In this document: positions 1-64,000 of the stretch, piece by piece
How positions within the stretch are numbered: position 1 is the stretch's first letter
Layout: each line of letters opens with the position of its first letter
Source of the DNA: an uncultured Gemmatimonadales bacterium
GTDB lineage: Bacteria; Gemmatimonadota; Gemmatimonadetes; Gemmatimonadales; GWC2-71-9
Assembly (NCBI GenBank): GCA_963844035.1
Contig: CAWJMT010000035.1
Coordinates: forward strand, 258,764-322,763
Direction of reading: 5' to 3'
Length of the DNA: 64,000 bases
The notes under the pieces: model-generated
Seen by the model: only the letters and a program-made list of their open reading frames with translations
What the model was told of the DNA's origin: nothing
The model's database searches: none
Program-made: the position numbers and the translations under genes

Positions 1-2067
1 GCCGGCCTGGGCCGCAAGCTTCGCGTCCTTGTCCTTGAGCGTCGATGACAACGCCTGGTACATCAACCCATACAGCGCGATGATCCCTTCCGACGGCCGG
101 TCCACCCAGCCGCGCGGCCGGGGTTTGGCCGCCGTGCTCGAGTGGTACACGTCGAGCATGAGCGCGGTGGTGCGCGGGATGTTGGCGTAGCCGAGCTGGC
201 CGATCGCTTGAATACTGTCGGACGGCACGATCGGCGTGTAGTGCAGCTTGCGGGCGAAGCCCTGGCCCTCAACGTAGGCGGTGAGGCCGAACTGATCGGC
301 GTACAACCCCACCGTACGCGAGAAGTAAATCGGCCGCTTCCCCTGATTGTCCTTGATCGCCTGCAGCACCACGACATCGGCGCGCTCCAAGTACTCGCGA
401 CCGATCAGCCCGGGATCGAGCGTGGTGACGATCGTGCCCAGCGACACGTTGGTCTTCTTGTCGAGCACGTAGTAAGGCTGAAGCGCGGCGAGCTGCTCGT
501 CGGAAATGTTCAGCACGCGGTCCGTCGGCTTGGGCCAGCTGCGTCCCTGGTAGATCGCCGGCGCGCGCGCCGAATCGAACGTGAACACCGGGCGGCGCTG
601 CATCTGCCGCAGGTACCAATCGGTGTTGCCGAGCGAGAGGTTCAAGACGGTGACGTCCTTGCGGACGCCCTCCACCTCCTGGGCGTACCACAGGGGGAAG
701 GTGTCGTTGTCGCCCGCCGTCACCAGCACGCCATAGGGCTCGACCGACTGCAGCATGTCCACCGCGAAGTCACGCGCCAGGGTCTCGCCGGCGCGCGACG
801 CGGTGAGACGGTTGCCGACCAGCGGAATGAGCGAGAACAGCAGCACCGGCGTAGAGAGGAGCCAGCGCCGCTCCGCATTCGGCTCGCGCTGCGCGAGCGC
901 CTCGCCTACCCATTCCATCAGGGTCGCCAGGCCGATCGCCACCCACAGGCCCCACAGGGCGTACGACGCGATGAAGAAGTAGTCGCGCTCGCGTACCTCA
1001 CGCGGCAGCTGCGGCTTGTCGGGGTACTCGGAGTAGCCGTACTTGAAGTTCAAGTAGAAGATCAACAGCAGCGTGAGCGTGGCGATCAGCGCGGTCATCG
1101 CCGCCGCGGAGCGCTTGTCGGCCTTCCAATGGCGCCACGCGCCCAGCAGGCCGACGGCGCCGAAGATCACGCCGAGCCCGCGGCGTACCGCCGGGTGCCA
1201 ATCGTGTCCCCACTGCCAGGTGAAGTACTGCACCCACATGCCGAGCTGAGCGACCAGCGTGGCCTGCCGCTCGATGAGAGACGGCTTGCCGTACTGCTCG
1301 CGGTTCAAGACCGCCTGCAGCGCGGCCCAGGTGGTGGGCTCGCCCTCGTTGATCGCGGGATAAAAATGCGCGCGGATGTACAGGAAGGCCCACACGCTGA
1401 CCCCCACGGCCCCCACGCCGACGGCGGCGACGAGAAACCGCGGGTTCAAGAGGGCCTTGGGGTCGGTGTAGAGCACGTAGATCAGCACCGCGGGCGCAAC
1501 GAGCAGGCCCATCAAATGATTCGTCGCCGTGAGCGCCAGGATGTACACGATGACGAGCAGATGGTGATCGCGCCGGTCGGCGCTCGTCTGGTCGCCCCAC
1601 CGCACGATCAGCCACAGCACCAGCGCGATCGAGCAGAGGCTGACGGTGTAGACCTTCTCGTTCACGACCGACTGGTTCCAGACGGTGAACGCGGTCGCTG
1701 CGACGATCGCCCCCGCCAGCGCCGCGAGGCGGCGCGGCAAGCTCGCTGGAACGATGGGACGGAGCCAGCGCTCGCCGATCAGGAACCAGCACCCGGCCGC
1801 CACGGCGCTGGTGGCCGCTGCGAACAGGTTGATCCGCGTCGCGTAGGCCGCCGCGAACGGGATCAACCCCCACACGTGCGCCAGCATCACGAAGAAGGGA
1901 TTGCCCGGCGGATGGGGGATCCCCAGCACGTACGCCGCCGCGATGTACTCGGACGTGTCCCAGAACTGTGTGGTCGGGGCCAGCGTGATGATGTAGAGCA
2001 GCAGTGTGCCGAGCGCCACCAGCCCGGCCCAGAGGTACGGCGGTCGTTGCTCGAGGCTCTCGTCCAT
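1..2067 (-). CDS. DUF2723 / TMEM260-like multi-pass membrane glycosyltransferase (partial, runs off left edge)
   Basis: Read manually from ATG at 2067: MDESLEQRPPYLWAGLVALGTLLLYIITLAPTTQFWDTSEYIAAAYVLGIPHPPGNP. The WD..EYI...LGIPHPPG motif and later RERDYFF are typical of DUF2723. Absent from the ORF track because there is no stop in the window. Confidence 0.85.
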   Translation of the reverse strand, partial: MDESLEQRPPYLWAGLVALGTLLLYIITLAPTTQFWDTSEYIAAAYVLGIPHPPGNPFFVMLAHVWGLIPFAAAYATRINLFAAATSAVAAGCWFLIGERWLRPIVPASLPRRLAALAGAIVAATAFTVWNQSVVNEKVYTVSLCSIALVLWLIVRWGDQTSADRRDHHLLVIVYILALTATNHLMGLLVAPAVLIYVLYTDPKALLNPRFLVAAVGVGAVGVSVWAFLYIRAHFYPAINEGEPTTWAALQAVLNREQYGKPSLIERQATLVAQLGMWVQYFTWQWGHDWHPAVRRGLGVIFGAVGLLGAWRHWKADKRSAAAMTALIATLTLLLIFYLNFKYGYSEYPDKPQLPREVRERDYFFIASYALWGLWVAIGLATLMEWVGEALAQREPNAERRWLLSTPVLLFSLIPLVGNRLTASRAGETLARDFAVDMLQSVEPYGVLVTAGDNDTFPLWYAQEVEGVRKDVTVLNLSLGNTDWYLRQMQRRPVFTFDSARAPAIYQGRSWPKPTDRVLNISDEQLAALQPYYVLDKKTNVSLGTIVTTLDPGLIGREYLERADVVVLQAIKDNQGKRPIYFSRTVGLYADQFGLTAYVEGQGFARKLHYTPIVPSDSIQAIGQLGYANIPRTTALMLDVYHSSTAAKPRPRGWVDRPSEGIIALYGLMYQALSSTLKDKDAKLAAQAG

Positions 2068-2079
2068 GTCCGCTCTTGG

Positions 2080-3611
2080 CTAGTGTCGGAATTGGCGGGT
2101 GCCGGTGAGCACCATCGCCATGTCGTGCTGGTCCGCGGCCGCAATCACTTCCGCATCCTTTACCGAGCCGCCCGGCTGGATGATCGCGCGCACCCCCGCC
2201 CGGGCGGCCTCTTCGACACCGTCGGCGAACGGAAAGAACGCGTCGGAAGCTAACACCGCGCCCGCCGGATCGTGCCCCTGCTGGCGCGCCTTGTGGACGG
2301 CCATGAACGAAGCGTCCACCCGGCTGGTCTGGCCCCCGCCGATGCCGATCGCCGCTTCGGCGCGCGCCAGGAGAATCGCGTTCGATTTGACCGCCCCGAC
2401 CGCTGCCCAGGCAAACCGCAGGTCACGCCACTCGGTCTCGTCCGGCGCGCGCCGCGTTGCGACTTTCCACGCCGCTTCGCCCGCCGGCTGGAACCGGTCC
2501 TGCGCGAGAAACCCGCCGCGCAACCGCTTGAAATCAAGCCCGGCGCCGCCCGGCGGGAAGGGCAGGGTCACCACGCGGAGATTTTTCTTCTGCTGGAAGG
2601 TGGCGAGCGCATCATCCGCGAACCGCGGCGCGACCACCACCTCGACGAACAGGTCGCGCATCGCCTCGGCGGTGGCCCGGTCTACTTCGACATTGAACGC
2701 GATCACCGACCCGAACGCCGACGTCCGGTCGGTGGCGAGCGCGCGCTCGTAGGCGTCCTGGGCGCTCCGGCCCAGCGCGATCCCGCACGGCGTGGTGTGC
2801 TTGATGATGGCGCACGCCGGGCGGTCGGTCCACAAGGCGGCCGCCATCAGCGCGGCATCCAGGTCGAGCAGGTTATTGAACGACAGCTCCTTGCCGTGGA
2901 GCTGTCGCAGGTCACGAACGCCGGGCTCGTCGCCCGAGTACAGTGCCGCGCGCTGGTTGGGGTTTTCCCCGTAGCGCAGGCTCTGCTGCTGCGACAGCAC
3001 CAGCGCCAACGCCGGTGGCAGCTCCGTCGGCGTCGCGCGTGAGATAGTTGAGGATCGCGGCGTCGTACGCCGCCGTGTGGGCGAAGACCTTGGTGGCGAG
3101 GGCCCGGCGCAGGTCGGGAGTGATCCCCGGGCTCGCGCCCGGGGTGCAGCGCCGCGACGATCACAGGATAGTCGTCCGGTTCGACGACGACGATCACGTC
3201 CTGATGGTTCTTCGCCGCCGAGCGGAGCATCGAGGGGCCGCCGATGTCGATCTGCTCGATCGCCTGCTCGAAGGTCGTCTGGGGTTTCGCGACGGTCTCC
3301 CGGAACGGGTAAAGATTCACGGCGACGAGATCGATCGGCGTGATGCCGTGTTGCTTGAGGGAGGCACGGTCGCCCGGGTGGGCGCGGCGGGCCAGCAGGC
3401 CGCCGTGCACCTTGGGGTGCAGCGTCTTGACGCGGCCGTCCATGATCTCGGGAAACCCGGTCACGTCGTCGATCGGGATGACCGCGATCCCGGCGCGCCG
3501 CAGTGCCTCCGCGGTCCCGCCGGTAGAAACGATCTCCCAGCCGAGTTTGGCGAGTGCCTGCGCGAACTCGACGATGCCGCGCTTGTCGGAGACGGAGAGG
3601 AGCGCTCTCAT
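2080..3611 (-). CDS. purH: Bifunctional AICAR transformylase/IMP cyclohydrolase (frameshifted near 3040-3135)
   Basis: N-terminal part [24 protein letters not shown] in ORF 2847..3611. C-terminal part [27 protein letters not shown] in ORF 2080..3819. Confidence 0.95.
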
Positions 3612-3623
3612 GTGCGGCGCGCC

Positions 3624-4286
3624 TTAGGCCTCGAACGTGATCGCACCATCGCCTCCGGCCATGAACGCGGCGCCCGCAGGGAACAGGCGGACCGGCCGCT
3701 GCGGCAAGCCGCGCTCGGCCAGCGCGATCACGACAGCGGGGAGCAGGCGGTGCTCCGCCTCCAGGACGCGCGCGGCAAGCGACTGCTGCGTGTCGCCCGC
3801 ATGCACCGGGACCGGCCACTGCGCGATGACCGGTCCGTGGTCGAACTCCTCGTCCACGTAGTGGATCGTCGCGCCCGACACGGTGGCGCCGCTCGCGAGC
3901 ACACCCTCATGCACGCGGCGGCCGTACATCCCCGCACCCCCGAACGACGGCAGCAGGGCGGGGTGGATGTTGATCATCCGCAGGTGAAACACGGAGACGA
4001 CCGGAATCGGCACGCGCTTCAGGTACCCCGCCAGGACCACGAGCCGCGCGTCGCCGATCGCCCCCAACATCTCGGCGGGGTCGGTGGGATCGGCCAGCAC
4101 GGCCGTCGGGACGCCGGCCTTCCGGGCCCGCTCGAGCGCGCCGGCCTTCGGGTTGCTCGAGATGACACGCACCACCCGCGCGACGGTGGAGCCGCGCAGC
4201 CCGTCCAGCAGCGCCTGCATGTTCGTGCCGCTGCCGGACACGAGGACAGCGACGGAAAGCGGCGTGGGGGTGGGCGTGGGGGTCAA
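3624..4286 (-). CDS. purN: Phosphoribosylglycinamide formyltransferase
   Basis: VLVSGSGTNMQA, LAGYL, INIHPALLP, HYVDEEFDHGP motifs. Likely TTG start at 4286 overlapping the upstream stop. Confidence 0.95.
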   Translation of the reverse strand: MTPTPTPTPLSVAVLVSGSGTNMQALLDGLRGSTVARVVRVISSNPKAGALERARKAGVPTAVLADPTDPAEMLGAIGDARLVVLAGYLKRVPIPVVSVFHLRMINIHPALLPSFGGAGMYGRRVHEGVLASGATVSGATIHYVDEEFDHGPVIAQWPVPVHAGDTQQSLAARVLEAEHRLLPAVVIALAERGLPQRPVRLFPAGAAFMAGGDGAITFEA

Positions 4287-4705
4287 TGCTGGCGGCAACG
4301 GCTGAGCACCTTCGGTTTCGAGCCGCTGGCGACGCTGAGGGTGAACGGGCCGGCTTGCAGCTTCTCGGTGCTGGTCACGGCAATATGATACACTCCCCGC
4401 TGGGGAAACCGTACGGTGAGCCGCGCATTACACAGCCCGCCCGAATCGTCGTCCTGCAAGTCGTTGGCGAGCCCGGGGCCGTACACGATCAGGTACGCGT
4501 CGAAGCTGTCGGATACGAGATCGATCGTCACCACCGCGCCCTCCGTGGCCACGATCTCCCATCGTTGCACGTAGGTCTTGTCACGGGTCTGGGCGTCGCC
4601 GCGGCGCAGGGCGCCATGGATCGTCTGGCCCACCGCGATCGTGTCGGCGGACGGTGGCGACCCGAGCCACCCCGCGGCCGCGAGCAGCAAATGTGCTCCG
4701 GTCAC
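4283..4705 (-). CDS. Secreted PPC (pre-peptidase C-terminal)-like domain protein
   Basis: VTIDLVSDSFDAYL..DDDSGG..NARL...GVY pattern in the C-terminal part of ORF 4283..4945. GTG at 4705 overlaps the upstream TGA. Confidence 0.7.
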   Translation of the reverse strand: MTGAHLLLAAAGWLGSPPSADTIAVGQTIHGALRRGDAQTRDKTYVQRWEIVATEGAVVTIDLVSDSFDAYLIVYGPGLANDLQDDDSGGLCNARLTVRFPQRGVYHIAVTSTEKLQAGPFTLSVASGSKPKVLSRCRQH

Positions 4706-5250
4706 GCCGCGCGCACAATCTGCTCGGCCGCAGCGGCGAGATCGGCGACGACCGGCACCCCCAGCACACGGGCCTGCTCGCGGTGCTCGGCGCCGCGCCC
4801 CGTTTCCACGAGGAAGCCCCGGCCCCCGAGGACGCGCGCCGGCTCGACGTCGCTCAAGCGGTCGCCCACCCAAAAGGACCGCGCGAAATCGATCCCGAGT
4901 GCTGCCTGCGCATCGCGGAACAGCTTGAGTCCGGGTTTGCGGCACTCACACGGGCCGCTGATCGCCGGGTAATGCGGGCAGAAGTACGACCCATCGAGCC
5001 GCGCGTCGTGCGCGGCGAGCAGCTCGAACAGCCGCTGCTGCACGGCGTTGTATGCGGTCTCGTCGTACATGCCCCGCGCGATCCCCGACTGGTTGCTCAC
5101 GCTGACCACCACAAATCCAGCCGCGTTCAGGCGATGGATCGCCTCGGCCGAGCCGGGGATAAACCGCACCCGCTCCGGTTGGTGCAAGTAGGCCGGGTCC
5201 ACGAGAATCGTGCCATCGCGGTCGAGAAATGCCGCGCGCCGTTCAGCCAC
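4702..5250 (-). CDS. gmhB: D-glycero-D-manno-heptose 1,7-bisphosphate phosphatase (HAD IIIA family)
   Basis: FLDRDGT, SNQSGIARG, CPH..CECRKP, VGDRLSD motifs. Confidence 0.8.
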   Translation of the reverse strand: MAERRAAFLDRDGTILVDPAYLHQPERVRFIPGSAEAIHRLNAAGFVVVSVSNQSGIARGMYDETAYNAVQQRLFELLAAHDARLDGSYFCPHYPAISGPCECRKPGLKLFRDAQAALGIDFARSFWVGDRLSDVEPARVLGGRGFLVETGRGAEHREQARVLGVPVVADLAAAAEQIVRAA

Positions 5251-6605
5251 CGAGCGCAGCCCCCGCGACGCGCACCACGCTCGCGTCATCGCCTGGCAGC
5301 ATGGTGCGCGGGTCGAGGACCACGTGGTCCCCCTCGATGCGTGCGATCACCGGTGGATCTCCGTCGCGCATGCGGGCCACCAGCTCATCGGCGCTGAGCC
5401 CCGAAGGCGCCAGCCGCACCAGCCAGGTAGGGAGCGCGGCCCCGGGGAAGGAACCGCCCCCGACTTCGGAGACGCCTTCGACGGTCTGGGCGTGCGCCGC
5501 GGCGGGCAGCGCCCGCGCGAGCGCCTCAGCGCGGCGGCGCAAGTCGCCCGCGTCGGCGGTGAGCATCTGGAGCACGGGAATCTCGCGGCGCGCGGCCTCG
5601 GGATCGCGATACAGCGCCAGGGTTGCCTCGAGCGCCGCCAGGGTGAACTTGTCGGCGCGCAGCGCGCGGGCCAGCGGATCGCTGCGGCACGCGGCGATCA
5701 CAGTCGTCGTGCCGAGCAGGATGCCGGCCTGCGGGCCGCCGAGCAGCTTGTCGCCGCTGAACACCACTGCGTCCATCCCGCTTGCCACGGCGTCGCGCAC
5801 GCGTGGCTCGCCGGTCAGGCCCCACGGGGCGAGATCGAACAGCAGGCCGCTCCCCAAATCGTACAGGCTCGCGACGTGGGCGTCGCGCGCCAGCACCGCG
5901 AGCGCCGCGGCCGGCACCTCGGTCGTGAATCCCGTCACCTGAAAGTTGGAGCGGTGCACCTTCAACACGAGCCGAGTGGCGGCGCCGATGGCGCGGGCGT
6001 AGTCGTCGGGATGCGTGCGGTTGGTGGTGCCCACTTCGACCAGCGTGGCGCCGGAGCGCGCCAGAATGTCGGGGATGCGGAACTGACCACCGATCTCGAC
6101 CAGCTCGCCGCGCGAGACGATCGCCTCAGCCGCCGCGCGCCAGCGCGCTCAATGCCAGCAGCAGTGCCGCCGCGGCGTTGTTCACCACCAGCGCATCCTC
6201 TGCACCGGTGAGCTCAACCAGGAGATCACGACATAGCAGGTGGCGTGACCCACGCGCGCCTCGGTCCAGGTCGTATTCGAGCGCCACGTATCCTGTCGCG
6301 ACCCGGGCCAGCGCGTCGGCGGCGCGGCGCGCCAATACGGCGCGGCCGAGGTTGGTGTGCAGGACGACTCCGGTGGCGTTGATGACCGACGCGAGCGCCG
6401 GTGCGGCGAGCCGGCCGGCGCGGGTCACGACGGCACTCCCCCAGCCTTCCGGGGGCGCGGCACCGCCGCCGGCCCGCGCCGCCTCGATGGTATCGCGCAC
6501 GGCGCGGACCACCAGCGCACGCGGATGGGTCGCGAGCAACGCGGCCACCGGCAGCTCGGCGAGCAGGGCGTCCACCGCGGGGAGCTGGCGGCGCGGGTCG
6601 CTCAT
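5243..6605 (-). CDS. selA: L-seryl-tRNA(Sec) selenium transferase (one frameshift near 6127)
   Basis: VINATGVVLHTNLGRA, VVNNAAAA, SRGELVEIGG, VGTTNRTH, KVHRSNF, FSGDKLLGGPQ (PLP lysine). Confidence 0.95.
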
Positions 6606-8009
6606 CGCGGCTTGGCCGGCGCCGCCGGCGCCGGGGGTGCCGTACGCGTCGAGTCCTTCTTGGCGGAGCGGCTCCTTGGGGACGGGGACGGCAAGCACCG
6701 CCTCTCCGTTGCAGGTGGCGCCGTTCAGATTCATGGCGCGGACCCGCACGAGGTATTTCTTGCCGGGGACGAGCATGGTGCTCGTGCGGACGACCCAACG
6801 GTCGGTGGGTACCGGCCGGGTGCGGAGCAGCTGGCGCACGTGGGCGGTGTCGACGCGCGCCGCGCCGCTCTCCTTCTGCACCCCGGGCCGGGGGCGGGCA
6901 CCCGCCACTGCGCGCGCGCCGGCGTCGAATCGCGCTTCACCGCGCCACGCGCCGTGGTGTCCTTGGCGCGCTTCAGGGAGTCGGCAATCGCACGCTCGCG
7001 CGTCTGCAGCGAATCGAACACCGTGGTCGTCCAGATCGCCCGCACCGGCACCGCGGTCGTGTCCGGCAGCGCGAACAGGCGCACGCGCGCTGTGTCGAGC
7101 GGGAGGTAGGGATTGATCTGCGACGAGAACGTCATCCGGAACGTGACGGAGTCGGCCGGCGCCGCATCTTGCAGCCGCGGACCGATGGTGTCGTGGGCGA
7201 ACGTCCAGAACATGGTGCTGCGGCTCGTGTCCACGGTCACGGTGACGGAATCGAACGCCTCACGGTCGTCGCGCTGCCGGTTCGAGTTCTGGTCGTGAAT
7301 GGCGTAGACGCGGTACCGGCCCGGCAGGGATGTCCCGCAACGAGAAGGTGCCGGCAGAATCGGTGAAGGTCAGGTACGCGACGGTGTCCGGCAGGTGGGC
7401 GGCGCGGATCAGGGCTTGTGGCATGATCCGCTGTTCGACCCACTGGAGCACGGTTCCCGAGAGTGCGGCATGGGGCAGGGCCGGCCCGGTCGAGAAGATC
7501 ACTTTCTTGCCCTTGCTCATGATGTTGTGCCGCAGGTCGGTGATGCCCGGGAGGATCTCGAGGTGGTACACGCGCCCCTGCTTCCATCCTTCGCGCGGTT
7601 TGATATGAAGTGACGAGCGGTGCCATGAGACGTGCACAGGCCCAGCGACGGGGGAGAGCACGATCTTGCTGGGGAGCCCGCTCAGTGGGCCTCCGCCTTT
7701 GCCCTCTCCGCCCACGCCGCCCATCTCGTCGATCAGCTCGTCGAACCGGATCACGGCATCGCCCTTGAAATCGGCGCGCACCGCACCCGATTCCGGCCGT
7801 GTGACGATGATGCGGGGCGGCAACGAGTCGGGCGGGCCACCTGGTGGCACCGCCATGTTCGCGCACGCGGTCCCGAGTGCGAGGACTAGTGCCGTTCCAA
7901 CAATCTTCGCCGAGCGTCGATGATTGATTGTCCCATGAAGTTGGAACGGCACTAGGAGCAGCCCAGCGACTTCAGCTTGCTGTCCAGCACGTCGCGCTGG
8001 AATCGCCAC
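6602..8009 (-). CDS. Lipoprotein with Ig-like (Big_5) domain; frameshifted near 7320, 6905 and 6670
   Basis: LALGTAC lipobox followed by PPGGPPD..PP...FDE motif typical of Big_5 lipoproteins. Continues through ORFs 6731..7240 and 6126..6908. Proposed GTG start at 8009 with AAGGAG upstream. Confidence 0.65.
7886..7955. mobile_element. 70-bp MITE-like element with perfect 16-bp terminal inverted repeats ending in CTAG
   Basis: CTAGTGCCGTTCCAAC (7886-7901) and GTTGGAACGGCACTAG (7940-7955) flank a relatively AT-rich 38-bp core. Confidence 0.7.
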
Positions 8010-10728
8010 TCCCGCTCCTTTTCGCGCTCCTTGGCGACCACATCCGCGGGCGCCCGGGCGACGAAGTTCTCGTTGGACAGCTTGGCCGTGAGGCCCTTGA
8101 GTAATTGATCGAGCCGCTCCCGCTCGGTGGAGAGACGCTTGCATTCCTGACCGAGGTCGATAGCGCCTTCGAGCGCCACGAACACCTCGGTGCCGTCCCC
8201 CAGCACCGCATGCGCGCCCGCACCGTTCGGCTGCTTGGCGAGGGTCAGGCCTTCGAGCTGCCCGAGCCGCATGATGGTTTCCCGCTCGCCGGCGAACGCC
8301 TCCGAGCCATCGGCGCTGCGGGATACGATGGCGGCTTTGAGCCGCGTTTTGGGCGGCACCCGGTAGTCGGCGCGGATGGCGCGGATCCGCTCTATCGCCT
8401 GCTTCACGCGCTCGAACTGTGCCTCGGCCGCAGCATCCTCGAATTCAGCGCGCCGCTCGGGCCACGACGCGACGGCGAGCAGCTCGTTGGGCTGCCGGCC
8501 CGGGAGCTTCTGCCACAGCTCCTCGGTAATGAACGGCACCACCGGGTGTAGCAGGCGCAGCGCCGAGTCGAAACAGTAGGTGAGCACCCAGCGGGCGCCC
8601 GCTGCTTCGGGGGCGCGCCTGCCGCGGCTAGCCGCGGTTTCACGGCCTCGACGTACCAGTCGGCGAGGTCGTGCCACACGAAGTCAAAGCAGCGCTTCGC
8701 ACCCTCGTCTAGACGGAACTGTTCGAACGATGTAGTGACGTCGCGAATCGTGCGTCTGCAGGCGCGAGAGGATCCAGCGGTCTGCGAGCGTGATGCACGT
8801 CGGCCGGCGCGACCGGGTGTCCCGGAGCAGCGGGCGCCCTCTGGGCTGCTGCGGAGGGAGACCCGGTCGTGCCGGCCGAGTCACCCAGTTGTGCGAGGAC
8901 GAACCGCCCGATGTTCCAGAGCTTGTTCGCAAAGTTGCGACCGGGCGCGAAGGTGGTCTCGAGGTCGTTGGGATCGAGCACGACGTCGGCACCGAGCGAG
9001 CTCCCGGCGATCAGGGTCCAGCGCAGCGCGTCGGCGCCGGTGAGCTTCACGACGTCGAGCGGATCGATGCCGTTGCCGAGCGACTTCGACATGCGGCGGT
9101 GCTTCGTGTCGCGCGCGGTGCCGTGCAGGTACACCGTCGTGAACGGCTTGCGTCCCAGGAAGTGATATCCCGCCATGATCATGCGGGCCACCCAGAAGAA
9201 CAGGATCTCCGGTGCCGTCACGAGCGTGGTGCCGGGATAAAACCGCTTCAAGTCGGGGGTCTCGTCGGGCCAGCCGAGCGTCGCGAACGGCCACAGCCAC
9301 GAGGAGAACCACGTGTCCAGCACGTCGGGGTCCTGCGTGATCTTCCCGTCGCCGCATTTGGGACAGCGGCTGGGATCCTCGCGCGCGGCCCAGACGTGCG
9401 CGCACTTGCCGCAGGTGAACACCGGGATGCGGTGTCCCCACCAGAGCTGCCGCGAGATGTTCCAGTCGCGGATGTTCTCCATCCAGTGCTCGTAGGTCGC
9501 GTTCCACCGCTCCGGCACGATGCGGATCTCGCCCGCGCGGTAGGCCGCGAGCGCCGGCTCGGCGAGCGGTTTCATCTTCACGAACCACTGGTCGGAGAGC
9601 CGCGGCTCGACCACGGTGTCGCAGCGGTAGCAGTGCCGCACCGCGTGCGGATGCGGCTCGATCTTCACGAGGAGCCCTTGCTCCTTGAGCATCCCGACGA
9701 TCTTCTCGCGTGCGGCGAATCGGTCGAGCCCCTCGAGGTCCGCAGGTACGCGAGCGCTTTGACCGCCTGACCGCCCGACCGCCTGACCGCCGCCGTTGTC
9801 TCCCATCGTTCCGTCTTCCCGCATCACGAGCGGCATCGGGAGCTTGTGCCGCAGGCCAATCTCGAAATCGTTCGCGTCGTGCGCCGGCGTCACCTTCACA
9901 AAACCGGTGCCGAATTTCGGGTCCACGGCATCGTCGCCGACGATGGGGATGGTCACGTTCGCGATCGGGACCCGGGCGGTCTTCCCGATGAAGCCGCGGT
10001 GCCGCGGATCGTCGGGATGCACCGCCACCGCGCTGTCCCCCAGCATGGTCTCCGGGACGCGTGGTGGCGACCGTGAGATAGGGCGCCGGTCCTCCCTCCA
10101 CGGGATAGCGGATGTGGTACAGCTTGCCGGTTTCGTCCGTGAACTCAGCCTCTTCATCAGACAGGGCGGTGCGGCACCGGATGCACCAGTGGATCACGCG
10201 GTGGCCGCGGTAGATCAGGCCCGTCTCCCACAGCCGCACGAACACTTCGCGCACCGCCCGCGAGTAGGCCGGGTCAAGGGTAAAGCGCGTGCGGCTCCAG
10301 TCGCAGGAGGAGCCGATCACCTTGAGCTGCTCGAGGATGGTGGCGCCGGTGGTGCGCACGAACGCCCACACCCGTTCCACGAACTGCTCGCGGCCCACGT
10401 CGAATCGGGTTTTTCCTTCCTTGCCGAGCAGCCGCTCGACCACGTTTTGGGTGGCGATCCCTGCGTGGTCGGTGCCCGGGACCCAGAACGCTTCGTGCCC
10501 CCGCATCCGCGCGCAGCGGATCAGGGCGTCCTGGATCGAGTTGTTCATCCCGTGGCCCATGTGCAGCACGCCGGTCACATTGGGCGGCGGCATGAAGATC
10601 ACGTAGGGCGGCTTGGGGGAATCGTTCCGCGCGGTGAACACGCCCGCGTCGAGCCAGCGCTGGTACAACCGCGGCTCGACCTCGTGGGACTCGTACTGGG
10701 GCGCCAGCGCGAAGGTGGGTTGCGGCAT
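7952..10728 (-). CDS. valS: Valine--tRNA ligase (frameshifts near 10058 and 8600-8790)
   Basis: PPPNVTGVLHMGH, PGTDHAGIATQ, WNISRQLWWGH, DVLDTWFSS, RMSKSLGN and C-terminal coiled coil KLSNENFVARAP. Confidence 0.97.
9761..9792 (-). repeat. Four tandem GACCGCC(Y) octamers inside valS
   Basis: gaccgcct gaccgccc gaccgcct gaccgccg; translated as GGQAVGRSGGQ in ValS. Confidence 0.8.
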
Positions 10729-10765
10729 TTCCTTAAGATAGCCCTTCTACTAGAATTCTCTCCGA

Positions 10766-10921
10766 ATGTCCGACCAATCTAATGCTCTGAGCCGTGTCGT
10801 CCGCTGGGGTGCCGTCGGGGTGCTGCTGTGCGTTGCCATCCTGCTGTACTTCCGGATGGGGACTCACCTCGAGCCACTGACCGCGCATCCAGCGGACGCG
10901 ACCGCCCAACCGGCACACTGA
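10766..10921 (+). CDS. 51-aa single-pass membrane protein
   Basis: MSDQSNALSRVVRWGAVGVLLCVAILLYFRMGTHLEPLTAHPADATAQPAH*. One hydrophobic helix; stop lies 5 nt before the thrS ATG. Below the ORF-track size cutoff. Confidence 0.6.
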   Translation: MSDQSNALSRVVRWGAVGVLLCVAILLYFRMGTHLEPLTAHPADATAQPAH

Positions 10922-10926
10922 CCGCC

Positions 10927-12856
10927 ATGGCAGCCTCGGAAATTCGCGTCACGCTCCCGGATGGGAGCGAACGGACCCTGCCCGCCGGCGCCACCGGCGC
11001 CGACCTGGCGCGGGCGGTCGGGCCCGGTCTGGCCAAGGCGGCGCTCGCCATACGGGTCGACGGTCAGGTGCGCGATCTCGCGCGTCCGCTCCCCGATGGC
11101 GCCAAGGTGGCGGTGGTGACCGATCGCGACCCCCAGGCGCTCGAGGTGCTGCGCCACTCGAGCGCCCACGTGCTCGCCACCGCGGTGCGGCAGCTCTTCC
11201 CGCACGCGAAGATCGGGTTCGGTCCGCCAATCGAGGACGGGTTCTACTACGACTTCGAGGTGCCGACCCCGTTCACCCCCGCGGATCTGGAGCAGATCGA
11301 GGCCAAGATGCTCGAGGTGGCCCAGGCCGACTACCCGTTCACCCGCGAAGAGGTGAACCGTGCCGAGGCCAAGAAACGCTTCGTGGACGATCCGCTCAAA
11401 CTGGAGCGCATCGACGACCTCGGCGAAAACGAGGTGATCACCGTCTATACCGACGGTCCGTTCATCGACTTATGCCGCGGCCCGCACGTGCCCAGCACCG
11501 GCAAGATCAAGCACGTCAAACTGCTGCACGCGGCCGCCGCGTACTGGCGTGGCGATTCCCGTCGCCAGATGCTGCAGCGCATCTACGGCACCGCGTGGTT
11601 CAAGAAGGAAGACCTCGAGCAGTACCTCCACCGGCTGCAGGAGGCCGCCAAGCGCGATCACCGCAAGGTGGGTCGCGAGCTGGACCTGTTCATGTTCCAT
11701 CACTGGGCGCCGGGCGCCGCGTTCTGGACCAGCCGCGGCACTGCGATGATCAACGAGCTGAACGGCTACCTGCGCCTGCTGCAGCGCGACGGCTACCACG
11801 AGATCAAGACGCCGCTGTTGTACAACAAGGGGCTGTGGGAGCAGTCGGGACACTGGGGCAAGTACCAGGAAAACATGTTCCTGGTACTCGACAACGAGAC
11901 GAAGGAGCACGACTTCTCGTTGAAGCCGATGAATTGCCCGTCGCACTACCTCATGTATCTGGCGGGGAAGCACAGCTATCGGGAGCTGCCGCTGCGCTAC
12001 AGCACCTACGACGTGCTGCACCGCAACGAGATCTCCGGCGCGTTGTCGGGCCTGACGCGGGTGCGCCAGTTCCAGCAGGACGACTGTCACATCTTCCTGA
12101 TGGAGAGCCAGATCGCCGACGAGGTCAAGCGGCTGGTGGATTTCATCCTCGCGTTCTACAAGACCTTCTCGCTCACGGCGGAATTGCGGTTCTGCACCCG
12201 GCCCGCCGTGCGCATCGGTGACGACGCGATGTGGGACCGGGCCGAGGGGGCGCTGCGCGGCGCGCTGGAGGCCACGGGGCTCGCGTACACGACCAACGCC
12301 GGAGACGGCGCCTTCTACGGGCCCAAGATCGATTTCCACGTGGCCGATTCGATCGGGCGGACCTGGCAGCTCGGCACCATTCAGCTCGACTACGCGGCGC
12401 CCGAGCGGTTCGGAATGATCTACGTCGGTGAGGACAACACCGAGCATCGCCCGGTGGTCATCCATCGCGCGGTGAGCGGGTCGTTCGAACGGTTCATGGC
12501 CATCCTCATCGAGCATTTCGCCGGCGCGTTCCCCCTCTGGCTCTCGCCGGAGCAGGTGCGCGTGCTGCCGATCGCGGAGGGCCAGCTGGCGGCGGCGCGC
12601 ACCGTCCACCAGCGGTTGCGCGACGCCGGGATCCGCTCGCACCTGGATGAGCGCAACGAGACGTTGAACTACAAGGTGCGCGACGGGGAGGTGCAGAAGG
12701 TCCCGTACCTCGCGGTGGTCGGGGAGCGCGAAGCGCAGGCCGGAACAGTGGCGCTGCGCGCGCGCGGCGCCGGCAACAAGCAGGTCGTCATTCCCGTGGA
12801 AGAGCTTCTCGGCCGGCTGACCGAGGAGATTCGCACGCGGGCATTGCCCTCGTTAG
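10927..12856 (+). CDS. thrS: Threonine--tRNA ligase
   Basis: TGS domain, RHSSAH, DLCRGPH, RDHRK, KPMNCP, GLTRVRQF, FYGPKID, IHRA. The true stop is probably TAG at ~12854-12856, masked by one extra base (assembled ORF runs on to 13014). Confidence 0.97.
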
Positions 12857-12894
12857 TTGAGGTAGGGGCGAGGTCCTGCCTCGCCCGTACCGAC

Positions 12895-14086
12895 ATGAGC
12901 CGCCGACACCACCACCCCCGTCATCCTCAGTGCGGTCCGCACGCCGGTCGGGCGCTATCTGGGCGGGCTCGCTGCGCTCCCCGCGCCACAGCTCGGCGCC
13001 CGCGTCATTCGTGAAACCGTGCGTCGCTCTGGGATCGATCCCGCCGCGGTGGACGAAGTCATCATGGGGAACGTGCTGCAGGGCGGGGTGGGGCAGGCAC
13101 CCGCCCGCCAGGCCGCTATCCACGCGGGACTCCCCGGCACCATCCCGGCACTCACGATCAACAAGGTGTGCGGCTCCGGCCTCAAAGCCGTGATGCTCGC
13201 GGCGCAGGCGATCCGCGCGGGGGACGAGCAGTGCATCGTCGCCGGCGGGATGGAGTCCATGTCCAACGCCGTGCACTACGTCTACGGGATGCGCAGCGGG
13301 ATCAAAGCGGGGAACAGCCAGCTCGTGGACGGCATGATTCACGATGGGCTCTGGGATTCGTTCTCGAACACCCACATGGGCAACCTCGCCGAGTACACCG
13401 CCAAGAAGGCCGGCATCACGCGCGAAGACCAGGATCGCTTCGCGGTCGAGAGCCATCAGAAAGCGGTGGCGGCGATGGCGGCCGGTCGCTTCAAGGCCGA
13501 GCTGGTACCGGTCGAAATCGCCGGCAAGAAAGGTCCCACGGTCGTCGATCAGGATGAGGGGCCGCGCAAAGACACCTCCCTCGCGGCGCTCGCGGCGCTG
13601 TCGCCCTCCTTCGAAAAAGGAGGGACGGTCACCCCGGGCAACGCGCCCGGGCTGAACGACGGTGCGAGCGCGCTGGTCGTCACGTCCCTCGCCTTCGCGC
13701 GCGCCCATGGGCTCGCTCCGATGGCGCGCATCATGGCCTACGCCACCGGCGGCGGGGACCCGAAGGACCTGTTCTTCGCGCCGATCGTCGCGGTGAAATC
13801 GCTGCTCGCCAAAACCGGCTCGGTCGTCGGCGACTACGACTTGATCGAGGCCAACGAGGCGTTCGCCGTGCAAGCCCTGGCCGACGGACGGGCCCTCGGC
13901 TGGGACTGGGACCGCGTGAACGTGAACGGGGGCGCGATCGCGCTGGGGCACCCGATCGGCGCGTCGGGCGCGCGCGTGCTCACCACGTTGCTCCATGCCC
14001 TGAGGGATCGGAAACGGAGCTCCGGCCTCGCCACGCTGTGCCTGGGTGGCGGCAACGCGGTCGCGTTGAGCGTGGAGCTGATGTGA
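12895..14086 (+). CDS. Acetyl-CoA C-acetyltransferase (thiolase); +1 indel just after the ATG
   Basis: VILSAVRTPVG N-terminus, NKVCGSG, NEAFA, GHPIGASG, CLGGG catalytic motifs. Confidence 0.93.
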
Positions 14087-14979
14087 CGTCCCGCGCGCGC
14101 CTCTGGCTCGAGGGCGTGCGCCCGCTGGGCGTCGCGCTGGTCTGGATCGCGTTGTACGCCGTCGTCTCCGGTGGAATCGGGCTGGGCCTCACCCAAGCCT
14201 GCTGGTTTGCGGCTGATCGCAGCGGCGTTGCGCTTCCCGACCTGTCCTCCCCCTGGTTCCTCGCCGTCCTCGCGCCTTGCTGGGTCGCTGGATTTGGCGT
14301 GGCGACCTGGCTCGTCGGTGCCCGCCTTGCCAAGCATTCACGCGTGGAATTGGGTTGGCGCGCAGAAGGCGGCGCGCTGCGAGCGATGGTCCTGGGATGC
14401 GGACTCGGCACCCTGGCGGCAGCGCTCGCGGTGGCGCTCGCGATCGGTGTGGGCGGGGCGCGGCTGCGCTTCGCGCACCACTGGCACGCCTATTTCGCGG
14501 TGGCGGCGCCGGTCGCTCTCGGGTTGCTCGCCGCGGCCCTGGCCGAGGAGCTCGCGTTCCGCGGATTCCCGCTCAGCCGGCTGGGCCGCGCGCTCGGCGC
14601 TGGGCGGGCGACGATCGTGCTCGCGGTCGTGTTCGGGGTGGCGCACGCCATGAACCCCAATGCGAGTGTGTTCGGCATAGTGAATGTCGCGCTCGCCGGG
14701 GTGTGGTTGTCGGTGGCCTTCTTCTCGCCCGGCGGCATCGTGCTGGGGTGGGGGTTGCATTTCGGCTGGAATTTCGGATTGGCGCTGCTGGGCGCGCCGG
14801 TGAGCGGCATGCGGCTCGGTCCGCCGCAGGCGGCTTATCACCCGGGTTCACACCCCTGGTTCGACGGCGGGGCGTTTGGGCCGGAAGGCGGGCTGGTGGG
14901 GACGATCGCGATTGCGGCGGGCCTCGCCGCGCTCGTCGGCTCGCGCCTGCGCCGTCCGCGCGCCTGGGTGACGGTATGA
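14083..14979 (+). CDS. CPBP (Abi/CAAX) family intramembrane metalloprotease
   Basis: EELAFRG, FGVAH, LHFGWN and GGAFGPEGG motifs; multiple transmembrane segments. Confidence 0.88.
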   Translation: MTSRARLWLEGVRPLGVALVWIALYAVVSGGIGLGLTQACWFAADRSGVALPDLSSPWFLAVLAPCWVAGFGVATWLVGARLAKHSRVELGWRAEGGALRAMVLGCGLGTLAAALAVALAIGVGGARLRFAHHWHAYFAVAAPVALGLLAAALAEELAFRGFPLSRLGRALGAGRATIVLAVVFGVAHAMNPNASVFGIVNVALAGVWLSVAFFSPGGIVLGWGLHFGWNFGLALLGAPVSGMRLGPPQAAYHPGSHPWFDGGAFGPEGGLVGTIAIAAGLAALVGSRLRRPRAWVTV

Positions 14980-15824
14980 GCCGGGTCGCGGTACTGGGTG
15001 CGGGAACGATGGGGTGTGGCATCGCGCAGGTGTTCGCCCAGTCCGGTTGGACGACGGCGTTGTCGGATGTCTCAGGACCCGCGCTCGAGCGGGGCCTCGA
15101 GACCATCCAGCGCAACCTCGAGCGTCAGGTGAAGAAAGCTGCTCTCACGCCGGCGCTGCGCGACGCCGCGCTGGGGTTGATCCGTCCCGCCACGCTGGCC
15201 GAAGCCGCGGCGGATGCGGAGCTCGTGATCGAGGCGGCGACCGAAGATCGTCTCACCAAGTTCAAGATCTTTCAGGAGGCCGATCGCACCGCGCCTCCCG
15301 GCGCGATTCTCGCGAGCAACACATCGTCGATCTCTATTACGGCGATCGCCGGTCAGACGCGGCGCGCCCCGCAGGTGATCGGCATGCACTTCATGAATCC
15401 GGTGCCCGTGATGCAGCTCGTCGAAGTGATCCGCGGACTCGACACCTCCGATCAGACCACCCAACGAGTGCTCGAGATCGCCACCGCCCTCGGGAAAACA
15501 CCGGTGACGGTGCGCGACGCACCCGGGTTCGTGTCCAACCGCGTGCTGCTGCCGATGATCAACGAGGCGATCTTCTGCGTGATGGAGGGCGTGGCTAGCC
15601 CCGAGGCGGTGGACACGGTGATGAAGCTCGGCATGAACCATCCCCTCGGCCCCCTCGCGCTCGCGGACCTGATCGGCCTGGACGTCTGTCTCGCGATCCT
15701 GGAAGTGCTGCATCGCGATCTGGGGGACGACAAATACCGCCCGGCGCCGCTGCTCGCCCAAATGGTCGCGGCCGGCCGCTTGGGAAAAAAGAGCGGACGT
15801 GGTTTCTATGTCTACCGCGCTTGA
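14976..15824 (+). CDS. hbd: 3-hydroxybutyryl-CoA dehydrogenase
   Basis: GAGTMG, ASNTSS, GMHFMNP, PGFVSNR, GMNHPLGP, GKKSGRGFY. Confidence 0.92.
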   Translation: MSRVAVLGAGTMGCGIAQVFAQSGWTTALSDVSGPALERGLETIQRNLERQVKKAALTPALRDAALGLIRPATLAEAAADAELVIEAATEDRLTKFKIFQEADRTAPPGAILASNTSSISITAIAGQTRRAPQVIGMHFMNPVPVMQLVEVIRGLDTSDQTTQRVLEIATALGKTPVTVRDAPGFVSNRVLLPMINEAIFCVMEGVASPEAVDTVMKLGMNHPLGPLALADLIGLDVCLAILEVLHRDLGDDKYRPAPLLAQMVAAGRLGKKSGRGFYVYRA

Positions 15825-16962
15825 GTCGACCGGCCTCTCCGAGACCCAACGGCAGATCGTCGAGCTGGCGCGTGAGTTCGCGCACAACCGTGTCGCGCCA
15901 CACGCCGCCGAGTGGGACCGCACATTACAGCTGCCGCGCTCCGTCCTGACCGAGCTGGGCGCGCTCGGATTCCTGGGAATGATGACGCCCGAAGCGGACG
16001 ATGGGATGGGGCTCGACACGCTCACCTATCTGCTCGCGCTCGAGGAGCTCGCGGCCGCCGATGCGAGCGTCGCGGTCGCGGTCGGGATCCAGCACGCGGT
16101 GCAGAGCGGTTTGTTGCAGCGGCACGGGAGCGCGGCGCAGCGGGAGCGCTGGCTGCGGCCGCTGGCGCGCGGCGAGCTGCTCGCGGCGTTCGCACTCGCC
16201 GAGCCCGACGCCGGCTCCGACACCGGGGCGTTGCGCACGCAGGCCGTGCGCGAGGGCGACGGCTGGGTCCTGACCGGTACGAAGGCGTGGGTGACCAACG
16301 GCGCCTCCGCGGATGTCATCATCGTGCTCGCCCGCACGGCGTCGCGGACCGATGCGGCGGCGATGTCCGCGTTCATCGTCCCAGCGGTGCTCGCGGGTTA
16401 CCGGCCGCGCGCGGACACCATGGGTCTGCGGGCGGCGAGCCTGGCTTCGGTGACGCTCCAAGACGTGGCCGTGCCGGCGGACCACCTCGTGGGCGAGGAG
16501 GGACGGGGGTTGGAGTACGCGCTCGAGGTGCGTGACATCAGCCAGCTGGGCACGGCGATCGTGGCGGTGGGGATTGCGCGGCGGGCGCTCGAGCACGCGG
16601 TCGGCTACTGCGCGGAGCGGAAGCAGTTCGGCCAGGCGCTGCGCGAGTTCCAAGCCCTGCAGTTCAAACTCGCCGACATGGCCACGCGCGTCGCGGCGGC
16701 CCGGGCCCTGGCGCATGCCGCGGCGGCGGCGCGGGATCGCGGCGAAGCGAGCGCGCGCCCGGCCAGCATGGCCAAGCTGCTCGCCTCCGAAACGGCGATG
16801 TGGGTGACGACCCAGGCGATTCAGTTGTTCGGCGGCTACGGCTACATGCGTGACTTCCCGGTCGAGAAGCTGTTTCGGGACGCCAAGGGCACGGAGTTGT
16901 TGGACGGGACGAGTGAGATGCAGCGTGTCACGATTGCCCAGGGGCTCTATCAGGGCGGGTAG
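15808..16962 (+). CDS. Acyl-CoA dehydrogenase family protein (divergent active site)
   Basis: FALAEPDAGSD, GTKAWVTNG, RKQFG, QLFGGYGY..DFPVEKLFRDAK. Confidence 0.85.
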   Translation: MSTALESTGLSETQRQIVELAREFAHNRVAPHAAEWDRTLQLPRSVLTELGALGFLGMMTPEADDGMGLDTLTYLLALEELAAADASVAVAVGIQHAVQSGLLQRHGSAAQRERWLRPLARGELLAAFALAEPDAGSDTGALRTQAVREGDGWVLTGTKAWVTNGASADVIIVLARTASRTDAAAMSAFIVPAVLAGYRPRADTMGLRAASLASVTLQDVAVPADHLVGEEGRGLEYALEVRDISQLGTAIVAVGIARRALEHAVGYCAERKQFGQALREFQALQFKLADMATRVAAARALAHAAAAARDRGEASARPASMAKLLASETAMWVTTQAIQLFGGYGYMRDFPVEKLFRDAKGTELLDGTSEMQRVTIAQGLYQGG

Positions 16963-16987
16963 GCGGGCAGGCGGGTGGGCAGGCGCC

Positions 16988-17015
16988 TTGCCCGGATGGC
17001 GTTGGGAGCTATCAT
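16988..17015 (+). promoter_or_regulatory. Putative sigma70 promoter for rpiB-glyA
   Basis: TTGCCC-16 nt-TATCAT upstream of rpiB. Confidence 0.45.
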
Positions 17016-17054
17016 GTGGCGGAGGACGGCACGCCGCAACGCGGAGGGAGCACG

Positions 17055-17492
17055 GTGGCTGAGCAGATCTACATCGGTGCCGATCACGCGGGCTTCGCGC
17101 TCAAGCAGAAGCTCGTGGAGGAGTTGAAGCGCCTGGGATACGAGCCGGTCGACGTGGGTCCCAAGACCATGGATCCCCTGGACGATTTTCCCGACTTCGC
17201 CAAGCCGGTGGCGGCGGCGGTGAGCACGGGTAAGGCGCCGCGGGGGGTGCTGACCTGCGGGTCGGGGCTCGGGATGTCGTATACCGCGAACCGCTTCCCG
17301 CACGTCCGGGCGGCCGTCGCCTGGAGTGCGGAAGTCGCCGAGTTGGCGCGCAAGCACAACGACGCCAACATCCTCGTCCTGCCGGCGCGCTTCGTGAGCG
17401 ACGCGGAAGGGCTGGAGATCCTGCACAAGTGGCTGGACACGGCCTTCGAGGGCGGCCGCCACGCGCGGCGCGTCGAGAAGATCGAGTCATGA
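17055..17492 (+). CDS. rpiB: Ribose-5-phosphate isomerase B
   Basis: GADHAG, CGSGLG, HNDAN, FEGGRH..RVEKI; GGAGGGAG ribosome-binding site before the GTG. Confidence 0.95.
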
Positions 17493-18775
17493 GCGACCGT
17501 TTAGCCCCGCTGGCCAAGGCCGATCCCGCCATCGCCGGACTGGTGCGGCGTGAGCAGGAGCGGCAGGAGCACGGGCTCGAGCTGATCGCGAGCGAGAACT
17601 TCGTCTCGGTCGCGGTGCTCGAAGCGGCGGGTACGGTGCTTACCAACAAGTACGCCGAAGGCGTGCCCCGCAAACGGTATTACGGCGGGTGCGAGGTGAT
17701 CGACGAGATCGAGCAGCTCGCGGTCGATCGCGCCAAGCAGCTGTTCGGCGCCGAGCACGTCAACGTGCAGCCGCACTCGGGCGCGCAGGCGAACATGGCG
17801 GCATACCTCGCCGTCGCGAAACCCGGCGACAAGCTCATGGGTCTCGCCCTGCCGCACGGTGGGCACCTGACGCACGGGTCCCCGGTCAACTTTTCCGGCA
17901 CCCTGTTCCAGGCGTCCTCCTATGGCGTGCGGGAAGAAACGGGCCGCATCGACTACGATCAAGTCCGCGACCTGGCGCGGCGCGATCGGCCTCGCCTGCT
18001 CATCGGCGGTGGTAGCGCCTACGCGCGCATCATCGACTTTCCGGCGTTGCGCAGCATCGCGGACGAAGTGGGCGCCATCCTCGTGGTAGACATGGCGCAT
18101 TTCGCAGGGCTCGTGGCGGCGGGACTGCACCCCTCGCCCGTGCCGCACGCGCAGATCGTCACGACCACCACGCACAAAACGCTGCGCGGCCCGCGCGGCG
18201 GGATGATTCTGTGCCGCGAGGTGCATGCGAAGGACGTGGACAAGCAGGTCTTCCCCGGAACCCAGGGTGGACCGCTCGAGCACATCATCGCGGCCAAGGC
18301 GGTGGCGCTGGGCGAAGCACTGGCGCCCGACTTCAAGCAGTACGCCGCGCAGGTGATCAAGAATGCTCAGGCCCTCGCCGCCGGGTTGATCGCGCGCGGC
18401 TACGCCATCGTCTCGGGGGGCACCGACACGCACCTGATGCTGGTCGATCTGCGTCCCAAGCAGGTGACCGGGAAGGATGCGCAGGAGCTGCTCGACAAGG
18501 CGCAGATCACGGTCAACAAGAACACGATCCCGGGCGATCCCCAGAAGGCGTTCGTCACGAGCGGCATCCGCCTCGGCACGCCCGCGGTCACGACGCGCGG
18601 GCTGCGCGAGCCGGAGATGGACGTCATCGCCGAGCTGATCGACACCGTGCTGACCAAGAAGGACGACGCGACCATCGCGCGCGTGAAGGTCAGCGTGCGC
18701 GAGCTTACCGATCGGTTCCCGCTGTACGCCGCGCCGCGCCCGTCGGCTCCCCAGGCCGCGGCGTCGCGCGTCTGA
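17489..18775 (+). CDS. glyA: Serine hydroxymethyltransferase
   Basis: [39 protein letters not shown]. Confidence 0.98.
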
Positions 18776-18804
18776 CGCCCCCCGCCCGAGACTAGCGCAT
18801 CCGC

Positions 18805-19260
18805 ATGGCAGACACCGGGTCGGGTCAGGATCCCAGGAGCTCAGGGGGGTTCACCGTCCACATCGCGGACGAGCTCGAGGTCTACTTCAATGAAGTGGCG
18901 CGCGGGCGGCCCGTCGGATTCGTCGGCTCGCTCAAGTGGAAGCCGCCGACCGACGTGTACGAGACCGAGGATGCCGTCGTCGTCCACATGGACATTGCGG
19001 GCATGCGCTCGGGCGACTTCCACGTGGAGCTCGCCGAGAGCATCCTGACGATTTCGGGTGAGCGGCTGCCGCGGCGTGACGGCAAACGGCACTACCACGC
19101 GATGGAAATCCAGATCGGGCCGTTCGAGCGGCGGCTGCGCATCCCCGCACCGGTCGATCCCGACAGCGTGCACGCGAGCTACGAGGCCGGCTTCCTCGAG
19201 GTTCGCCTCCGGAAACTCCCGGTGCGGCGCTCCGGCACGCACTCCGTCAAAGTCGAATGA
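18805..19260 (+). CDS. Hsp20/alpha-crystallin small heat-shock protein
   Basis: PPTDVYET..DIAG..LTISGER..GPFER..ASYEAGFLEV. Confidence 0.9.
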   Translation: MADTGSGQDPRSSGGFTVHIADELEVYFNEVARGRPVGFVGSLKWKPPTDVYETEDAVVVHMDIAGMRSGDFHVELAESILTISGERLPRRDGKRHYHAMEIQIGPFERRLRIPAPVDPDSVHASYEAGFLEVRLRKLPVRRSGTHSVKVE

Positions 19261-21695
19261 CGGCTCCCGTCCCAGACGCGGTGCCCGTGTCGCCGGTCTC
19301 GTCCACTGAGCAGTGGGCGCTCCCGGTCCTGCCGCTCGGCCAGCTCGTCGTTTATCCGCACGTGGTGCTGCCGCTGACGCTCGACGATCCGCACGCGGTG
19401 CAGCTCATCGATGAGGTGGTCCAAGGCTCGAAGCGGCTGCTGCTCGGCGTTGTGAAGCCGCGGGGCGGCACGGAGCCCGCCGAGGGCTCGCTGATGGGTG
19501 CGCGCGGCGACGAGCTGTATGAGGTGGGCACCCTCGGCGTGTTGGTGCGCATGCTCAAGCTCGGCGACGGCTCGACGCGCGTGATGGTGCAGGGGCTGGA
19601 GCGCGCCAAGTTGATCGAGTTCGCTCCCGGCGATAACTGGCTCGTGGCGCGCTACGAATCGCTCCCCGAGTCGGTGCTCGAGGACGCGCACACCGAAGCG
19701 CTGAAGCGCACCGTGCACGCCCAGTTCTCGCGTGTCGTGGACATCGCCCCGTACCTCGGCGAAGAGCTGCACGAAGTGCTGGCCGGGATCCATGGCGCCG
19801 GGAGACTCGCGGACTTCGTGGCCGCGAACCTCGATCTCGCGCTCCCCGCGAAGGCCGAGCTGCTCGCCCTGAACGACGTGAACCGCCGGCTGGAGCGGCT
19901 CACGGAGCTACTGGGGCAGGAGCTGCAGGTGCTCGAAGTTGGGAGCCAGATCCAGGAGAAGACGAAGAGCCGCCTCGACGCCAACCAGCGCGAGTACGTG
20001 CTGCGCGAGCAGCTCCGGGTGATCCGCCAGGAGCTGGGCGAAGAAGACGGCGACGACGAGCTCACCGAGCTGGGGCACAAGCTCGACGAGGTCGGCCTTT
20101 CACCTGAGGCACGTAAGGTCGCCGATCGCGAGCTGAAGCGGCTGCGCCAGATGTCGCCGCAGTCGGCCGAGTACCAGGTGGCGCGGACCTATCTCGACGT
20201 GCTGGCCTCACTCCCGTGGAGCCGCGTGTCGGAGGATCGCCTCGACTTGAAGGCCGCGCGCGAGATCCTCGACCGCGATCACTACGACCTCAAGCTCGTC
20301 AAAGAGCGGATCCTCGAGTACCTCGCGGTCCGCACCCTCAACCCTCAGGCGAGAGGGAGCATCCTCTGTTTTGTCGGGCCTCCCGGCGTGGGGAAGACCT
20401 CGCTCGGCCAGAGCATCGCGGAGGCGCTGGGACGTCGCTTCACGCGGGTCTCGTTGGGTGGGGTGCGGGACGAGGCAGAAATCCGCGGCCACCGGCGCAC
20501 CTACGTCGGCGCGCTCCCGGGCCGCATCATTCACGCGCTGCAGCGCGGCGAAACGCGCAACCCGCTGCTCATGCTCGACGAGGTGGACAAGATGGCGAGC
20601 GACGCGCGTGGCGATCCCACGGCGGCGCTGCTCGAAGTGCTCGACCCCGCGCAGAACCACACGTTCGGCGACCACTATCTGGAGGTGCCGTTCGATCTCT
20701 CCGGGGTGATGTTCATCGCGACCGCGAACAGCCTTAGCCCGATGGCCGATGCGTTGCTCGACCGGATGGAGGTGCTCACCCTCCCCGGGTACACGCCGGG
20801 CGAAAAGCTCGCCATCGCCAAGCGCTATCTGCTCCCCCGCCAACTCAAGGAAACCGGCCTCGACGCTGCCCGCGCCGCCGTGGCGGACGGGGCGCTGGAG
20901 CGGGTGATCGCCGAATACACCCGCGAAGCCGGGGTGCGCCAGCTCGAGCGCGAGATTCAGGGCGTGCTCCGCAAGGCGGCGCGCGAGGTGGTGGAAGGGC
21001 GGACCGAGATGGTGAAGATCACCGCCAAGAACCTCGAGAAGTACGCCGGCCAGCCCACCGTGCAGAGTGAGGTAGCCGGGCGACACCCGGAGGTGGGGGT
21101 TGCCACGGGGCTGGCGTGGACGCCCACCGGCGGCGACATCATCTTCGTGGAAGCGATCCAGATGCCCGGCCGGGGCCATATCACCCTCACCGGACAGCTC
21201 GGCGACGTGATGAAGGAGTCGGCGCAGGCGGCATGGAGCTTGCTCCGTGCACGGGCGGGAGCCTTAGGGATTCCCCTCGATACGTTTACGGAGACCGACG
21301 TCCACCTGCATGTTCCAGCGGGCGCGGTGCCGAAAGACGGCCCGTCGGCCGGGATCACGATTGCGACGGCGCTGGCCTCGCTGCTGTGCCGCCGCCCGGC
21401 GCGCCACGACGTGGCGATGACGGGCGAGCTGACGCTCCGAGGGCGCGTCTTGCCGATCGGCGGGCTGAAAGAGAAACTGATTGCGGCCGCGCGCGCGGGC
21501 GTAAAGACGGTGCTCGTGCCGGCTCGCAATCAGAGCGATCTGGTGGAGGTGCCGGACGAAGTGAAGAAGCTCATCGACATCAAGACCGTGGAGACGCTCG
21601 ATCAGGTGCTCGAGGCGGCGCTGCTCGAGCCCAGGTCGCCGCGCGCCGTCGCCCTGCGTGTGAACAAGAGTCTGCCGCGGGAAGCGGCGCCATGA
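19257..21695 (+). CDS. lon: ATP-dependent protease La
   Basis: LON N-domain, GPPGVGKT, HRRTYVGA, PKDGPSAG (Ser), GGLKEK (Lys). Confidence 0.97.
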   Translation: MTAPVPDAVPVSPVSSTEQWALPVLPLGQLVVYPHVVLPLTLDDPHAVQLIDEVVQGSKRLLLGVVKPRGGTEPAEGSLMGARGDELYEVGTLGVLVRMLKLGDGSTRVMVQGLERAKLIEFAPGDNWLVARYESLPESVLEDAHTEALKRTVHAQFSRVVDIAPYLGEELHEVLAGIHGAGRLADFVAANLDLALPAKAELLALNDVNRRLERLTELLGQELQVLEVGSQIQEKTKSRLDANQREYVLREQLRVIRQELGEEDGDDELTELGHKLDEVGLSPEARKVADRELKRLRQMSPQSAEYQVARTYLDVLASLPWSRVSEDRLDLKAAREILDRDHYDLKLVKERILEYLAVRTLNPQARGSILCFVGPPGVGKTSLGQSIAEALGRRFTRVSLGGVRDEAEIRGHRRTYVGALPGRIIHALQRGETRNPLLMLDEVDKMASDARGDPTAALLEVLDPAQNHTFGDHYLEVPFDLSGVMFIATANSLSPMADALLDRMEVLTLPGYTPGEKLAIAKRYLLPRQLKETGLDAARAAVADGALERVIAEYTREAGVRQLEREIQGVLRKAAREVVEGRTEMVKITAKNLEKYAGQPTVQSEVAGRHPEVGVATGLAWTPTGGDIIFVEAIQMPGRGHITLTGQLGDVMKESAQAAWSLLRARAGALGIPLDTFTETDVHLHVPAGAVPKDGPSAGITIATALASLLCRRPARHDVAMTGELTLRGRVLPIGGLKEKLIAAARAGVKTVLVPARNQSDLVEVPDEVKKLIDIKTVETLDQVLEAALLEPRSPRAVALRVNKSLPREAAP

Positions 21696-22081
21696 GCGAG
21701 TTCGCCACGCTCGAGCAGGCGTTCGCCGAGATCCGGGAACGCGACGGCCGCTATCAGGAGCGCGGCTACCTGTTCGTGCTGGCGGCGCTCGAGTTCGCCC
21801 AGGGCCGCCTGCCGGCCCGGCGCCATTTGACCGGCGCGGAGCTCGCGTGGGCGTGCCGCGACTTTGCGCAGGAGCAGTTCGGACTGCTGGCGCCCGCCGT
21901 GCTCGAGTACTGGGGGGTCACCACTACCAACGACTTTGGTCGCATCGTCTTCATGCTCATCGACGTGGGGCTGCTGGCGCGCCAGGAATCCGACCGGGTC
22001 GAGGATTTCGACAGCGTGTACGATTTCGACGGTGTGTTCCGGGTCGGCTACCGCTGGCCCGGCGTTGGGGGACGCACGTAG
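21692..22081 (+). CDS. Minf_1886-family conserved protein
   Basis: D.RY...Y.FV..AL...RHLTG.EL....A...FG.LA..V...WGV.TT.DFG.IVF.LI..G.L...E.D..EDF...YDF pattern. Confidence 0.75.
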   Translation: MSEFATLEQAFAEIRERDGRYQERGYLFVLAALEFAQGRLPARRHLTGAELAWACRDFAQEQFGLLAPAVLEYWGVTTTNDFGRIVFMLIDVGLLARQESDRVEDFDSVYDFDGVFRVGYRWPGVGGRT

Positions 22082-22089
22082 GCGCAGAC

Positions 22090-22915
22090 TTGGCCGCCGT
22101 GCGCGCGCCCGCCGTGAGCGGCCGCTTCTATCCGGGCACACCGCGCGAGCTCGAGGGCGCCGTCCGCGACTTGCTCGCCCAGGTGCCCAACGCCGTCCCC
22201 GGACCGGTTCGCGGAGCGCTCGCCCCGCACGCCGGATACCTCTACTCCGGATTCACCGCTGCCTGCGTGTTCGCACGCGTCACGATTCCTCCGCTGGTCG
22301 TCATTCTGGCCCCGAACCACACCGGGGTGTGCCGCGCTCCCGGCGGCGCGTCCCTGTGGGAAGCGGGTGCGTTCCGCACGCCGCTTGGGGATGTCACCGT
22401 GGACGACCGCTTCGCCGCTTTACTCCTCGGTGCCAGTCCGCTCGTCGCTGCGGACCCCGATGCCCACCGCGGTGAACACGCCATCGAAGTCCTGTTGCCG
22501 TTTCTCCAGGTGCTGCGGACCGACGTTCGGATCGTGCCGGTGGTGCTCGCATGGGATTCGTGGACGGCGTGCCGGGCAGCTGGGTCTCGCCCTGGCGCAG
22601 CTGGTCACACGGTGGCCCGAGCCGGTGCTCCTGCTCGCGTCGAGCGATCTCAGCCACTACGAACCGGCGGCGGTGTCGCAGCGAAAGGACGCCGCCGCGT
22701 TGGACGCGATGACGGTGCTGGATGGCGAGGAGCTGCTCGCCCGCTGCGCGCGCGAGCCGATCTCGATGTGCGGGCGGGCGCCAGCGGCGGCAATCGCGGT
22801 GGCGACGCGCGCGCTCGGCGCGGCGCACGGTACGGTCGTGGATTATCGGCACTCGGGCTGGGTGACCGGGGATGAGACCGCGGTGGTGGGCTACGGCGGA
22901 ATGGTGATCGCGTGA
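22090..22915 (+). CDS. amrB: AmmeMemoRadiSam system protein B (MEMO1 family); frameshift near 22578
   Basis: RAPAVSGRFYP, APHAGYLYSG, PNHTG, EHAIEV, ASSDLSHY, SMCG, VVGYG. Confidence 0.9.
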
Positions 22916-24435
22916 ATCAGATTCCGGTGCTGTCGGCCACCGAGGCGGCCGCGTGGGATACCGTGTCGCGCACGCAGTACCGCGTACCGAGCCGGGTCCT
23001 GATGGAGGCGGCCGGGCGGGCCGCGGCACAGGTGCTCGTCCGCGAGTTCCCGGCGGCGGTGACCGATGGTGCCCTGGTGGTCGCGGGGGCGGGAAATAAC
23101 GGCGGCGACGGCTGGGTGATCGCGCGCGCCCTCCACGCCTCGGGCGTGCCGGTGTGGGTCGCGGCGCTCGATCCCAAGACCGATGACGCGATCGACAACC
23201 GTGCGCTGGCCCGCGTCGATGGCGTGCGCGAGCTGGGTCGGGCCGAGCCCTGGCCGGTGGCGGCCGTCGTGGTGGACGCGTTGCTCGGCACCGGAGCGGC
23301 AGGGCCGGCGCGCGGGGACGTGCTCGCGCTGGCGCAGCGCATCGTCACGTACGGCGCTCCCGTGGTGGCGATCGACGGACCGACCGGCCTCGATCTGTCG
23401 AGCGGCGAGGCGCACGGTCCGGTTCGCGCGCGCGTCAGCATCACCTTTGGCGGCGTGCGGCGCGGCCACCTGCTGGCGCGCGAGTGGTGCGGGCGCGTCG
23501 TGGTGGTGGACATCGGTCTCCCGCCCCCCGATCCCGCGTGGCCGCTGCTCGTGACCGACGCCTGGGCCAGCGCACGTCTGCCGCGGCTCGCGCCGACCAT
23601 GCACAAGGGAGACCGGGGCCGCGTGACCGTGGTGGGTGGCGCCGCCGGCATGACCGGCGCGGCGCTGCATGCGGCGCGGGCCGCACTCGCTGCCGGCGCC
23701 GGCCTCGTGAAGCTGGTCGCGGCGGCGGATACACTCGCAGCCGCGCGCGCCAGCCTTCCCGATGTGCTCACCGTCGAATCGGCGCTCGGGCCCGAGCTCG
23801 AGCCTGCCGTCGCCGAAGCGCTGGACTGGGCGGACGCGTTGGTGGTGGGACCGGGTCTGGGTCGCGAGTCGGCGCGCGGCGCGTTCTTGCAGGCCGTACT
23901 CGCGCGCCGTTCGATTCCCACCGTTGTGGATGCCGACGCGTTGACGCTGTTCCAGGGCGAGGCGACCCGGCCCACAGTGTTCACGCCCCACCTGGGCGAG
24001 TTTCGCGCGCTGTTCGGCGATCAGCTCGCCGATGCCGCGGCCAATGATCGCTGGGGCGCTGCGGCGAAAGCCGCGCAAAGGGTCCGGGGCACCGTCCTGC
24101 TCAAGGGCGTTCCCACCGTGATCGCCGACTTGCGGGGGCCGGCGCACGTCGTCGCGAGCGGCAATCCAGGACTCGCGACCGGCGGATCGGGGGACCTGCT
24201 CGCGGGGTTCATCGGCGCGTTCCTGGCGCGCGGCGGCGCCCCGCCCGAAGCCGCCGCCCTCGGTGCCCATGCCCTCGGCCGCGCCGCCGAGCACGGCGCG
24301 CGGCAGTGGACGGCCCGCAGCCTCCGACCTGCCGACGTGCTCGCCGCCCTCCCCGACATCTGGCGTGCGTGGGCGGACACGAAGCCGTGCACCCCACCCG
24401 TCATCACGCTGCTCGAGTCGCCGGAGACGGAATGA
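22912..24435 (+). CDS. nnr: Bifunctional NAD(P)HX epimerase/dehydratase
   Basis: LMEAAG, GNNGGDG, VDALLGTG, HKGDRG, GPGLG, DADAL, TPHLGE, ATGGSGD. Confidence 0.95.
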   Translation: MNQIPVLSATEAAAWDTVSRTQYRVPSRVLMEAAGRAAAQVLVREFPAAVTDGALVVAGAGNNGGDGWVIARALHASGVPVWVAALDPKTDDAIDNRALARVDGVRELGRAEPWPVAAVVVDALLGTGAAGPARGDVLALAQRIVTYGAPVVAIDGPTGLDLSSGEAHGPVRARVSITFGGVRRGHLLAREWCGRVVVVDIGLPPPDPAWPLLVTDAWASARLPRLAPTMHKGDRGRVTVVGGAAGMTGAALHAARAALAAGAGLVKLVAAADTLAAARASLPDVLTVESALGPELEPAVAEALDWADALVVGPGLGRESARGAFLQAVLARRSIPTVVDADALTLFQGEATRPTVFTPHLGEFRALFGDQLADAAANDRWGAAAKAAQRVRGTVLLKGVPTVIADLRGPAHVVASGNPGLATGGSGDLLAGFIGAFLARGGAPPEAAALGAHALGRAAEHGARQWTARSLRPADVLAALPDIWRAWADTKPCTPPVITLLESPETE

Positions 24436-26040
24436 AGGCGGTCAGGCGGACCGGCGGTCTGGCGGTCGGCTTCTTGGCCGGAGCATTGGTGACCGCCCGA
24501 CCGCCCGACCGCCTGACCGCCCAATCTCTCTGGCGTCCCGACGAGCGGGTGCTCATCAGTGATTTCTCCTACGTCCGCGCGATCGCCGCGTCACCTTCGC
24601 TGGTCGTCGCCGCCACCACCCATGGCCTGACGATCTATGATCGTCTCGCGCGCGCCTGGCAGCTGCCGGTGACGGCGCTGGATGGCTACCCGGTCGCGCC
24701 GGTGCGCGTGGCGCTCGCCGATGTGGTGGGCAACGCGGTTTGGTTCGGGACGGAGATGGGCTGGGCCCGCTTCGACGTCGATATCCGCCGCTGGGAGGAA
24801 GGGTACGCCGCGGGGGGCGTGAGCAACCTCATGATCGATGCCGGCGATCCCGCGAGCGGGGCATACGTCCAAACTGGTGCGGGGTGGGGGTTCCTGGCCC
24901 GCGGCATGCCGGCGCCGGTCCTCGGTGGGCCGCTGCCGCCGCCGGGACGCCGCGTGGTTCCGCTGACCCCCGAGGCCGCATTGCGGCTGGCGCCGGCAGC
25001 GGACGCGCTGCGCGCCTTCCTGCTCACGGATGCGCGGCTGCGCACCGCCCGGTTCACCAGCGCCGCGCGCACCTCCGACCGCTCCGAGCTGTTCTTCGGT
25101 ACCAGCGGTGTGGGTGTCGTGCGATTCGACCCGACGAGCACGGAACGCGAGCCGCTGCCGTTCGGACTGCTGGCACCTCGCAGCGGTGCGCTGGCCCTTG
25201 AGGGGAACGGTGTGTGGGTGGCGAGCCTGGCGCGCGTGGGCGAGCGCAGCGGGCTCAGCTGGGTCGCCGCCGATCTTTCCACCGTCAAGACGTTCCAGGG
25301 CGCGGGCGTCACCGGCTACGGCTTTTTGGAGGGTCGCCGGCTCGTCGCCGCCGGGCCGTTTCTGTGGCTCGCGTGTGAGCGTGGCGTACTGAAGATCGAC
25401 CCGGGGAGCGAGCGGAGCCGTCTGTTCGAAGCACGCAGCGTGCTGCCCGATGCGGTACTGAGTCTCGCACCGGCCCCCGATGGTGTGTGGGTGGGGACGG
25501 CGCGCGGGCTTGCCCGCATCACGCCCGACGACCGCGTGCTCACGATCGGAACGCTCACGCATCCCGTGCTCTCCCTGCTGGTCGTGCACGACAGCCTATG
25601 GGTCGGCACGACTGCCGGGCTCGGATTACTCCGCTACGGCGATGAAGAGGTGGGCGTCCCGCCGGAAATCGCCGAGCAACCCTCATTGCGAGCGCCGATT
25701 CTCGCGCTCGCCACCGTCGGCGACGTGCTCGTCGTGGTGACCGTGGACCAGTTCGCCTGGCGCGATCCCGCCACGAGCCGGTGGACGCTGCTTCACGCCC
25801 GCACCGACCTGGGCGCGATCACCGCGCTCGCGGGCGATCCCGAGGCCGGCGGCGTGTGGATCGCGGGGACGACCGGCGTGGCGTTCTGGGAGCTGCCACG
25901 CGGCACGTTCCACGTCTTGCGGGCGCCCGATGACGTTCCGGCCGCGGTGCACGATATCGCCGTCGATGCGCGACTTCGTCTGGGTTGCCACGGACAGCGG
26001 ACTGGTGCGCTTCACTCGCTCCGCGGCGCTGGGCCGATGA
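24432..26040 (+). CDS. Secreted beta-propeller protein (regulator-propeller-like repeats); frameshift near 25970
   Basis: Repeated VWFGT.., VWVGTARGL, LWVGTTAGL, VWIAGTTG, VWVATDSGL units. N-terminal signal peptide; TGA overlaps the thiL ATG. Confidence 0.7.
24436..24522. repeat. Palindromic array: 4x NGGCGGTC, spacer, 4x GACCGCCY
   Basis: aggcggtc aggcggac cggcggtc tggcggtc (24436-24467) and gaccgccc gaccgccc gaccgcct gaccgccc (24491-24522). Confidence 0.85.
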
Positions 26041-27002
26041 AATCGGGTCTGCCGCTCGGCCCGGGCGCGGAATTCGACCGGCTGCGCGCCATCTTCACGC
26101 GGCTGGGCGCGGTGGGGCAGGGGCTGGGCGACGACACGGCGTTGCTGCGGCTCGGCGCGACCACGCTGGCCGTAAGCATGGATCTGAGCCTCGAAGGGGT
26201 GCACTTCCGCACCGAATGGCTCTCGTTCGCCGAGATCGGATGGCGGGCGACGGCGGCGGCACTCTCGGATCTCGCGGCTGAGGGAGCGAAACCGGTCGGA
26301 GTGCTGGTGTCACTCGGAATTCCCGGGGGACGGGGGAAGGGGGAAGGGGGAAGCGGTGAGATCCCGGCGCGGACATCATGGCGGGCGTCGCGGCGGCAGC
26401 GAAGCATGTCGGCGCCAAGGTGCTGGGCGGCGACTTGGTGCGCTCGGAGCGCTATCTCGTGGATGTCTGCGTGCTCGGGACGGTGCAACGGCCCGTGCGT
26501 CGCAGCGGAGCGCATGCCGGGGACGGCGTCTGGGTGACTGGGGAGCTCGGTGGGGTGGCACGCGCGCTCGAGGAATTTCGCTCAGCGACGTGCACCCGAG
26601 GGAGCGCTGCGCGAGCGGTTTTCCCGGCCCATGCCGCGCATCCCAGCGGGGCGCTGGTTGGCGCAGCACGGCGCCCGGGCCATGATCGACATCTCCGACG
26701 GGCTCGCGGCGGACGCCGGCCACCTCGCCGCCGCGTCGGGGATCGCACTCGAGATCGAGCTGGAGCGGATTCCCTGCTGGTCCGGCATGACCCCGCGCGA
26801 CGCGCTCGCGAGCGGCGAGGAGTACGAGCTGCTGGTCGCGCTGCCCAAGGGCTTCGGGGAGCGGAGCGCGCGGGCGTTCACGCGCGCGACCGGTCTCGCG
26901 CTCACGCTCATCGGGCGTTGCGTGAAGGGCGCGGGAGTGCGGCTCACCGAAGCCGGTCGTTCGGTCCCGGCGCCCGCGGGCTTCGACCATTTCGCCCCAT
27001 GA
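26037..27002 (+). CDS. thiL: Thiamine-monophosphate kinase (frameshifts near 26365 and 26580-26620)
   Basis: EFD, GDDTA, EGVHF, LSDLAAEGA, GGDL, RSGA..GD, MIDISDGL, GEEYELL, GFDHF. Confidence 0.9.
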
Positions 27003-27711
27003 TCCGGTTCTTCTGGGTCACCCTGATCTCGCTGCCGTCCACGTTTGTGCACGCGCTCGCGGCGGTGTTGGCGGCGCTCCTGGGCGTGAAACGGCGGCCG
27101 GGCGGCGTGTACGACTGGGCCACCGTTGATTGGTCGCGGGACATCCTGCGCGCGGCGGGGACGCCAGTCGTGGCCGCGGGGTTGGACCGGATTCCCCGCG
27201 ACCGGCCCGTGCTCTATGCTGCGAACCACACGTCGATGTTCGACATCTGGGCGCTCGCGGCCACGCTGCCCGGGATCGACACGGTTCGTCGCCAAGGAGG
27301 AGCTGGGGCGGATCCCGCTCGTCGGTCTCGCGATGCGGCGCGCCGGGCACATCATGATCGATCGCTTCAACCGGGCGCGGGCGTTCGCGGCCTACGAGCA
27401 GGCCGCCGAAACGATCCGCAGCGGCATCTCGCCCGATCGTGTTTCCCGAAGGGACGCGCAGCCGCACCGGGGAGCTGCAGCCCTTCAAGAACGCGCCGTT
27501 CGGGCTCGCGATCGCGGCCCAGGTCCCGATCGTCCCGCTGTACGTGGATGGCACCTACCGCATCCTTCCGAAGGGCGGGCTGCGCCTGCACCCGATGCCG
27601 ATCCGCATCGAGATCGGGGAGCCGATCCCGACCGCCGGCCTGACCCGCGGCCGATCGCGACAAATTGCGCGACCGCGTGCGGGCGGCGATCTCCGGCGCT
27701 CAAGGCGCGCG

Positions 27712-27737
<26 letters not shown>
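26999..27737 (+). CDS. plsC: 1-acyl-sn-glycerol-3-phosphate acyltransferase (several frameshifts)
   Basis: NHTSMFD (HX4D), FVAKEEL, FPEGTRS motifs distributed over three frames. Confidence 0.85.
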
Positions 27738-29310
<1,573 letters not shown>

Positions 29311-29401
29311 CTCCGCCACGGGCGTCCAGGAACTATCCGTCCCCCCACGTGGTATCGCTGGTGTCGTCCTTGCCGCCCCGCCTACTCATCAAGGAGCAGC
29401 C

Positions 29402-30204
29402 ATGCGTGCAGCCAGACTGAGCCGCCGTAACCGGATCGGGACTTCTGGTGTTGGTTCTGGCATGCGGCAAAGGTGAGAAGGTGTCGTTCGGCGAGGGGAT
29501 GGGAACGCCGCCGGGCTCGCCCTCGGCCGCCCCCGCGGTCGCCTCGAGCGGCGCCATGGGCACGGCGACGATCTCGGGCCAGGTCAAATTCTCGGGCAAG
29601 GCACCCGCTAACCCGGCCATCGACATGGCGGAGGAGCCGAAGTGCAAGAGCGAGTACTCGTCCACGCCGCACGAGCAGGTCGTCGTGGTGAACGCCAACG
29701 GGACGCTGGCCTCCGTGTTCGTGTACGTGAAGGCAGGCTTGCCGGCCGGCGCGACCTATCCCGTGCCCAGCACACCGGTGGTGATCGATCAGAAAGGGTG
29801 CATGTATCACCCCAGAGTCTTCGGCATCATGGTCGGGCAGCAGCTCGAGATCGCCAATAGCGACCCGTTACTGCACAACATCAAGGCGATGGGAAAGCAG
29901 AACCGTCCGTTCAACATCAGCCAACCCACGGCAGGGATGACGACGGATCGCGTGTTCACCGCGCCCGAGGTGATGGTGCGGTTCGAGTGCAACGTGCACG
30001 GCTGGATGCACGCCTTCGTGGGCGTGTTGCCCCATCCGTTCTTTGCGACGACGGGGAGCGACGGCGCATTCACGATCAGGAATCTTCCCGCCGGGACCTA
30101 CACGATCGAGGCGTGGCACGAGGTCTATGGCACGACGACGGCGTCGGTGACGGTGCGCGACGGCGAGGCCGCGACGGCGGCGTTGAGCTTCACGGCCAAG
30201 GTAG
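29402..30204 (+). CDS. Lipoprotein with cupredoxin-like and carboxypeptidase-regulatory-like domains (indels near both ends)
   Basis: AAGGAG ribosome-binding site, LVLAC lipobox, DQKGC.Y.P, NSDPLLHN, CNVHGWM, LPAGTYTIEAWHE. Probable stop AAG-TAG near 30204. Confidence 0.75.
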
Positions 30205-30270
30205 CGCTGGCGGGCAGGGAACCGCGCTCGGCCGGGAGTGGTTTGAGGGAGACGACCGCAACCCCGGGGA

Positions 30271-30453
30271 ATGACATGCGCCGCAAGACGTATCAAACGC
30301 AGCGTGAAACGCGCCGCCGCGCCCTGCCGGCACCGCGCGGAGACCGAGACGGATTGGCTCGGCCGGACCTACATCGGCTGTCCGGTGTGCCGGCGCTGGA
30401 AGCTCGTGAAACCGCACGCCGCGGCGCCCGACTCGCGGCGCTGGGCGGCATAG
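30271..30453 (+). CDS. Small putative zinc-ribbon protein (60 aa)
   Basis: C-R-H ... CPVC arrangement; fills the gap between two convergent genes. Confidence 0.35.
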   Translation: MTCAARRIKRSVKRAAAPCRHRAETETDWLGRTYIGCPVCRRWKLVKPHAAAPDSRRWAA

Positions 30454-30505
30454 ATACTACTGGTGCGGGAGCGCAGGTGACTGCGCTCCCGCACCACGAT
30501 GTTCC

Positions 30506-31906
30506 CTACTTCTTGTGGGCCTTCGGTATCACCGTGCGTGCGAACACCACCACGCACCCCCGGCCTCTCACCACGCAGCGGTTCCGTTTCGTCGCGTCGC
30601 TGCTGGTGTCGGTCGCCGCGGCGAACAGCGCGCGCGTGAAGATCTCATTGGTCTCCTCGTGCGCCGACGGACTCGCGCCTGCGATGTTGGGCACGTTCTG
30701 CAGCCACTCGCCCGTTCGCGAGTTCATGATCCCGAGCGACGCGACGCCGGTCGCCGAATCGTTCCCGGTTACGAGGAAGGTGTCGTCACCAAAGTTGACC
30801 CAGTCTTCGTCACCGGTCGAGACTTTCGTGACGACGTTGAGCACTTCGCCGGTGCGCGGGTTCATGCGCATCGGCCGGCCGCACATCTGGGCCCAAATGA
30901 AGCGACCCGCCATGCGGAGGTTGTTATTTCCGGTGCCCGCAACGCCCGTAAGCGCCGTGCAGTCATACACGCGGTGCGGTTCGGTCGTCTGGCTCCGGAC
31001 CTTGATGATCTCGATGAACGGCCCGCCCGGCGCGCCCTGCATCGGGAGCAGGAACCGATTGAGCTGCGGCACCCACACGTGACCTTCGACTGTTCCGGGG
31101 CCGAACGTCATATGGCCGAGCACGCGGTACGGGTAGCGTGCGGAGACGAGCGTGAGATATCCCTCGAGCGCGCCGCCTGCCGCCGTGATCCCCGCGTTGT
31201 TCGTGCAATTCGCGCCCGCGACCGTGCACTTGCGCCAGGAGAGCGGATTGGGATTGGAGACGGCAACGACGTGATGAACGGGATCGTAGTCGATCTCGTT
31301 CGAGCGCCCGCAGAAATGGGTGGTCGCGGTCCCGCCGTCGCACCCCGTGTCGGCGGTGCTGATGGACTTGATGATGTCCAGGTCCTGCATGTCCACCACG
31401 TGCAGGGTCGAGTTGCCGTCGGATACGAACAGCACCCGGCCGGGGAGGCCGCGCTTATGATGGTGGCCCCATCTATGGTCGCCGCGGGTCGGAGCCGACA
31501 CGAAGGCGTTCGGTCCGGCGCCGTTGGTGGTCGGGGTTCCGCCGCCCGTCGTGACGTTTCCGGCCATGCCGGCGATGCGCCCTGTGAAGTTGTGGGTCCG
31601 GACGTCGAACACGTCCACGCCGTTGTTCGAGGCGTCGGAGAGGAAGTACGTCGAGTTCGACTGCTCGACCCACCCCTTCTGCGAGCTGGTCAGCGGGTTG
31701 CCGGGAATTTCGATGGCGCAGAGGAAGTCGTAGGGGCCTCTTCCGTCGCCGCGCCCATTGAGGCGGCAATCGGGATTACCGCGATCGTTGTTGTGGTGCA
31801 GTGAGATATCGGGTGCTGGGCCGGTCGGCTGTTGCGGATCGCAAGCCAGAGCGAAAGCCGCGACGACGCCGGTAACAACGGTGAAACATCGTGCCATAAG
31901 TTTCAT
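30506..31906 (-). CDS. Secreted/lipoprotein YncE-like beta-propeller protein
   Basis: GGAGG ribosome-binding site, MKLMARCFTVVTGVVAAFALAC signal/lipobox, FLSDASN.GVDV.D, GPN, VSDGNS.L.VVD, DYDP repeats. Confidence 0.7.
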   Translation of the reverse strand: MKLMARCFTVVTGVVAAFALACDPQQPTGPAPDISLHHNNDRGNPDCRLNGRGDGRGPYDFLCAIEIPGNPLTSSQKGWVEQSNSTYFLSDASNNGVDVFDVRTHNFTGRIAGMAGNVTTGGGTPTTNGAGPNAFVSAPTRGDHRWGHHHKRGLPGRVLFVSDGNSTLHVVDMQDLDIIKSISTADTGCDGGTATTHFCGRSNEIDYDPVHHVVAVSNPNPLSWRKCTVAGANCTNNAGITAAGGALEGYLTLVSARYPYRVLGHMTFGPGTVEGHVWVPQLNRFLLPMQGAPGGPFIEIIKVRSQTTEPHRVYDCTALTGVAGTGNNNLRMAGRFIWAQMCGRPMRMNPRTGEVLNVVTKVSTGDEDWVNFGDDTFLVTGNDSATGVASLGIMNSRTGEWLQNVPNIAGASPSAHEETNEIFTRALFAAATDTSSDATKRNRCVVRGRGCVVVFARTVIPKAHKK

Positions 31907-31916
31907 ACTTCCTCCG

Positions 31917-32010
31917 GTGGCGGGCCCGCGGGCTGCCCGACGGCGGGACACGAAACCCGGCGAGGTTCCGTGCCCCTGCGGCCGAACGCGAGCGTTGCCC
32001 TTACGTGACG
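31917..32010 (-). ncRNA. Candidate cyclic di-GMP-I (GEMM-like) riboswitch, degenerate
   Basis: Minus strand reads GUCACGUAAGGGCAACGC..GGGGCACGGAACC..CCGGG..GCAGCC..GGCCCGCC directly abutting the GGAGG ribosome-binding site. The canonical GAAA tetraloop is missing. Confidence 0.35.
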
Positions 32011-32265
32011 GGAACCAATGGGCGGGCGATCTCTCGATCGGGGTGGCGTCGGACGGCGGCGTCAGAGCGAGGAAGAGATGACCCAAGAATGATCAGAGGC
32101 CATCGGCCCTACGAGTCGAAACATACGTCTCGTGAAGGAACCCGCTAGATGTCTCGGTGACCGATTCGTCGAGGCGCACGTGGGATTGTTGCATGATCGC
32201 CACAAGGGGGGCGCTGTCCCTCCCACGGAGTGAGGTGATTCGCTAAGTTCTTCCGCGCAACTCCT

Positions 32266-32339
32266 GGCGGCGTAGCTCAGCTGGCTAGAGCAGCGGAATC
32301 ATAATCCGCGGGTCGTCGGTTCGAGTCCGACCGCCGCTA
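32266..32339 (+). tRNA. tRNA-Met (CAT), elongator type; CCA not encoded
   Basis: GGCGGCG acceptor stem, TAGCTCAG D-arm, GCGGA-ATCATAA-TCCGC anticodon arm, GTTCGAGT T-loop. Confidence 0.95.
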
Positions 32340-32419
32340 TTCCCGCCAGGCCCCCGCGCAATCGGGGGCTTGGTGCTTCTATCTCCTCCCGAAAGGCGGG
32401 TGCGCTGCTGCGCGCACTG

Positions 32420-33717
32420 GTGATTCCTCGGGACCCCTGGCCGCGGCTCGGCTCGTCGTCCGCCACGCGGGCCGCAATTGCCGCCCTCTACGCCGTCGTA
32501 CTGCTCGTCGCCCTGGCGGAGGTGGTGCGGTCCCTCTCCCGGGCCGATCGCCTCGACTACACCAACTATCCCATCCTGGGCGAGGTGGTCCTGACCGGGG
32601 GTGACCCCTACGACAACCCGTACAACTCCTGGCCGCCGTTTTTCCTGCTCGTCGCCGCGCTGCTCGGCCTTGGCGCCCGGATCTCGGGTGTCGCCACGCT
32701 GGCCGTGTGGCAGATCGCCAGCGTCCTTGCCGCCTGGGGATCCTTGAAGCTCCTCGTCCGCTGCTTCGTGGACGAAGGCCGCGATCTCACCTTCTGGCCC
32801 CGCTCGCCGGATCGGCTCGCATTCGCGTCGGCCCCGGTGGTCATCCCGCTGCTGGTCACCGCGCGCTTGTTCCTGGACAACCTGCAGCACGGACAGATCA
32901 ACGCCCAGCTGCTGTTTCCTCTCGCTGCTGGCATTCGTCCTGTTTCGCGAGCAGCGGCCGATCGCGGGCGCCTTCGCACTCGCCCTGGCCGCGAGCATCA
33001 AGGCCGTGCCGGTGCTGCTGCTCGGCTACCTCGTCTACAAGCGATGCTGGCGCGAAGTGGGGTGGACGGTCGGGTTCCTCGTGCTGCTGAACCTGGTCAT
33101 TCCCGTCGCGATCTTCGGCGCCGACGGGGTGGCGACGCAGTGGAAAAGCTGGCACGCGGTGGTGGGTGGGGAGCTGCTGAAGCCGATCGCACACCACCCG
33201 AACCAGGCGCTGCAGTCGGCGCTGAAGCGCTTTCTGACCGTCGAAGGCGGCAGCACCAATCCCCTCAACGTGTCAATTGCCGCGTGGTCGACGGCGGCAG
33301 TGGCTCGGGCTTTCTGGGCCCTGGCGGCGCTGGCGCTCGCCGGGCTCGCGTGGCGGTTTCGGCACGACCCGCGCGACCTGCGTGACCGGCGCTGCGCCGC
33401 AGAGTACGCGATCTGCCTGGCGGCAATGACCCTCGTCTCCCCGCTCGCCTGGACGGCGCATTTCGTGACGCTGCTTGCGCCCGCGGTCCTGGTCTGGACC
33501 GCGCTCCGTGAGATGCCTCATGACACGGCCGCGCACCGGTGGCGATTGGCGGGCTGGTGGGCCGCGTTCGCCTGCCTCACCCTCAGCGCGCAGGGGTTCG
33601 TCGGCTGGACGTGGGCCGGGCGGCTCGAATCGCTGTCGGTGATCACGCTCGGGGCGCTGCTGCTCGTCGCGCTGGCGCTCTCAGTGCTCCCGGCGCTCGC
33701 TCCCGCGGCGCGTCTAG
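32420..33717 (+). CDS. GT87 / DUF2029 membrane glycosyltransferase (frameshift near 32920)
   Basis: DPY..NSWPPFF, NLQHGQIN, AASIKAVP, NQAL, SPLAWTAHF; polytopic membrane protein. 3' end approximate. Confidence 0.75.
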
Positions 33718-34309
33718 CCCTTCGGCCCCTTCCACACGACGGCCCGGATGTCATGAGACCGCTCGGCGGCAAACCGCTGAGCGGCCTGCAGGTGTTCCTC
33801 GTAGTCCGTCCGCCACGCGGCCGGCATGTGGGCCGGAAATACCCGGCGGTCATCACCTCGCCCGCGGCTGCGGCCGCCGCACCGTGCCCGACCTCGACCA
33901 CGTCGCCCAAAAAGCAGGTCGAGCTGCCGGTGTCCATCGCGTTCACCACGCGGCACTCGAAATGCGCATAACACTGATCCAGCACCGGCGCGCCCAGCCG
34001 GCCGGTGTGGTGCGGGACGTCCGCGAGCTTGTCCTTGGTGCGCCCGCTCACGAATCCCAGCCGGTGGATCAGCTCGAACTGGTCCTGACGGAGCAGGTGC
34101 ATCACCAGCCGTCCGGTCTCGTAGATCATGTCGTGGCTGAGATTGAACTTGTGGATGTACACCGAGACCCGCGGGATCGTGGGGACGATCGAGGCGCGGA
34201 TCGCGCTGTCGGAGATCATGCCGTTGCGCTTGCCGGCGCGCTCGCTGGTGATCGCCACCACGGGAGACGTGAGGTTGCGGAGCAGCTGATAGGTATGGTC
34301 GGGGTGCAT
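33714..34309 (-). CDS. Flavin reductase family protein (frameshift near 33835)
   Basis: PVVAITS..NGM..AS..P, HLLR.DQ..L...G..SGR..DKL, G.PVL....A.FECRV. Confidence 0.85.
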
Positions 34310-34325
34310 GTGTTAATTATATGAC

Positions 34326-35685
34326 ATGGCTCCGCTGTTGGATCGCTTCCGTGCCCATCTCGCGCGTACGCGCCTGTTCTCCGAACCCGGTGGGGCGATT
34401 GTGGCCGTTTCCGGGGGCGGGGACTCGCTCGTGTTGCTCGATCTGATGCATCAGGTCGCGGCGGAGTGGAGCCTGAGTCTCACGGCTGCGCACGCGGATC
34501 ACGGGATGCAGGCGGGCAGTCGGGCAGTCGGGCAGGCGGTCAGAGAATTGGCGGAACAGTACAATCTGCCCGTTCGAATTGGGCGAGCTCGAGCTTGGGC
34601 CGGACACGTCGGAAACGGTGGCCCGGCGGGCACGCTATCGCTGGTTGCGGGAGGTGCAGCAGCGCGGCGGCGCCCGTTACCTCGTGACCGCACATCACCA
34701 GGATGACCAGACCGAGACGGTGCTGCTGCGAGTGTTGCGCGGCAGCGGATTGGCGGGGCTCGCCGGGATCCCCGGGCGTGGGCCCGGCGGGCTGGTGCGC
34801 CCGCTGCTCCCGTTCGCCAAGGTAGACCTCGCCGAGTACGCCGCCGCGCGCGGTGTCGCGGTGTACGACGACCCGGCGAATCGCGATCCCCGGCACGCGC
34901 GCTCGTGGGTACGGACCGAGCTGCTGCCGCTCCTGGGCAAGCGGTTCGGTCCGGGCGTGGCCGCCGACGTGCTGCGCTTGGGTCGCCACGCCGCCTGGGA
35001 TCGGCGCGCGTGGGACCACGCGTTGGAACTCGTTCCCGAGCTGTCACTTCGAGCCCACGGCGGTGGTTTTGACGTTGCTCGGGGGGTGCTCGCCCGCTAT
35101 GATCCGGCGTTGGCGGCCGCGTTGCTCGCGGCGGCAGCGCGGCGTGCCGGATTGGTGCTGGGTCCGGGTAAAGCGCGGCAGATGGCGGCCTTCGCCGCCA
35201 AGCCCTCCGGCCGCCGTATGCAGCTGCCGGGCGGATGGACCGCCGAGACGGCGTTCGAACGCCTGCGGGTGTTCCGCGAGGCGGGCCCGGCGCCGCAGGC
35301 GGTGGTGGGTGCGGCCGCACCGGGACGCGCCGTATTCGGTGAGTTCGTCGTGCAATGGGAGATGGCGCCAGCGCCGCGCACGCTCGAGCGGGCGGGTTGG
35401 ACCACCTGGATCGGACCCGATGGTTGGGAGTTGCGTTCCTATCACGCGGGTGACCGCCTGGTGCCGCTGGGCGGCGTGGGGCACCGGCCGGTGCGCCGCT
35501 TGCTGATGGAAGCACAGGTGCCGCGCGGGGAGCGGGGACGATACCCCGTGGTCGCCCGCGGCGAAACGATTCTCTGGATTCCCGGGATCTGCCGGAGTGC
35601 GGCCGACCTCCCGCCGCCGGGAACCGCAGCGGTTCGGCTCGATGTTACCGAGTCCCGTGAGCCTGAAGCAGACCGGCGGGCGTAA
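34326..35685 (+). CDS. tilS: tRNA(Ile)-lysidine synthetase (frameshift near 34575)
   Basis: VAVSGGGDS PP-loop, ARRARY, TAHHQDDQTET, RPLL, DPAN. Confidence 0.93.
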
Positions 35686-36195
35686 GTTTGCGGGCGTCGT
35701 GTTCGACGAGCAGGCCATTGCCGCGCGGGTGCGCGCGCTGGGGCTCGAGATCACGGCGCAGTATCCGGACGGCGAGCTGCTGGTGGTGGGGCTGCTCAAG
35801 GGCAGCTTCATTTTTCTCAGCGATCTGGTGCGGCGGATCGAGCGGCCGTTGCAGGTCGATTTTCTCGTCGCCGCGAGCTACGGCGCCGCGATGACCACCA
35901 GCGGCACGGTGCAGCTGCTCTACGATCCGGAAACCGACCTGGAGGGTAAGCACATTCTGCTGGTCGAAGACATCGTCGAGACGGGAAGCACGCTCAACCG
36001 GATGGTGGCGCTGCTGCGGGAACGACGGCCGAGGAGTCTGAACGTGTGCGCCTTGTTGCACAAGCGTATGGCCGAACGGATGGAGGTGGAGCCGGCGTTC
36101 GTCGGATTTGACGCTCCGCGGACTTTTCTCGTGGGGTACGGGCTCGACCACGCCGAGGACTTCCGGCACCTTCCTTATATTGCGAGTCTGACGTA

Positions 36196-36196
<1 letters not shown>
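35642..36196 (+). CDS. hpt: Hypoxanthine phosphoribosyltransferase
   Basis: [32 protein letters not shown]. Confidence 0.95.
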
Positions 36197-38180
<1,984 letters not shown>

Positions 38181-38184
<4 letters not shown>

Positions 38185-39347
38185 CGGTCACCGCGCTCGC
38201 CGCCCGCACTCCGGAGGCGGTGCGCGCGGCGCTCGCGGCCCGCGGGTGGGAGCCACATCCCGCGTGGCTCGCCGCCTCCGGAGTCCAGTTTCTCCTTCTT
38301 CTCCTCGAGCACATCTCCGAAGCGGAACGCGAAGCGCTGGTGCGCTGGAGCGCCCGCTCGGGTACCGATGTACTGACCGGAGACGGCTGGGCCCTGGTGG
38401 GCGGTGCCGCGAGCCGGCTGGCGCCGCTCGCCCGTCCCGACCGCGTGCCGGAGGGCTTGAGCGGCCTGAGCGTCGAGTTGGCGCGGTTCCTGTCGGCGTA
38501 CGCGGAGCCGCCGCAGGCCTGGGCGATCGCCGGCGGCGAGATCGCGCTCGACTCGCCGGTCCTCATCGGCGTGCTCAATGTGACGCCGGATTCCTTTTCG
38601 GACGGTGGGCGCTTCTCAGGGCTCGATGCGGCGTTGGCGCACGCGGAGCGGCTGAAGGCCGATGGCTGCCACTTGATCGATGTCGGTGGCGAGTCGACCC
38701 GTCCGGGGGCTAGCGCGGTCCCGAACGCGGTGCAGCACGAGCGCGTGGTTCCGGTGGTGGAGCAGCTCGTGCGGCGGGGCCTGGGGCCGATCTCGGTGGA
38801 CACGCGCAGCAGCGCGGTGGCGCGGGCGGCGATCGCGGCCGGCGCTAACGTCGTGAACGACGTATCGGCGGGGGCGTTCGACGTCGAGTTGTTGCAGGTC
38901 GCAGCCCGGGCGGGGGTGGGTCTGATCCTGATGCACATGCGGGGCACGCCCGAGACGATGGATGCGATGGCGACGTACCAGCACGTCGCCGTCGAAGTGG
39001 CCGCGGAGCTGCGCGCGGCGGCCGAGCGCGCGGAGGCGGCGGGGGTGGGCGCGGCGCGGATCGTCCTCGACCCCGGGTTCGGATTTGCGAAGACCTCCGC
39101 CCAGAATTTCCGGCTGCTCGACGAACTGGCGGCGGTCGTGGGGTTGGGCTATCCTGTAGCCGTCGGCCCGTCGCGCAAGCGGTTTCTTGGGAAGGTCACG
39201 GGCCGGCCGGTGGAGGACCGCGACCGGGCGACGGCCGTGAGTTGCGCCCTCGCCTGGGAGCGGGGCGCGCGTCTCTTCCGGGTCCACAATGTCGCCCTCG
39301 CGCGCGAGGCATTGAGTATCGCCAGCGCGACCACGAATCCAGCGTGA
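38181..39347 (+). CDS. folP: Dihydropteroate synthase with N-terminal extension
   Basis: [43 protein letters not shown]. Confidence 0.95.
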
Positions 39348-40144
39348 GCTTCGACTCCTACCAATTTCTCATCCCGCGGCTGTGGCCGGATGTCGTCGAG
39401 ATCCTGCTCGTCGCGTTCGTGATCTACCGCTTCCTCCTGTTCCTCGTGGGGACGCGGGCGATGCAAATCGTCGTGGGCGTGATGATCCTGTCGGTCGCCT
39501 ACTTCGCCGCGCTGTTCGCCAAGTTTCAGATGATCAGTTTCCTGCTGAGCGTCGTGTTCACGTACGGCGCGTTCGCGGCCGTGGTCGTGTTCCAGCCGGA
39601 GCTGCGCAACGCGCTCGCGCGGCTCGGCCAGTCGCGCCTGATGCGCCGGTTCTCCCAGGGCGATCGGCAGTCGGTGGCGGAGGAAATCGCCGAGGCCATG
39701 GACCGGTTGTCGCGCGCCGGCACCGGCGCGCTCATTGCGGTCGAAGGGGACATCGGACTCGAGGAGTTCATCTCGTCGGGCGTGCCGATGGAAGCGAAGG
39801 TGTCCGCCGACCTCTTGACCACCATCTTCACTCCGTACTCCCCGCTGCACGACGGCGCCGTGTTGATCCGCGGCGACCACATCATCGGGGCGGGGTGCGT
39901 GCTGCCGCTCACGCAGTTCAAGGTGACCGACAAATCGCTCGGCACGCGCCACCGCGCGGCGCTGGGGCTCTCCGAGGAGACCGACGCGACCGTGCTCGTC
40001 GTCTCGGAAGAAACCTCCACGATTTCCGTGGCCAGCCATGGCCTGCTGCACCGCAAGCTCACGCCGCAGCAAGTGCGCGACCTCCTCTCCGGGGTGATCT
40101 CGCACCTCGAAGGCGGCGAACGGCTTATCGCCACGCCGGGGTGA
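39344..40144 (+). CDS. cdaA: Diadenylate cyclase CdaA
   Basis: Three TM helices, FQPELR, PLHDGA (DGA) and GTRHRAA (RHR) motifs. Confidence 0.95.
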   Translation: MSFDSYQFLIPRLWPDVVEILLVAFVIYRFLLFLVGTRAMQIVVGVMILSVAYFAALFAKFQMISFLLSVVFTYGAFAAVVVFQPELRNALARLGQSRLMRRFSQGDRQSVAEEIAEAMDRLSRAGTGALIAVEGDIGLEEFISSGVPMEAKVSADLLTTIFTPYSPLHDGAVLIRGDHIIGAGCVLPLTQFKVTDKSLGTRHRAALGLSEETDATVLVVSEETSTISVASHGLLHRKLTPQQVRDLLSGVISHLEGGERLIATPG

Positions 40145-40158
40145 CCGCGCGGCGAGCA

Positions 40159-40187
40159 TTGTTTCACCACGCCGGTAGGGCTAAGTT
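40159..40187 (+). promoter_or_regulatory. Putative sigma70 promoter for the yggS-divIVA-ileS run
   Basis: TTGTTT-17 nt-TAAGTT, 9 nt before the ATG. Confidence 0.5.
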
Positions 40188-40196
40188 CCCACGCTT

Positions 40197-40886
40197 ATGG
40201 ATTTTCGGGCCCTGCCCGAGCGGCTGGCGCAGGTGCGGGCGGAGATCGTCCGGCGGCAGGCCGCCGGGGGGTGGACGCATCCGGTAACGCTCATTGCGGT
40301 GACGAAAGGCTTCGGGCTCGATGCGGTTGCCGCCGCGCTCGCCGCGGGACTGACCGACCTGGGCGAGAACCGGGTGCAGGAAGCGCTCGACAAGATCGAC
40401 GGCTCCGCGGGCCGGGGCGCCCGGTGGCACATGATCGGTCATCTGCAACGCAACAAGGCGCGGCACATTCCGGGCCGGTTCGTGCTGGTGCATTCGGTTG
40501 ATTCGGAAGCGCTGGCGGCTGAGCTGGAACGGCGTGCCGCGGAACAGAATGTGACGGTGCGCGTACTGCTGCAGGTGAATGTGGCGAGGGAAGCCCAGAA
40601 GAGCGGTTGCGACCCGGCGGAGGCCCCGGGGCTCGCGCGGGCAGTGGCCGGCCAGCCGCATCTCAAACTCGACGGCCTCATGACGGTGGCGCCGCTCACC
40701 GAGGACCATGAGGTCCAGCGCCGCACGTTTCGCGAGTTGCGTTTGCTGCGCGACACCCTGCAGGGGGAGGGACTATGGCTGCCGGCACTTTCGATGGGAA
40801 TGACCGGCGACTACGGCGTCGCGATCGAGGAGGGAGCGACGATGCTCCGCCTCGGTACCGCCCTGTTCGGCCCGAGGACGGGGTGA
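40197..40886 (+). CDS. yggS: YggS/PLPBP pyridoxal phosphate homeostasis protein
   Basis: IAVTK, GENRVQE, WHMIGHLQRNK, LSMGMTGD, LRLGTALFG. Confidence 0.95.
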   Translation: MDFRALPERLAQVRAEIVRRQAAGGWTHPVTLIAVTKGFGLDAVAAALAAGLTDLGENRVQEALDKIDGSAGRGARWHMIGHLQRNKARHIPGRFVLVHSVDSEALAAELERRAAEQNVTVRVLLQVNVAREAQKSGCDPAEAPGLARAVAGQPHLKLDGLMTVAPLTEDHEVQRRTFRELRLLRDTLQGEGLWLPALSMGMTGDYGVAIEEGATMLRLGTALFGPRTG

Positions 40887-41356
40887 CCGACGACGGGTTC
40901 CACCTCACCCCGCTGGACATCCGCAAGCAGGAGTTTCGCAAGACGCTGCGCGGTTTCGAGCCGGTGGGCGTCGAAGAGTTCCGCACGCGCGTCGCCGACG
41001 AGCTGGAGCGGATCCTGCGCGAGCGCGCGGTGCTCGAGGAGCGCCTCGAGGCGCTCTCGGAGCAGCTGGCGGTGTTCCGCGAGCGCGAGCGCGCCATGAA
41101 CGACGCACTGGTCGCCGCCCAGCAGCTGCGCGACGAGACGCGGGCCGCGGCCACGAAGGAGGCGCAGCTGATCGTGCGCGAGGCGCAGGGCGAGGCGCGG
41201 CGGATCGTGGATGAGGCGCGCACGGCGGAAGCCGACGTGCGGCGCGAGCTGGCCGAGGTCGAGCGGCAGTATCAGGCCTACCTCGGCGATTTCCGCGGCC
41301 TGCTCGAGCGGCAGCTCGCCGAGCTCAAGGCGCTGGGCGGGCAGCGCGAGGGATGA
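40883..41356 (+). CDS. divIVA: DivIVA-domain protein
   Basis: LTPLDIRKQEFRKTLRGF N-terminal motif followed by a coiled coil. Confidence 0.9.
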   Translation: MTDDGFHLTPLDIRKQEFRKTLRGFEPVGVEEFRTRVADELERILRERAVLEERLEALSEQLAVFRERERAMNDALVAAQQLRDETRAAATKEAQLIVREAQGEARRIVDEARTAEADVRRELAEVERQYQAYLGDFRGLLERQLAELKALGGQREG

Positions 41357-42159
41357 TCGCGGAAGCGGTCCGCGCCGTGCAGGCGCGGATGGCGCTTGCG
41401 CCCGATGTGGCGGTCATTCTCGGTACCGGGTTGGGCGGCCTTGCCGATGAGATGCAGATCGCGACCCGCATCCCCTACGAGGAAATCCCCGGGTTCCCGC
41501 GGGCGACCGTGGAGAGCCACGCCGGCCGGCTGTTGCTCGGGACCCTGGCGGGCCGGCGGGTCGTGGCGATGCAGGGGCGGTTCCACCGCTATGAAGGCTA
41601 CTCCCTCCAACAGATTGCCTTCCCGGTGCGCGTGCTGCACGCGCTGGGCGCACGCCTGCTCGTCGTGTCGAACGCGTGCGGCGGGATGCATCCGCTCTGG
41701 AGCCCGGGCGAGCTGATGCTGATCGCCGACCACATCAATCTGCTGGGCGACAACCCGCTCGTCGGCCCGAACGACGACACCCTGGGGCCGCGCTTTCCCG
41801 ACATGTCGGAGCCGTACGACCGGGAGTTGCGGGCGCTGGCGCGGGCCGTCGCGCTGGAGCAGGGGATTCCGCTGCGGGAAGGCGTGTACGTCGCCGTCCC
41901 CGGACCCAACCTCGAGACCCGGGCCGAGTACCGCATGCTGCGCACGCTGGGCGCCGACGTGGTGGGGATGAGCACGGTGCCCGAGGTGATCGCGGCGGTG
42001 CACGTCGGGATGCGTGTGCTCGGGGTTTCGATCATCACCGACCAGTGCCTGCCCGACGCGCTGCAGCCGGCGACGGTGGAGCGGATCCTCGCGGTGGCAC
42101 GGACCGCCGAGCCCAAACTCACGGCGCTGATTCGCGGCGTGCTCGAGCGGATGAACTGA
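41353..42159 (+). CDS. punA: Purine-nucleoside phosphorylase (trimeric type)
   Basis: ILGTGLG, GRFHRYEG, GPNLETRAE, VGMSTVPE. Confidence 0.93.
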   Translation: MIAEAVRAVQARMALAPDVAVILGTGLGGLADEMQIATRIPYEEIPGFPRATVESHAGRLLLGTLAGRRVVAMQGRFHRYEGYSLQQIAFPVRVLHALGARLLVVSNACGGMHPLWSPGELMLIADHINLLGDNPLVGPNDDTLGPRFPDMSEPYDRELRALARAVALEQGIPLREGVYVAVPGPNLETRAEYRMLRTLGADVVGMSTVPEVIAAVHVGMRVLGVSIITDQCLPDALQPATVERILAVARTAEPKLTALIRGVLERMN

Positions 42160-45100
42160 TGGCGTTCCCGCCGCTCGACCCCAAGCTGTCGGCCGACGCG
42201 CTCGAGAAACAGCTGCTCGCCACCTGGAAGGCCGAGCGGCTGTTCGAGAGCGGCATGGAAGCCGCGCGCTATGGGCCGCCGTTCGTGTTCTTCGAGGGCC
42301 CGCCCACCGCCAACGGCCGGCCCGGAATCCATCACGTCTTTGCCCGCACCATCAAGGATCTGGTCTGCCGCTACCACACGATGCTCGGGCAGGCGGTGAC
42401 CCGCATCGCCGGGTGGGACACGCACGGGCTCCCGGTCGAAATCGAAATCGAGAAACAGCTCAAGATCAGCGGCAAGAAGCAGATCGAGGCGTACGGCATC
42501 GACGCGTTCAACCAGCTCTGCCGGCAGAGTGTCTTCACCTACAAGGCCGACTGGGAGGCGTTGTCGGACCGGATCGCGTACTGGCTCGATTACGAGCACC
42601 CCTACATCACCTACACGAACGACTACATCGAAACGGTGTGGTGGCTGCTGAAGCGCCTGCACGACAAGGCGCTGCTGTACCGGGGCCACAAAGTGCTGCC
42701 GTACTGCCCGCGCTGCGAGACGGCGCTCAGCTCGCACGAGCTGGCGCAGGGCTACGAGACCGTGCAGGCCAACTCGGTGTACGTGACGTTCGCGCTCGAG
42801 TCCGACCCGCGCCGCGTGCTCGTGATCTGGACCACCACGCCGTGGACGCTGCTCTCGAACGTGGCCGTCGCCGTGCACCCGGAGCTCGAGTACGGGGAGT
42901 ACGACGTCGACGGCACCCGCTATATCATCGCGAGCGCGCGCGCGGGGGACGTGCGCGTCGGGGACCGGGCGCTGGCGCGAAGGGACGCGCGTCGCCCAGT
43001 ATCTCGGGCGGGATCTGGTCGGCCAGCGCTACGTGCGGCCGCTCGACGTGGTGCCGCTGCCCAAGGAGGGCCAGCGCGGCGTGGTGGTCGGGGCCGCGTT
43101 CGTGTCGGCGGACGAGGGATCGGGGCTCGTGCACCTGGCCCCCGCGTTCGGCGCCGACGACTACCTCGCCGCGCAGCAGTACGGCCTCGCGCTCGTGAAC
43201 CCGGTTGCGGCGGACGGCACGTTTCAGGACACACGTTGGCCCGAAATCAACGGGAGACTGGTTACCGACAAGGACACGAGCCGGCTGATCATCGACCGTC
43301 TGAAGCGCGACGGCCGCTGGCTGGAAACGCGCCCCCACACGCACACCTATCCCTTCTGCTGGCGGTGCGACTCGGCGCTGATCTACTACGCCCGCACGTC
43401 GTGGTTCGTGCGCACGAGCGCGATCAAGGCGCGGCTGCTCGAGGCCAACGCGCAGGTGGAATGGCATCCGCCCGAGGTCGGGACGGGGCGGTTCGGAGAA
43501 TGGCTCGAGAACAACGTTGACTGGGCGTTGTCGCGCGATCGCTATTGGGGCACGCCCCTGAACGTGTGGCAATGTGACCGGGAAGCCGAGCATCGCGAGG
43601 TGATCGGCGCGTATGCCGAGCTCGCGGAGCGGTGGGGTCACGCGCTGCCGGCGGATTTCGATCCGCACAAACCGCACATCGACAGCTACACGTGGGGGTG
43701 CCGGCAATGCGGTGGCACGATGCGGCGCGTCCCCGAAGTGATCGACGCCTGGTTCGACTCGGGCGCGATGCCGTACGCCCAGTGGCACTACCCGTTCGCA
43801 CATCAGGCGGAGTTCCAGGCGCACTTTCCGGCCGACTTCATCTGTGAGGGGGTGGACCAGACGCGCGGCTGGTTCTATTCGCTGCTCGCGATCGGAGTCG
43901 CGGTGCTGGACCAGCCAGTCTATCGCCACGTGGTGGTGAACGAGCTGGTGCTGGACGCCCAGGGACAGAAGATGTCCAAGAGCCGCGGGAACGTCGTCAA
44001 TCCCTGGAGCGTGCTCGAAGAGCACGGCGCGGACGCGGTGCGGCTCTATCTCATGGGCCAGAGTCAGGTCTGGGTCCCGAAGCGATTCGACGCACTCCAG
44101 ATTCCCAAAATCGTGGGCGGGTTTCTCAACGCGCTGCGCAACTCGTATGGATTCTTTGCCCGCTACGCCGAGCAGTGGCAGCCCGGCGGCGCGGTCCAGC
44201 CGGTGGTCGAGCGGCCGCTCGCCGACCGCTGGCTGCTCGCGCGTCTCGACGAGGTGACCACCGCGGTACGGGAGGCCTGGAACGGCTACGACGTCACGGC
44301 CGGCGTGCGGGCCATCCTCGACTTCGTGGAGGAGGATCTGTCCCGCTGGTACGTGCGGGCCAACCGCGCCCGCTTCTGGGCCCCCGACCGGGCGGCCGAC
44401 GACGCGGCCCTGGCGACGCTGCACGAGGCACTCGTGACCGTGACGCGCCTGCTCGCCCCGGCCGCGCCGTTTCTCGCCGATTGGCTGCACCGCGCGTTGA
44501 CGGGAACCTCGGTCCACCTGGCGCCGTTTCCGGCCGAGCAAGGCCGCCGGGAGCCGGAGCTGATCGCCGCGATGGGGGCGGTACGCAAGCTGGCGTCCCT
44601 GGCGCGGGCGGCCCGTGAGACCCGGGGGCTGAGCGTGCGGCAGCCGGTCGCCACCCTCCAGGTGGCGGTCCCGGCCGCGGTGAAGGGCAGGGCCTTTGCA
44701 GACCTATTAGATATCCTCGCCGCCGAAGTGAACGCCAAGGCGATTGAGGTCGCGGGGTCGGACCACGACCTGGTGCGGCTCAAGGGCAAGGCGGAGTTCC
44801 GCAGCCTGGGGAAACGCTACGCCAAGGACACACCCCGCGCGGCGGCGGCCGTGGCGCAGCTCACCACGGAGCAGCTCCAGGCGCTGGAGCGCGGCGCGCC
44901 CGTGCAGGTCGGGGAGTTCGAGTTTCGACCTGAGGATGTGACCGTGACGCGCGAGGTGGTGAGCGACTGGGCGGTGCAGTCCGATGGGCCGTACGTGGCG
45001 GCCATCGATCCCCGCCTGACGGTGGATCTGCTGCAGGAAGGGCTGGCGCGCGAGGTGGTGAACCGCGTGCAGCGATTGCGCAAGGACGCGGGCTATGACT

Positions 45101-45318
45101 TCGCGACGCGCATCGAGCTGGCGGTCGCGGGCTCGGACGAGGTGATCGCGGCGATCGCGGCGTTCCAGAGCTTTGTCGAAGGCGAGACGCTGGCGCGCAA
45201 GACGGTGCTCGGTGGCGTGCTCGAGGCGGCAGACCTGAGCAGGGAATTGGACATCGAAGGTCGCTCCGTGACCATCGCGGTGCGACGCCACGACGGACGA
45301 AAGGGCGGAACGCGATAA
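42159..45318 (+). CDS. ileS: Isoleucine--tRNA ligase, type 2 (frameshift near 42980-43010)
   Basis: EGPPTANGRPGIHH, GWDTHGLPVE, WTTTPWTL, DWALSRDRYWGTP, EGVDQTRGWF, KMSKS; IleRS2-type C-terminus (EGLAREVVNRVQ). Confidence 0.96.
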
Positions 45319-45768
45319 ATGCCGACCAAATCCCCGAAAGCCAAACCCAAGGCCAAGGGTAAGAGCAAGCCCAAGAGCAAGGGGATGCCCAAGAAGCAGC
45401 TGGCGCATCTCGAAAAGCGGCTGCTCGAGGAGCGGGCGCGCGTCATGAAGGAGCTCGGCCACTATGACGAGTCCTTCAACTCGAGCCTCCAGGCTTCGGA
45501 CGGCGACCTGTCGAGCTACTCCTTCCACATGGCCGATCAGGGGACCGATGCGATGGAACGGGAGAAAGCGTTCCTGTTCGCCTCGCAGGAGGGGCGGTAC
45601 CTCTGGCACGTGAATCAGGCGCTGCGCCGGCTGTACCGCAACCCGGCGACGTTCGGAACGTGCGAGCACTGCGGGGAGGAGATCAGCTTCGAGCGGCTGG
45701 ACGCGCTGCCGCACGCGCGGCTCTGCATCAAGTGCAAGGCGAAAGAAGAAGATGGAAAGCGCCGCTGA
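45319..45768 (+). CDS. TraR/DksA C4-type zinc finger protein (YteA/YlyA-like)
   Basis: GDLSSYSFHMADQGTD coiled-coil tip; CEHC...CIKC zinc finger; Lys-rich N-terminal tail. Confidence 0.88.
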   Translation: MPTKSPKAKPKAKGKSKPKSKGMPKKQLAHLEKRLLEERARVMKELGHYDESFNSSLQASDGDLSSYSFHMADQGTDAMEREKAFLFASQEGRYLWHVNQALRRLYRNPATFGTCEHCGEEISFERLDALPHARLCIKCKAKEEDGKRR

Positions 45769-46267
45769 GCGCCGGCTGTTCTGGGGCACGGCGACCATCA
45801 TCGTCGTCCTCGACATCGTCACCAAGCTGGTGGCTGAGGCGGTGCTCTCCCGCCGCCTCCGCATTCCGGTGATCGGCGACTTCGTGCAGCTGCGCCTGGT
45901 GTACAACGAGTGCGCCGCGTTCGGGCTGTGCCTGGGGGAGTACTCCCGCTGGATCTTCTTCGCCCTGGCGCTGGTCGCGCTGGTGGTGCTCGGATCCATG
46001 GTGCGGGCGGCGCCGCGCGGTGACCGTGTGCGGTTGTTATCCCTGTCGCTCGTGTGTGCCGGCGCCGTCGGCAACGTGATCGACCGGGTGCGCAGCCCCC
46101 TCGGAGTCGTGGATTTCCTGGATGTCGGCATCGGCAACCGGCGCTGGCCCACCTTCAACGTCGCCGACTCCGCCATCACGGTGGGCGCGATCGCCCTCGC
46201 GGTGTCGCTCTGGCTCGAAGGCCGGGCCCAGGACCGCGCGAAGGAGGCTCGGGCGGCCGAGCCGTGA
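45752..46267 (+). CDS. lspA: Lipoprotein signal peptidase
   Basis: LDIVTK, N..AAFG, GAVGNVIDR, VVDFL, FNVAD. Confidence 0.95.
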   Translation: MESAAERRLFWGTATIIVVLDIVTKLVAEAVLSRRLRIPVIGDFVQLRLVYNECAAFGLCLGEYSRWIFFALALVALVVLGSMVRAAPRGDRVRLLSLSLVCAGAVGNVIDRVRSPLGVVDFLDVGIGNRRWPTFNVADSAITVGAIALAVSLWLEGRAQDRAKEARAAEP

Positions 46268-47280
46268 GCGAGACGGTGGTCACGTTCTGCGTGGCCGTCG
46301 CCGAGACCGAACGCCTCGACCGCTTTCTCGCCGAGCAGCTGTCCCTCTCCCGTACGGTTGCCGCCCGTCTCATAGCCGACAAGCGCGTTTCCGCCGACGG
46401 GCGTCCGTTGCGCGCATCAGCGCAGCTGGCCCGGGCCACCGTCGTGTCCGTGTCGTTCCCTCCCACGGCAGAACCCCGCATGTACGCCCCGGCGGCGCGT
46501 GACCTCGCGTTCGTGTTCGAGGACGAGCACATGGCGGTGCTCGACAAGCCGGCCGGCCTCGTGGTCCATCCCGGCCCGGGGCACTGGGACGATTCCCTCG
46601 TCAACGTGCTGACGACTCGCGGCACCGCGCTGGCCCCGGGCGCGGAGCCCGGACGCCCCGGGATCGTGCACCGGCTCGACCGCGACACCTCGGGGCTGCT
46701 GCTGATCGCCAAGACCGATGAAGCGCACCGGCGCCTGGCCCGCGCGATCGAGCAACGCCGGGTGGAGCGCGTGTACGCGGCGGTCGCGTGGGGGCATCTG
46801 GCGAACAAACGCGTGACGATCGAAGCGCCTATCATGCGCAACCCCGCCGACCGGCAGCGGATGACGGTGAAGGCGGGCGGCCGGCATGCCGTCACCTACG
46901 CCGAGGTTGTCGCCCGGTTCGCCCATATCGACCTGTTGCGCGTGCGGCTGGGGACGGGGCGCACGCATCAGATCCGCGTTCACCTGGCCCATGTCGGCCA
47001 CCCGGTGGTGGGCGACCGGGAGTACGCCCTGGGAGGGAGCCGCCGGGTGACCCCGTCGATGCGCCGGGCGGCGGAGCGGATCGAGGAGCTCGCGCCCCGG
47101 CAGCTGTTGCATGCCGCCATGCTCACCTTGGAGCATCCCGTGACCGGCGCGCGCCTGGCGCTCACGTCCGAATGGCCCGTGGAATTGCTCCCGGCCCTGG
47201 CCGAAGGGGCCGAAGATCCCAATTTGCTTGCTCAGCGCAACCCCTTGCAGTATCTTGGCTTCTTCGCTTCTGATGGCTGA
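46264..47280 (+). CDS. rluD: RluA/RluD family 23S rRNA pseudouridine synthase
   Basis: S4-like RLDRFL, KPAGLVVHP, HRLDRDTSG, TGRTHQIRVH. Confidence 0.92.
   Translation: MSETVVTFCVAVAETERLDRFLAEQLSLSRTVAARLIADKRVSADGRPLRASAQLARATVVSVSFPPTAEPRMYAPAARDLAFVFEDEHMAVLDKPAGLVVHPGPGHWDDSLVNVLTTRGTALAPGAEPGRPGIVHRLDRDTSGLLLIAKTDEAHRRLARAIEQRRVERVYAAVAWGHLANKRVTIEAPIMRNPADRQRMTVKAGGRHAVTYAEVVARFAHIDLLRVRLGTGRTHQIRVHLAHVGHPVVGDREYALGGSRRVTPSMRRAAERIEELAPRQLLHAAMLTLEHPVTGARLALTSEWPVELLPALAEGAEDPNLLAQRNPLQYLGFFASDG
47228..47256 (+). promoter_or_regulatory. Putative sigma70 promoter of the che/mgl operon, inside the rluD 3' end
   Basis: TTGCTC-17 nt-TATCTT in a locally AT-rich patch, 16 nt before the cheW ATG. 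Confidence 0.55.
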
Positions 47281-47737
47281 CGGCGGGGTGGTCCGGCTGC
47301 TCGTGTTCCGCGTAGGCGCCCTCGCCTGTGCGGCCGCGGCGGAAACGGTGCGGGAGATCCTGCCGCGCCTGGCAACCACCAGAATTCCGGGTGCCCCGGT
47401 GGTCGTGGCTGGGGTGATCAACGTCCGCGGGAGCTTGGTGACGGTGGTGGAGGGATGGCGGGCGCTTGGCCAGCCGGCGCCGACCGGGGAGACGCCGGAA
47501 GGGGAAACGCCGCCCGGAACCACCGTGGTGCTGGAATTCGCGGGTGGTCGCAAGATCGCCGGCTTTACGGTGGATGAAGTGATCGACCTCCTTTCGGTAG
47601 GCGGCGAGACGCTGGAGCGCCGACAGGCGTTGCCCGGCATCGACCCGGCGCTGGTGCGGGCTGTGGGCCGCCGGAGCGGGCAGCTCTTCGTGGTCCTCGA
47701 TACTGACGCCCTGCTAACCCCAATTCTTGCTTCCTAG
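47273..47737 (+). CDS. cheW: Chemotaxis coupling protein CheW (1)
   Basis: VREIL..TRIPGAP..V.GVINVRG, GFTVDEV. Confidence 0.9.
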   Translation: MADGGVVRLLVFRVGALACAAAAETVREILPRLATTRIPGAPVVVAGVINVRGSLVTVVEGWRALGQPAPTGETPEGETPPGTTVVLEFAGGRKIAGFTVDEVIDLLSVGGETLERRQALPGIDPALVRAVGRRSGQLFVVLDTDALLTPILAS

Positions 47738-47746
47738 GGAGGAAGT

Positions 47747-48109
47747 GTGAACCACACCGTCCTCGTCTGCGATGACGCCATCTTCATGCGGACGATGATC
47801 AGCGACATCCTGACGCAGGCCGGCTTCGAGATCGTGGGCGAGGCTGAGACCGGCGCCCAGGCCGTTGAGAAATACAAGCTGCTCCGGCCCGATCTGGTCA
47901 CGATGGACATCGTGATGCCCGACATGGGCGGCATCGACGCGGTGCGGGAGATCGTGAAGGGCGATCCCAACGCCAAGGTGCTGATGTGCAGTGCCATGGG
48001 TCAGCAGGCCCTGGTGGTGGAGGCGATTCAGGCCGGCGCGAAGGACTTCGTAGTGAAGCCGTTCCAGCCCTCCCGCGTGCTCGAGGCCGTGCAGCGGGTT
48101 CTCGGTTAG
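47747..48109 (+). CDS. cheY: CheY response regulator, Bacillus CheY/DifD-like
   Basis: DDAIFMR, DLVTMDIVMP, MCSAMGQQ, AKDFVVKPF. Confidence 0.95.
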   Translation: MNHTVLVCDDAIFMRTMISDILTQAGFEIVGEAETGAQAVEKYKLLRPDLVTMDIVMPDMGGIDAVREIVKGDPNAKVLMCSAMGQQALVVEAIQAGAKDFVVKPFQPSRVLEAVQRVLG

Positions 48110-48110
48110 C

Positions 48111-50042
48111 ATGGATCTCTCGCAGTACGCCGAGCTGTTCCTCGCCGAATCCCGCGAGCACCTGAGCGCGTGCAACCATCTGCTCCTCGAGTGGGAGCGA
48201 GATCCGGCGGCGCGCGAGCCCGTGAGCGGCATCTTTCGCGCGGTGCACACGGTGAAAGGCATGGCGGCCACGATGGGGTACGCCCGCGTGGCCGATCTGG
48301 CGCACCGCGCGGAGAACCTGCTCGACGCCCTGCGCCGCAGCTCGACCGCCGTGACTGACGATCTGGTGCAGCTGATGTTCCGCACCGTGGACCTCCTGGA
48401 GCGATCGGTGGAGCTGTCCGTGGTGGGCCGCGAGGGCGAGCTGGATGTCGCCGCGGTCGCCGCGGAGCTGGAGCGGGCGAGCGCCGCCATGGCTCCCCGT
48501 GCCGCGCGCGCGACGCCGCCGCCGGCCGCCGCTGCCGTCTCCGCCACGCCCTCCACCACCTCCACATCCTCGACCCCCTCCACCGCGGCCACTCCTGCCG
48601 CGGTACCGGAAGAGGGTCGCCTGGTGCAGGTGACGTTGCGTCCCGATTCGCTGCTCAAGGGTGGGCGCGCGCTGATCGTGCTGCGCAAGGCGCAGGCGCT
48701 CGGCACCGTGCACGGAATCACGCCGCCCCCGACGGCATTCGAGTCCGAGGACTTCGACGGGCGCCTGGCCTTCCGGCTCGATTCGGCGGCAACGGTCGAC
48801 GCCATCGTCCAGGCGATCCAGGGCGCCGGCGATGTCGAAGCGGTCACGGTCGTGTCGGAGGCTCAGGAGGAGCTGCGGCCCGAGGGCGGCGCGGAAGGCG
48901 CCCGCACGCGGCATCTCCGCGTCGATCTGCGGCGGCTCGACACCTTGATGGATCTGATCGGCGAGCTCGTCATCGCACGGGGCCGGCTGAACGAGCTGGC
49001 CGCCCTGCGCCGCGATCCCGCGGTCGACGACATCGCGATCCATGTCTCCCGCCTGTCGATCGATTTGCAGGACGAGATCATCCAGGCGCGCATGACGCCG
49101 GTGTGGCAGGTGTTCGACCGGCTGCCGCGCCTGGTGCGCGACAGCGCGCGCGAGCTGGGCAAGCAGGTCGCGTTCCGGATCGAAGGGAAAGACATCGAGC
49201 TGGACCGCGCGATCCTGGACGAGCTGATGGATCCGCTCGTGCACCTGCTGCGCAACGCGGTGGATCACGGCCTCGAGTCGCCCGCGGAGCGCCGCAAGGC
49301 CGGGAAGCCGGTGGAGGGAGAAATCCTGCTCTCCGCGGTGCGCGAGCGCTCGAGCGTCACGATCACGATCACCGACAACGGGCGCGGCATCGATCGCGCG
49401 AAGGTACTCGCGCGCGCCAAGCGGGAGGGTCTGGTCGAGGCGCATGCCGACACGCTCACCGACGACCAGCTGCTGCGGATCCTGGCGCGCCCCGGGTTCA
49501 CCACCGCCGAGGCGGTGACCACGGTGTCGGGCCGGGGCGTGGGGATCGACGTCGTGACCACGCGGCTGCGGGCGCTCGGCGGCTCGATCGAAGTACGCTC
49601 GGAGCCGGGCAAGAGCACGAGCTTCGTGCTGCGGCTGCCGGTGACGCTCGCGATCGTTCGCGCGCTGATCGCCAGCGTGGGCCGCGAGCGCTACGCGCTC
49701 CCGCTCACGTACGTGTCGGAGACGGTAGAGTTCGGTGACGAGCCGACGACGATGATCGAGGGGCGGGAGGCGATCGTGCTGCGCGACCGGGTCGTGCCGC
49801 TGGTCCATCTGCGCGCCCTGCTCGGCGTCCACGGCGACGCACCGCCGCCGCGCCGGCCCATCATCGTGCTCGAGATGGGCGATCGCCGTGCCGGTCTCGT
49901 GGTGGACGGCATGCTCGGCCAGCGGGAGATCGTGGTGAAGAGTTTCGACGCGCCGCGCGGCACGCTGCCGCTGTTCAGCGGGGCGACGATCATGGGCGAC
50001 GGAGTCCCGGCGTTGATTCTGGACGCCGGCGGAATCGTGTAA
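48111..50042 (+). CDS. cheA: Chemotaxis histidine kinase CheA
   Basis: Hpt FRAVHTVKGMA, P2-like domain, LDTLMDLIGELVI, HLLRNAVDHG, SGRGVGIDVV, C-terminal CheW domain. Confidence 0.97.
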   Translation: MDLSQYAELFLAESREHLSACNHLLLEWERDPAAREPVSGIFRAVHTVKGMAATMGYARVADLAHRAENLLDALRRSSTAVTDDLVQLMFRTVDLLERSVELSVVGREGELDVAAVAAELERASAAMAPRAARATPPPAAAAVSATPSTTSTSSTPSTAATPAAVPEEGRLVQVTLRPDSLLKGGRALIVLRKAQALGTVHGITPPPTAFESEDFDGRLAFRLDSAATVDAIVQAIQGAGDVEAVTVVSEAQEELRPEGGAEGARTRHLRVDLRRLDTLMDLIGELVIARGRLNELAALRRDPAVDDIAIHVSRLSIDLQDEIIQARMTPVWQVFDRLPRLVRDSARELGKQVAFRIEGKDIELDRAILDELMDPLVHLLRNAVDHGLESPAERRKAGKPVEGEILLSAVRERSSVTITITDNGRGIDRAKVLARAKREGLVEAHADTLTDDQLLRILARPGFTTAEAVTTVSGRGVGIDVVTTRLRALGGSIEVRSEPGKSTSFVLRLPVTLAIVRALIASVGRERYALPLTYVSETVEFGDEPTTMIEGREAIVLRDRVVPLVHLRALLGVHGDAPPPRRPIIVLEMGDRRAGLVVDGMLGQREIVVKSFDAPRGTLPLFSGATIMGDGVPALILDAGGIV

Positions 50043-50053
50043 GGGGAGGACAG

Positions 50054-50671
<618 letters not shown>

Positions 50672-50674
50672 GCC

Positions 50675-53368
50675 GTGACGGCGCCGGCGCCCTCGGAACG
50701 CGACCTCGCCGTCCTCCGATCCTTCGCCCGCCGGATCGATGTATCCGATGCGGGCGCCCACAACAATCTCGGCGTGGTCTACTATCGCAAGGGTCTGATC
50801 GAGGAAGCGATCGCGGAGTTCACGCGCGCCCTCGAGCTCGACCCCAAGATGCAGGTCGCGCAGCGCAACCTCGAAATCGCCTACCACAACACCGGGTTCT
50901 ACGACCGGCGCGTGGCCGAGCTGCAGGAACGCCTGCGCCAGGCGCCGGACGAGCGCGAGGCGCGCTGGGAGCTGGGCCGTGCGTACGCGGTGCTCGGGCA
51001 GGACCAGGAGGCGATCGCCGAGTTCGAGGAGCTGCTCGCCAAGAAGCCCGACGACATCGGGGCGATCATCCAGCTCGGGCTCGCCGAGAAGAATCGCGGC
51101 CGTCTGGACGTGGCGACCGAGTGGTTTCTCCGTGCCTGCGAGCGTGATCCCTCGAGCAGCGTGGCCCAGTTCTATCTCGCCGAGGTCTACTACAACCGGG
51201 GCCTGAACGCCGACGCGCTGGCGGCGCTGGACCGGGCGATCTCGCTCAACCCCGACAACGCGAACGCGCACTACCTCATGGCGTTCGTGCTGGGCGACAT
51301 GGGCCGCCACCAGGACGCGCGGGCCGCGTCCAAGCGCGCGATTCAGCTCAACCCGCCGCTGGCGCGCGCCCAAACCAACCTCTCGCTCGAGCGCTACACC
51401 GCCGAGCACAAAGCCCGCGAGCTGCGGGCGCGCGACGCCCCCGAGCCGACCATCATCGAGGGCAACGCGCTCGCGCACTACAACCTCGGGCTGGCCTTCC
51501 GCCAGAAGGGCTACTACAACGAGGCGCTGCACGAATACCGCCTCGCCCTGGAGCGCGGGGAGGACCGCAAGCTCGCGTTGCAGGCGATGGCCGAGGTGCA
51601 CTTGCTCAAGCGCGACCTCCCGGCGGCGCGCGAGCTGTACGAGACGCTGCTGCGCGAGTCGCCCGAGTCGCCCAAGCTGTGGAACGAGCGGGGCGTGGTG
51701 CTGCAGCAGGGCGGCCAGGCGGACGAGGCCCTCGCGTCGTACCAGCAGGCGGTGCAGGTGGACCCCAAGTACGGCCTGGCGTGGAACAACCTCGGCGTGC
51801 TGCTGGCCCACCGCGGCGAGACGGAGCAGGGGATCGACGCGTTCCGGACGGCGCTGCAGTGCCAGAGCACGCTCAGCGCCGCGCGCTTGAACCTCGCCCT
51901 GCTGCTGTTTCAGCTGCGGCGCTTTCAGCTGTCGCTCGAAGCCTACCGCCAGGTGCTCACCAATGAGCCGAACTCCGCCGCCACCTGGAACGGCATCGGT
52001 CTCGTGCTCGTCGAGCTGAAGCGCTTCACCGACGCGCGCAACGCGTTCGTGCGGGCGATCGAAGGCGACGCCGAGCACGCGGGGGCGCATTACAACCTCA
52101 GCTTCACGCTCTCGAACCTGGGCGACTACGACGGCGCGCTGCGGGCCACCAAGCGCGCCCTGGAAATCGACCCCTACTACGTCTCGCAGAAGTTCGCGCT
52201 CACGATCGACCTGCAGTTCGAGAAGGGGACGATCGGCGTCGCTCCGGAAATCTCGGCGGACGTGCTGGCGGAGACCTTAGGCGAGACGTTCTCCTTCGAT
52301 CAGCGTCTGCTCGACAACATCTTCCAGGAGCTTGCCCCGCCGGCCGCCGCGGCGAAGGACACCGCCCAGCGCGTGGAGGACCCGCTCGCGCTCGCCCGCG
52401 ACTATCTGAGCAAGGGGCTGATGGAAAACGCCTCCTCGGAAGCGGCGCGGGCGGTGCAACGCGGTGCCGATCGGGGAGATGCCGCGGTGCTATTGGGCGA
52501 CATCTTCGCCCGGCGCGGCCTGCACGGCGAGGCGCTGGAGCGGTTTCGCGAGGCGCGGGCGCTCGACGCCGCCCGGCCCGACGCGCTGCTCGGGGAAGTG
52601 CGCGCGCTGCTCGCGCTCGACCGGCTCGACGAGGGGGCCGCCCTGGCGGAGCAGCTCCTGGGGCTCACCCCCGACGACGTCGAGGCGCTGGTTGCGGTGG
52701 CCAAGTGCCGCGCGGCGGCCGGCGATGCCGGGGGCGCGCTGACGGTGCTGAAGCAGGCACAGACGCGCGCGCCCGCCCGGGCCGATCTCCGGAAGCTCGA
52801 GGGCGACGTGGCGCTCAAGGTCGGGGATCCGGGCAGCGCGCGCACCGCGTACCGCTCGGCGCTGGAGCTCGACCCGGGATACGTCCAGGTGTGGCTCGAG
52901 CTGGGCCGGCTGCACGAGCTGAAGGAAGAGTGGGGTCCGGCCGAGCAGGCCTACGAGCAGGCGCTCGAAAAGCTCCCGAGTTTCTACGAGGCGGCGCTCG
53001 CGCTCGCCGACCTGCTGCGCCGCGTGGGGCGCGTGCGCCATGCCGTCACCCGGCTGGCGACGATGTTGGAGCAGGATCCCTACGATCTCAAAGCCCTGCT
53101 GCTGCTGGGCCGGGCACTGCTCGACGACAAACGCGACGCGGCGGCCCTGGAGGCGTTCCGGCGCGCCCTCCGGTTCGACCCCGAGCTGGTGGAAGCGCTG
53201 TTCCAGCTCGGCGTCGCGCTCGCCCGCGTGCACCGCTACGGCGACGCGGTGGAGGCGTGGGAGCGGGTCACCCGCCTCGATCCGTCGGGACCGTTCGCGC
53301 AGCGCGCCCGGATTCACGCGCGCACGGCGCTCGATCTGCAGCACATCTTCACCTCCGACGCGGCCTGA
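50675..53368 (+). CDS. Large cytoplasmic tetratricopeptide-repeat protein (897 aa)
   Basis: Many AHNNLG/AHYNLG..A..LDP repeats; no signal peptide. Confidence 0.9.
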   Translation: MTAPAPSERDLAVLRSFARRIDVSDAGAHNNLGVVYYRKGLIEEAIAEFTRALELDPKMQVAQRNLEIAYHNTGFYDRRVAELQERLRQAPDEREARWELGRAYAVLGQDQEAIAEFEELLAKKPDDIGAIIQLGLAEKNRGRLDVATEWFLRACERDPSSSVAQFYLAEVYYNRGLNADALAALDRAISLNPDNANAHYLMAFVLGDMGRHQDARAASKRAIQLNPPLARAQTNLSLERYTAEHKARELRARDAPEPTIIEGNALAHYNLGLAFRQKGYYNEALHEYRLALERGEDRKLALQAMAEVHLLKRDLPAARELYETLLRESPESPKLWNERGVVLQQGGQADEALASYQQAVQVDPKYGLAWNNLGVLLAHRGETEQGIDAFRTALQCQSTLSAARLNLALLLFQLRRFQLSLEAYRQVLTNEPNSAATWNGIGLVLVELKRFTDARNAFVRAIEGDAEHAGAHYNLSFTLSNLGDYDGALRATKRALEIDPYYVSQKFALTIDLQFEKGTIGVAPEISADVLAETLGETFSFDQRLLDNIFQELAPPAAAAKDTAQRVEDPLALARDYLSKGLMENASSEAARAVQRGADRGDAAVLLGDIFARRGLHGEALERFREARALDAARPDALLGEVRALLALDRLDEGAALAEQLLGLTPDDVEALVAVAKCRAAAGDAGGALTVLKQAQTRAPARADLRKLEGDVALKVGDPGSARTAYRSALELDPGYVQVWLELGRLHELKEEWGPAEQAYEQALEKLPSFYEAALALADLLRRVGRVRHAVTRLATMLEQDPYDLKALLLLGRALLDDKRDAAALEAFRRALRFDPELVEALFQLGVALARVHRYGDAVEAWERVTRLDPSGPFAQRARIHARTALDLQHIFTSDAA

Positions 53369-53371
53369 TCC

Positions 53372-54523
53372 ATGGCAATTGAAGGCCCGCTTCGGGAACT
53401 CGGCATCCACGATGTGTTCCAGCTCCTCGACCTGAGCCGGAAGACGGGCGTGCTGCGTGTCACGTCGGATCTGCGGCACAACGCGGGGACCGTGCACTTC
53501 GAGGCGGGCACGATCGTGTTCGCCGAGATTCGCAGCAATCCCCACCCGCTCGGGGCGCTGCTGCTGCGCACCGGAAAAGTGACCGAAGCCGATCTCGAGC
53601 GCGCGCGCGACATGCAGACGCGCCAGGGAGATCCGCGCCGGCTGGGCCAGATCCTGGTCGATCTCGGAGCGATCTCGGCGCGCGAGCTCGAGCGCCAGAT
53701 GCGGTTCCAGATCGAGGAAGTCGTGTTCGAGATGATGAGCTGGCACGAAGGATTCTTTTCCTTCGGCGAGGAGACCGTGGCCGTTCCGGCGGACGCCGTG
53801 CGGATTCGCACCGAGGCGATCCTCATGGAGGGCGCGCGGCGCATCGACGAGTGGTCCCGCATCGAGAAGCGGATTCCGCACCTCGGCGTGGTGCCGCAGC
53901 TGGCGCCGCCGCGCGACGGGGACGCGGGCCAGGTCGATCTGCTCCCGGCGGAGTGGGAGCTGCTCGCGCTGTTTGACGGCGAGCGCGACGTGCGGACCCT
54001 CGCGGGGGAGCTGGGGCGCTCGGACTTCGAGGTCGCGAAGACGCTGTTCGGCCTGGAAAGCGCGGGCGTGATCATGCTGGTCGATCAGGGGCCCGCCAAG
54101 GGCGAGCGCGTGACGACGGCGGCGCAGCTCGCGGAGCTGGTCGCCCGCGCCGAGGACGCGCTCGCCGGCAAGGACCTGGGGCGCGCGCGCGCCGAAGCGG
54201 AGCAGGCCGCCGGCCTGTTCCCGCACGACGCCACGGTGCACCTGCTGCTCGGCCGCATCCAGCTCGCCGCCGCCCGCCCGAGCGACGCCGCCGACGAGCT
54301 GCGGCGCGCGCTCCACCTCGACCCGCTGCTGGTCCCGGCGCATCGGATCCTCGGGTACGCCCTCGTGGCGTCGGGTCGGTTCGCGGAGGCGGTCGAGCAG
54401 TGGGAGCACTGGGAGCGGCTCGCGTCCCGCTCGGATGCGGAGACCGCGCAGCTCGAGCAGGTGCGGCGCGCCAAGCTGGCGGCGCAGACGCTGCTGGGCG
54501 CCGGAGTGCCGAGCCATGGCTGA
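53372..54523 (+). CDS. DUF4388 (PatA-N-like) + MshEN-like + TPR protein
   Basis: MAIEGPLRELGIHDVFQLL..RKTG.L N-terminus; RLGQILVDLG repeat; LMEGARRIDEW; C-terminal TPRs. Confidence 0.85.
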   Translation: MAIEGPLRELGIHDVFQLLDLSRKTGVLRVTSDLRHNAGTVHFEAGTIVFAEIRSNPHPLGALLLRTGKVTEADLERARDMQTRQGDPRRLGQILVDLGAISARELERQMRFQIEEVVFEMMSWHEGFFSFGEETVAVPADAVRIRTEAILMEGARRIDEWSRIEKRIPHLGVVPQLAPPRDGDAGQVDLLPAEWELLALFDGERDVRTLAGELGRSDFEVAKTLFGLESAGVIMLVDQGPAKGERVTTAAQLAELVARAEDALAGKDLGRARAEAEQAAGLFPHDATVHLLLGRIQLAAARPSDAADELRRALHLDPLLVPAHRILGYALVASGRFAEAVEQWEHWERLASRSDAETAQLEQVRRAKLAAQTLLGAGVPSHG

Positions 54524-55352
54524 CGACATCAAGTCGCTCTCGGCCCAGCTCGCGCAGGACCCCACCAGCATGGTGTTCCTGCGGTTGGCGGAGCTGTTGC
54601 GCCAGCGCGGGCAGCTCGACGCCGCGCACCGCGTGGCGGTGGGCGGGCTGGAGCGGCACCCGCACATGGCCGACGCGCACGACCTGTTCGCGCGCATCCT
54701 CGCCGACAAGGGCGACTTCGAGCGCGCCTTCGACGAATGGGACATGGCGGTGCGGATCGCCCCGGGCCATACCGGGGCGCTCAAGGGGCTCGCGTTTCTG
54801 TACTTCAAGGTGGGCGACGTGGATCAGGCGGTGGCGCACCTCGAGTCGGCGCGGCGGCACAGTCCCGACGACCCGAGCATCGATCAGGCGCTCGCGGTGG
54901 TGCGGGGCGGCGGGCCCGCGAAGGCGGCGCCCGGCCCCGCCGCGGCGTCGCGCGAGCCGGCGGCAACCGCCGCCACCGCGGCCCCGCTCGAGGACGCGCG
55001 GGTATTCGCCGGCCTCGAAGGCGCGCAGGAGGGGCTGCTGTTGCTCGACGCCGCGGGGCGGGTGCTGGGGGGCGCGCTGCGGAATCCCGCCGGTGACGAC
55101 GTGACCGACGCGGTGGCCGCGTATCTCGCCGGCGTGTCGCAGGAAGCGGCGCGCACCGCCAAGCTGCTGGGGCTCGGGACGTGGACGGGACTCGCGACCG
55201 AAGGGGGCCAGGGTCACGTGCACCTCGCCCAGCCTACTCCCGACGCGCTGCTCCTCGTGGTGCGGGATCGCGCCACGCCGATGGGACGGCTCGCCATCGT
55301 GGCGCAGCGGGCGGCGCACGCGGCCCGCCGCTGGCTGGAGCAGCAGGGATGA
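54516..55352 (+). CDS. TPR + C-terminal roadblock/LC7-like domain protein
   Basis: DPTSMVFLRLAE N-terminal TPRs, Ala/Pro linker, then LLLLDAAGRVL..AAYLAG..LG.W....E...LLLVV..GRL roadblock-like fold. Confidence 0.7.
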   Translation: MADDIKSLSAQLAQDPTSMVFLRLAELLRQRGQLDAAHRVAVGGLERHPHMADAHDLFARILADKGDFERAFDEWDMAVRIAPGHTGALKGLAFLYFKVGDVDQAVAHLESARRHSPDDPSIDQALAVVRGGGPAKAAPGPAAASREPAATAATAAPLEDARVFAGLEGAQEGLLLLDAAGRVLGGALRNPAGDDVTDAVAAYLAGVSQEAARTAKLLGLGTWTGLATEGGQGHVHLAQPTPDALLLVVRDRATPMGRLAIVAQRAAHAARRWLEQQG

Positions 55353-55702
55353 CGACCGCTCCGTTCCAGCGCGCGCTCGATCTGATCACCCGCGTCCGCG
55401 GCGTGCGGGGGGCCATGCTGGTCTCCGCGGCGGACGGGCTGGTGGTCGCCGAGCACCTCATGGAGGGGATCAAGGGAGGCGCCGTCGCCGCGCTCGCGGG
55501 CAGCCTGTCCAATCGGCTGGGGAAGGCGATGGAGGCGGCGGGGATCGGACGGAGCGTCTTCTGGCATCTCCAGGGGACCGACGGTGCGCTGCTCGTGGTG
55601 CCGGCCACTTCGGGGATTCTCGTGGTCGCGGTGACGGAGCCGGAGGTGAATGTCGGATTGGTGCGGCTCGAGCTGCTGGGCGCGGCGGGGGTGGTGGGAT
55701 GA
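55349..55702 (+). CDS. Roadblock/LC7 domain protein
   Basis: VRGVRGAMLVSAADGLVVA..AALA...LVVAVT..VNVGLVRLEL. Confidence 0.85.
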   Translation: MTTAPFQRALDLITRVRGVRGAMLVSAADGLVVAEHLMEGIKGGAVAALAGSLSNRLGKAMEAAGIGRSVFWHLQGTDGALLVVPATSGILVVAVTEPEVNVGLVRLELLGAAGVVG

Positions 55703-56169
55703 GCACGCGCGCCGTCGAAACCTGGACACTCGACCCGTTGAAACACTTCGTGAGCGAGGCGAGCGCCCGTCTGGTGCTGCTGATGACGCCGGCGGGGCAG
55801 GTGATGGCCCAGCACGGGTTCTCGCGCGCGGTGGACGTGATGTCGGCGGCGGCACTCGGGGCGGCGATCATGGCGTCGACGGCGGAGATCGCGCGCCAGC
55901 TGGCGCAGCCGCCGTTCGCGGCGCTCACCCACCAGGGCGATCGCCACGGCATCTTTCTCGGCGCCGTGCCCACGAACCGCGGGACGATCGTCGCGCTGGT
56001 CGTGTTCGATCTCGACGCTTCGTCCGCCGGGCTGGTGCAGCTATTCTTTGAGCAACTCGGCGCCGAGCTCAAGGCCGCGAGCCCCAAGGAGGGCGTGCCC
56101 AAGCAGGTGCTCGCCGCCGACTTCGAGCGCGAGCTGAGCGACAGTCTCAACACGCTGTTCGGGAGATAG
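55699..56169 (+). CDS. mglB: MglB-like roadblock protein (putative MglA GAP)
   Basis: LLMTPAGQV.AQHG..AALGAA..AST...A.....F..L.HQG...VVFD..SS.GLV and C-terminal helix DSLNTLFG; directly upstream of mglA. Confidence 0.8.
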   Translation: MSTRAVETWTLDPLKHFVSEASARLVLLMTPAGQVMAQHGFSRAVDVMSAAALGAAIMASTAEIARQLAQPPFAALTHQGDRHGIFLGAVPTNRGTIVALVVFDLDASSAGLVQLFFEQLGAELKAASPKEGVPKQVLAADFERELSDSLNTLFGR

Positions 56170-56172
56170 CCC

Positions 56173-56772
56173 GTGTCCCTGGTGAACTTCACGACGCGCG
56201 AGATCACCTGCAAGATCGTGTACTACGGTCCCGGGCGGTCGGGGAAGACGACGAACCTGCACTACATCTACGGCCGCGTGCCGGATCAGCGGCGCGGGCG
56301 CATGGTGTCGCTCGCGACCCAAACCGACCGTACGCTGTTCTTCGACTTCCTGCCGATCGATCTCGGACAAATCTCCGGCTTCTCGACGCGCTTCCAGCTG
56401 TACACGGTGCCCGGCCAGGTCTACTACAACGCGACCCGCCGGCTGGTGCTCCAGGGCGCCGACGGCGTGGTGTTCGTGGCCGACAGCCAGGCGCGGCAGC
56501 TCGACGAGAATATCGAGAGCCTGCAGAACCTCCAGAGCAACCTGCTCGAGATGGGCGTGGATATCCGCACGCTGCCGGTGGTGATGCAGTACAACAAGCA
56601 GGACCTGCCCCGCGAGCTGATTCTCCAGACCGCGGACCTGGACGACTCGCTCAATTTCCGCAGCATCCCGAGCTTCGGCGCCGACGCGCTGCATGGCCGC
56701 GGCGTGTTCGAAACCCTCAAGGGGATCTCCGAGCAGGTGCTCAAGAAGCTCTCGGCGGGGAGCACGGTGTGA
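56173..56772 (+). CDS. mglA: MglA small Ras-like GTPase
   Basis: KIVYYGPGRSGKTTNL, TDRTLFFDFLP (intrinsic Arg finger), LYTVPGQV, QYNKQDL. Confidence 0.96.
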   Translation: MSLVNFTTREITCKIVYYGPGRSGKTTNLHYIYGRVPDQRRGRMVSLATQTDRTLFFDFLPIDLGQISGFSTRFQLYTVPGQVYYNATRRLVLQGADGVVFVADSQARQLDENIESLQNLQSNLLEMGVDIRTLPVVMQYNKQDLPRELILQTADLDDSLNFRSIPSFGADALHGRGVFETLKGISEQVLKKLSAGSTV

Positions 56773-58730
56773 CCGCAGCGCTCAACGCCAAGTTTTCGTT
56801 CGAGACATTCGTGGTCGGCGCGGCCAACCGCCTGGCGGTCACCGCCGGCCGCACGGTTGCCGAGAACCCCGCGTCCGCCTACAACCCGCTGTTCATCTAT
56901 AGTGGGTCGGGGCTTGGCAAGACGCACCTGCTGATGGCGGTGGGCCAGGCGGCGCTCAAGCTCTCGCCCACCCTCAATATCGAGTACCTGACCCTGGACG
57001 AGTACGTCGAGTCGTTCCACGCCGCCGTGGCCGCGGGGCAGGGCGATGCGTTCCGGCGCCGGTTCCAGAACGTCGACGTGTTGATGATCGACGACGTGCA
57101 GTTCCTGACCAATCGCAAGGAGATGCAGGCCGAGCTGCTGCGGCTCACCGAAGCGCTGCAGGGGGCGGGGCATCAGGTCGTGCTCACGAGCGACCGCCCG
57201 CCGGCCGAGATTGCGGATCTGGACGAACGGTTGATCTCGCGGTTCTCGGGGGGTCTCGTCGTGGACATCGGGGCGCCCGACTACGAGACGCGCGTGGCGA
57301 TTCTGCGGCGCAAGGCGGACGAGCGCGGCGCGAAATTCCAGCCGGGCGTGATGGAGCTGGTCGCGGGCGCGGAGTTCCAGAACGTGCGCGAGTTGATGGG
57401 CGCGCTGAACCGGCTGGTGGCCTATCAGGCCGTGAACGAGTCGCCCTTGAACGTCGAAGGCGCGAAGCATCTGCTCGGCCTTTCGTTTCCCGCCACTGCG
57501 GCCGGATCGCCGCCGGCGACGGCGGGGGGGAGGGGGAGGGGGAGGGGGGATGAATTCGGCGCGTTCCTGCAGGACGTGACCGCCACGGTTGGCAAGGCGG
57601 TGGAGGCGTGGCGCGCGCGCGTCGGGGAAGCGGTGATGCGGTGGGACGGGGAGGGATACCGCACACGCCGGCTGGAGGCGCTGCTCGAGCAGGAAACCCC
57701 GGCGGCGGTCGACGAGGTGATCGCTCAGTTTGGGGTGGATGTCGAGCGGTTGAAGGAGCTCGAGGCGCAGGTCGCGGCACTCGACCCGCAGGCCGCCGGG
57801 CATGCGATGTTCCGCGACCCGGAGCGTCTGGCCGAGGCGGAGGCGGCGGCGGCCACCGTTCAGGCGGGTGCGGCGCCGCCCCCCGAACCCTCGAAGGCGT
57901 TTCCCCTGGCGGCGTTCGCGGTGGGGCCCTCGAACCAGGTGGCCGTGAGCGCGGTGCACGCGGTGCTCAAGCAGCCCGGGAAGAAGTACAACCCGCTGGT
58001 GCTCACCGGGAAGAGCGGGCTCGGCAAAACGCACCTCTTGAACGCGATCGGACTCGAGCTCGCGAAGGCGCGGCGGGCCGTCGTGGCGTGCCTGTCCACG
58101 CAAGCCTTCATCGACGAGCTCATCGCGGCGATTGACGGCGACCGCGTGGATTGGTGGCGTGCGCGGTACCGCCGCTGCACCGCGTTGCTGCTCGACGACA
58201 TTCACCTCATCGCGGGCAAGGATCGCACGCAGGAAGAGCTGTTCAACCTCTTCAACCTGCTGCACGATGGCGAGCGCCAGCTGGTGTTCACGGCCCCGGC
58301 CCATCCCAATACGCTGGTCGGCGTGGAAGAGCGCATCGGATCGCGGCTCGAGGGCGGGCTGGTGGTGGAGCTGGGGGAGCCCGACCGCGACGTGCGGCGC
58401 GCGGTGCTCAATCGTCTGTTCGCGCAGCATGAAGCCGAGCCCGACCCCGCGCTGCGGGACTACCTGGCCGACCGGCCGGCGGATTCGGTCCGTACCCTGA
58501 TCGGGGTTGTGCAGCGGGTGACGAGCGCCGCGGCGGCGCAGGAGCAGGCGCTCACCGTTGGCCTGGCGCGCGAAGTCCTCGAAGGCCAGCCTGCCGCCTC
58601 CGGGCGTCCCACGGGCCCGTTCCGCACCAGCGGCCTGATCGTGTCGAGCCTGGGCGGCATCCGCAGCCGCGAAAAGATGGCGTGGGACTGGCCCGACCCC
58701 GCGGACCGCATGATCGAGGATCTGCGCTGA
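56769..58730 (+). CDS. Protein with two tandem DnaA/Hda-type AAA+ modules, no DNA-binding domain IV
   Basis: Module 1: FETFVVGAANRLA..YNPLFIYSGSGLGKTHL..MIDDVQF..RLISRF..NVRELMGAL. Module 2: FAVGPSNQVA..YNPLVLTGKSGLGKTHL..LLDDIHL..RIGSRLEGG..SVRTLIG. Confidence 0.9.
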   Translation: MTAALNAKFSFETFVVGAANRLAVTAGRTVAENPASAYNPLFIYSGSGLGKTHLLMAVGQAALKLSPTLNIEYLTLDEYVESFHAAVAAGQGDAFRRRFQNVDVLMIDDVQFLTNRKEMQAELLRLTEALQGAGHQVVLTSDRPPAEIADLDERLISRFSGGLVVDIGAPDYETRVAILRRKADERGAKFQPGVMELVAGAEFQNVRELMGALNRLVAYQAVNESPLNVEGAKHLLGLSFPATAAGSPPATAGGRGRGRGDEFGAFLQDVTATVGKAVEAWRARVGEAVMRWDGEGYRTRRLEALLEQETPAAVDEVIAQFGVDVERLKELEAQVAALDPQAAGHAMFRDPERLAEAEAAAATVQAGAAPPPEPSKAFPLAAFAVGPSNQVAVSAVHAVLKQPGKKYNPLVLTGKSGLGKTHLLNAIGLELAKARRAVVACLSTQAFIDELIAAIDGDRVDWWRARYRRCTALLLDDIHLIAGKDRTQEELFNLFNLLHDGERQLVFTAPAHPNTLVGVEERIGSRLEGGLVVELGEPDRDVRRAVLNRLFAQHEAEPDPALRDYLADRPADSVRTLIGVVQRVTSAAAAQEQALTVGLAREVLEGQPAASGRPTGPFRTSGLIVSSLGGIRSREKMAWDWPDPADRMIEDLR

Positions 58731-60346
58731 TGGCGATCAAAGGCTCACTCAAGGAAGCGTCGCTCCCCGATGTGCTGCAGCTGCTGGCGCTGGGGCAGAA
58801 GACCGGGTGCCTGTCGATCGCCGACCGCTCGAACTTCGGCTACATCTACTTCGAGAAGGGCCGCATCTCGTACGCGTCGATCGTCAACCGGCGCGACCGG
58901 CTGGGGGAGATCCTGTCGAAGCACGGCCGCATCACCGCGGAGCAGCTCGACGCGGCGGTGCACCGGCAGGGCAAGGACCGCGACAAGAAGCTCGGCCAGA
59001 TCCTCGTGGCCCAGGAGGTCATCACGCAGCAGGACCTCGAGCGCTACATGCGCGTGCAGATCGAGGAGTCGGTCTACTACCTGTTCACCTGGACGCAAGG
59101 CTCGTTCAACTTCGAGGCCGACGTGCGGCCCGACCGCCAGGATTTTCTCGTCTCGATCAATCCCGAGTCGCTGCTGCTCGAGGGCGCGCGGCGCGTGGAC
59201 GAATGGAGCCTGATCGAGAAGAAGATTCCCAGCTTCGACCTGATCTTCGTCGTGGACCGCGACCGGCTGGCGATCTCGGAGGCGAAGCTCAACGACGCGC
59301 AGCAGCGCATCCTCCCGCTGCTCGACGGCACGCGCGACGTGAACCAGGTGATCGAAGACTCCGGGCTCGGAGAGTTCGAGATCGGCAAGGCGCTGTACGG
59401 GCTGCTCACCGCCGGCTACCTGCATCGCTCGGGCAAGACCGCGTCGACCGTCGACACCCACGTGACCGACGCCCGCATCGAGGAGCACCGCAACCTGGGC
59501 GTCGCGTTCTACAAGACCGGGATGCTGGATGAGGCCGCGCGCGAGTTCCGGCGGGTGGTGGACCTGCGACCCGCCGAAGCGAGCGCGCACTTTTTCCTCG
59601 GCCTGGTCGCCCTGCGCCAGGCCCGCTGGCGTGAGGCCGTCGACATGCTGCGGCTCGCCGCCGAGCGCGGCGGCAACCAGCCCGCGGTGCTGCACAACCT
59701 GGGGCTGGCGTACGAGCTGGTGGGGCGGCTCCCCGAGGCGGAAGCGGCGTACGCCGAAGCGGCGACGCGCGCCAAGACCGACGGCCGCATCTATCTCGGC
59801 TGGGGCATCGTGACGCTCAAGCAGGGCGATTTTGCGAGCGCCGCCGGCCGGCTCGATCGCGCCAAGGAGCTGTTCGGCAAGATCCCGCCCGCCACGTGGT
59901 TCTGGGCGCGCACCCTCGCGGCCGCGTCGGCGGGCGACTTCGAGCTGGCGGAGCAGCTCGCCGAGGAAGGCGCGGAAGCGTATCCCTCCCACGCCGTGTT
60001 GCAGAACAATCTCGCCGTGTTGAAGGAGCTCGCCGGCGATCTCGCCATGGCGGAGGAGCTGATCCGCGGCGCCCGCAAGAACGAGCCCTCGATGCCGCAG
60101 TTGTCCAAGAATCTCGGCGACCTCGCCTACCGGGCGTCGCGCTACGACGAGGCGTGGGACGTGTACAACCGCGCCGTCGAGCTGGCGCCCAACCTGGGCG
60201 ACGACGTGTACTTCAAACTCGGGAACATCGCCTACAAGCGAAACGACCGTGAGCTGGCGGCCCAGCTGTGGCGCAAGGCGCTCGAGCTGAATCCCAAGCA
60301 CGAGCTCGTCCGGGCCAACCTGGATACGCTGAGTGCATTGTCGTGA
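58730..60346 (+). CDS. DUF4388 (PatA-N-like) + MshEN-like + TPR protein (2)
   Basis: MAIKGSLKEASLPDVLQLL..QKTG.L; RLGEIL..G.I....L......Q repeat; LLEGARRVDEW; multiple C-terminal TPRs. Confidence 0.87.
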   Translation: MAIKGSLKEASLPDVLQLLALGQKTGCLSIADRSNFGYIYFEKGRISYASIVNRRDRLGEILSKHGRITAEQLDAAVHRQGKDRDKKLGQILVAQEVITQQDLERYMRVQIEESVYYLFTWTQGSFNFEADVRPDRQDFLVSINPESLLLEGARRVDEWSLIEKKIPSFDLIFVVDRDRLAISEAKLNDAQQRILPLLDGTRDVNQVIEDSGLGEFEIGKALYGLLTAGYLHRSGKTASTVDTHVTDARIEEHRNLGVAFYKTGMLDEAAREFRRVVDLRPAEASAHFFLGLVALRQARWREAVDMLRLAAERGGNQPAVLHNLGLAYELVGRLPEAEAAYAEAATRAKTDGRIYLGWGIVTLKQGDFASAAGRLDRAKELFGKIPPATWFWARTLAAASAGDFELAEQLAEEGAEAYPSHAVLQNNLAVLKELAGDLAMAEELIRGARKNEPSMPQLSKNLGDLAYRASRYDEAWDVYNRAVELAPNLGDDVYFKLGNIAYKRNDRELAAQLWRKALELNPKHELVRANLDTLSALS

Positions 60347-61173
60347 CGGGCGAACCGGATGAGCGCGCGCTGAAGGCGCTCACCGAGAAGATTTCCCAGG
60401 CTCGCGGGGTGTGCTGCGGTGCGTACAAGGACCGCTGTTTGCGGCGGCGCCTGGCGGTGCGCATGCGGGCGCGGGGCGTGCATACGTACGAGGCCTACAG
60501 CGAGGTGCTCGACGCCGACGCCGCCGAGTACGACCGCCTGCTCGACACCCTCACGATCAACGTCACGAAGTTCTGGCGCAACGCCGAAACGTGGCAGGCG
60601 CTCGCGCCCTACCTGGTGGAGTTGTGGCGCGCCCGGAACGGACACATGCGCGTCTGGTCGGCCGGGTGCGCCTCGGGCGAAGAGCCCTACACGCTCGCGG
60701 TCGCGCTCGCGGAAACCGCGCGCAGCCTGCGCGAGAACGAATGGCTGGCGCGCGTCCGCATCGACGCGACCGACGTGGATCGGGAGAGCCTGGAGCGGAC
60801 CAAGCTGGGAGAGTTCCCCGCCAGCACGTTCAGCGAGATGCCGGTGGAGCTGGCGCAGCGATATTTCACCGCCGTCGGCACCGCCGGGGCCACCCGCCGG
60901 CCGCTGCCGGCTCTGCAGCAGATTGTGAAGGTGCGCCGCCACGACCTGACGCGCGAGCCGCCTCCCGACCCGCCCTACGACATGATCGTGTGCCGCAACG
61001 TGGTCATCTACTTCGACCGTCCCATGCAGGAGCGCCTGTTCCAGACCTTCGTGGAGGCGATCGTGCCGGGCGGCATCCTCCTGCTCGGCAAGGTCGAGAC
61101 CCTGGTCGGGCCCGCGCGCGAGCGCCTCAAGCTCGAAGACCCGCGCGAGCGGATCTACCGCCGGCCCGCATGA
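60343..61173 (+). CDS. cheR: Chemotaxis methyltransferase CheR
   Basis: LTINVTKFWRN, WSAGCASGEEPYT, ATDVD, CRNVVIYF. Confidence 0.95.
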   Translation: MTGEPDERALKALTEKISQARGVCCGAYKDRCLRRRLAVRMRARGVHTYEAYSEVLDADAAEYDRLLDTLTINVTKFWRNAETWQALAPYLVELWRARNGHMRVWSAGCASGEEPYTLAVALAETARSLRENEWLARVRIDATDVDRESLERTKLGEFPASTFSEMPVELAQRYFTAVGTAGATRRPLPALQQIVKVRRHDLTREPPPDPPYDMIVCRNVVIYFDRPMQERLFQTFVEAIVPGGILLLGKVETLVGPARERLKLEDPRERIYRRPA

Positions 61174-61667
61174 CTTCACCGGTCCCCAAGGAAACGATCG
61201 TGCGGGTGGCGGATTGGGCCGCGCGGCGCGGCGACGAAGCGCTCGTGACGCTGGGCCTGGGGTCGTGCGTCGCCATTATGTTGCATGACCCCAAAGCGTG
61301 GGCGGGCGCGATGGCGCACGTTCTGCTCCCCTCCCAGAGTCTCGCCCGGGACACAACCAACCCCGCGAAGTTTCCGGAGACTGCGGTCCCGTTCCTCGTC
61401 AAACAGCTCGAGGCGCTGGGCGCCGATCCGCGCCGCATCGTGGCCAAGCTCGCCGGTGGGGCGAGCATGTTCGCGCAGCTCATGACGCCCGGGTCGATAC
61501 AGATGGGGGAGCGCAACCTGGTCGCGACCCGCAAGGCCCTGCGTGCGGCCTCGATCCCGCTCGCGGCGGAAGCGGTGGGGGGTGAGGCCGGCCGCTCGGT
61601 GCGTTTTTTCGTCGCCGACGGCCGGGTCGAAATCCGCTCCGTGGGAGTCAATGTCGTCTGCATCTGA
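61170..61667 (+). CDS. cheD: Chemoreceptor glutamine deamidase CheD
   Basis: [33 protein letters not shown]. Confidence 0.93.
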
Positions 61668-62745
61668 CGCGCGTCCCAGCGTGCTGATCGTGGACGACAG
61701 CGCGCTGATGCGCCGCGTGCTGTCGGACATCTTGGGCGGGTCGGGGGGGCAACCCGGGGAGTTCCGGGTGGTGGCGGCGGCGCGCGACGGCTTCGATGCG
61801 CTCCGCAAAGTGCACCAATTCGAGCCGGACGTCATCACCATGGATCTCGAGATGCCGGAGCTCGACGGCCTCGGCGCGATCGGGTACATCATGTCCGAGA
61901 CGCCGCGGCCGATCGTGGTGGTGAGTGCGCACGTGGGCCCCGGTACCGCCGCGGTGATTCGCGCGCTCGAGCTCGGGGCGGTGGAGATCGTCACCAAGCC
62001 GGAGGAGGCGACCCGGACGGCGCTGGAGCGGCTGGGGCCGCAGCTCATCGGAGCGGTGCGCCGCGCGCTCGCGGCCGACGTGTCGCGCGTTCCGGTGATG
62101 GCGCGCCCGCCGGCGCCCGTGCGGCACGCGCTCGAAACCGGCCTGCGGCCCCGCGCCCGCGTCGTGGCGGCGATCGCATCGTCGACCGGGGGACCCCGCG
62201 CGCTCGCGGAGGTGGTGCCGCGCATCCCTACGGGCCGTCACGCCGTCCTCATCGTGCAGCACATGCCGCCCAAGTTCACGCGCTCCCTGGCGGAGCGGCT
62301 CGACTCGATGAGCCCGTTGCACGTGGTCGAGGCCGATCACGGCGCGCCGGTGGTCGAGGGCACAGCGTACGTGGCCCCGGGCGATTATCATATGCGGGTG
62401 ACAGCCGCGCCCGACGGTCCGCAGATCACGCTCGACCAGGGGCCGCCCATCTGGGGCGTGCGTCCGGCCGCCGACCCGACGTTCCGCTCCGTCGCCACGC
62501 TGTTCGGCGCACGCAGTCTGGGGGTCGTGCTCACCGGCATGGGACGGGACGGCGCCGAGGGGCTGCGTGCAATTCACGACGCCGGCGGCAGCGGCTTCGC
62601 CCAGGACCGTGAAACGTCGATCATCGCCGGCATGCCCACGGCGGCGGTGCAGGCCGGGGGCGTGGACGCGGTGCTGCCCCTCGGACAGATCGCCGATCGC
62701 ATTGCGTCGGAGCTGTTGCGCCGCGACCCGGTGGCGCGCCCGTGA
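61651..62745 (+). CDS. cheB: Chemotaxis methylesterase CheB (receiver + esterase)
   Basis: [34 protein letters not shown]. Confidence 0.96.
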
Positions 62746-63155
62746 GCCGCGGCTACCTGCTGGTGCAGGTGGAGGGCGCGAGCTACGGACTGCCGCTCGA
62801 GCCCGTCCTGCAGGTGGACGACATCGGCGAGGTGTTGGAGGTGCCGACCGTCCTGCCCGCGATGCGCGGGCTCACGCCGCTCAACGGACGGCTGGTGCCG
62901 CTGATCCACCTGGGCGCGCTGCTCGGCAATCGCGAGCCGCCCACCCGGCGCGGGGCGGCCACCGTACTCGTGGGCCTGGGAGGCCGCACCCGTCTCGTGG
63001 CCCTCGAGGTCGACGATGCCGACGAGGTCGTGCGCGAGCCGGTGCTGCCCGCGCCTCCCGGCGAAACCTTGCCCTGGGCGTCCGGGGTGGCGCGACGTGA
63101 GGGGACCCTGGTGCCGATCCTGGACTGGAACGTTTTGGAGGAACGCATCAAGTGA
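62742..63155 (+). CDS. cheW: CheW-like protein (2)
   Basis: [10 protein letters not shown]....MRGL....[17 protein letters not shown]. Confidence 0.8.
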
Positions 63156-63628
63156 CCACAGGGGACGACGTCCAGCTCGTCGCCTTCCGGCTGGCCGGCC
63201 AGGAATTCGCCTTCAACATCTTTCAGGTGGAACGGATTCTCCGGCACGAAGCTGCATCCCCGCTCCCCAAGGCACCGGATTTCCTCGAAGGCGTGCTGCA
63301 GTATCAGGGCGGCGCCGTCCCGCTCATCGATCTGCGCAAGCGCCTCAGCGTGGCCGCGCCGGTCAAGGAGGAAACCCGTACGGTGATCCTCGAGTCGGAG
63401 GGTGCGAAGATCGGGGTGATCGTGGATGCGGTCACCGAGGTACTCCAGGTCGCGGCCTCCGAGATCACGCCGCCTTCCAAGATGGTCAAAGGACTGGCGG
63501 CAGAGTACATCAGCGGGCTGGTGGTGAAGGACGGGCGCACGATCATCGTGCTCAACACCGGTCAGCTCCTGAACGCCAAGGAGAAAATGGCGCTCGAGGC
63601 AGTGCTCCCCAAGGCCAAGGCGTCGTGA
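63152..63628 (+). CDS. cheW: CheW (3)
   Basis: QLVAFRLAGQEFA..VERI..LPKAPDFLEGV..VPLIDLRKRL..GVIVDAVTEV. Confidence 0.92.
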   Translation: MTTGDDVQLVAFRLAGQEFAFNIFQVERILRHEAASPLPKAPDFLEGVLQYQGGAVPLIDLRKRLSVAAPVKEETRTVILESEGAKIGVIVDAVTEVLQVAASEITPPSKMVKGLAAEYISGLVVKDGRTIIVLNTGQLLNAKEKMALEAVLPKAKAS

Positions 63629-64000
63629 GCGAGTCCCCGATTGGGGCCCTGCGGGGCGAGTACGACGCCATCGCCCGCCGGCTCGACAGCGCGCCCGCCG
63701 GACGCCGAGCGCGACGTCGTCAAGCGCGACATCATCGGCTACTTCAAGCAGGTGGACACACTCATCACCGAGCTGATGGAGCTGAAGGAGGACGTCCGCA
63801 AGCTCGTCGAGCGCTACAAGCAGCTCGCGGCGTCCACGGCGGAGGCCTCGGCGCCGGAGTTCACCAGCGCTCGTCCGGCAATTCACGCCGACCACATCGG
63901 CGCCTCGACCTTCATCGAGAAGGGCTGGAGCCTCATCTCGCTCGGCGATCACGCCGGCGCGGTGCAGGCGTTGCAGAAGGCGCTGAAGCTGTCGCCCGGC
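63625..64000 (+). CDS. Coiled-coil + TPR protein, partial (runs off right edge; indel near 63700)
   Basis: GTG overlaps the cheW stop. Reads ..VVKRDIIGYFKQVDTLITELMELKEDVRKLVERYKQL..FIEKGWSLISLGDHAGAVQALQKALKLSPG. Confidence 0.7.
   Translation, partial: MSESPIGALRGEYDAIARRLDSAPAGRRARRRQARHHRLLQAGGHTHHRADGAEGGRPQARRALQAARGVHGGGLGAGVHQRSSGNSRRPHRRLDLHREGLEPHLARRSRRRGAGVAEGAEAVAR

What the first reader, a model, noticed from the sequence alone, without database searches (positions are those of the whole stretch)
47228..64000. Hybrid chemosensory - MglA/MglB - tandem-DnaA - PatA/MshEN operon: candidate undescribed polarity/motility signalling system
Seen: at least 17 co-directional genes, nearly all overlapping or a few nt apart, behind one promoter-like element. 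The che genes form two halves (W-Y-A-C and R-D-B-W-W) with seven non-che genes between them: 897-aa TPR, DUF4388-TPR, TPR-roadblock, roadblock, MglB, MglA, double DnaA-like ATPase, plus a second DUF4388-TPR. Known: in Myxococcus xanthus MglA/MglB set cell polarity for type IV pili and gliding, and chemosensory input (Frz, Dif) is encoded separately. PatA-N domains couple cyanobacterial che-like systems to pili. Inference: a complete input-to-polarity pathway in one locus, with novel adaptors linking CheY-P to MglA. No flagellar genes are in the window.
Basis: partly seen in the sequence, partly recalled or inferred. Interest (0 to 1): 0.92.

Follow-up and report, generated by a model that had tools for sequence, protein, structure and literature searches.

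The report
Chemosensory operon wrapping a polarity switch
A common group of soil bacteria (Gemmatimonadales) packs chemotaxis-type signalling genes around a Ras-like polarity switch, two likely c-di-GMP-sensing adaptors and a two-headed ATPase borrowed from the DNA-replication initiator, a cluster that likely steers type IV pili rather than flagella and for which no functional description was found.

Summary
Observation confirmed: 18 tightly packed + strand genes from 47273 to the contig end, in the order stated, behind a conserved -35/-10 element inside the 3' end of rluD. The organism is a Gemmatimonadales. cheC and mglA lie 4.5-6.3 kb apart in 82 of 91 genomes holding both; 62 of those 82 show no flagellin. 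The reading needs correction. Receptors and pilus genes lie elsewhere. This MglA is a paralogue of a separate canonical mglBA pair. The che and Mgl halves are lost independently in different lineages; the PATAN-MshEN-TPR protein at 58730-60346 is the piece kept most often. Its last TPR repeats are missing in all 6 loci without the tandem DnaA-like ATPase and present in all 40 with it, which suggests binding. No functional description was found; one supplementary table row probably lists part of the locus. This scan has reported the same cluster before on other genomes. New variant of a known kind; interest 0.7.

The parts
47228..47256 (+). Likely internal sigma-70-type promoter (TTGCTC-17 nt-TATCTT) inside the 3' end of rluD
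   Evidence: Pattern in 18 of 43 relatives against 0.5 expected under synonymous recoding; kept in che-less lineages; not listed by the consensus scanner; transcription start not shown
47273..47737 (+). CheW-1
   Evidence: PF01584; start overlaps the rluD stop by 8 nt
47747..48109 (+). CheY, F1 (Thermotoga/Bacillus) type, 78-93% identical across the class
   Evidence: PF00072; best PDB match 1tmy, 178 bits
48111..50042 (+). CheA with Hpt, P2, dimerisation, kinase and CheW domains; the only CheA locus in this genome apart from a second-strain copy
   Evidence: best full-length matches in the plasmid collection are Bacillales CheA
50054..50671 (+). CheC phosphatase with two ExxN sites
   Evidence: PF04509, NF041093 below cut-off, motifs
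50675..53368 (+). 897-aa all-TPR protein, candidate scaffold
   Evidence: only a weak match to the SgmX model, 33.8 bits against a cut-off of 1800
53372..54523 (+). PATAN (DUF4388) protein a with MshEN-type insert and TPRs
   Evidence: PF14332; NF053729 41.8 bits over cut-off 38; first motif lacks the Arg in this genome
54516..55352 (+). TPR-roadblock fusion
   Evidence: TPR and PF03259
55349..55702 (+). Roadblock/LC7 protein
   Evidence: PF03259
55699..56169 (+). Divergent MglB-like roadblock protein
   Evidence: 34 bits to M. xanthus MglB structures against 115 bits for the genome's canonical MglB
56173..56772 (+). Group 1 MglA paralogue with intact G1, Arg finger, TVPGQ and NKxD motifs
   Evidence: 246 bits to M. 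xanthus MglA; the canonical copy scores 285; motifs as defined in PMC4316618
56769..58730 (+). Tandem DnaA-type AAA+ protein (653 aa): two domain-III modules, helical linker, no DNA-binding domain IV, conserved C-terminal E..W tail
   Evidence: the true DnaA is on C9 beside dnaN
58730..60346 (+). PATAN (DUF4388) protein b with MshEN c-di-GMP motif pair and TPRs; the most often retained gene, candidate output hub
   Evidence: (NF053729 45.4 bits)
60343..61173 (+). CheR
   Evidence: PF01739, PF03705
61170..61667 (+). CheD
   Evidence: PF03975
61651..62745 (+). CheB with receiver domain
   Evidence: PF01339, PF00072; NF001965 over cut-off
62742..63155 (+). CheW-2
   Evidence: PF01584
63152..63628 (+). 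CheW-3
   Evidence: PF01584
63625..64000 (+). Coiled-coil plus TPR protein (about 285 aa in relatives), cut by the contig end; stays with the Mgl block when che genes are lost

Best explanation
[quoted passage not shown] Steps: (1) Receptors encoded elsewhere would set CheA activity and CheY-P, with CheR/B/D/C adapting the signal (components shown; wiring inferred from F1 systems). (2) MglA, its roadblock partners, the 897-aa TPR protein and PATAN-a would supply positional information (components and intact catalytic motifs shown; role inferred from Myxococcus). (3) PATAN-b would contact PilB/PilC through its PATAN domain and sense c-di-GMP through its MshEN insert (motif shown; binding inferred from cyanobacterial PATAN and Vibrio MshEN work). 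(4) The tandem ATPase would dock by its C-terminal tail on the last TPRs of PATAN-b and act as an ATP-gated oligomer or remodeller at the pole (co-loss shown; binding and function inferred). The che input is optional: several lineages run the module without it.
For: Not flagellar: no flagellin in this genome, which is 84% complete, or in 62 of 82 genomes with co-located cheC-mglA. 18 of 27 flagellated carriers have a further CheA, several within about 7 kb of flagellin. Pilus machine present: PilB, PilT, PilC, PilM and neighbours here; PilM found in 103 of 106 carriers. PATAN domains bind PilB1 and PilC in Synechocystis (bioRxiv 10.1101/2021.06.11.447907, passages). MglA acts on pili through the TPR protein SgmX in M. 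xanthus (PMC11580455, passages). MshEN motif over cut-off in both adaptors; full 24-residue pattern in 33 of 47 PATAN-b sequences; the genome has at least ten near-full GGDEF domains. Three of 17 long DnaA-like hits that I scanned are fusions of DnaA AAA+ modules to a PilB-type N-terminus, one is a tandem DnaA fused to a receiver domain, and one is a TPR-DnaA fusion. Tail co-loss: the last TPRs of PATAN-b are missing in 6 of 6 loci without the ATPase and in 0 of 40 with it, two events on the tree. Tail residues E635 and W641 are invariant in 49 sequences, and the tail is kept even where one AAA+ module has decayed.
Against: No pilus gene is in the locus. PilM is in 142 of 151 genomes of the phylum sample, including most that lack the locus, so its co-occurrence does not discriminate. 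No interaction was shown or predicted. 9 of 27 flagellated carriers have no other CheA found, so there this CheY may also serve flagella. The che and Mgl halves are lost independently, which fits co-regulation as well as a shared pathway. Relaxation of the TPR protein after che loss is seen in one lineage (46-47% identity against 56-59%) but not in another (56%). Five genomes keep MglA without the roadblock genes, and five keep them with a diverged MglA. The canonical mglBA pair may be the real polarity switch. The fusions are single proteins from unnamed sources.
Confidence: 0.5

Rival explanations
1. A Dif-like surface-sensing circuit: pili are the input rather than the output, and the pathway controls exopolysaccharide, adhesion or c-di-GMP level.
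For: F1-type CheA with P2, CheC and CheD, and receptors with Thermotoga-length arms match the Dif and Geobacter Dif-like component list with 44H receptors (PMC2577667, PMC3945109, PMC5544727; passages). In M. xanthus PilB signals upstream of Dif. MshEN domains also occur on glycosyltransferases.
Against: No receptor, EPS gene or cyclase is in the locus. Dif has no MglA, PATAN or DnaA-like part in the passages read. The Mgl block persists without any che gene. Orthology to DifE was not tested.
Confidence: 0.2
2. Two functionally separate modules share a promoter: a che system with its own output and an MglA-PATAN-ATPase module, interleaved by history and co-regulated only.
For: Clean loss of all che genes in G125, G128, G163 and G109, with the right half also gone in G063; receptors not found in 4 of these 5 genomes. 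Clean loss of the Mgl block in G088 and G090.
Against: PATAN-b is kept in both kinds of deletion. The interleaved order is stable in 82 of 91 genomes and across six families. CheY stays 78-93% identical without flagella. One tandem ATPase is fused to a receiver domain.
Confidence: 0.15
3. A cell-cycle or division-polarity circuit: the tandem DnaA-like protein co-assembles with or inactivates DnaA, as Hda does, linking signals and polarity to replication or asymmetric division.
For: Domain III matches B. subtilis DnaA closely (TM to target 0.94, 45% identity), with Walker, arginine and sensor motifs largely kept. The cluster sits between divIVA-ileS and the rsmH-dcw cluster. Budding division in Gemmatimonas is recalled, not from a call.
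Against: No domain IV or domain I. The ATPase is absent in 6 of 47 loci and the cluster is deleted in some near-complete genomes. Its linked partner and the fusions point to PATAN/MshEN pilus parts. The neighbourhood may be only an insertion site.
Confidence: 0.1
4. An ordinary F1 flagellar chemotaxis operon with passenger genes.
For: CheY, CheA, CheC and CheD are most like Thermotoga and Bacillus flagellar proteins. 9 of 27 flagellated carriers show no other CheA.
Against: No flagellin in 78 of 106 carriers. Flagellated carriers mostly have a separate CheA. All 11 flagellated genomes of family f10 lack the locus.
Confidence: 0.05

Closest known systems
Myxococcus xanthus Frz to MglA/MglB(/RomR-RomX, RomY, MglC) to SgmX to type IVa pili
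   Same: A chemosensory system, a Group 1 MglA with roadblock partners and a large TPR protein, in organisms with type IVa pili.
   Different: In Myxococcus mglA is not encoded near these partners (PMC4316618). The Frz kinase lacks P2 and carries a receiver, whereas this CheA is F1-type with CheC and CheD. The TPR protein is not SgmX. The MglA is a second paralogue. PATAN-MshEN adaptors and the tandem ATPase have no counterpart in the passages read. GltG and GltJ gliding proteins were not found here.
M. xanthus Dif and Geobacter Dif-like clusters (44H receptors, CheW, CheY, CheA with P2, CheC, CheD)
   Same: Same component set and receptor length class; non-flagellar role. The W-Y-A-C order matches difC-D-E-G (order recalled, not from a call).
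   Different: No receptor in the operon; three CheW, CheR, CheB and CheD; a GTPase-PATAN-ATPase block sits inside.
Cyanobacterial PatA-type (PATAN-REC) regulators of PilB1/PilC
   Same: PATAN domain with the alpha-clip/MshEN insert, encoded in chemosensory clusters.
   Different: Here PATAN is fused to TPRs, not to a receiver, so the CheY signal must arrive in trans.
MglA-PATAN neighbourhoods of Wuichet and Sogaard-Andersen 2015 (Table S2 row GAU_1409, 'PATAN>MglA>-PATAN>')
   Same: Probably the roadblock-less form of this locus in Gemmatimonas aurantiaca (inferred from the pattern).
   Different: The row does not mention the che genes, the ATPase or any function.
DnaA domain III and Hda
   Same: Initiator-clade AAA+ fold and motifs.
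   Different: Duplicated in tandem, lacking domains I and IV, with a conserved tail, in a signalling operon; a true DnaA exists beside dnaN.
Archaeal F1 chemotaxis to archaellum through CheF
   Same: An F1 system rewired to a non-flagellar motor through an adaptor (PMC13747009, passages).
   Different: No CheF hit among the 18 proteins; the adaptor here is unknown.

Membership tests
Group 1 MglA | Intrinsic Arg next to the G2 Thr and TVPGQ at G3 | tested here: met
   TDRT and TVPGQ align with M. xanthus MglA; definition in PMC4316618
Group 1 MglA | Coupled to an MglB/roadblock gene within four genes | tested here: met
   Three roadblock genes directly upstream
Group 1 MglA | GAP activity of the coupled roadblock protein; polar localisation | not testable with these tools
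   Needs GTPase assay and microscopy
Myxococcus Frz-Mgl polarity module | MglA/MglB are the orthologues of the M. xanthus pair | tested here: not met
   A separate recR-mglB-mglA pair scores higher: 285 against 246 bits and 115 against 34 bits; no tree was built
Myxococcus Frz-Mgl polarity module | CheA-receiver hybrid kinase without P2 | tested here: not met
   CheA has P2 and no receiver; FrzE domains from PMC3945109
Myxococcus Frz-Mgl polarity module | SgmX effector | tested here: not met
   33.8 bits against cut-off 1800 for the locus TPR protein; rest of the genome not searched
Myxococcus Frz-Mgl polarity module | RomR/RomX | not tested
   None among the 18 proteins; genome not searched
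F1-class chemosensory system | CheA with P2, CheC, CheD, CheR, CheB, no CheZ (definition recalled) | tested here: met
F1-class chemosensory system | 44H receptors | tested here: met
   One receptor aligns 298 to 298 residues with PDB 2ch7; C-terminal arms of 156-171 residues in 4 of 6, one broken and one mis-indexed by the script. The Thermotoga origin and 44H label of 2ch7 are recalled.
F1-class chemosensory system | Class-specific CheA HMM; flagellar output | tested here: inconclusive
   Class models not available; flagellin not found here or in 78 of 106 carriers
Dif system | Receptor (DifA) in the operon | tested here: not met
   No receptor in the operon
Dif system | Orthology of CheA to DifE; EPS output | not tested
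   No DifE sequence was available through the tools
MshEN c-di-GMP receptor | Two 24-residue RLGxx(L/V/I)(L/V/I)xxG(L/V/I)(L/V/I)xxxxLxxxLxxQ motifs with a 5-residue spacer | tested here: met
   Both adaptors exceed the NF053729 cut-off; PATAN-b keeps RLG in motif 1 and has KLG in motif 2, PATAN-a the reverse; definition from PMC5013675
MshEN c-di-GMP receptor | Measured c-di-GMP binding | not testable with these tools
   Needs ITC or DRaCALA
DnaA replication initiator | Domain III AAA+ with Walker A/B, Box VII Arg and sensor II | tested here: met
   Both modules in this genome; one or other module has decayed in some relatives
DnaA replication initiator | Domain IV DNA-binding HTH and domain I | tested here: not met
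   No PF08299 or PF11638 hit; model shows a disordered tail. It exceeds the TIGR00362 cut-off only through two summed stretches.
PatA-type response regulator | PATAN fused to a receiver domain | tested here: not met
   PATAN-MshEN-TPR, no receiver

The most novel reading that the evidence does not exclude
The AAA+ module of the replication initiator DnaA has been co-opted, without its DNA-binding domain, as a polar ATP-gated polymer or remodeller tethered to a c-di-GMP-sensing PATAN adaptor. It is the effector through which an F1 chemosensory pathway and a second MglA steer type IV pili in one of the dominant soil bacterial orders. This would be a non-replicative job for the DnaA fold and a route from CheY to pili independent of Pil-Chp and Frz.
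Probability: 0.3. Interest if true: 0.9.

Novelty: new variant of a known kind. Interest (0 to 1): 0.7.

Why it matters
In most sampled Gemmatimonadales this is the only CheA-based system, yet most have no flagellin, so the output of their core sensory pathway is an open question. The locus names a short list of candidate links, and natural deletions show which parts depend on which. It offers a second, gene-linked example of chemosensory control beside an MglA switch for comparison with Myxococcus. It also provides a testable case of a DnaA-type ATPase working outside replication. Proteins of this family are often annotated as replication initiators, which is misleading.

Tried and rejected
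RNA: only four soil or rhizosphere metatranscriptome runs held 6-11% of the words. Their contigs come from relatives, are short, and a few span gene junctions, but contigs cannot show one transcript or a start site: inconclusive. A second copy of the operon on contig C3 was rejected as a paralogue: it is part of a 32-kb stretch 86% identical to C35 with 565 gap openings and frameshifts, most likely a second strain. My first reading that no promoter exists before cheW was withdrawn. Fold search of PATAN-b returned only generic TPR structures; the ATPase returned DnaA first, then p97-type proteins. Searches for relatives outside the phylum returned Gemmatimonadota or plain DnaA or close unnamed relatives of PATAN-b; PATAN-b features gave only leads under 0.9 in Acidobacteriota and Myxococcota. 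The range in other phyla is therefore not tested here. Myxococcal gliding genes GltG and GltJ were not found over cut-off in this incomplete genome. Relative-rate test for a che partner gave a mixed result. Literature: ten searches found no description of the locus. Most subscription papers are not covered, one supplementary file of PMC4316618 could not be searched, and bioRxiv supplements are closed.

Full report
1. The observation. ORF listing and Pfam/NCBIfam scans confirm 18 co-directional genes from 47273 to the window end, which is also the end of contig C35. The order is cheW, cheY, cheA, cheC, 897-aa TPR, PATAN(DUF4388)-TPR a, TPR-roadblock, roadblock, MglB-like, MglA, tandem DnaA-like ATPase, PATAN-TPR b, cheR, cheD, cheB, cheW, cheW and a cut TPR gene. 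Junctions measure -17 to +11 nt. Record titles of 61 of the 66 loci found with the ATPase name Gemmatimonadales or Gemmatimonadota in all but one case; the other five are plain DnaA matches from other phyla.

The consensus scanner misses it. GC3 drops from 0.88 to 0.61 in the rluD tail. A -35/-10 pattern with a 17-nt spacer is found there in 18 of 43 relatives against 0.5 expected from synonymous recoding, while ten control gene tails gave 0-1. The pattern was chosen after inspection and relatives are not independent, but the element is probably real. It is kept in lineages that lost the che genes.

2. Conservation. In a sample of 150 other genomes of the phylum, cheC and this mglA were both found in 91. 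They lie on one strand 4.5-6.3 kb apart in 82, and on different contigs in the other 9. PATAN-b was found in 106 of 150, including 101 of 105 of the same order, and in none of families f6 and f9-f12. I fetched 47 loci, many picked because they looked deviant, so they give no frequencies. None is rearranged; 13 show the whole set (one begins within cheY); the rest show deletions, contig ends or genes too diverged to detect. The cluster sits between rluD and tRNA-Val, a TPR gene, tRNA-Asp and the rsmH-dcw cluster. In five further genomes without PATAN-b, rluD is followed by remnants or nothing, and in four of them rsmH follows within about 5 kb.

3. Natural deletions. All che genes, left and right, are cleanly gone in G125, G128, G163 and G109. 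In G063 the right half is gone and neither cheC nor CheA was found in the genome. Receptors were not found in 4 of these 5. Partial che loss appears in G086, G059, G115 and genus g27. A tree of rluD, lspA, dksA and PATAN-b from 43 loci places these losses on several separate branches. Conversely G088 and G090 keep W-Y-A-C, R and B and PATAN-b but lack the TPR-to-ATPase block. Five genomes lack the three roadblock genes; in the two of the g52 group examined, MglA, the TPR protein and PATAN-a are more diverged and PATAN-a has lost its MshEN insert. So TPR, PATAN-a, roadblocks and MglA behave as one sub-module, che as another, and PATAN-b is kept in both kinds of deletion.

The ATPase and PATAN-b are linked. 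All 6 loci without the ATPase have lost the last TPR repeats of PATAN-b, and all 40 with it keep them; this is two events on the tree. The ATPase's last 20 or so residues carry an E..W motif, invariant in the 49-sequence alignment, from which I left out nine sequences, mostly short or partial. The motif survives where one AAA+ module has decayed, and the model shows this tail as low-confidence and extended. It could not be folded here.

4. The parts. CheY, CheA, CheC and CheD are F1-type, closest to Thermotoga, archaeal and Bacillales proteins. The six receptors lie on other contigs, and the one tested matches PDB 2ch7 in arm length. MglA has the Group 1 motifs. It is a paralogue: a recR-mglB-mglA locus at C35:95156-96331 is closer to M. 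xanthus in both proteins (against 37, 98). Both PATAN proteins carry an MshEN-type insert over the NCBIfam cut-off, resembling the N-terminus of the genome's own PilB. The ATPase has two DnaA domain-III modules and no domain I or IV; the true DnaA lies on C9 beside dnaN. Among 17 long hits scanned from the 150 best of a profile search, three fuse DnaA modules to a PilB-type MshEN N-terminus, one fuses a tandem pair to a receiver domain and one fuses a module to TPRs. These are single unnamed proteins but show the same domain company.

5. What it controls. Flagellin was not found here or in 78 of 106 carriers. Of 27 flagellated carriers with this CheA, 18 have a further CheA and 9 do not. Type IVa pilus genes are present, and PilM is found in 103 of 106 carriers, but also in most non-carriers. 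The pilus assignment therefore rests on family knowledge: PATAN binds PilB1 and PilC in Synechocystis (bioRxiv 10.1101/2021.06.11.447907), MglA works through a TPR protein on pili in M. xanthus (PMC11580455), and MshEN binds c-di-GMP (PMC5013675). I give the pilus-regulator reading 0.5, a Dif-like EPS or adhesion circuit 0.2, two co-regulated but separate modules 0.15, a cell-cycle role 0.1 and flagellar chemotaxis 0.05.

6. Literature. Ten full-text searches found no description. What I saw of each paper: PMC4316618, passages and matching rows of one supplementary file; PMC2577667, bioRxiv 10.1101/2021.06.11.447907 (53), PMC11580455, PMC10542144, PMC5013675, PMC9481161, PMC5544727, PMC3945109, PMC4546325 and PMC13747009, passages only. 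PMC4316618 notes that Group 1 MglA genes sometimes lie near PATAN genes and lists 'PATAN>MglA>-PATAN>' for Gemmatimonas aurantiaca GAU_1409, probably the roadblock-less form of this locus; it gives no che link or function. Makarova 2006 and Wuichet and Zhulin 2010 were not read. This scan has reported the cluster at least eight times on other genomes; further notes claim it in WOR-3 and sister phyla, in one case beside pilT, which I did not test.

7. Verdict. A real, conserved and apparently undescribed signalling cluster. It works like the Myxococcus chemosensory-to-MglA-to-pilus circuit but is not a member: kinase class, MglA/MglB orthology and SgmX all fail. The most original element is the DnaA-derived tandem ATPase and its predicted tether to a c-di-GMP-sensing PATAN adaptor. 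New variant of a known kind; interest 0.7.

Noticed in passing
G000:C3:22407-54154 against window 32417-64000; also C28 against window 26330-35626: The assembly holds an 86%-identical, frameshift-rich second copy of this region (and a 92-95% copy on C28), so the genome bin mixes strains; copy counts from it are unreliable.
   Followed up: partly
window 42159-45318, 34300-35685, 7952-10157: ileS, tilS and valS appear split across frames, as expected from long-read indel errors; the operon's own ORFs are intact.
   Followed up: no
proteins P0191, P0199, P0268, P0236, P0230, P0202: Non-initiator DnaA AAA+ fusions from unnamed sources: PilB-type MshEN N-terminus plus one or two DnaA modules, TPR array plus DnaA module, tandem DnaA plus receiver, and one tandem DnaA that keeps the DNA-binding domain.
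   Followed up: partly
G000:C35:95156-96331 (L213): Canonical recR-mglB-mglA locus, the likely orthologue of the Myxococcus pair, in a genome where GltG and GltJ were not found.
   Followed up: partly
L096, L102, L115-L117 (genus g27): In this genus MglA is only 39-45% identical and, in the two sequences viewed, has lost the Arg finger and TVPGQ motifs; the TPR protein is shortened and cheR-D-B-W-W are gone, while roadblocks, ATPase and PATAN-b remain.
   Followed up: partly
G000:C12:104610-106688 and C1:59457-61688: Two receptors have a multi-pass membrane N-terminus followed by what looks like a GAF domain (by eye, not scanned); one other receptor (C25:15123-16817) lies beside a periplasmic binding protein gene.
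   Followed up: no
L114 (G086): Deletion caught in progress: cheA is gone, and cheC, cheR, cheB and cheW survive as fragments around an intact Mgl block.
   Followed up: partly
G016:C10:31519-37833 and G066:C18:3638-9969: A second cheA with a distant cheC in two non-flagellated relatives.
   Followed up: no

Follow-up and report, generated by a model that had tools for sequence, protein, structure and literature searches.

Why should the ATPase core of the replication initiator DnaA occur twice in one polypeptide, within an operon for chemosensory signaling and cell polarity? The question is posed by a gene in a 64,000-nucleotide stretch (the window) of the genome of an uncultured Gemmatimonadales bacterium. 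An earlier note, made from the sequence alone, took its product for a double DnaA-type AAA+ protein lacking a DNA-binding domain and coupled translationally to mglA. Our analysis points to a likely answer: a signaling pathway for chemosensing and cell polarity has taken over a replication ATPase core as an accessory switch, a reading that follows from two DnaA cores without the DNA-reading parts and a short conserved tail predicted to plug into a neighbor's product. The protein is real and conserved, and it appears to be undescribed.

A tandem DnaA-domain protein and its operon

The gene is a single open frame (Table 1). Its GTG start overlaps the stop of mglA (GTGTGA), as had been observed, and its own stop overlaps the downstream ATG (TGATG). 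A Pfam scan of the 653-aa product returned two Bac_DnaA stretches (E 7.8e-100) and no match to DnaA_N or Bac_DnaA_C; domain I is absent, with module 1 beginning at residue 5, and the claim of two DnaA AAA+ modules without domain I or IV holds. The ATPase motifs lie where the earlier note placed them, in module 1 (GSGLGKT 46-52, IDD 107-109, TSDR 140-143, SRF 157-159, NVRE 205-208) as in module 2 (KSGLGKT 415-421, LDD 475-477, SRL 525-527, SVRT 573-576). What had escaped it is that the sensor-I TSDR of module 1 is replaced by TAPA in module 2. The modules share 32% identity with each other, and 41% (module 1) and 37% (module 2) with the genome's own DnaA.

Table 1. The tandem gene, the parts of its product and the surrounding operon, in window coordinates
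Feature	Position	Strand	Basis
cheW, cheY, cheA, cheC	47228..50671	+	Pfam
TPR protein, 897 aa	50675..53368	+	Pfam
Second PATAN-MshEN-TPR gene	53372..54523	+	Domain matches
TPR-roadblock, roadblock and MglB-like roadblock genes	54516..56169	+	Robl_LC7 matches; weak MglB matches
mglA-type small GTPase	56173..56772	+	Arf / small_GTP matches
Tandem DnaA-domain-III protein, 653 aa	56769..58730	+	ORF, Pfam, AlphaFold2 mean pLDDT 87.8
Module 1, aa 5-236, conserved nucleotide-binding site	56781..57476	+	Site conservation across 96 homologs
Motif A, aa 261-280, DEFxxFLxDVxxxV, acidic amphipathic helix	57549..57608	+	Retention in mini-proteins
Helical linker domain, aa 281-367	57609..57869	+	pLDDT 89 folded alone
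Module 2, aa 378-605	57900..58583	+	Frequent loss of the ATP site; Arg-finger side largely retained
Motif B, C-terminal tail REKMAWDWPDPADRMIEDLR, aa 634-653	58668..58727	+	Predicted TPR-groove ligand
Partner, 538 aa: PATAN (DUF4388), MshEN-type c-di-GMP motif insert, TPR array (aa 240-538)	58730..60346	+	Domain matches
cheR, cheD, cheB, cheW, cheW	60340..63628	+	Pfam

An AlphaFold2 monomer model built from a 69-row alignment (pTM 0.64) places module 1 first, then a disordered stretch (241-276); the helical domain comes next and is attached to module 2, after which the chain is again disordered (613-631) before a tail helix. Residues 241-276, which include part of motif A, fall below pLDDT 50, and the relative seating of the two modules is not fixed. 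The top fold matches are Bacillus subtilis DnaA domain III structures (8btg and 8bv3; Z ~32, rmsd 1.4-1.5 over 235-237 residues), whereas the match to Hda is lower (Z ~20). The cut-off of the DnaA family model TIGR00362 is reached only when the scores of both modules are summed, and the Hda family model (TIGR03420) gives 185.7 bits, under its cut-off of 194.8. By membership criteria, the tandem protein is neither DnaA nor Hda.

A canonical dnaA elsewhere in the genome, a check set beforehand, was found: a gene with domains I, III and IV directly precedes dnaN on contig C9 and holds the sole Bac_DnaA_C match of the genome (84% complete), so the tandem gene is not the only DnaA. In this assembly the C9 gene is split over two frames by one shift within the domain-II linker. 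We read this as a sequencing error, since dnaA lies in one frame in the three relatives examined and the assembly splits pilM likewise. The tandem gene sits among Che and Mgl genes, with no dnaN context, as proposed. An assembly-made fusion of two genes is ruled out, as the gene is widespread in Gemmatimonadota, forms one open frame in dozens of other genomes, and is spanned from module 1 through the linker to module 2 by an independent soil contig (57132-58051; 35 differing letters in 923). A second copy of the whole cluster, on contig C3, was rejected as a paralog; given 85% identity and 407 gap openings in 32 kb, we regard it as coming from a related organism and as rich in errors.

The genome carries another mglAB pair, and the two mglA genes are 50% identical. 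Both PATAN proteins of the operon match an MshE-related c-di-GMP motif. Genome-wide profile matches include pilB, pilM and six MCPs; FlhA had no match in the genome. DnaA boxes were found neither in window positions 44-64 kb nor around dnaA, and the scan is uninformative because they are missing around dnaA too. Metatranscriptome contigs of relatives span the mglA/tandem and tandem/partner junctions, in small shares for which DNA carry-over is possible.

The constant partner and two putative docking motifs

Sixty-six related loci were collected: 60 titled Gemmatimonadota, one uncultured bacterium and five single-module matches from other phyla. Many of the homologs are named "chromosomal replication initiator" in databases. 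A rough count finds a match at E ≤ 1e-60 in 204/301 genomes sampled from the phylum (one of them, G174, is unpublished, and none of our conclusions depends on it by itself). The tally includes at least five ordinary DnaA proteins and misses some true members that do not reach the threshold. In close relatives gene order is constant as far as contigs extend, and mglA adjoins the tandem gene wherever contigs reach that far. Among 46 distant loci picked by their ATPase match, the downstream TPR-bearing gene is present in all 46, whereas mglA is found in 26, some stretches stopping at a contig end. The fixed partner of the tandem gene is thus the downstream PATAN-TPR gene and not mglA; the coupling to mglA described by the earlier note stands for the overlap in the window and is overstated as a general pairing. 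Fourteen loci consist of the tandem gene and PATAN-TPR alone, without Che or Mgl genes nearby, and six loci from another class encode one module, an acidic spacer and a tail beside a TPR-only gene.

The number of modules varies among relatives (zero, one, two or split genes). In one protein, P0233, a degenerate tandem is naturally fused to PATAN-TPR; the cluster it belongs to counts four members from three sources. We also chose 80 genomes, enriched for apparent negatives and including kin that are not independent. Of these, 32 carry the gene or a mini-gene form (below) together with the partner, 47 show neither, and one was set aside because of a contig end. The presence of pilM (31/32 carriers versus 40/47 non-carriers) does not track the tandem gene. 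Flagella were rejected as a needed output: with FlhA in just 7/32 carriers versus 12/47 non-carriers, carriers do not require them.

The loci that retain the partner without any ATPase module define what the unit can dispense with. All ten hold a 60-73-aa ORF just upstream of the partner, abutting or overlapping its start in nine, and what this ORF encodes is built from motif A (EFxxFLxD) and the tail, motif B. Motif B is likewise retained in single-module forms, and is conserved across homologs at W641 (90/96), P642 (81/96) and E635 (83/96). The irreducible core of the unit is therefore two short motifs, A and B. In the same ten loci the partner has lost its last TPRs in every case and its MshEN insert in nine, these nine co-losses falling in four genera and so not being independent. 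The partner itself is in all ten, and mglA is missing from four.

For the role of motif B, we modeled the complex of a relative's pair, mini-protein L153 with its own partner. This pair scored 0.80 (ipSAE), against 0.28 for the best of three controls. The 0.80 mark is reached by 116/157 solved complexes and 2/215 mismatched pairs, counts that are only rough because our own alignments were used. Agreement between runs was 85% of contacts or more, and the partner's pLDDT did not fall below 74. Motif B sits in the TPR groove, and motif A lies outside the confident contacts. The groove positions correspond to N323, N426, N427, Q457 and N461 of the window's partner. Across 36 partner sequences each of these residues is retained in 27-33, and the Asn positions appear again in the four TPR-only partners that were aligned. 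Taken as a whole, the predicted interface shows no significant excess of conservation over the remaining TPR positions (0.61 versus 0.56, p 0.095). TPR-peptide complexes are well represented among solved structures, and the model's score may reflect likeness to them. On this modeling, the tail probably binds the TPR groove of the co-encoded PATAN-TPR protein; it is predicted to be a short terminal motif running along an Asn-lined groove, in the manner of TPR peptide ligands.

ATP sites, relatives and proposed function

To compare the two ATP sites we used an alignment of 202 rows, with proteins longer than 900 aa left out; 112 rows cover module 1, the linker and the module-2 core, of which 96 remain below 70% identity. 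In module 1 the Walker A lysine is invariant (96/96) and the whole site, Walker A plus Walker B, is kept in 93/96, with sensor I in 77/96, the sensor II arginine in 83/96 and the Arg finger in 74/96. Module 2, whose lid is covered in 53 aligned rows, has an intact ATP site in 55/96 and keeps its finger in 80/96. The earlier description of two full ATPase modules is accurate for the copy in the window and fails across the family, where module 2 is dead in 41/96 homologs. Among those 41, the finger of module 2 survives in 33. The Arg finger of DnaA is described as contacting the ATP of the neighboring protomer (PMC8287927), and the simplest inference from these sequences is that module 1 would be the switch, which module 2 would activate or cap. 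That module 2 feeds module 1 is not the sole reading, because module 1's own finger survives in 37 of the same 41 homologs; the fingers may instead serve contacts between molecules, or with true DnaA.

In archaeal relatives the helical linker is the unit of a repeat, about 98 aa long. It recurs in 3-11 copies in all 30 long DnaA-like proteins tested, with no match in 150 shuffled or 30 reversed controls; three of these proteins are named Thermoplasmata or Thermoplasmatota by their source. The best fold match of the linker (Z 6.3, an EzrA repeat) is within background, and an Atlas search with it gave no usable match. A separate Atlas search with an archaeal-type protein returned, as a lead only, a top match combining Bac_DnaA with DUF835 (score 0.89); DUF835 is listed as an inactive KaiC-type domain in archaeal regulators (PMC5847659). 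That the archaeal relatives carry an N-terminal PATAN domain was considered and is not claimed (profile comparison probability 2.6%). Two further proteins, P0196 and P0197, have two modules fused to an MshEN domain.

A quick tree built from 114 modules sets Gemmatimonadota module 2 (26 rows, SH-aLRT 97) apart from Gemmatimonadota DnaA (21 rows, 96), and module 1 groups with the single modules of the other class (SH-aLRT 92, below the starred mark). The archaeal module groups with neither, and Escherichia coli Hda is an unplaced long branch. Both modules fall outside the phylum's DnaA group, and on this tree neither is a recent copy of its dnaA. The earlier suggestion of a repurposed, non-initiator DnaA core is supported.

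We lean, at slightly better than even probability, toward a DnaA-derived ATPase docked by its tail in the PATAN-TPR groove and serving as an optional ATP switch within a chemosensory/MglA pathway whose output is probably the steering of type IV pili. In this model, motif B would tether the protein to PATAN-TPR. Module 1 would bind and hydrolyze ATP under the control of module 2 or a second molecule, either of which could supply a finger as in the head-to-tail contact of DnaA; we regard this step as somewhat favored. More tentatively, and at a little under even probability, motif A may grip a second partner, so that nucleotide state would cluster or release the PATAN-TPR adaptor. MglA input would arrive through the TPR proteins of the operon, as with SgmX. 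The pilus motor is probably the target of the adaptor's PATAN domain, by analogy with Synechocystis, where PATAN domains are described as binding PilB1 and PilC (10.1101/2021.06.11.447907). The pilus output is the weakest step, evenly balanced in our judgment, as pilM does not track the gene.

The earlier note's alternative, a link to replication initiation, finds little support. Its most concrete form is an Hda-like regulator of true DnaA, with a module inserting its Arg finger into ATP-DnaA and the TPR partner tying this to polarity or chemosensory state. Both modules are indeed closest to DnaA, their fingers are mostly kept, and the Hda model gives 185.7 bits where its cut-off is 194.8; we nevertheless hold this improbable. 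A clamp-binding-like N-terminal motif was found by pattern in only 1/252 homologs, with E. coli Hda positive as control, and both ATPase modules are dispensable, as the ten mini-gene loci retain the remainder of the unit without them; in 47 of the 80 chosen genomes they were not found. Moreover, relatives with the same linker occur in Thermoplasmatota, and archaea initiate replication with Orc1/Cdc6. No more probable is a direct effector of MglA, or a GEF or GAP cofactor, whose tail merely holds it near the complex. The start overlap, the adjacency of mglA in close relatives and the use of the TPR effector SgmX by Myxococcus MglA-GTP, as reported in PMC7519303, are consistent with such a role, and the second mglAB pair of the genome could act in trans; the absence of mglA from 20/46 ATPase loci and from the four mini-gene loci noted above, some at contig ends, while the TPR partner is in all, argues against it.

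A further possibility, to which we assign the same low probability, is that the two modules together rebuild one copy of the pocket that captures bases between protomers of the DnaA filament, with c-di-GMP or a short nucleic acid as the ligand to be read. In B. subtilis DnaA, two adjacent protomers are described as forming a dinucleotide pocket (PMC10721633), and module 2 keeps the equivalents of I190, I193, R202 and E228 in 62, 72, 81 and 86 of 96 homologs. The MshEN-type motif of both PATAN proteins and the loss of the partner's insert alongside the ATPases point the same way. Yet the single-strand-contact residues, partly retained in module 2, are lost in module 1 (I190 equivalent 9/96, N187 equivalent 3/96); the N187 equivalent is down to 3/96 in module 2 too. 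Conservation of the pocket residues could also stem from their place at the protomer interface, and the MshEN co-losses are not independent. Least probable in our estimate is a nucleotide-stabilized scaffold, in which the modules would polymerize as spacers arraying the PATAN-TPR adaptor and hydrolysis would be incidental. Free variation in module number and the rod-like archaeal relatives, with up to 11 linker repeats, would suit such a scaffold, but module 1 keeps sensors I and II, and sensor II is reported to serve hydrolysis in DnaA (PMC5742627).

Returning to the docked switch, a broader version of it is speculative and, in our view, rather unlikely as a whole: these proteins might form an unrecognized branch of the DnaA family that has no part in replication and whose AAA+ core was taken over early on to serve signaling scaffolds as a nucleotide switch. 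The Gemmatimonadota form would be a one-chain head-to-tail dimer on a c-di-GMP-binding PATAN-TPR adaptor that positions type IV pili, and the Thermoplasmatota form would cap a rod of the same helical repeat. DnaA domain III, known as a replication part, is here a conserved accessory of a signaling operon. The phylum concerned is a large one from soil, and the control of its motility has received little study. The forms that occur in nature (two modules, a single module, a second module that is dead, a split gene, a fusion, a 60-aa peptide) map the working parts, and a single-chain DnaA-type dimer would offer a simple model for initiator ATPases firing in trans.

Comparison with known systems

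A search of titles and the starts of abstracts, with subscription journals outside its range, found no description of the tandem protein and no paper joining Gemmatimonad, MglA and DnaA. The paper PMC4316618 records MglA of group 1 in Gemmatimonadetes and PATAN genes in the vicinity of some mglA genes, and its main text does not mention DnaA. With DnaA domain III (PF00308, TIGR00362; 8btg, 8bv3, 2z4r, 1l8q, 3r8f) the tandem protein has in common the fold, Walker A and B, the initiator-specific helices, the Arg finger and sensor II. Unlike DnaA, it doubles the module in one chain without domains I and IV, adds a helical domain and two putative docking motifs, and sits in a signaling operon. Hda (TIGR03420; 5x06, 3bos) shares a DnaA-like AAA+ core without a DNA-binding domain, and module 2 of the tandem often behaves like a finger donor. 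Hda is a single module, however, whereas the tandem protein has two (though single-module relatives exist), is predicted to be tethered by its tail to a TPR protein, and is dispensable.

The long Thermoplasmatota proteins P0294, P0302 and P0303, which also bear zinc ribbons, combine the same helical repeat with a DnaA-type module that lacks domain IV, but differ in having one module and 3-11 repeats; a motif-B tail was absent from the five archaeal-type long proteins whose ends were inspected. On the signaling side, the closest parallels are Myxococcus MglA/MglB-SgmX, where MglA-GTP is described as acting through the TPR effector SgmX (PMC7519303), and cyanobacterial PixE and PixG. Small GTPase, roadblock proteins, TPR adaptors and PATAN are shared with the operon, and these systems too are connected with a Che pathway and, in the cases studied, with the pilus ATPase PilB. 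The accounts of them that we consulted in part mention no DnaA-family ATPase or tail-docked accessory, and, unlike those systems, the window brings all of the parts together in one operon with CheC and CheD.

Duplicated sequence and split genes

Part of contig C35, including most of the window, has a second copy at 85% identity on contig C3 of the same source genome (Table). Frameshifts abound in the cluster region of this copy (407 gap openings in 32 kb), which is probably an error-rich stretch from a related organism in the bin. The canonical dnaA gene occupies two reading frames, with the shift falling within the domain-II linker, and pilM on contig C4 is likewise split; both disruptions are likely assembly indels.

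Coordinates and members of the features discussed
Feature	Location or members	Detail
C35 segment / C3 copy	C35:271142-322763 (includes window 12379-64000) / C3:1-54154	
Canonical dnaA	L001:330-1782 (= C9:95271-96723)	
Che cluster	window 47228-63628	
Operon extension	window 63641-64000; L013:16195-18563	past Che genes
Stand-alone mglB-mglA	C35:95156-96331	outside window
Small ORFs	L150-L158, L162	60-73 aa; immediately 5' of PATAN-TPR gene
Thermoplasmatota-type long proteins	P0219, P0226, P0235, P0249, P0264, P0276-P0294, P0298-P0303	<=1650 aa
MshEN-bearing DnaA-like proteins	P0196, P0197, P0295-P0297	about 1900-2000 aa; MshEN N-terminal

Che and Mgl genes

The Che cluster encodes CheC, CheD and three CheW proteins. 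No chemoreceptor was found among its scanned genes, and the six MCP matches all lie on other contigs of the genome. The Che/Mgl operon extends further, and this extension includes one gene of the coiled-coil/TPR type and another that carries a HELAH motif. Elsewhere on C35 is a second mglB-mglA pair, preceded by what we take to be recR; its MglA is 50% identical to that of the operon.

Mini-genes and DnaA-like relatives

The small ORFs are two-motif remnants of the tandem DnaA-domain-III gene, and are readily overlooked by annotation.

The Thermoplasmatota-type proteins combine a single DnaA-like AAA+ module with helical repeats, often accompanied by zinc ribbons. Atlas entries include an archaeal cluster with Bac_DnaA and DUF835. 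Among the MshEN-bearing proteins, P0196 and P0197 have a long helical region between two DnaA-like modules. Two further tandem proteins, P0247 and P0254, are without the linker. Because their modules cluster with E. coli DnaA in a quick tree, tandem DnaA-like forms probably have more than one origin.
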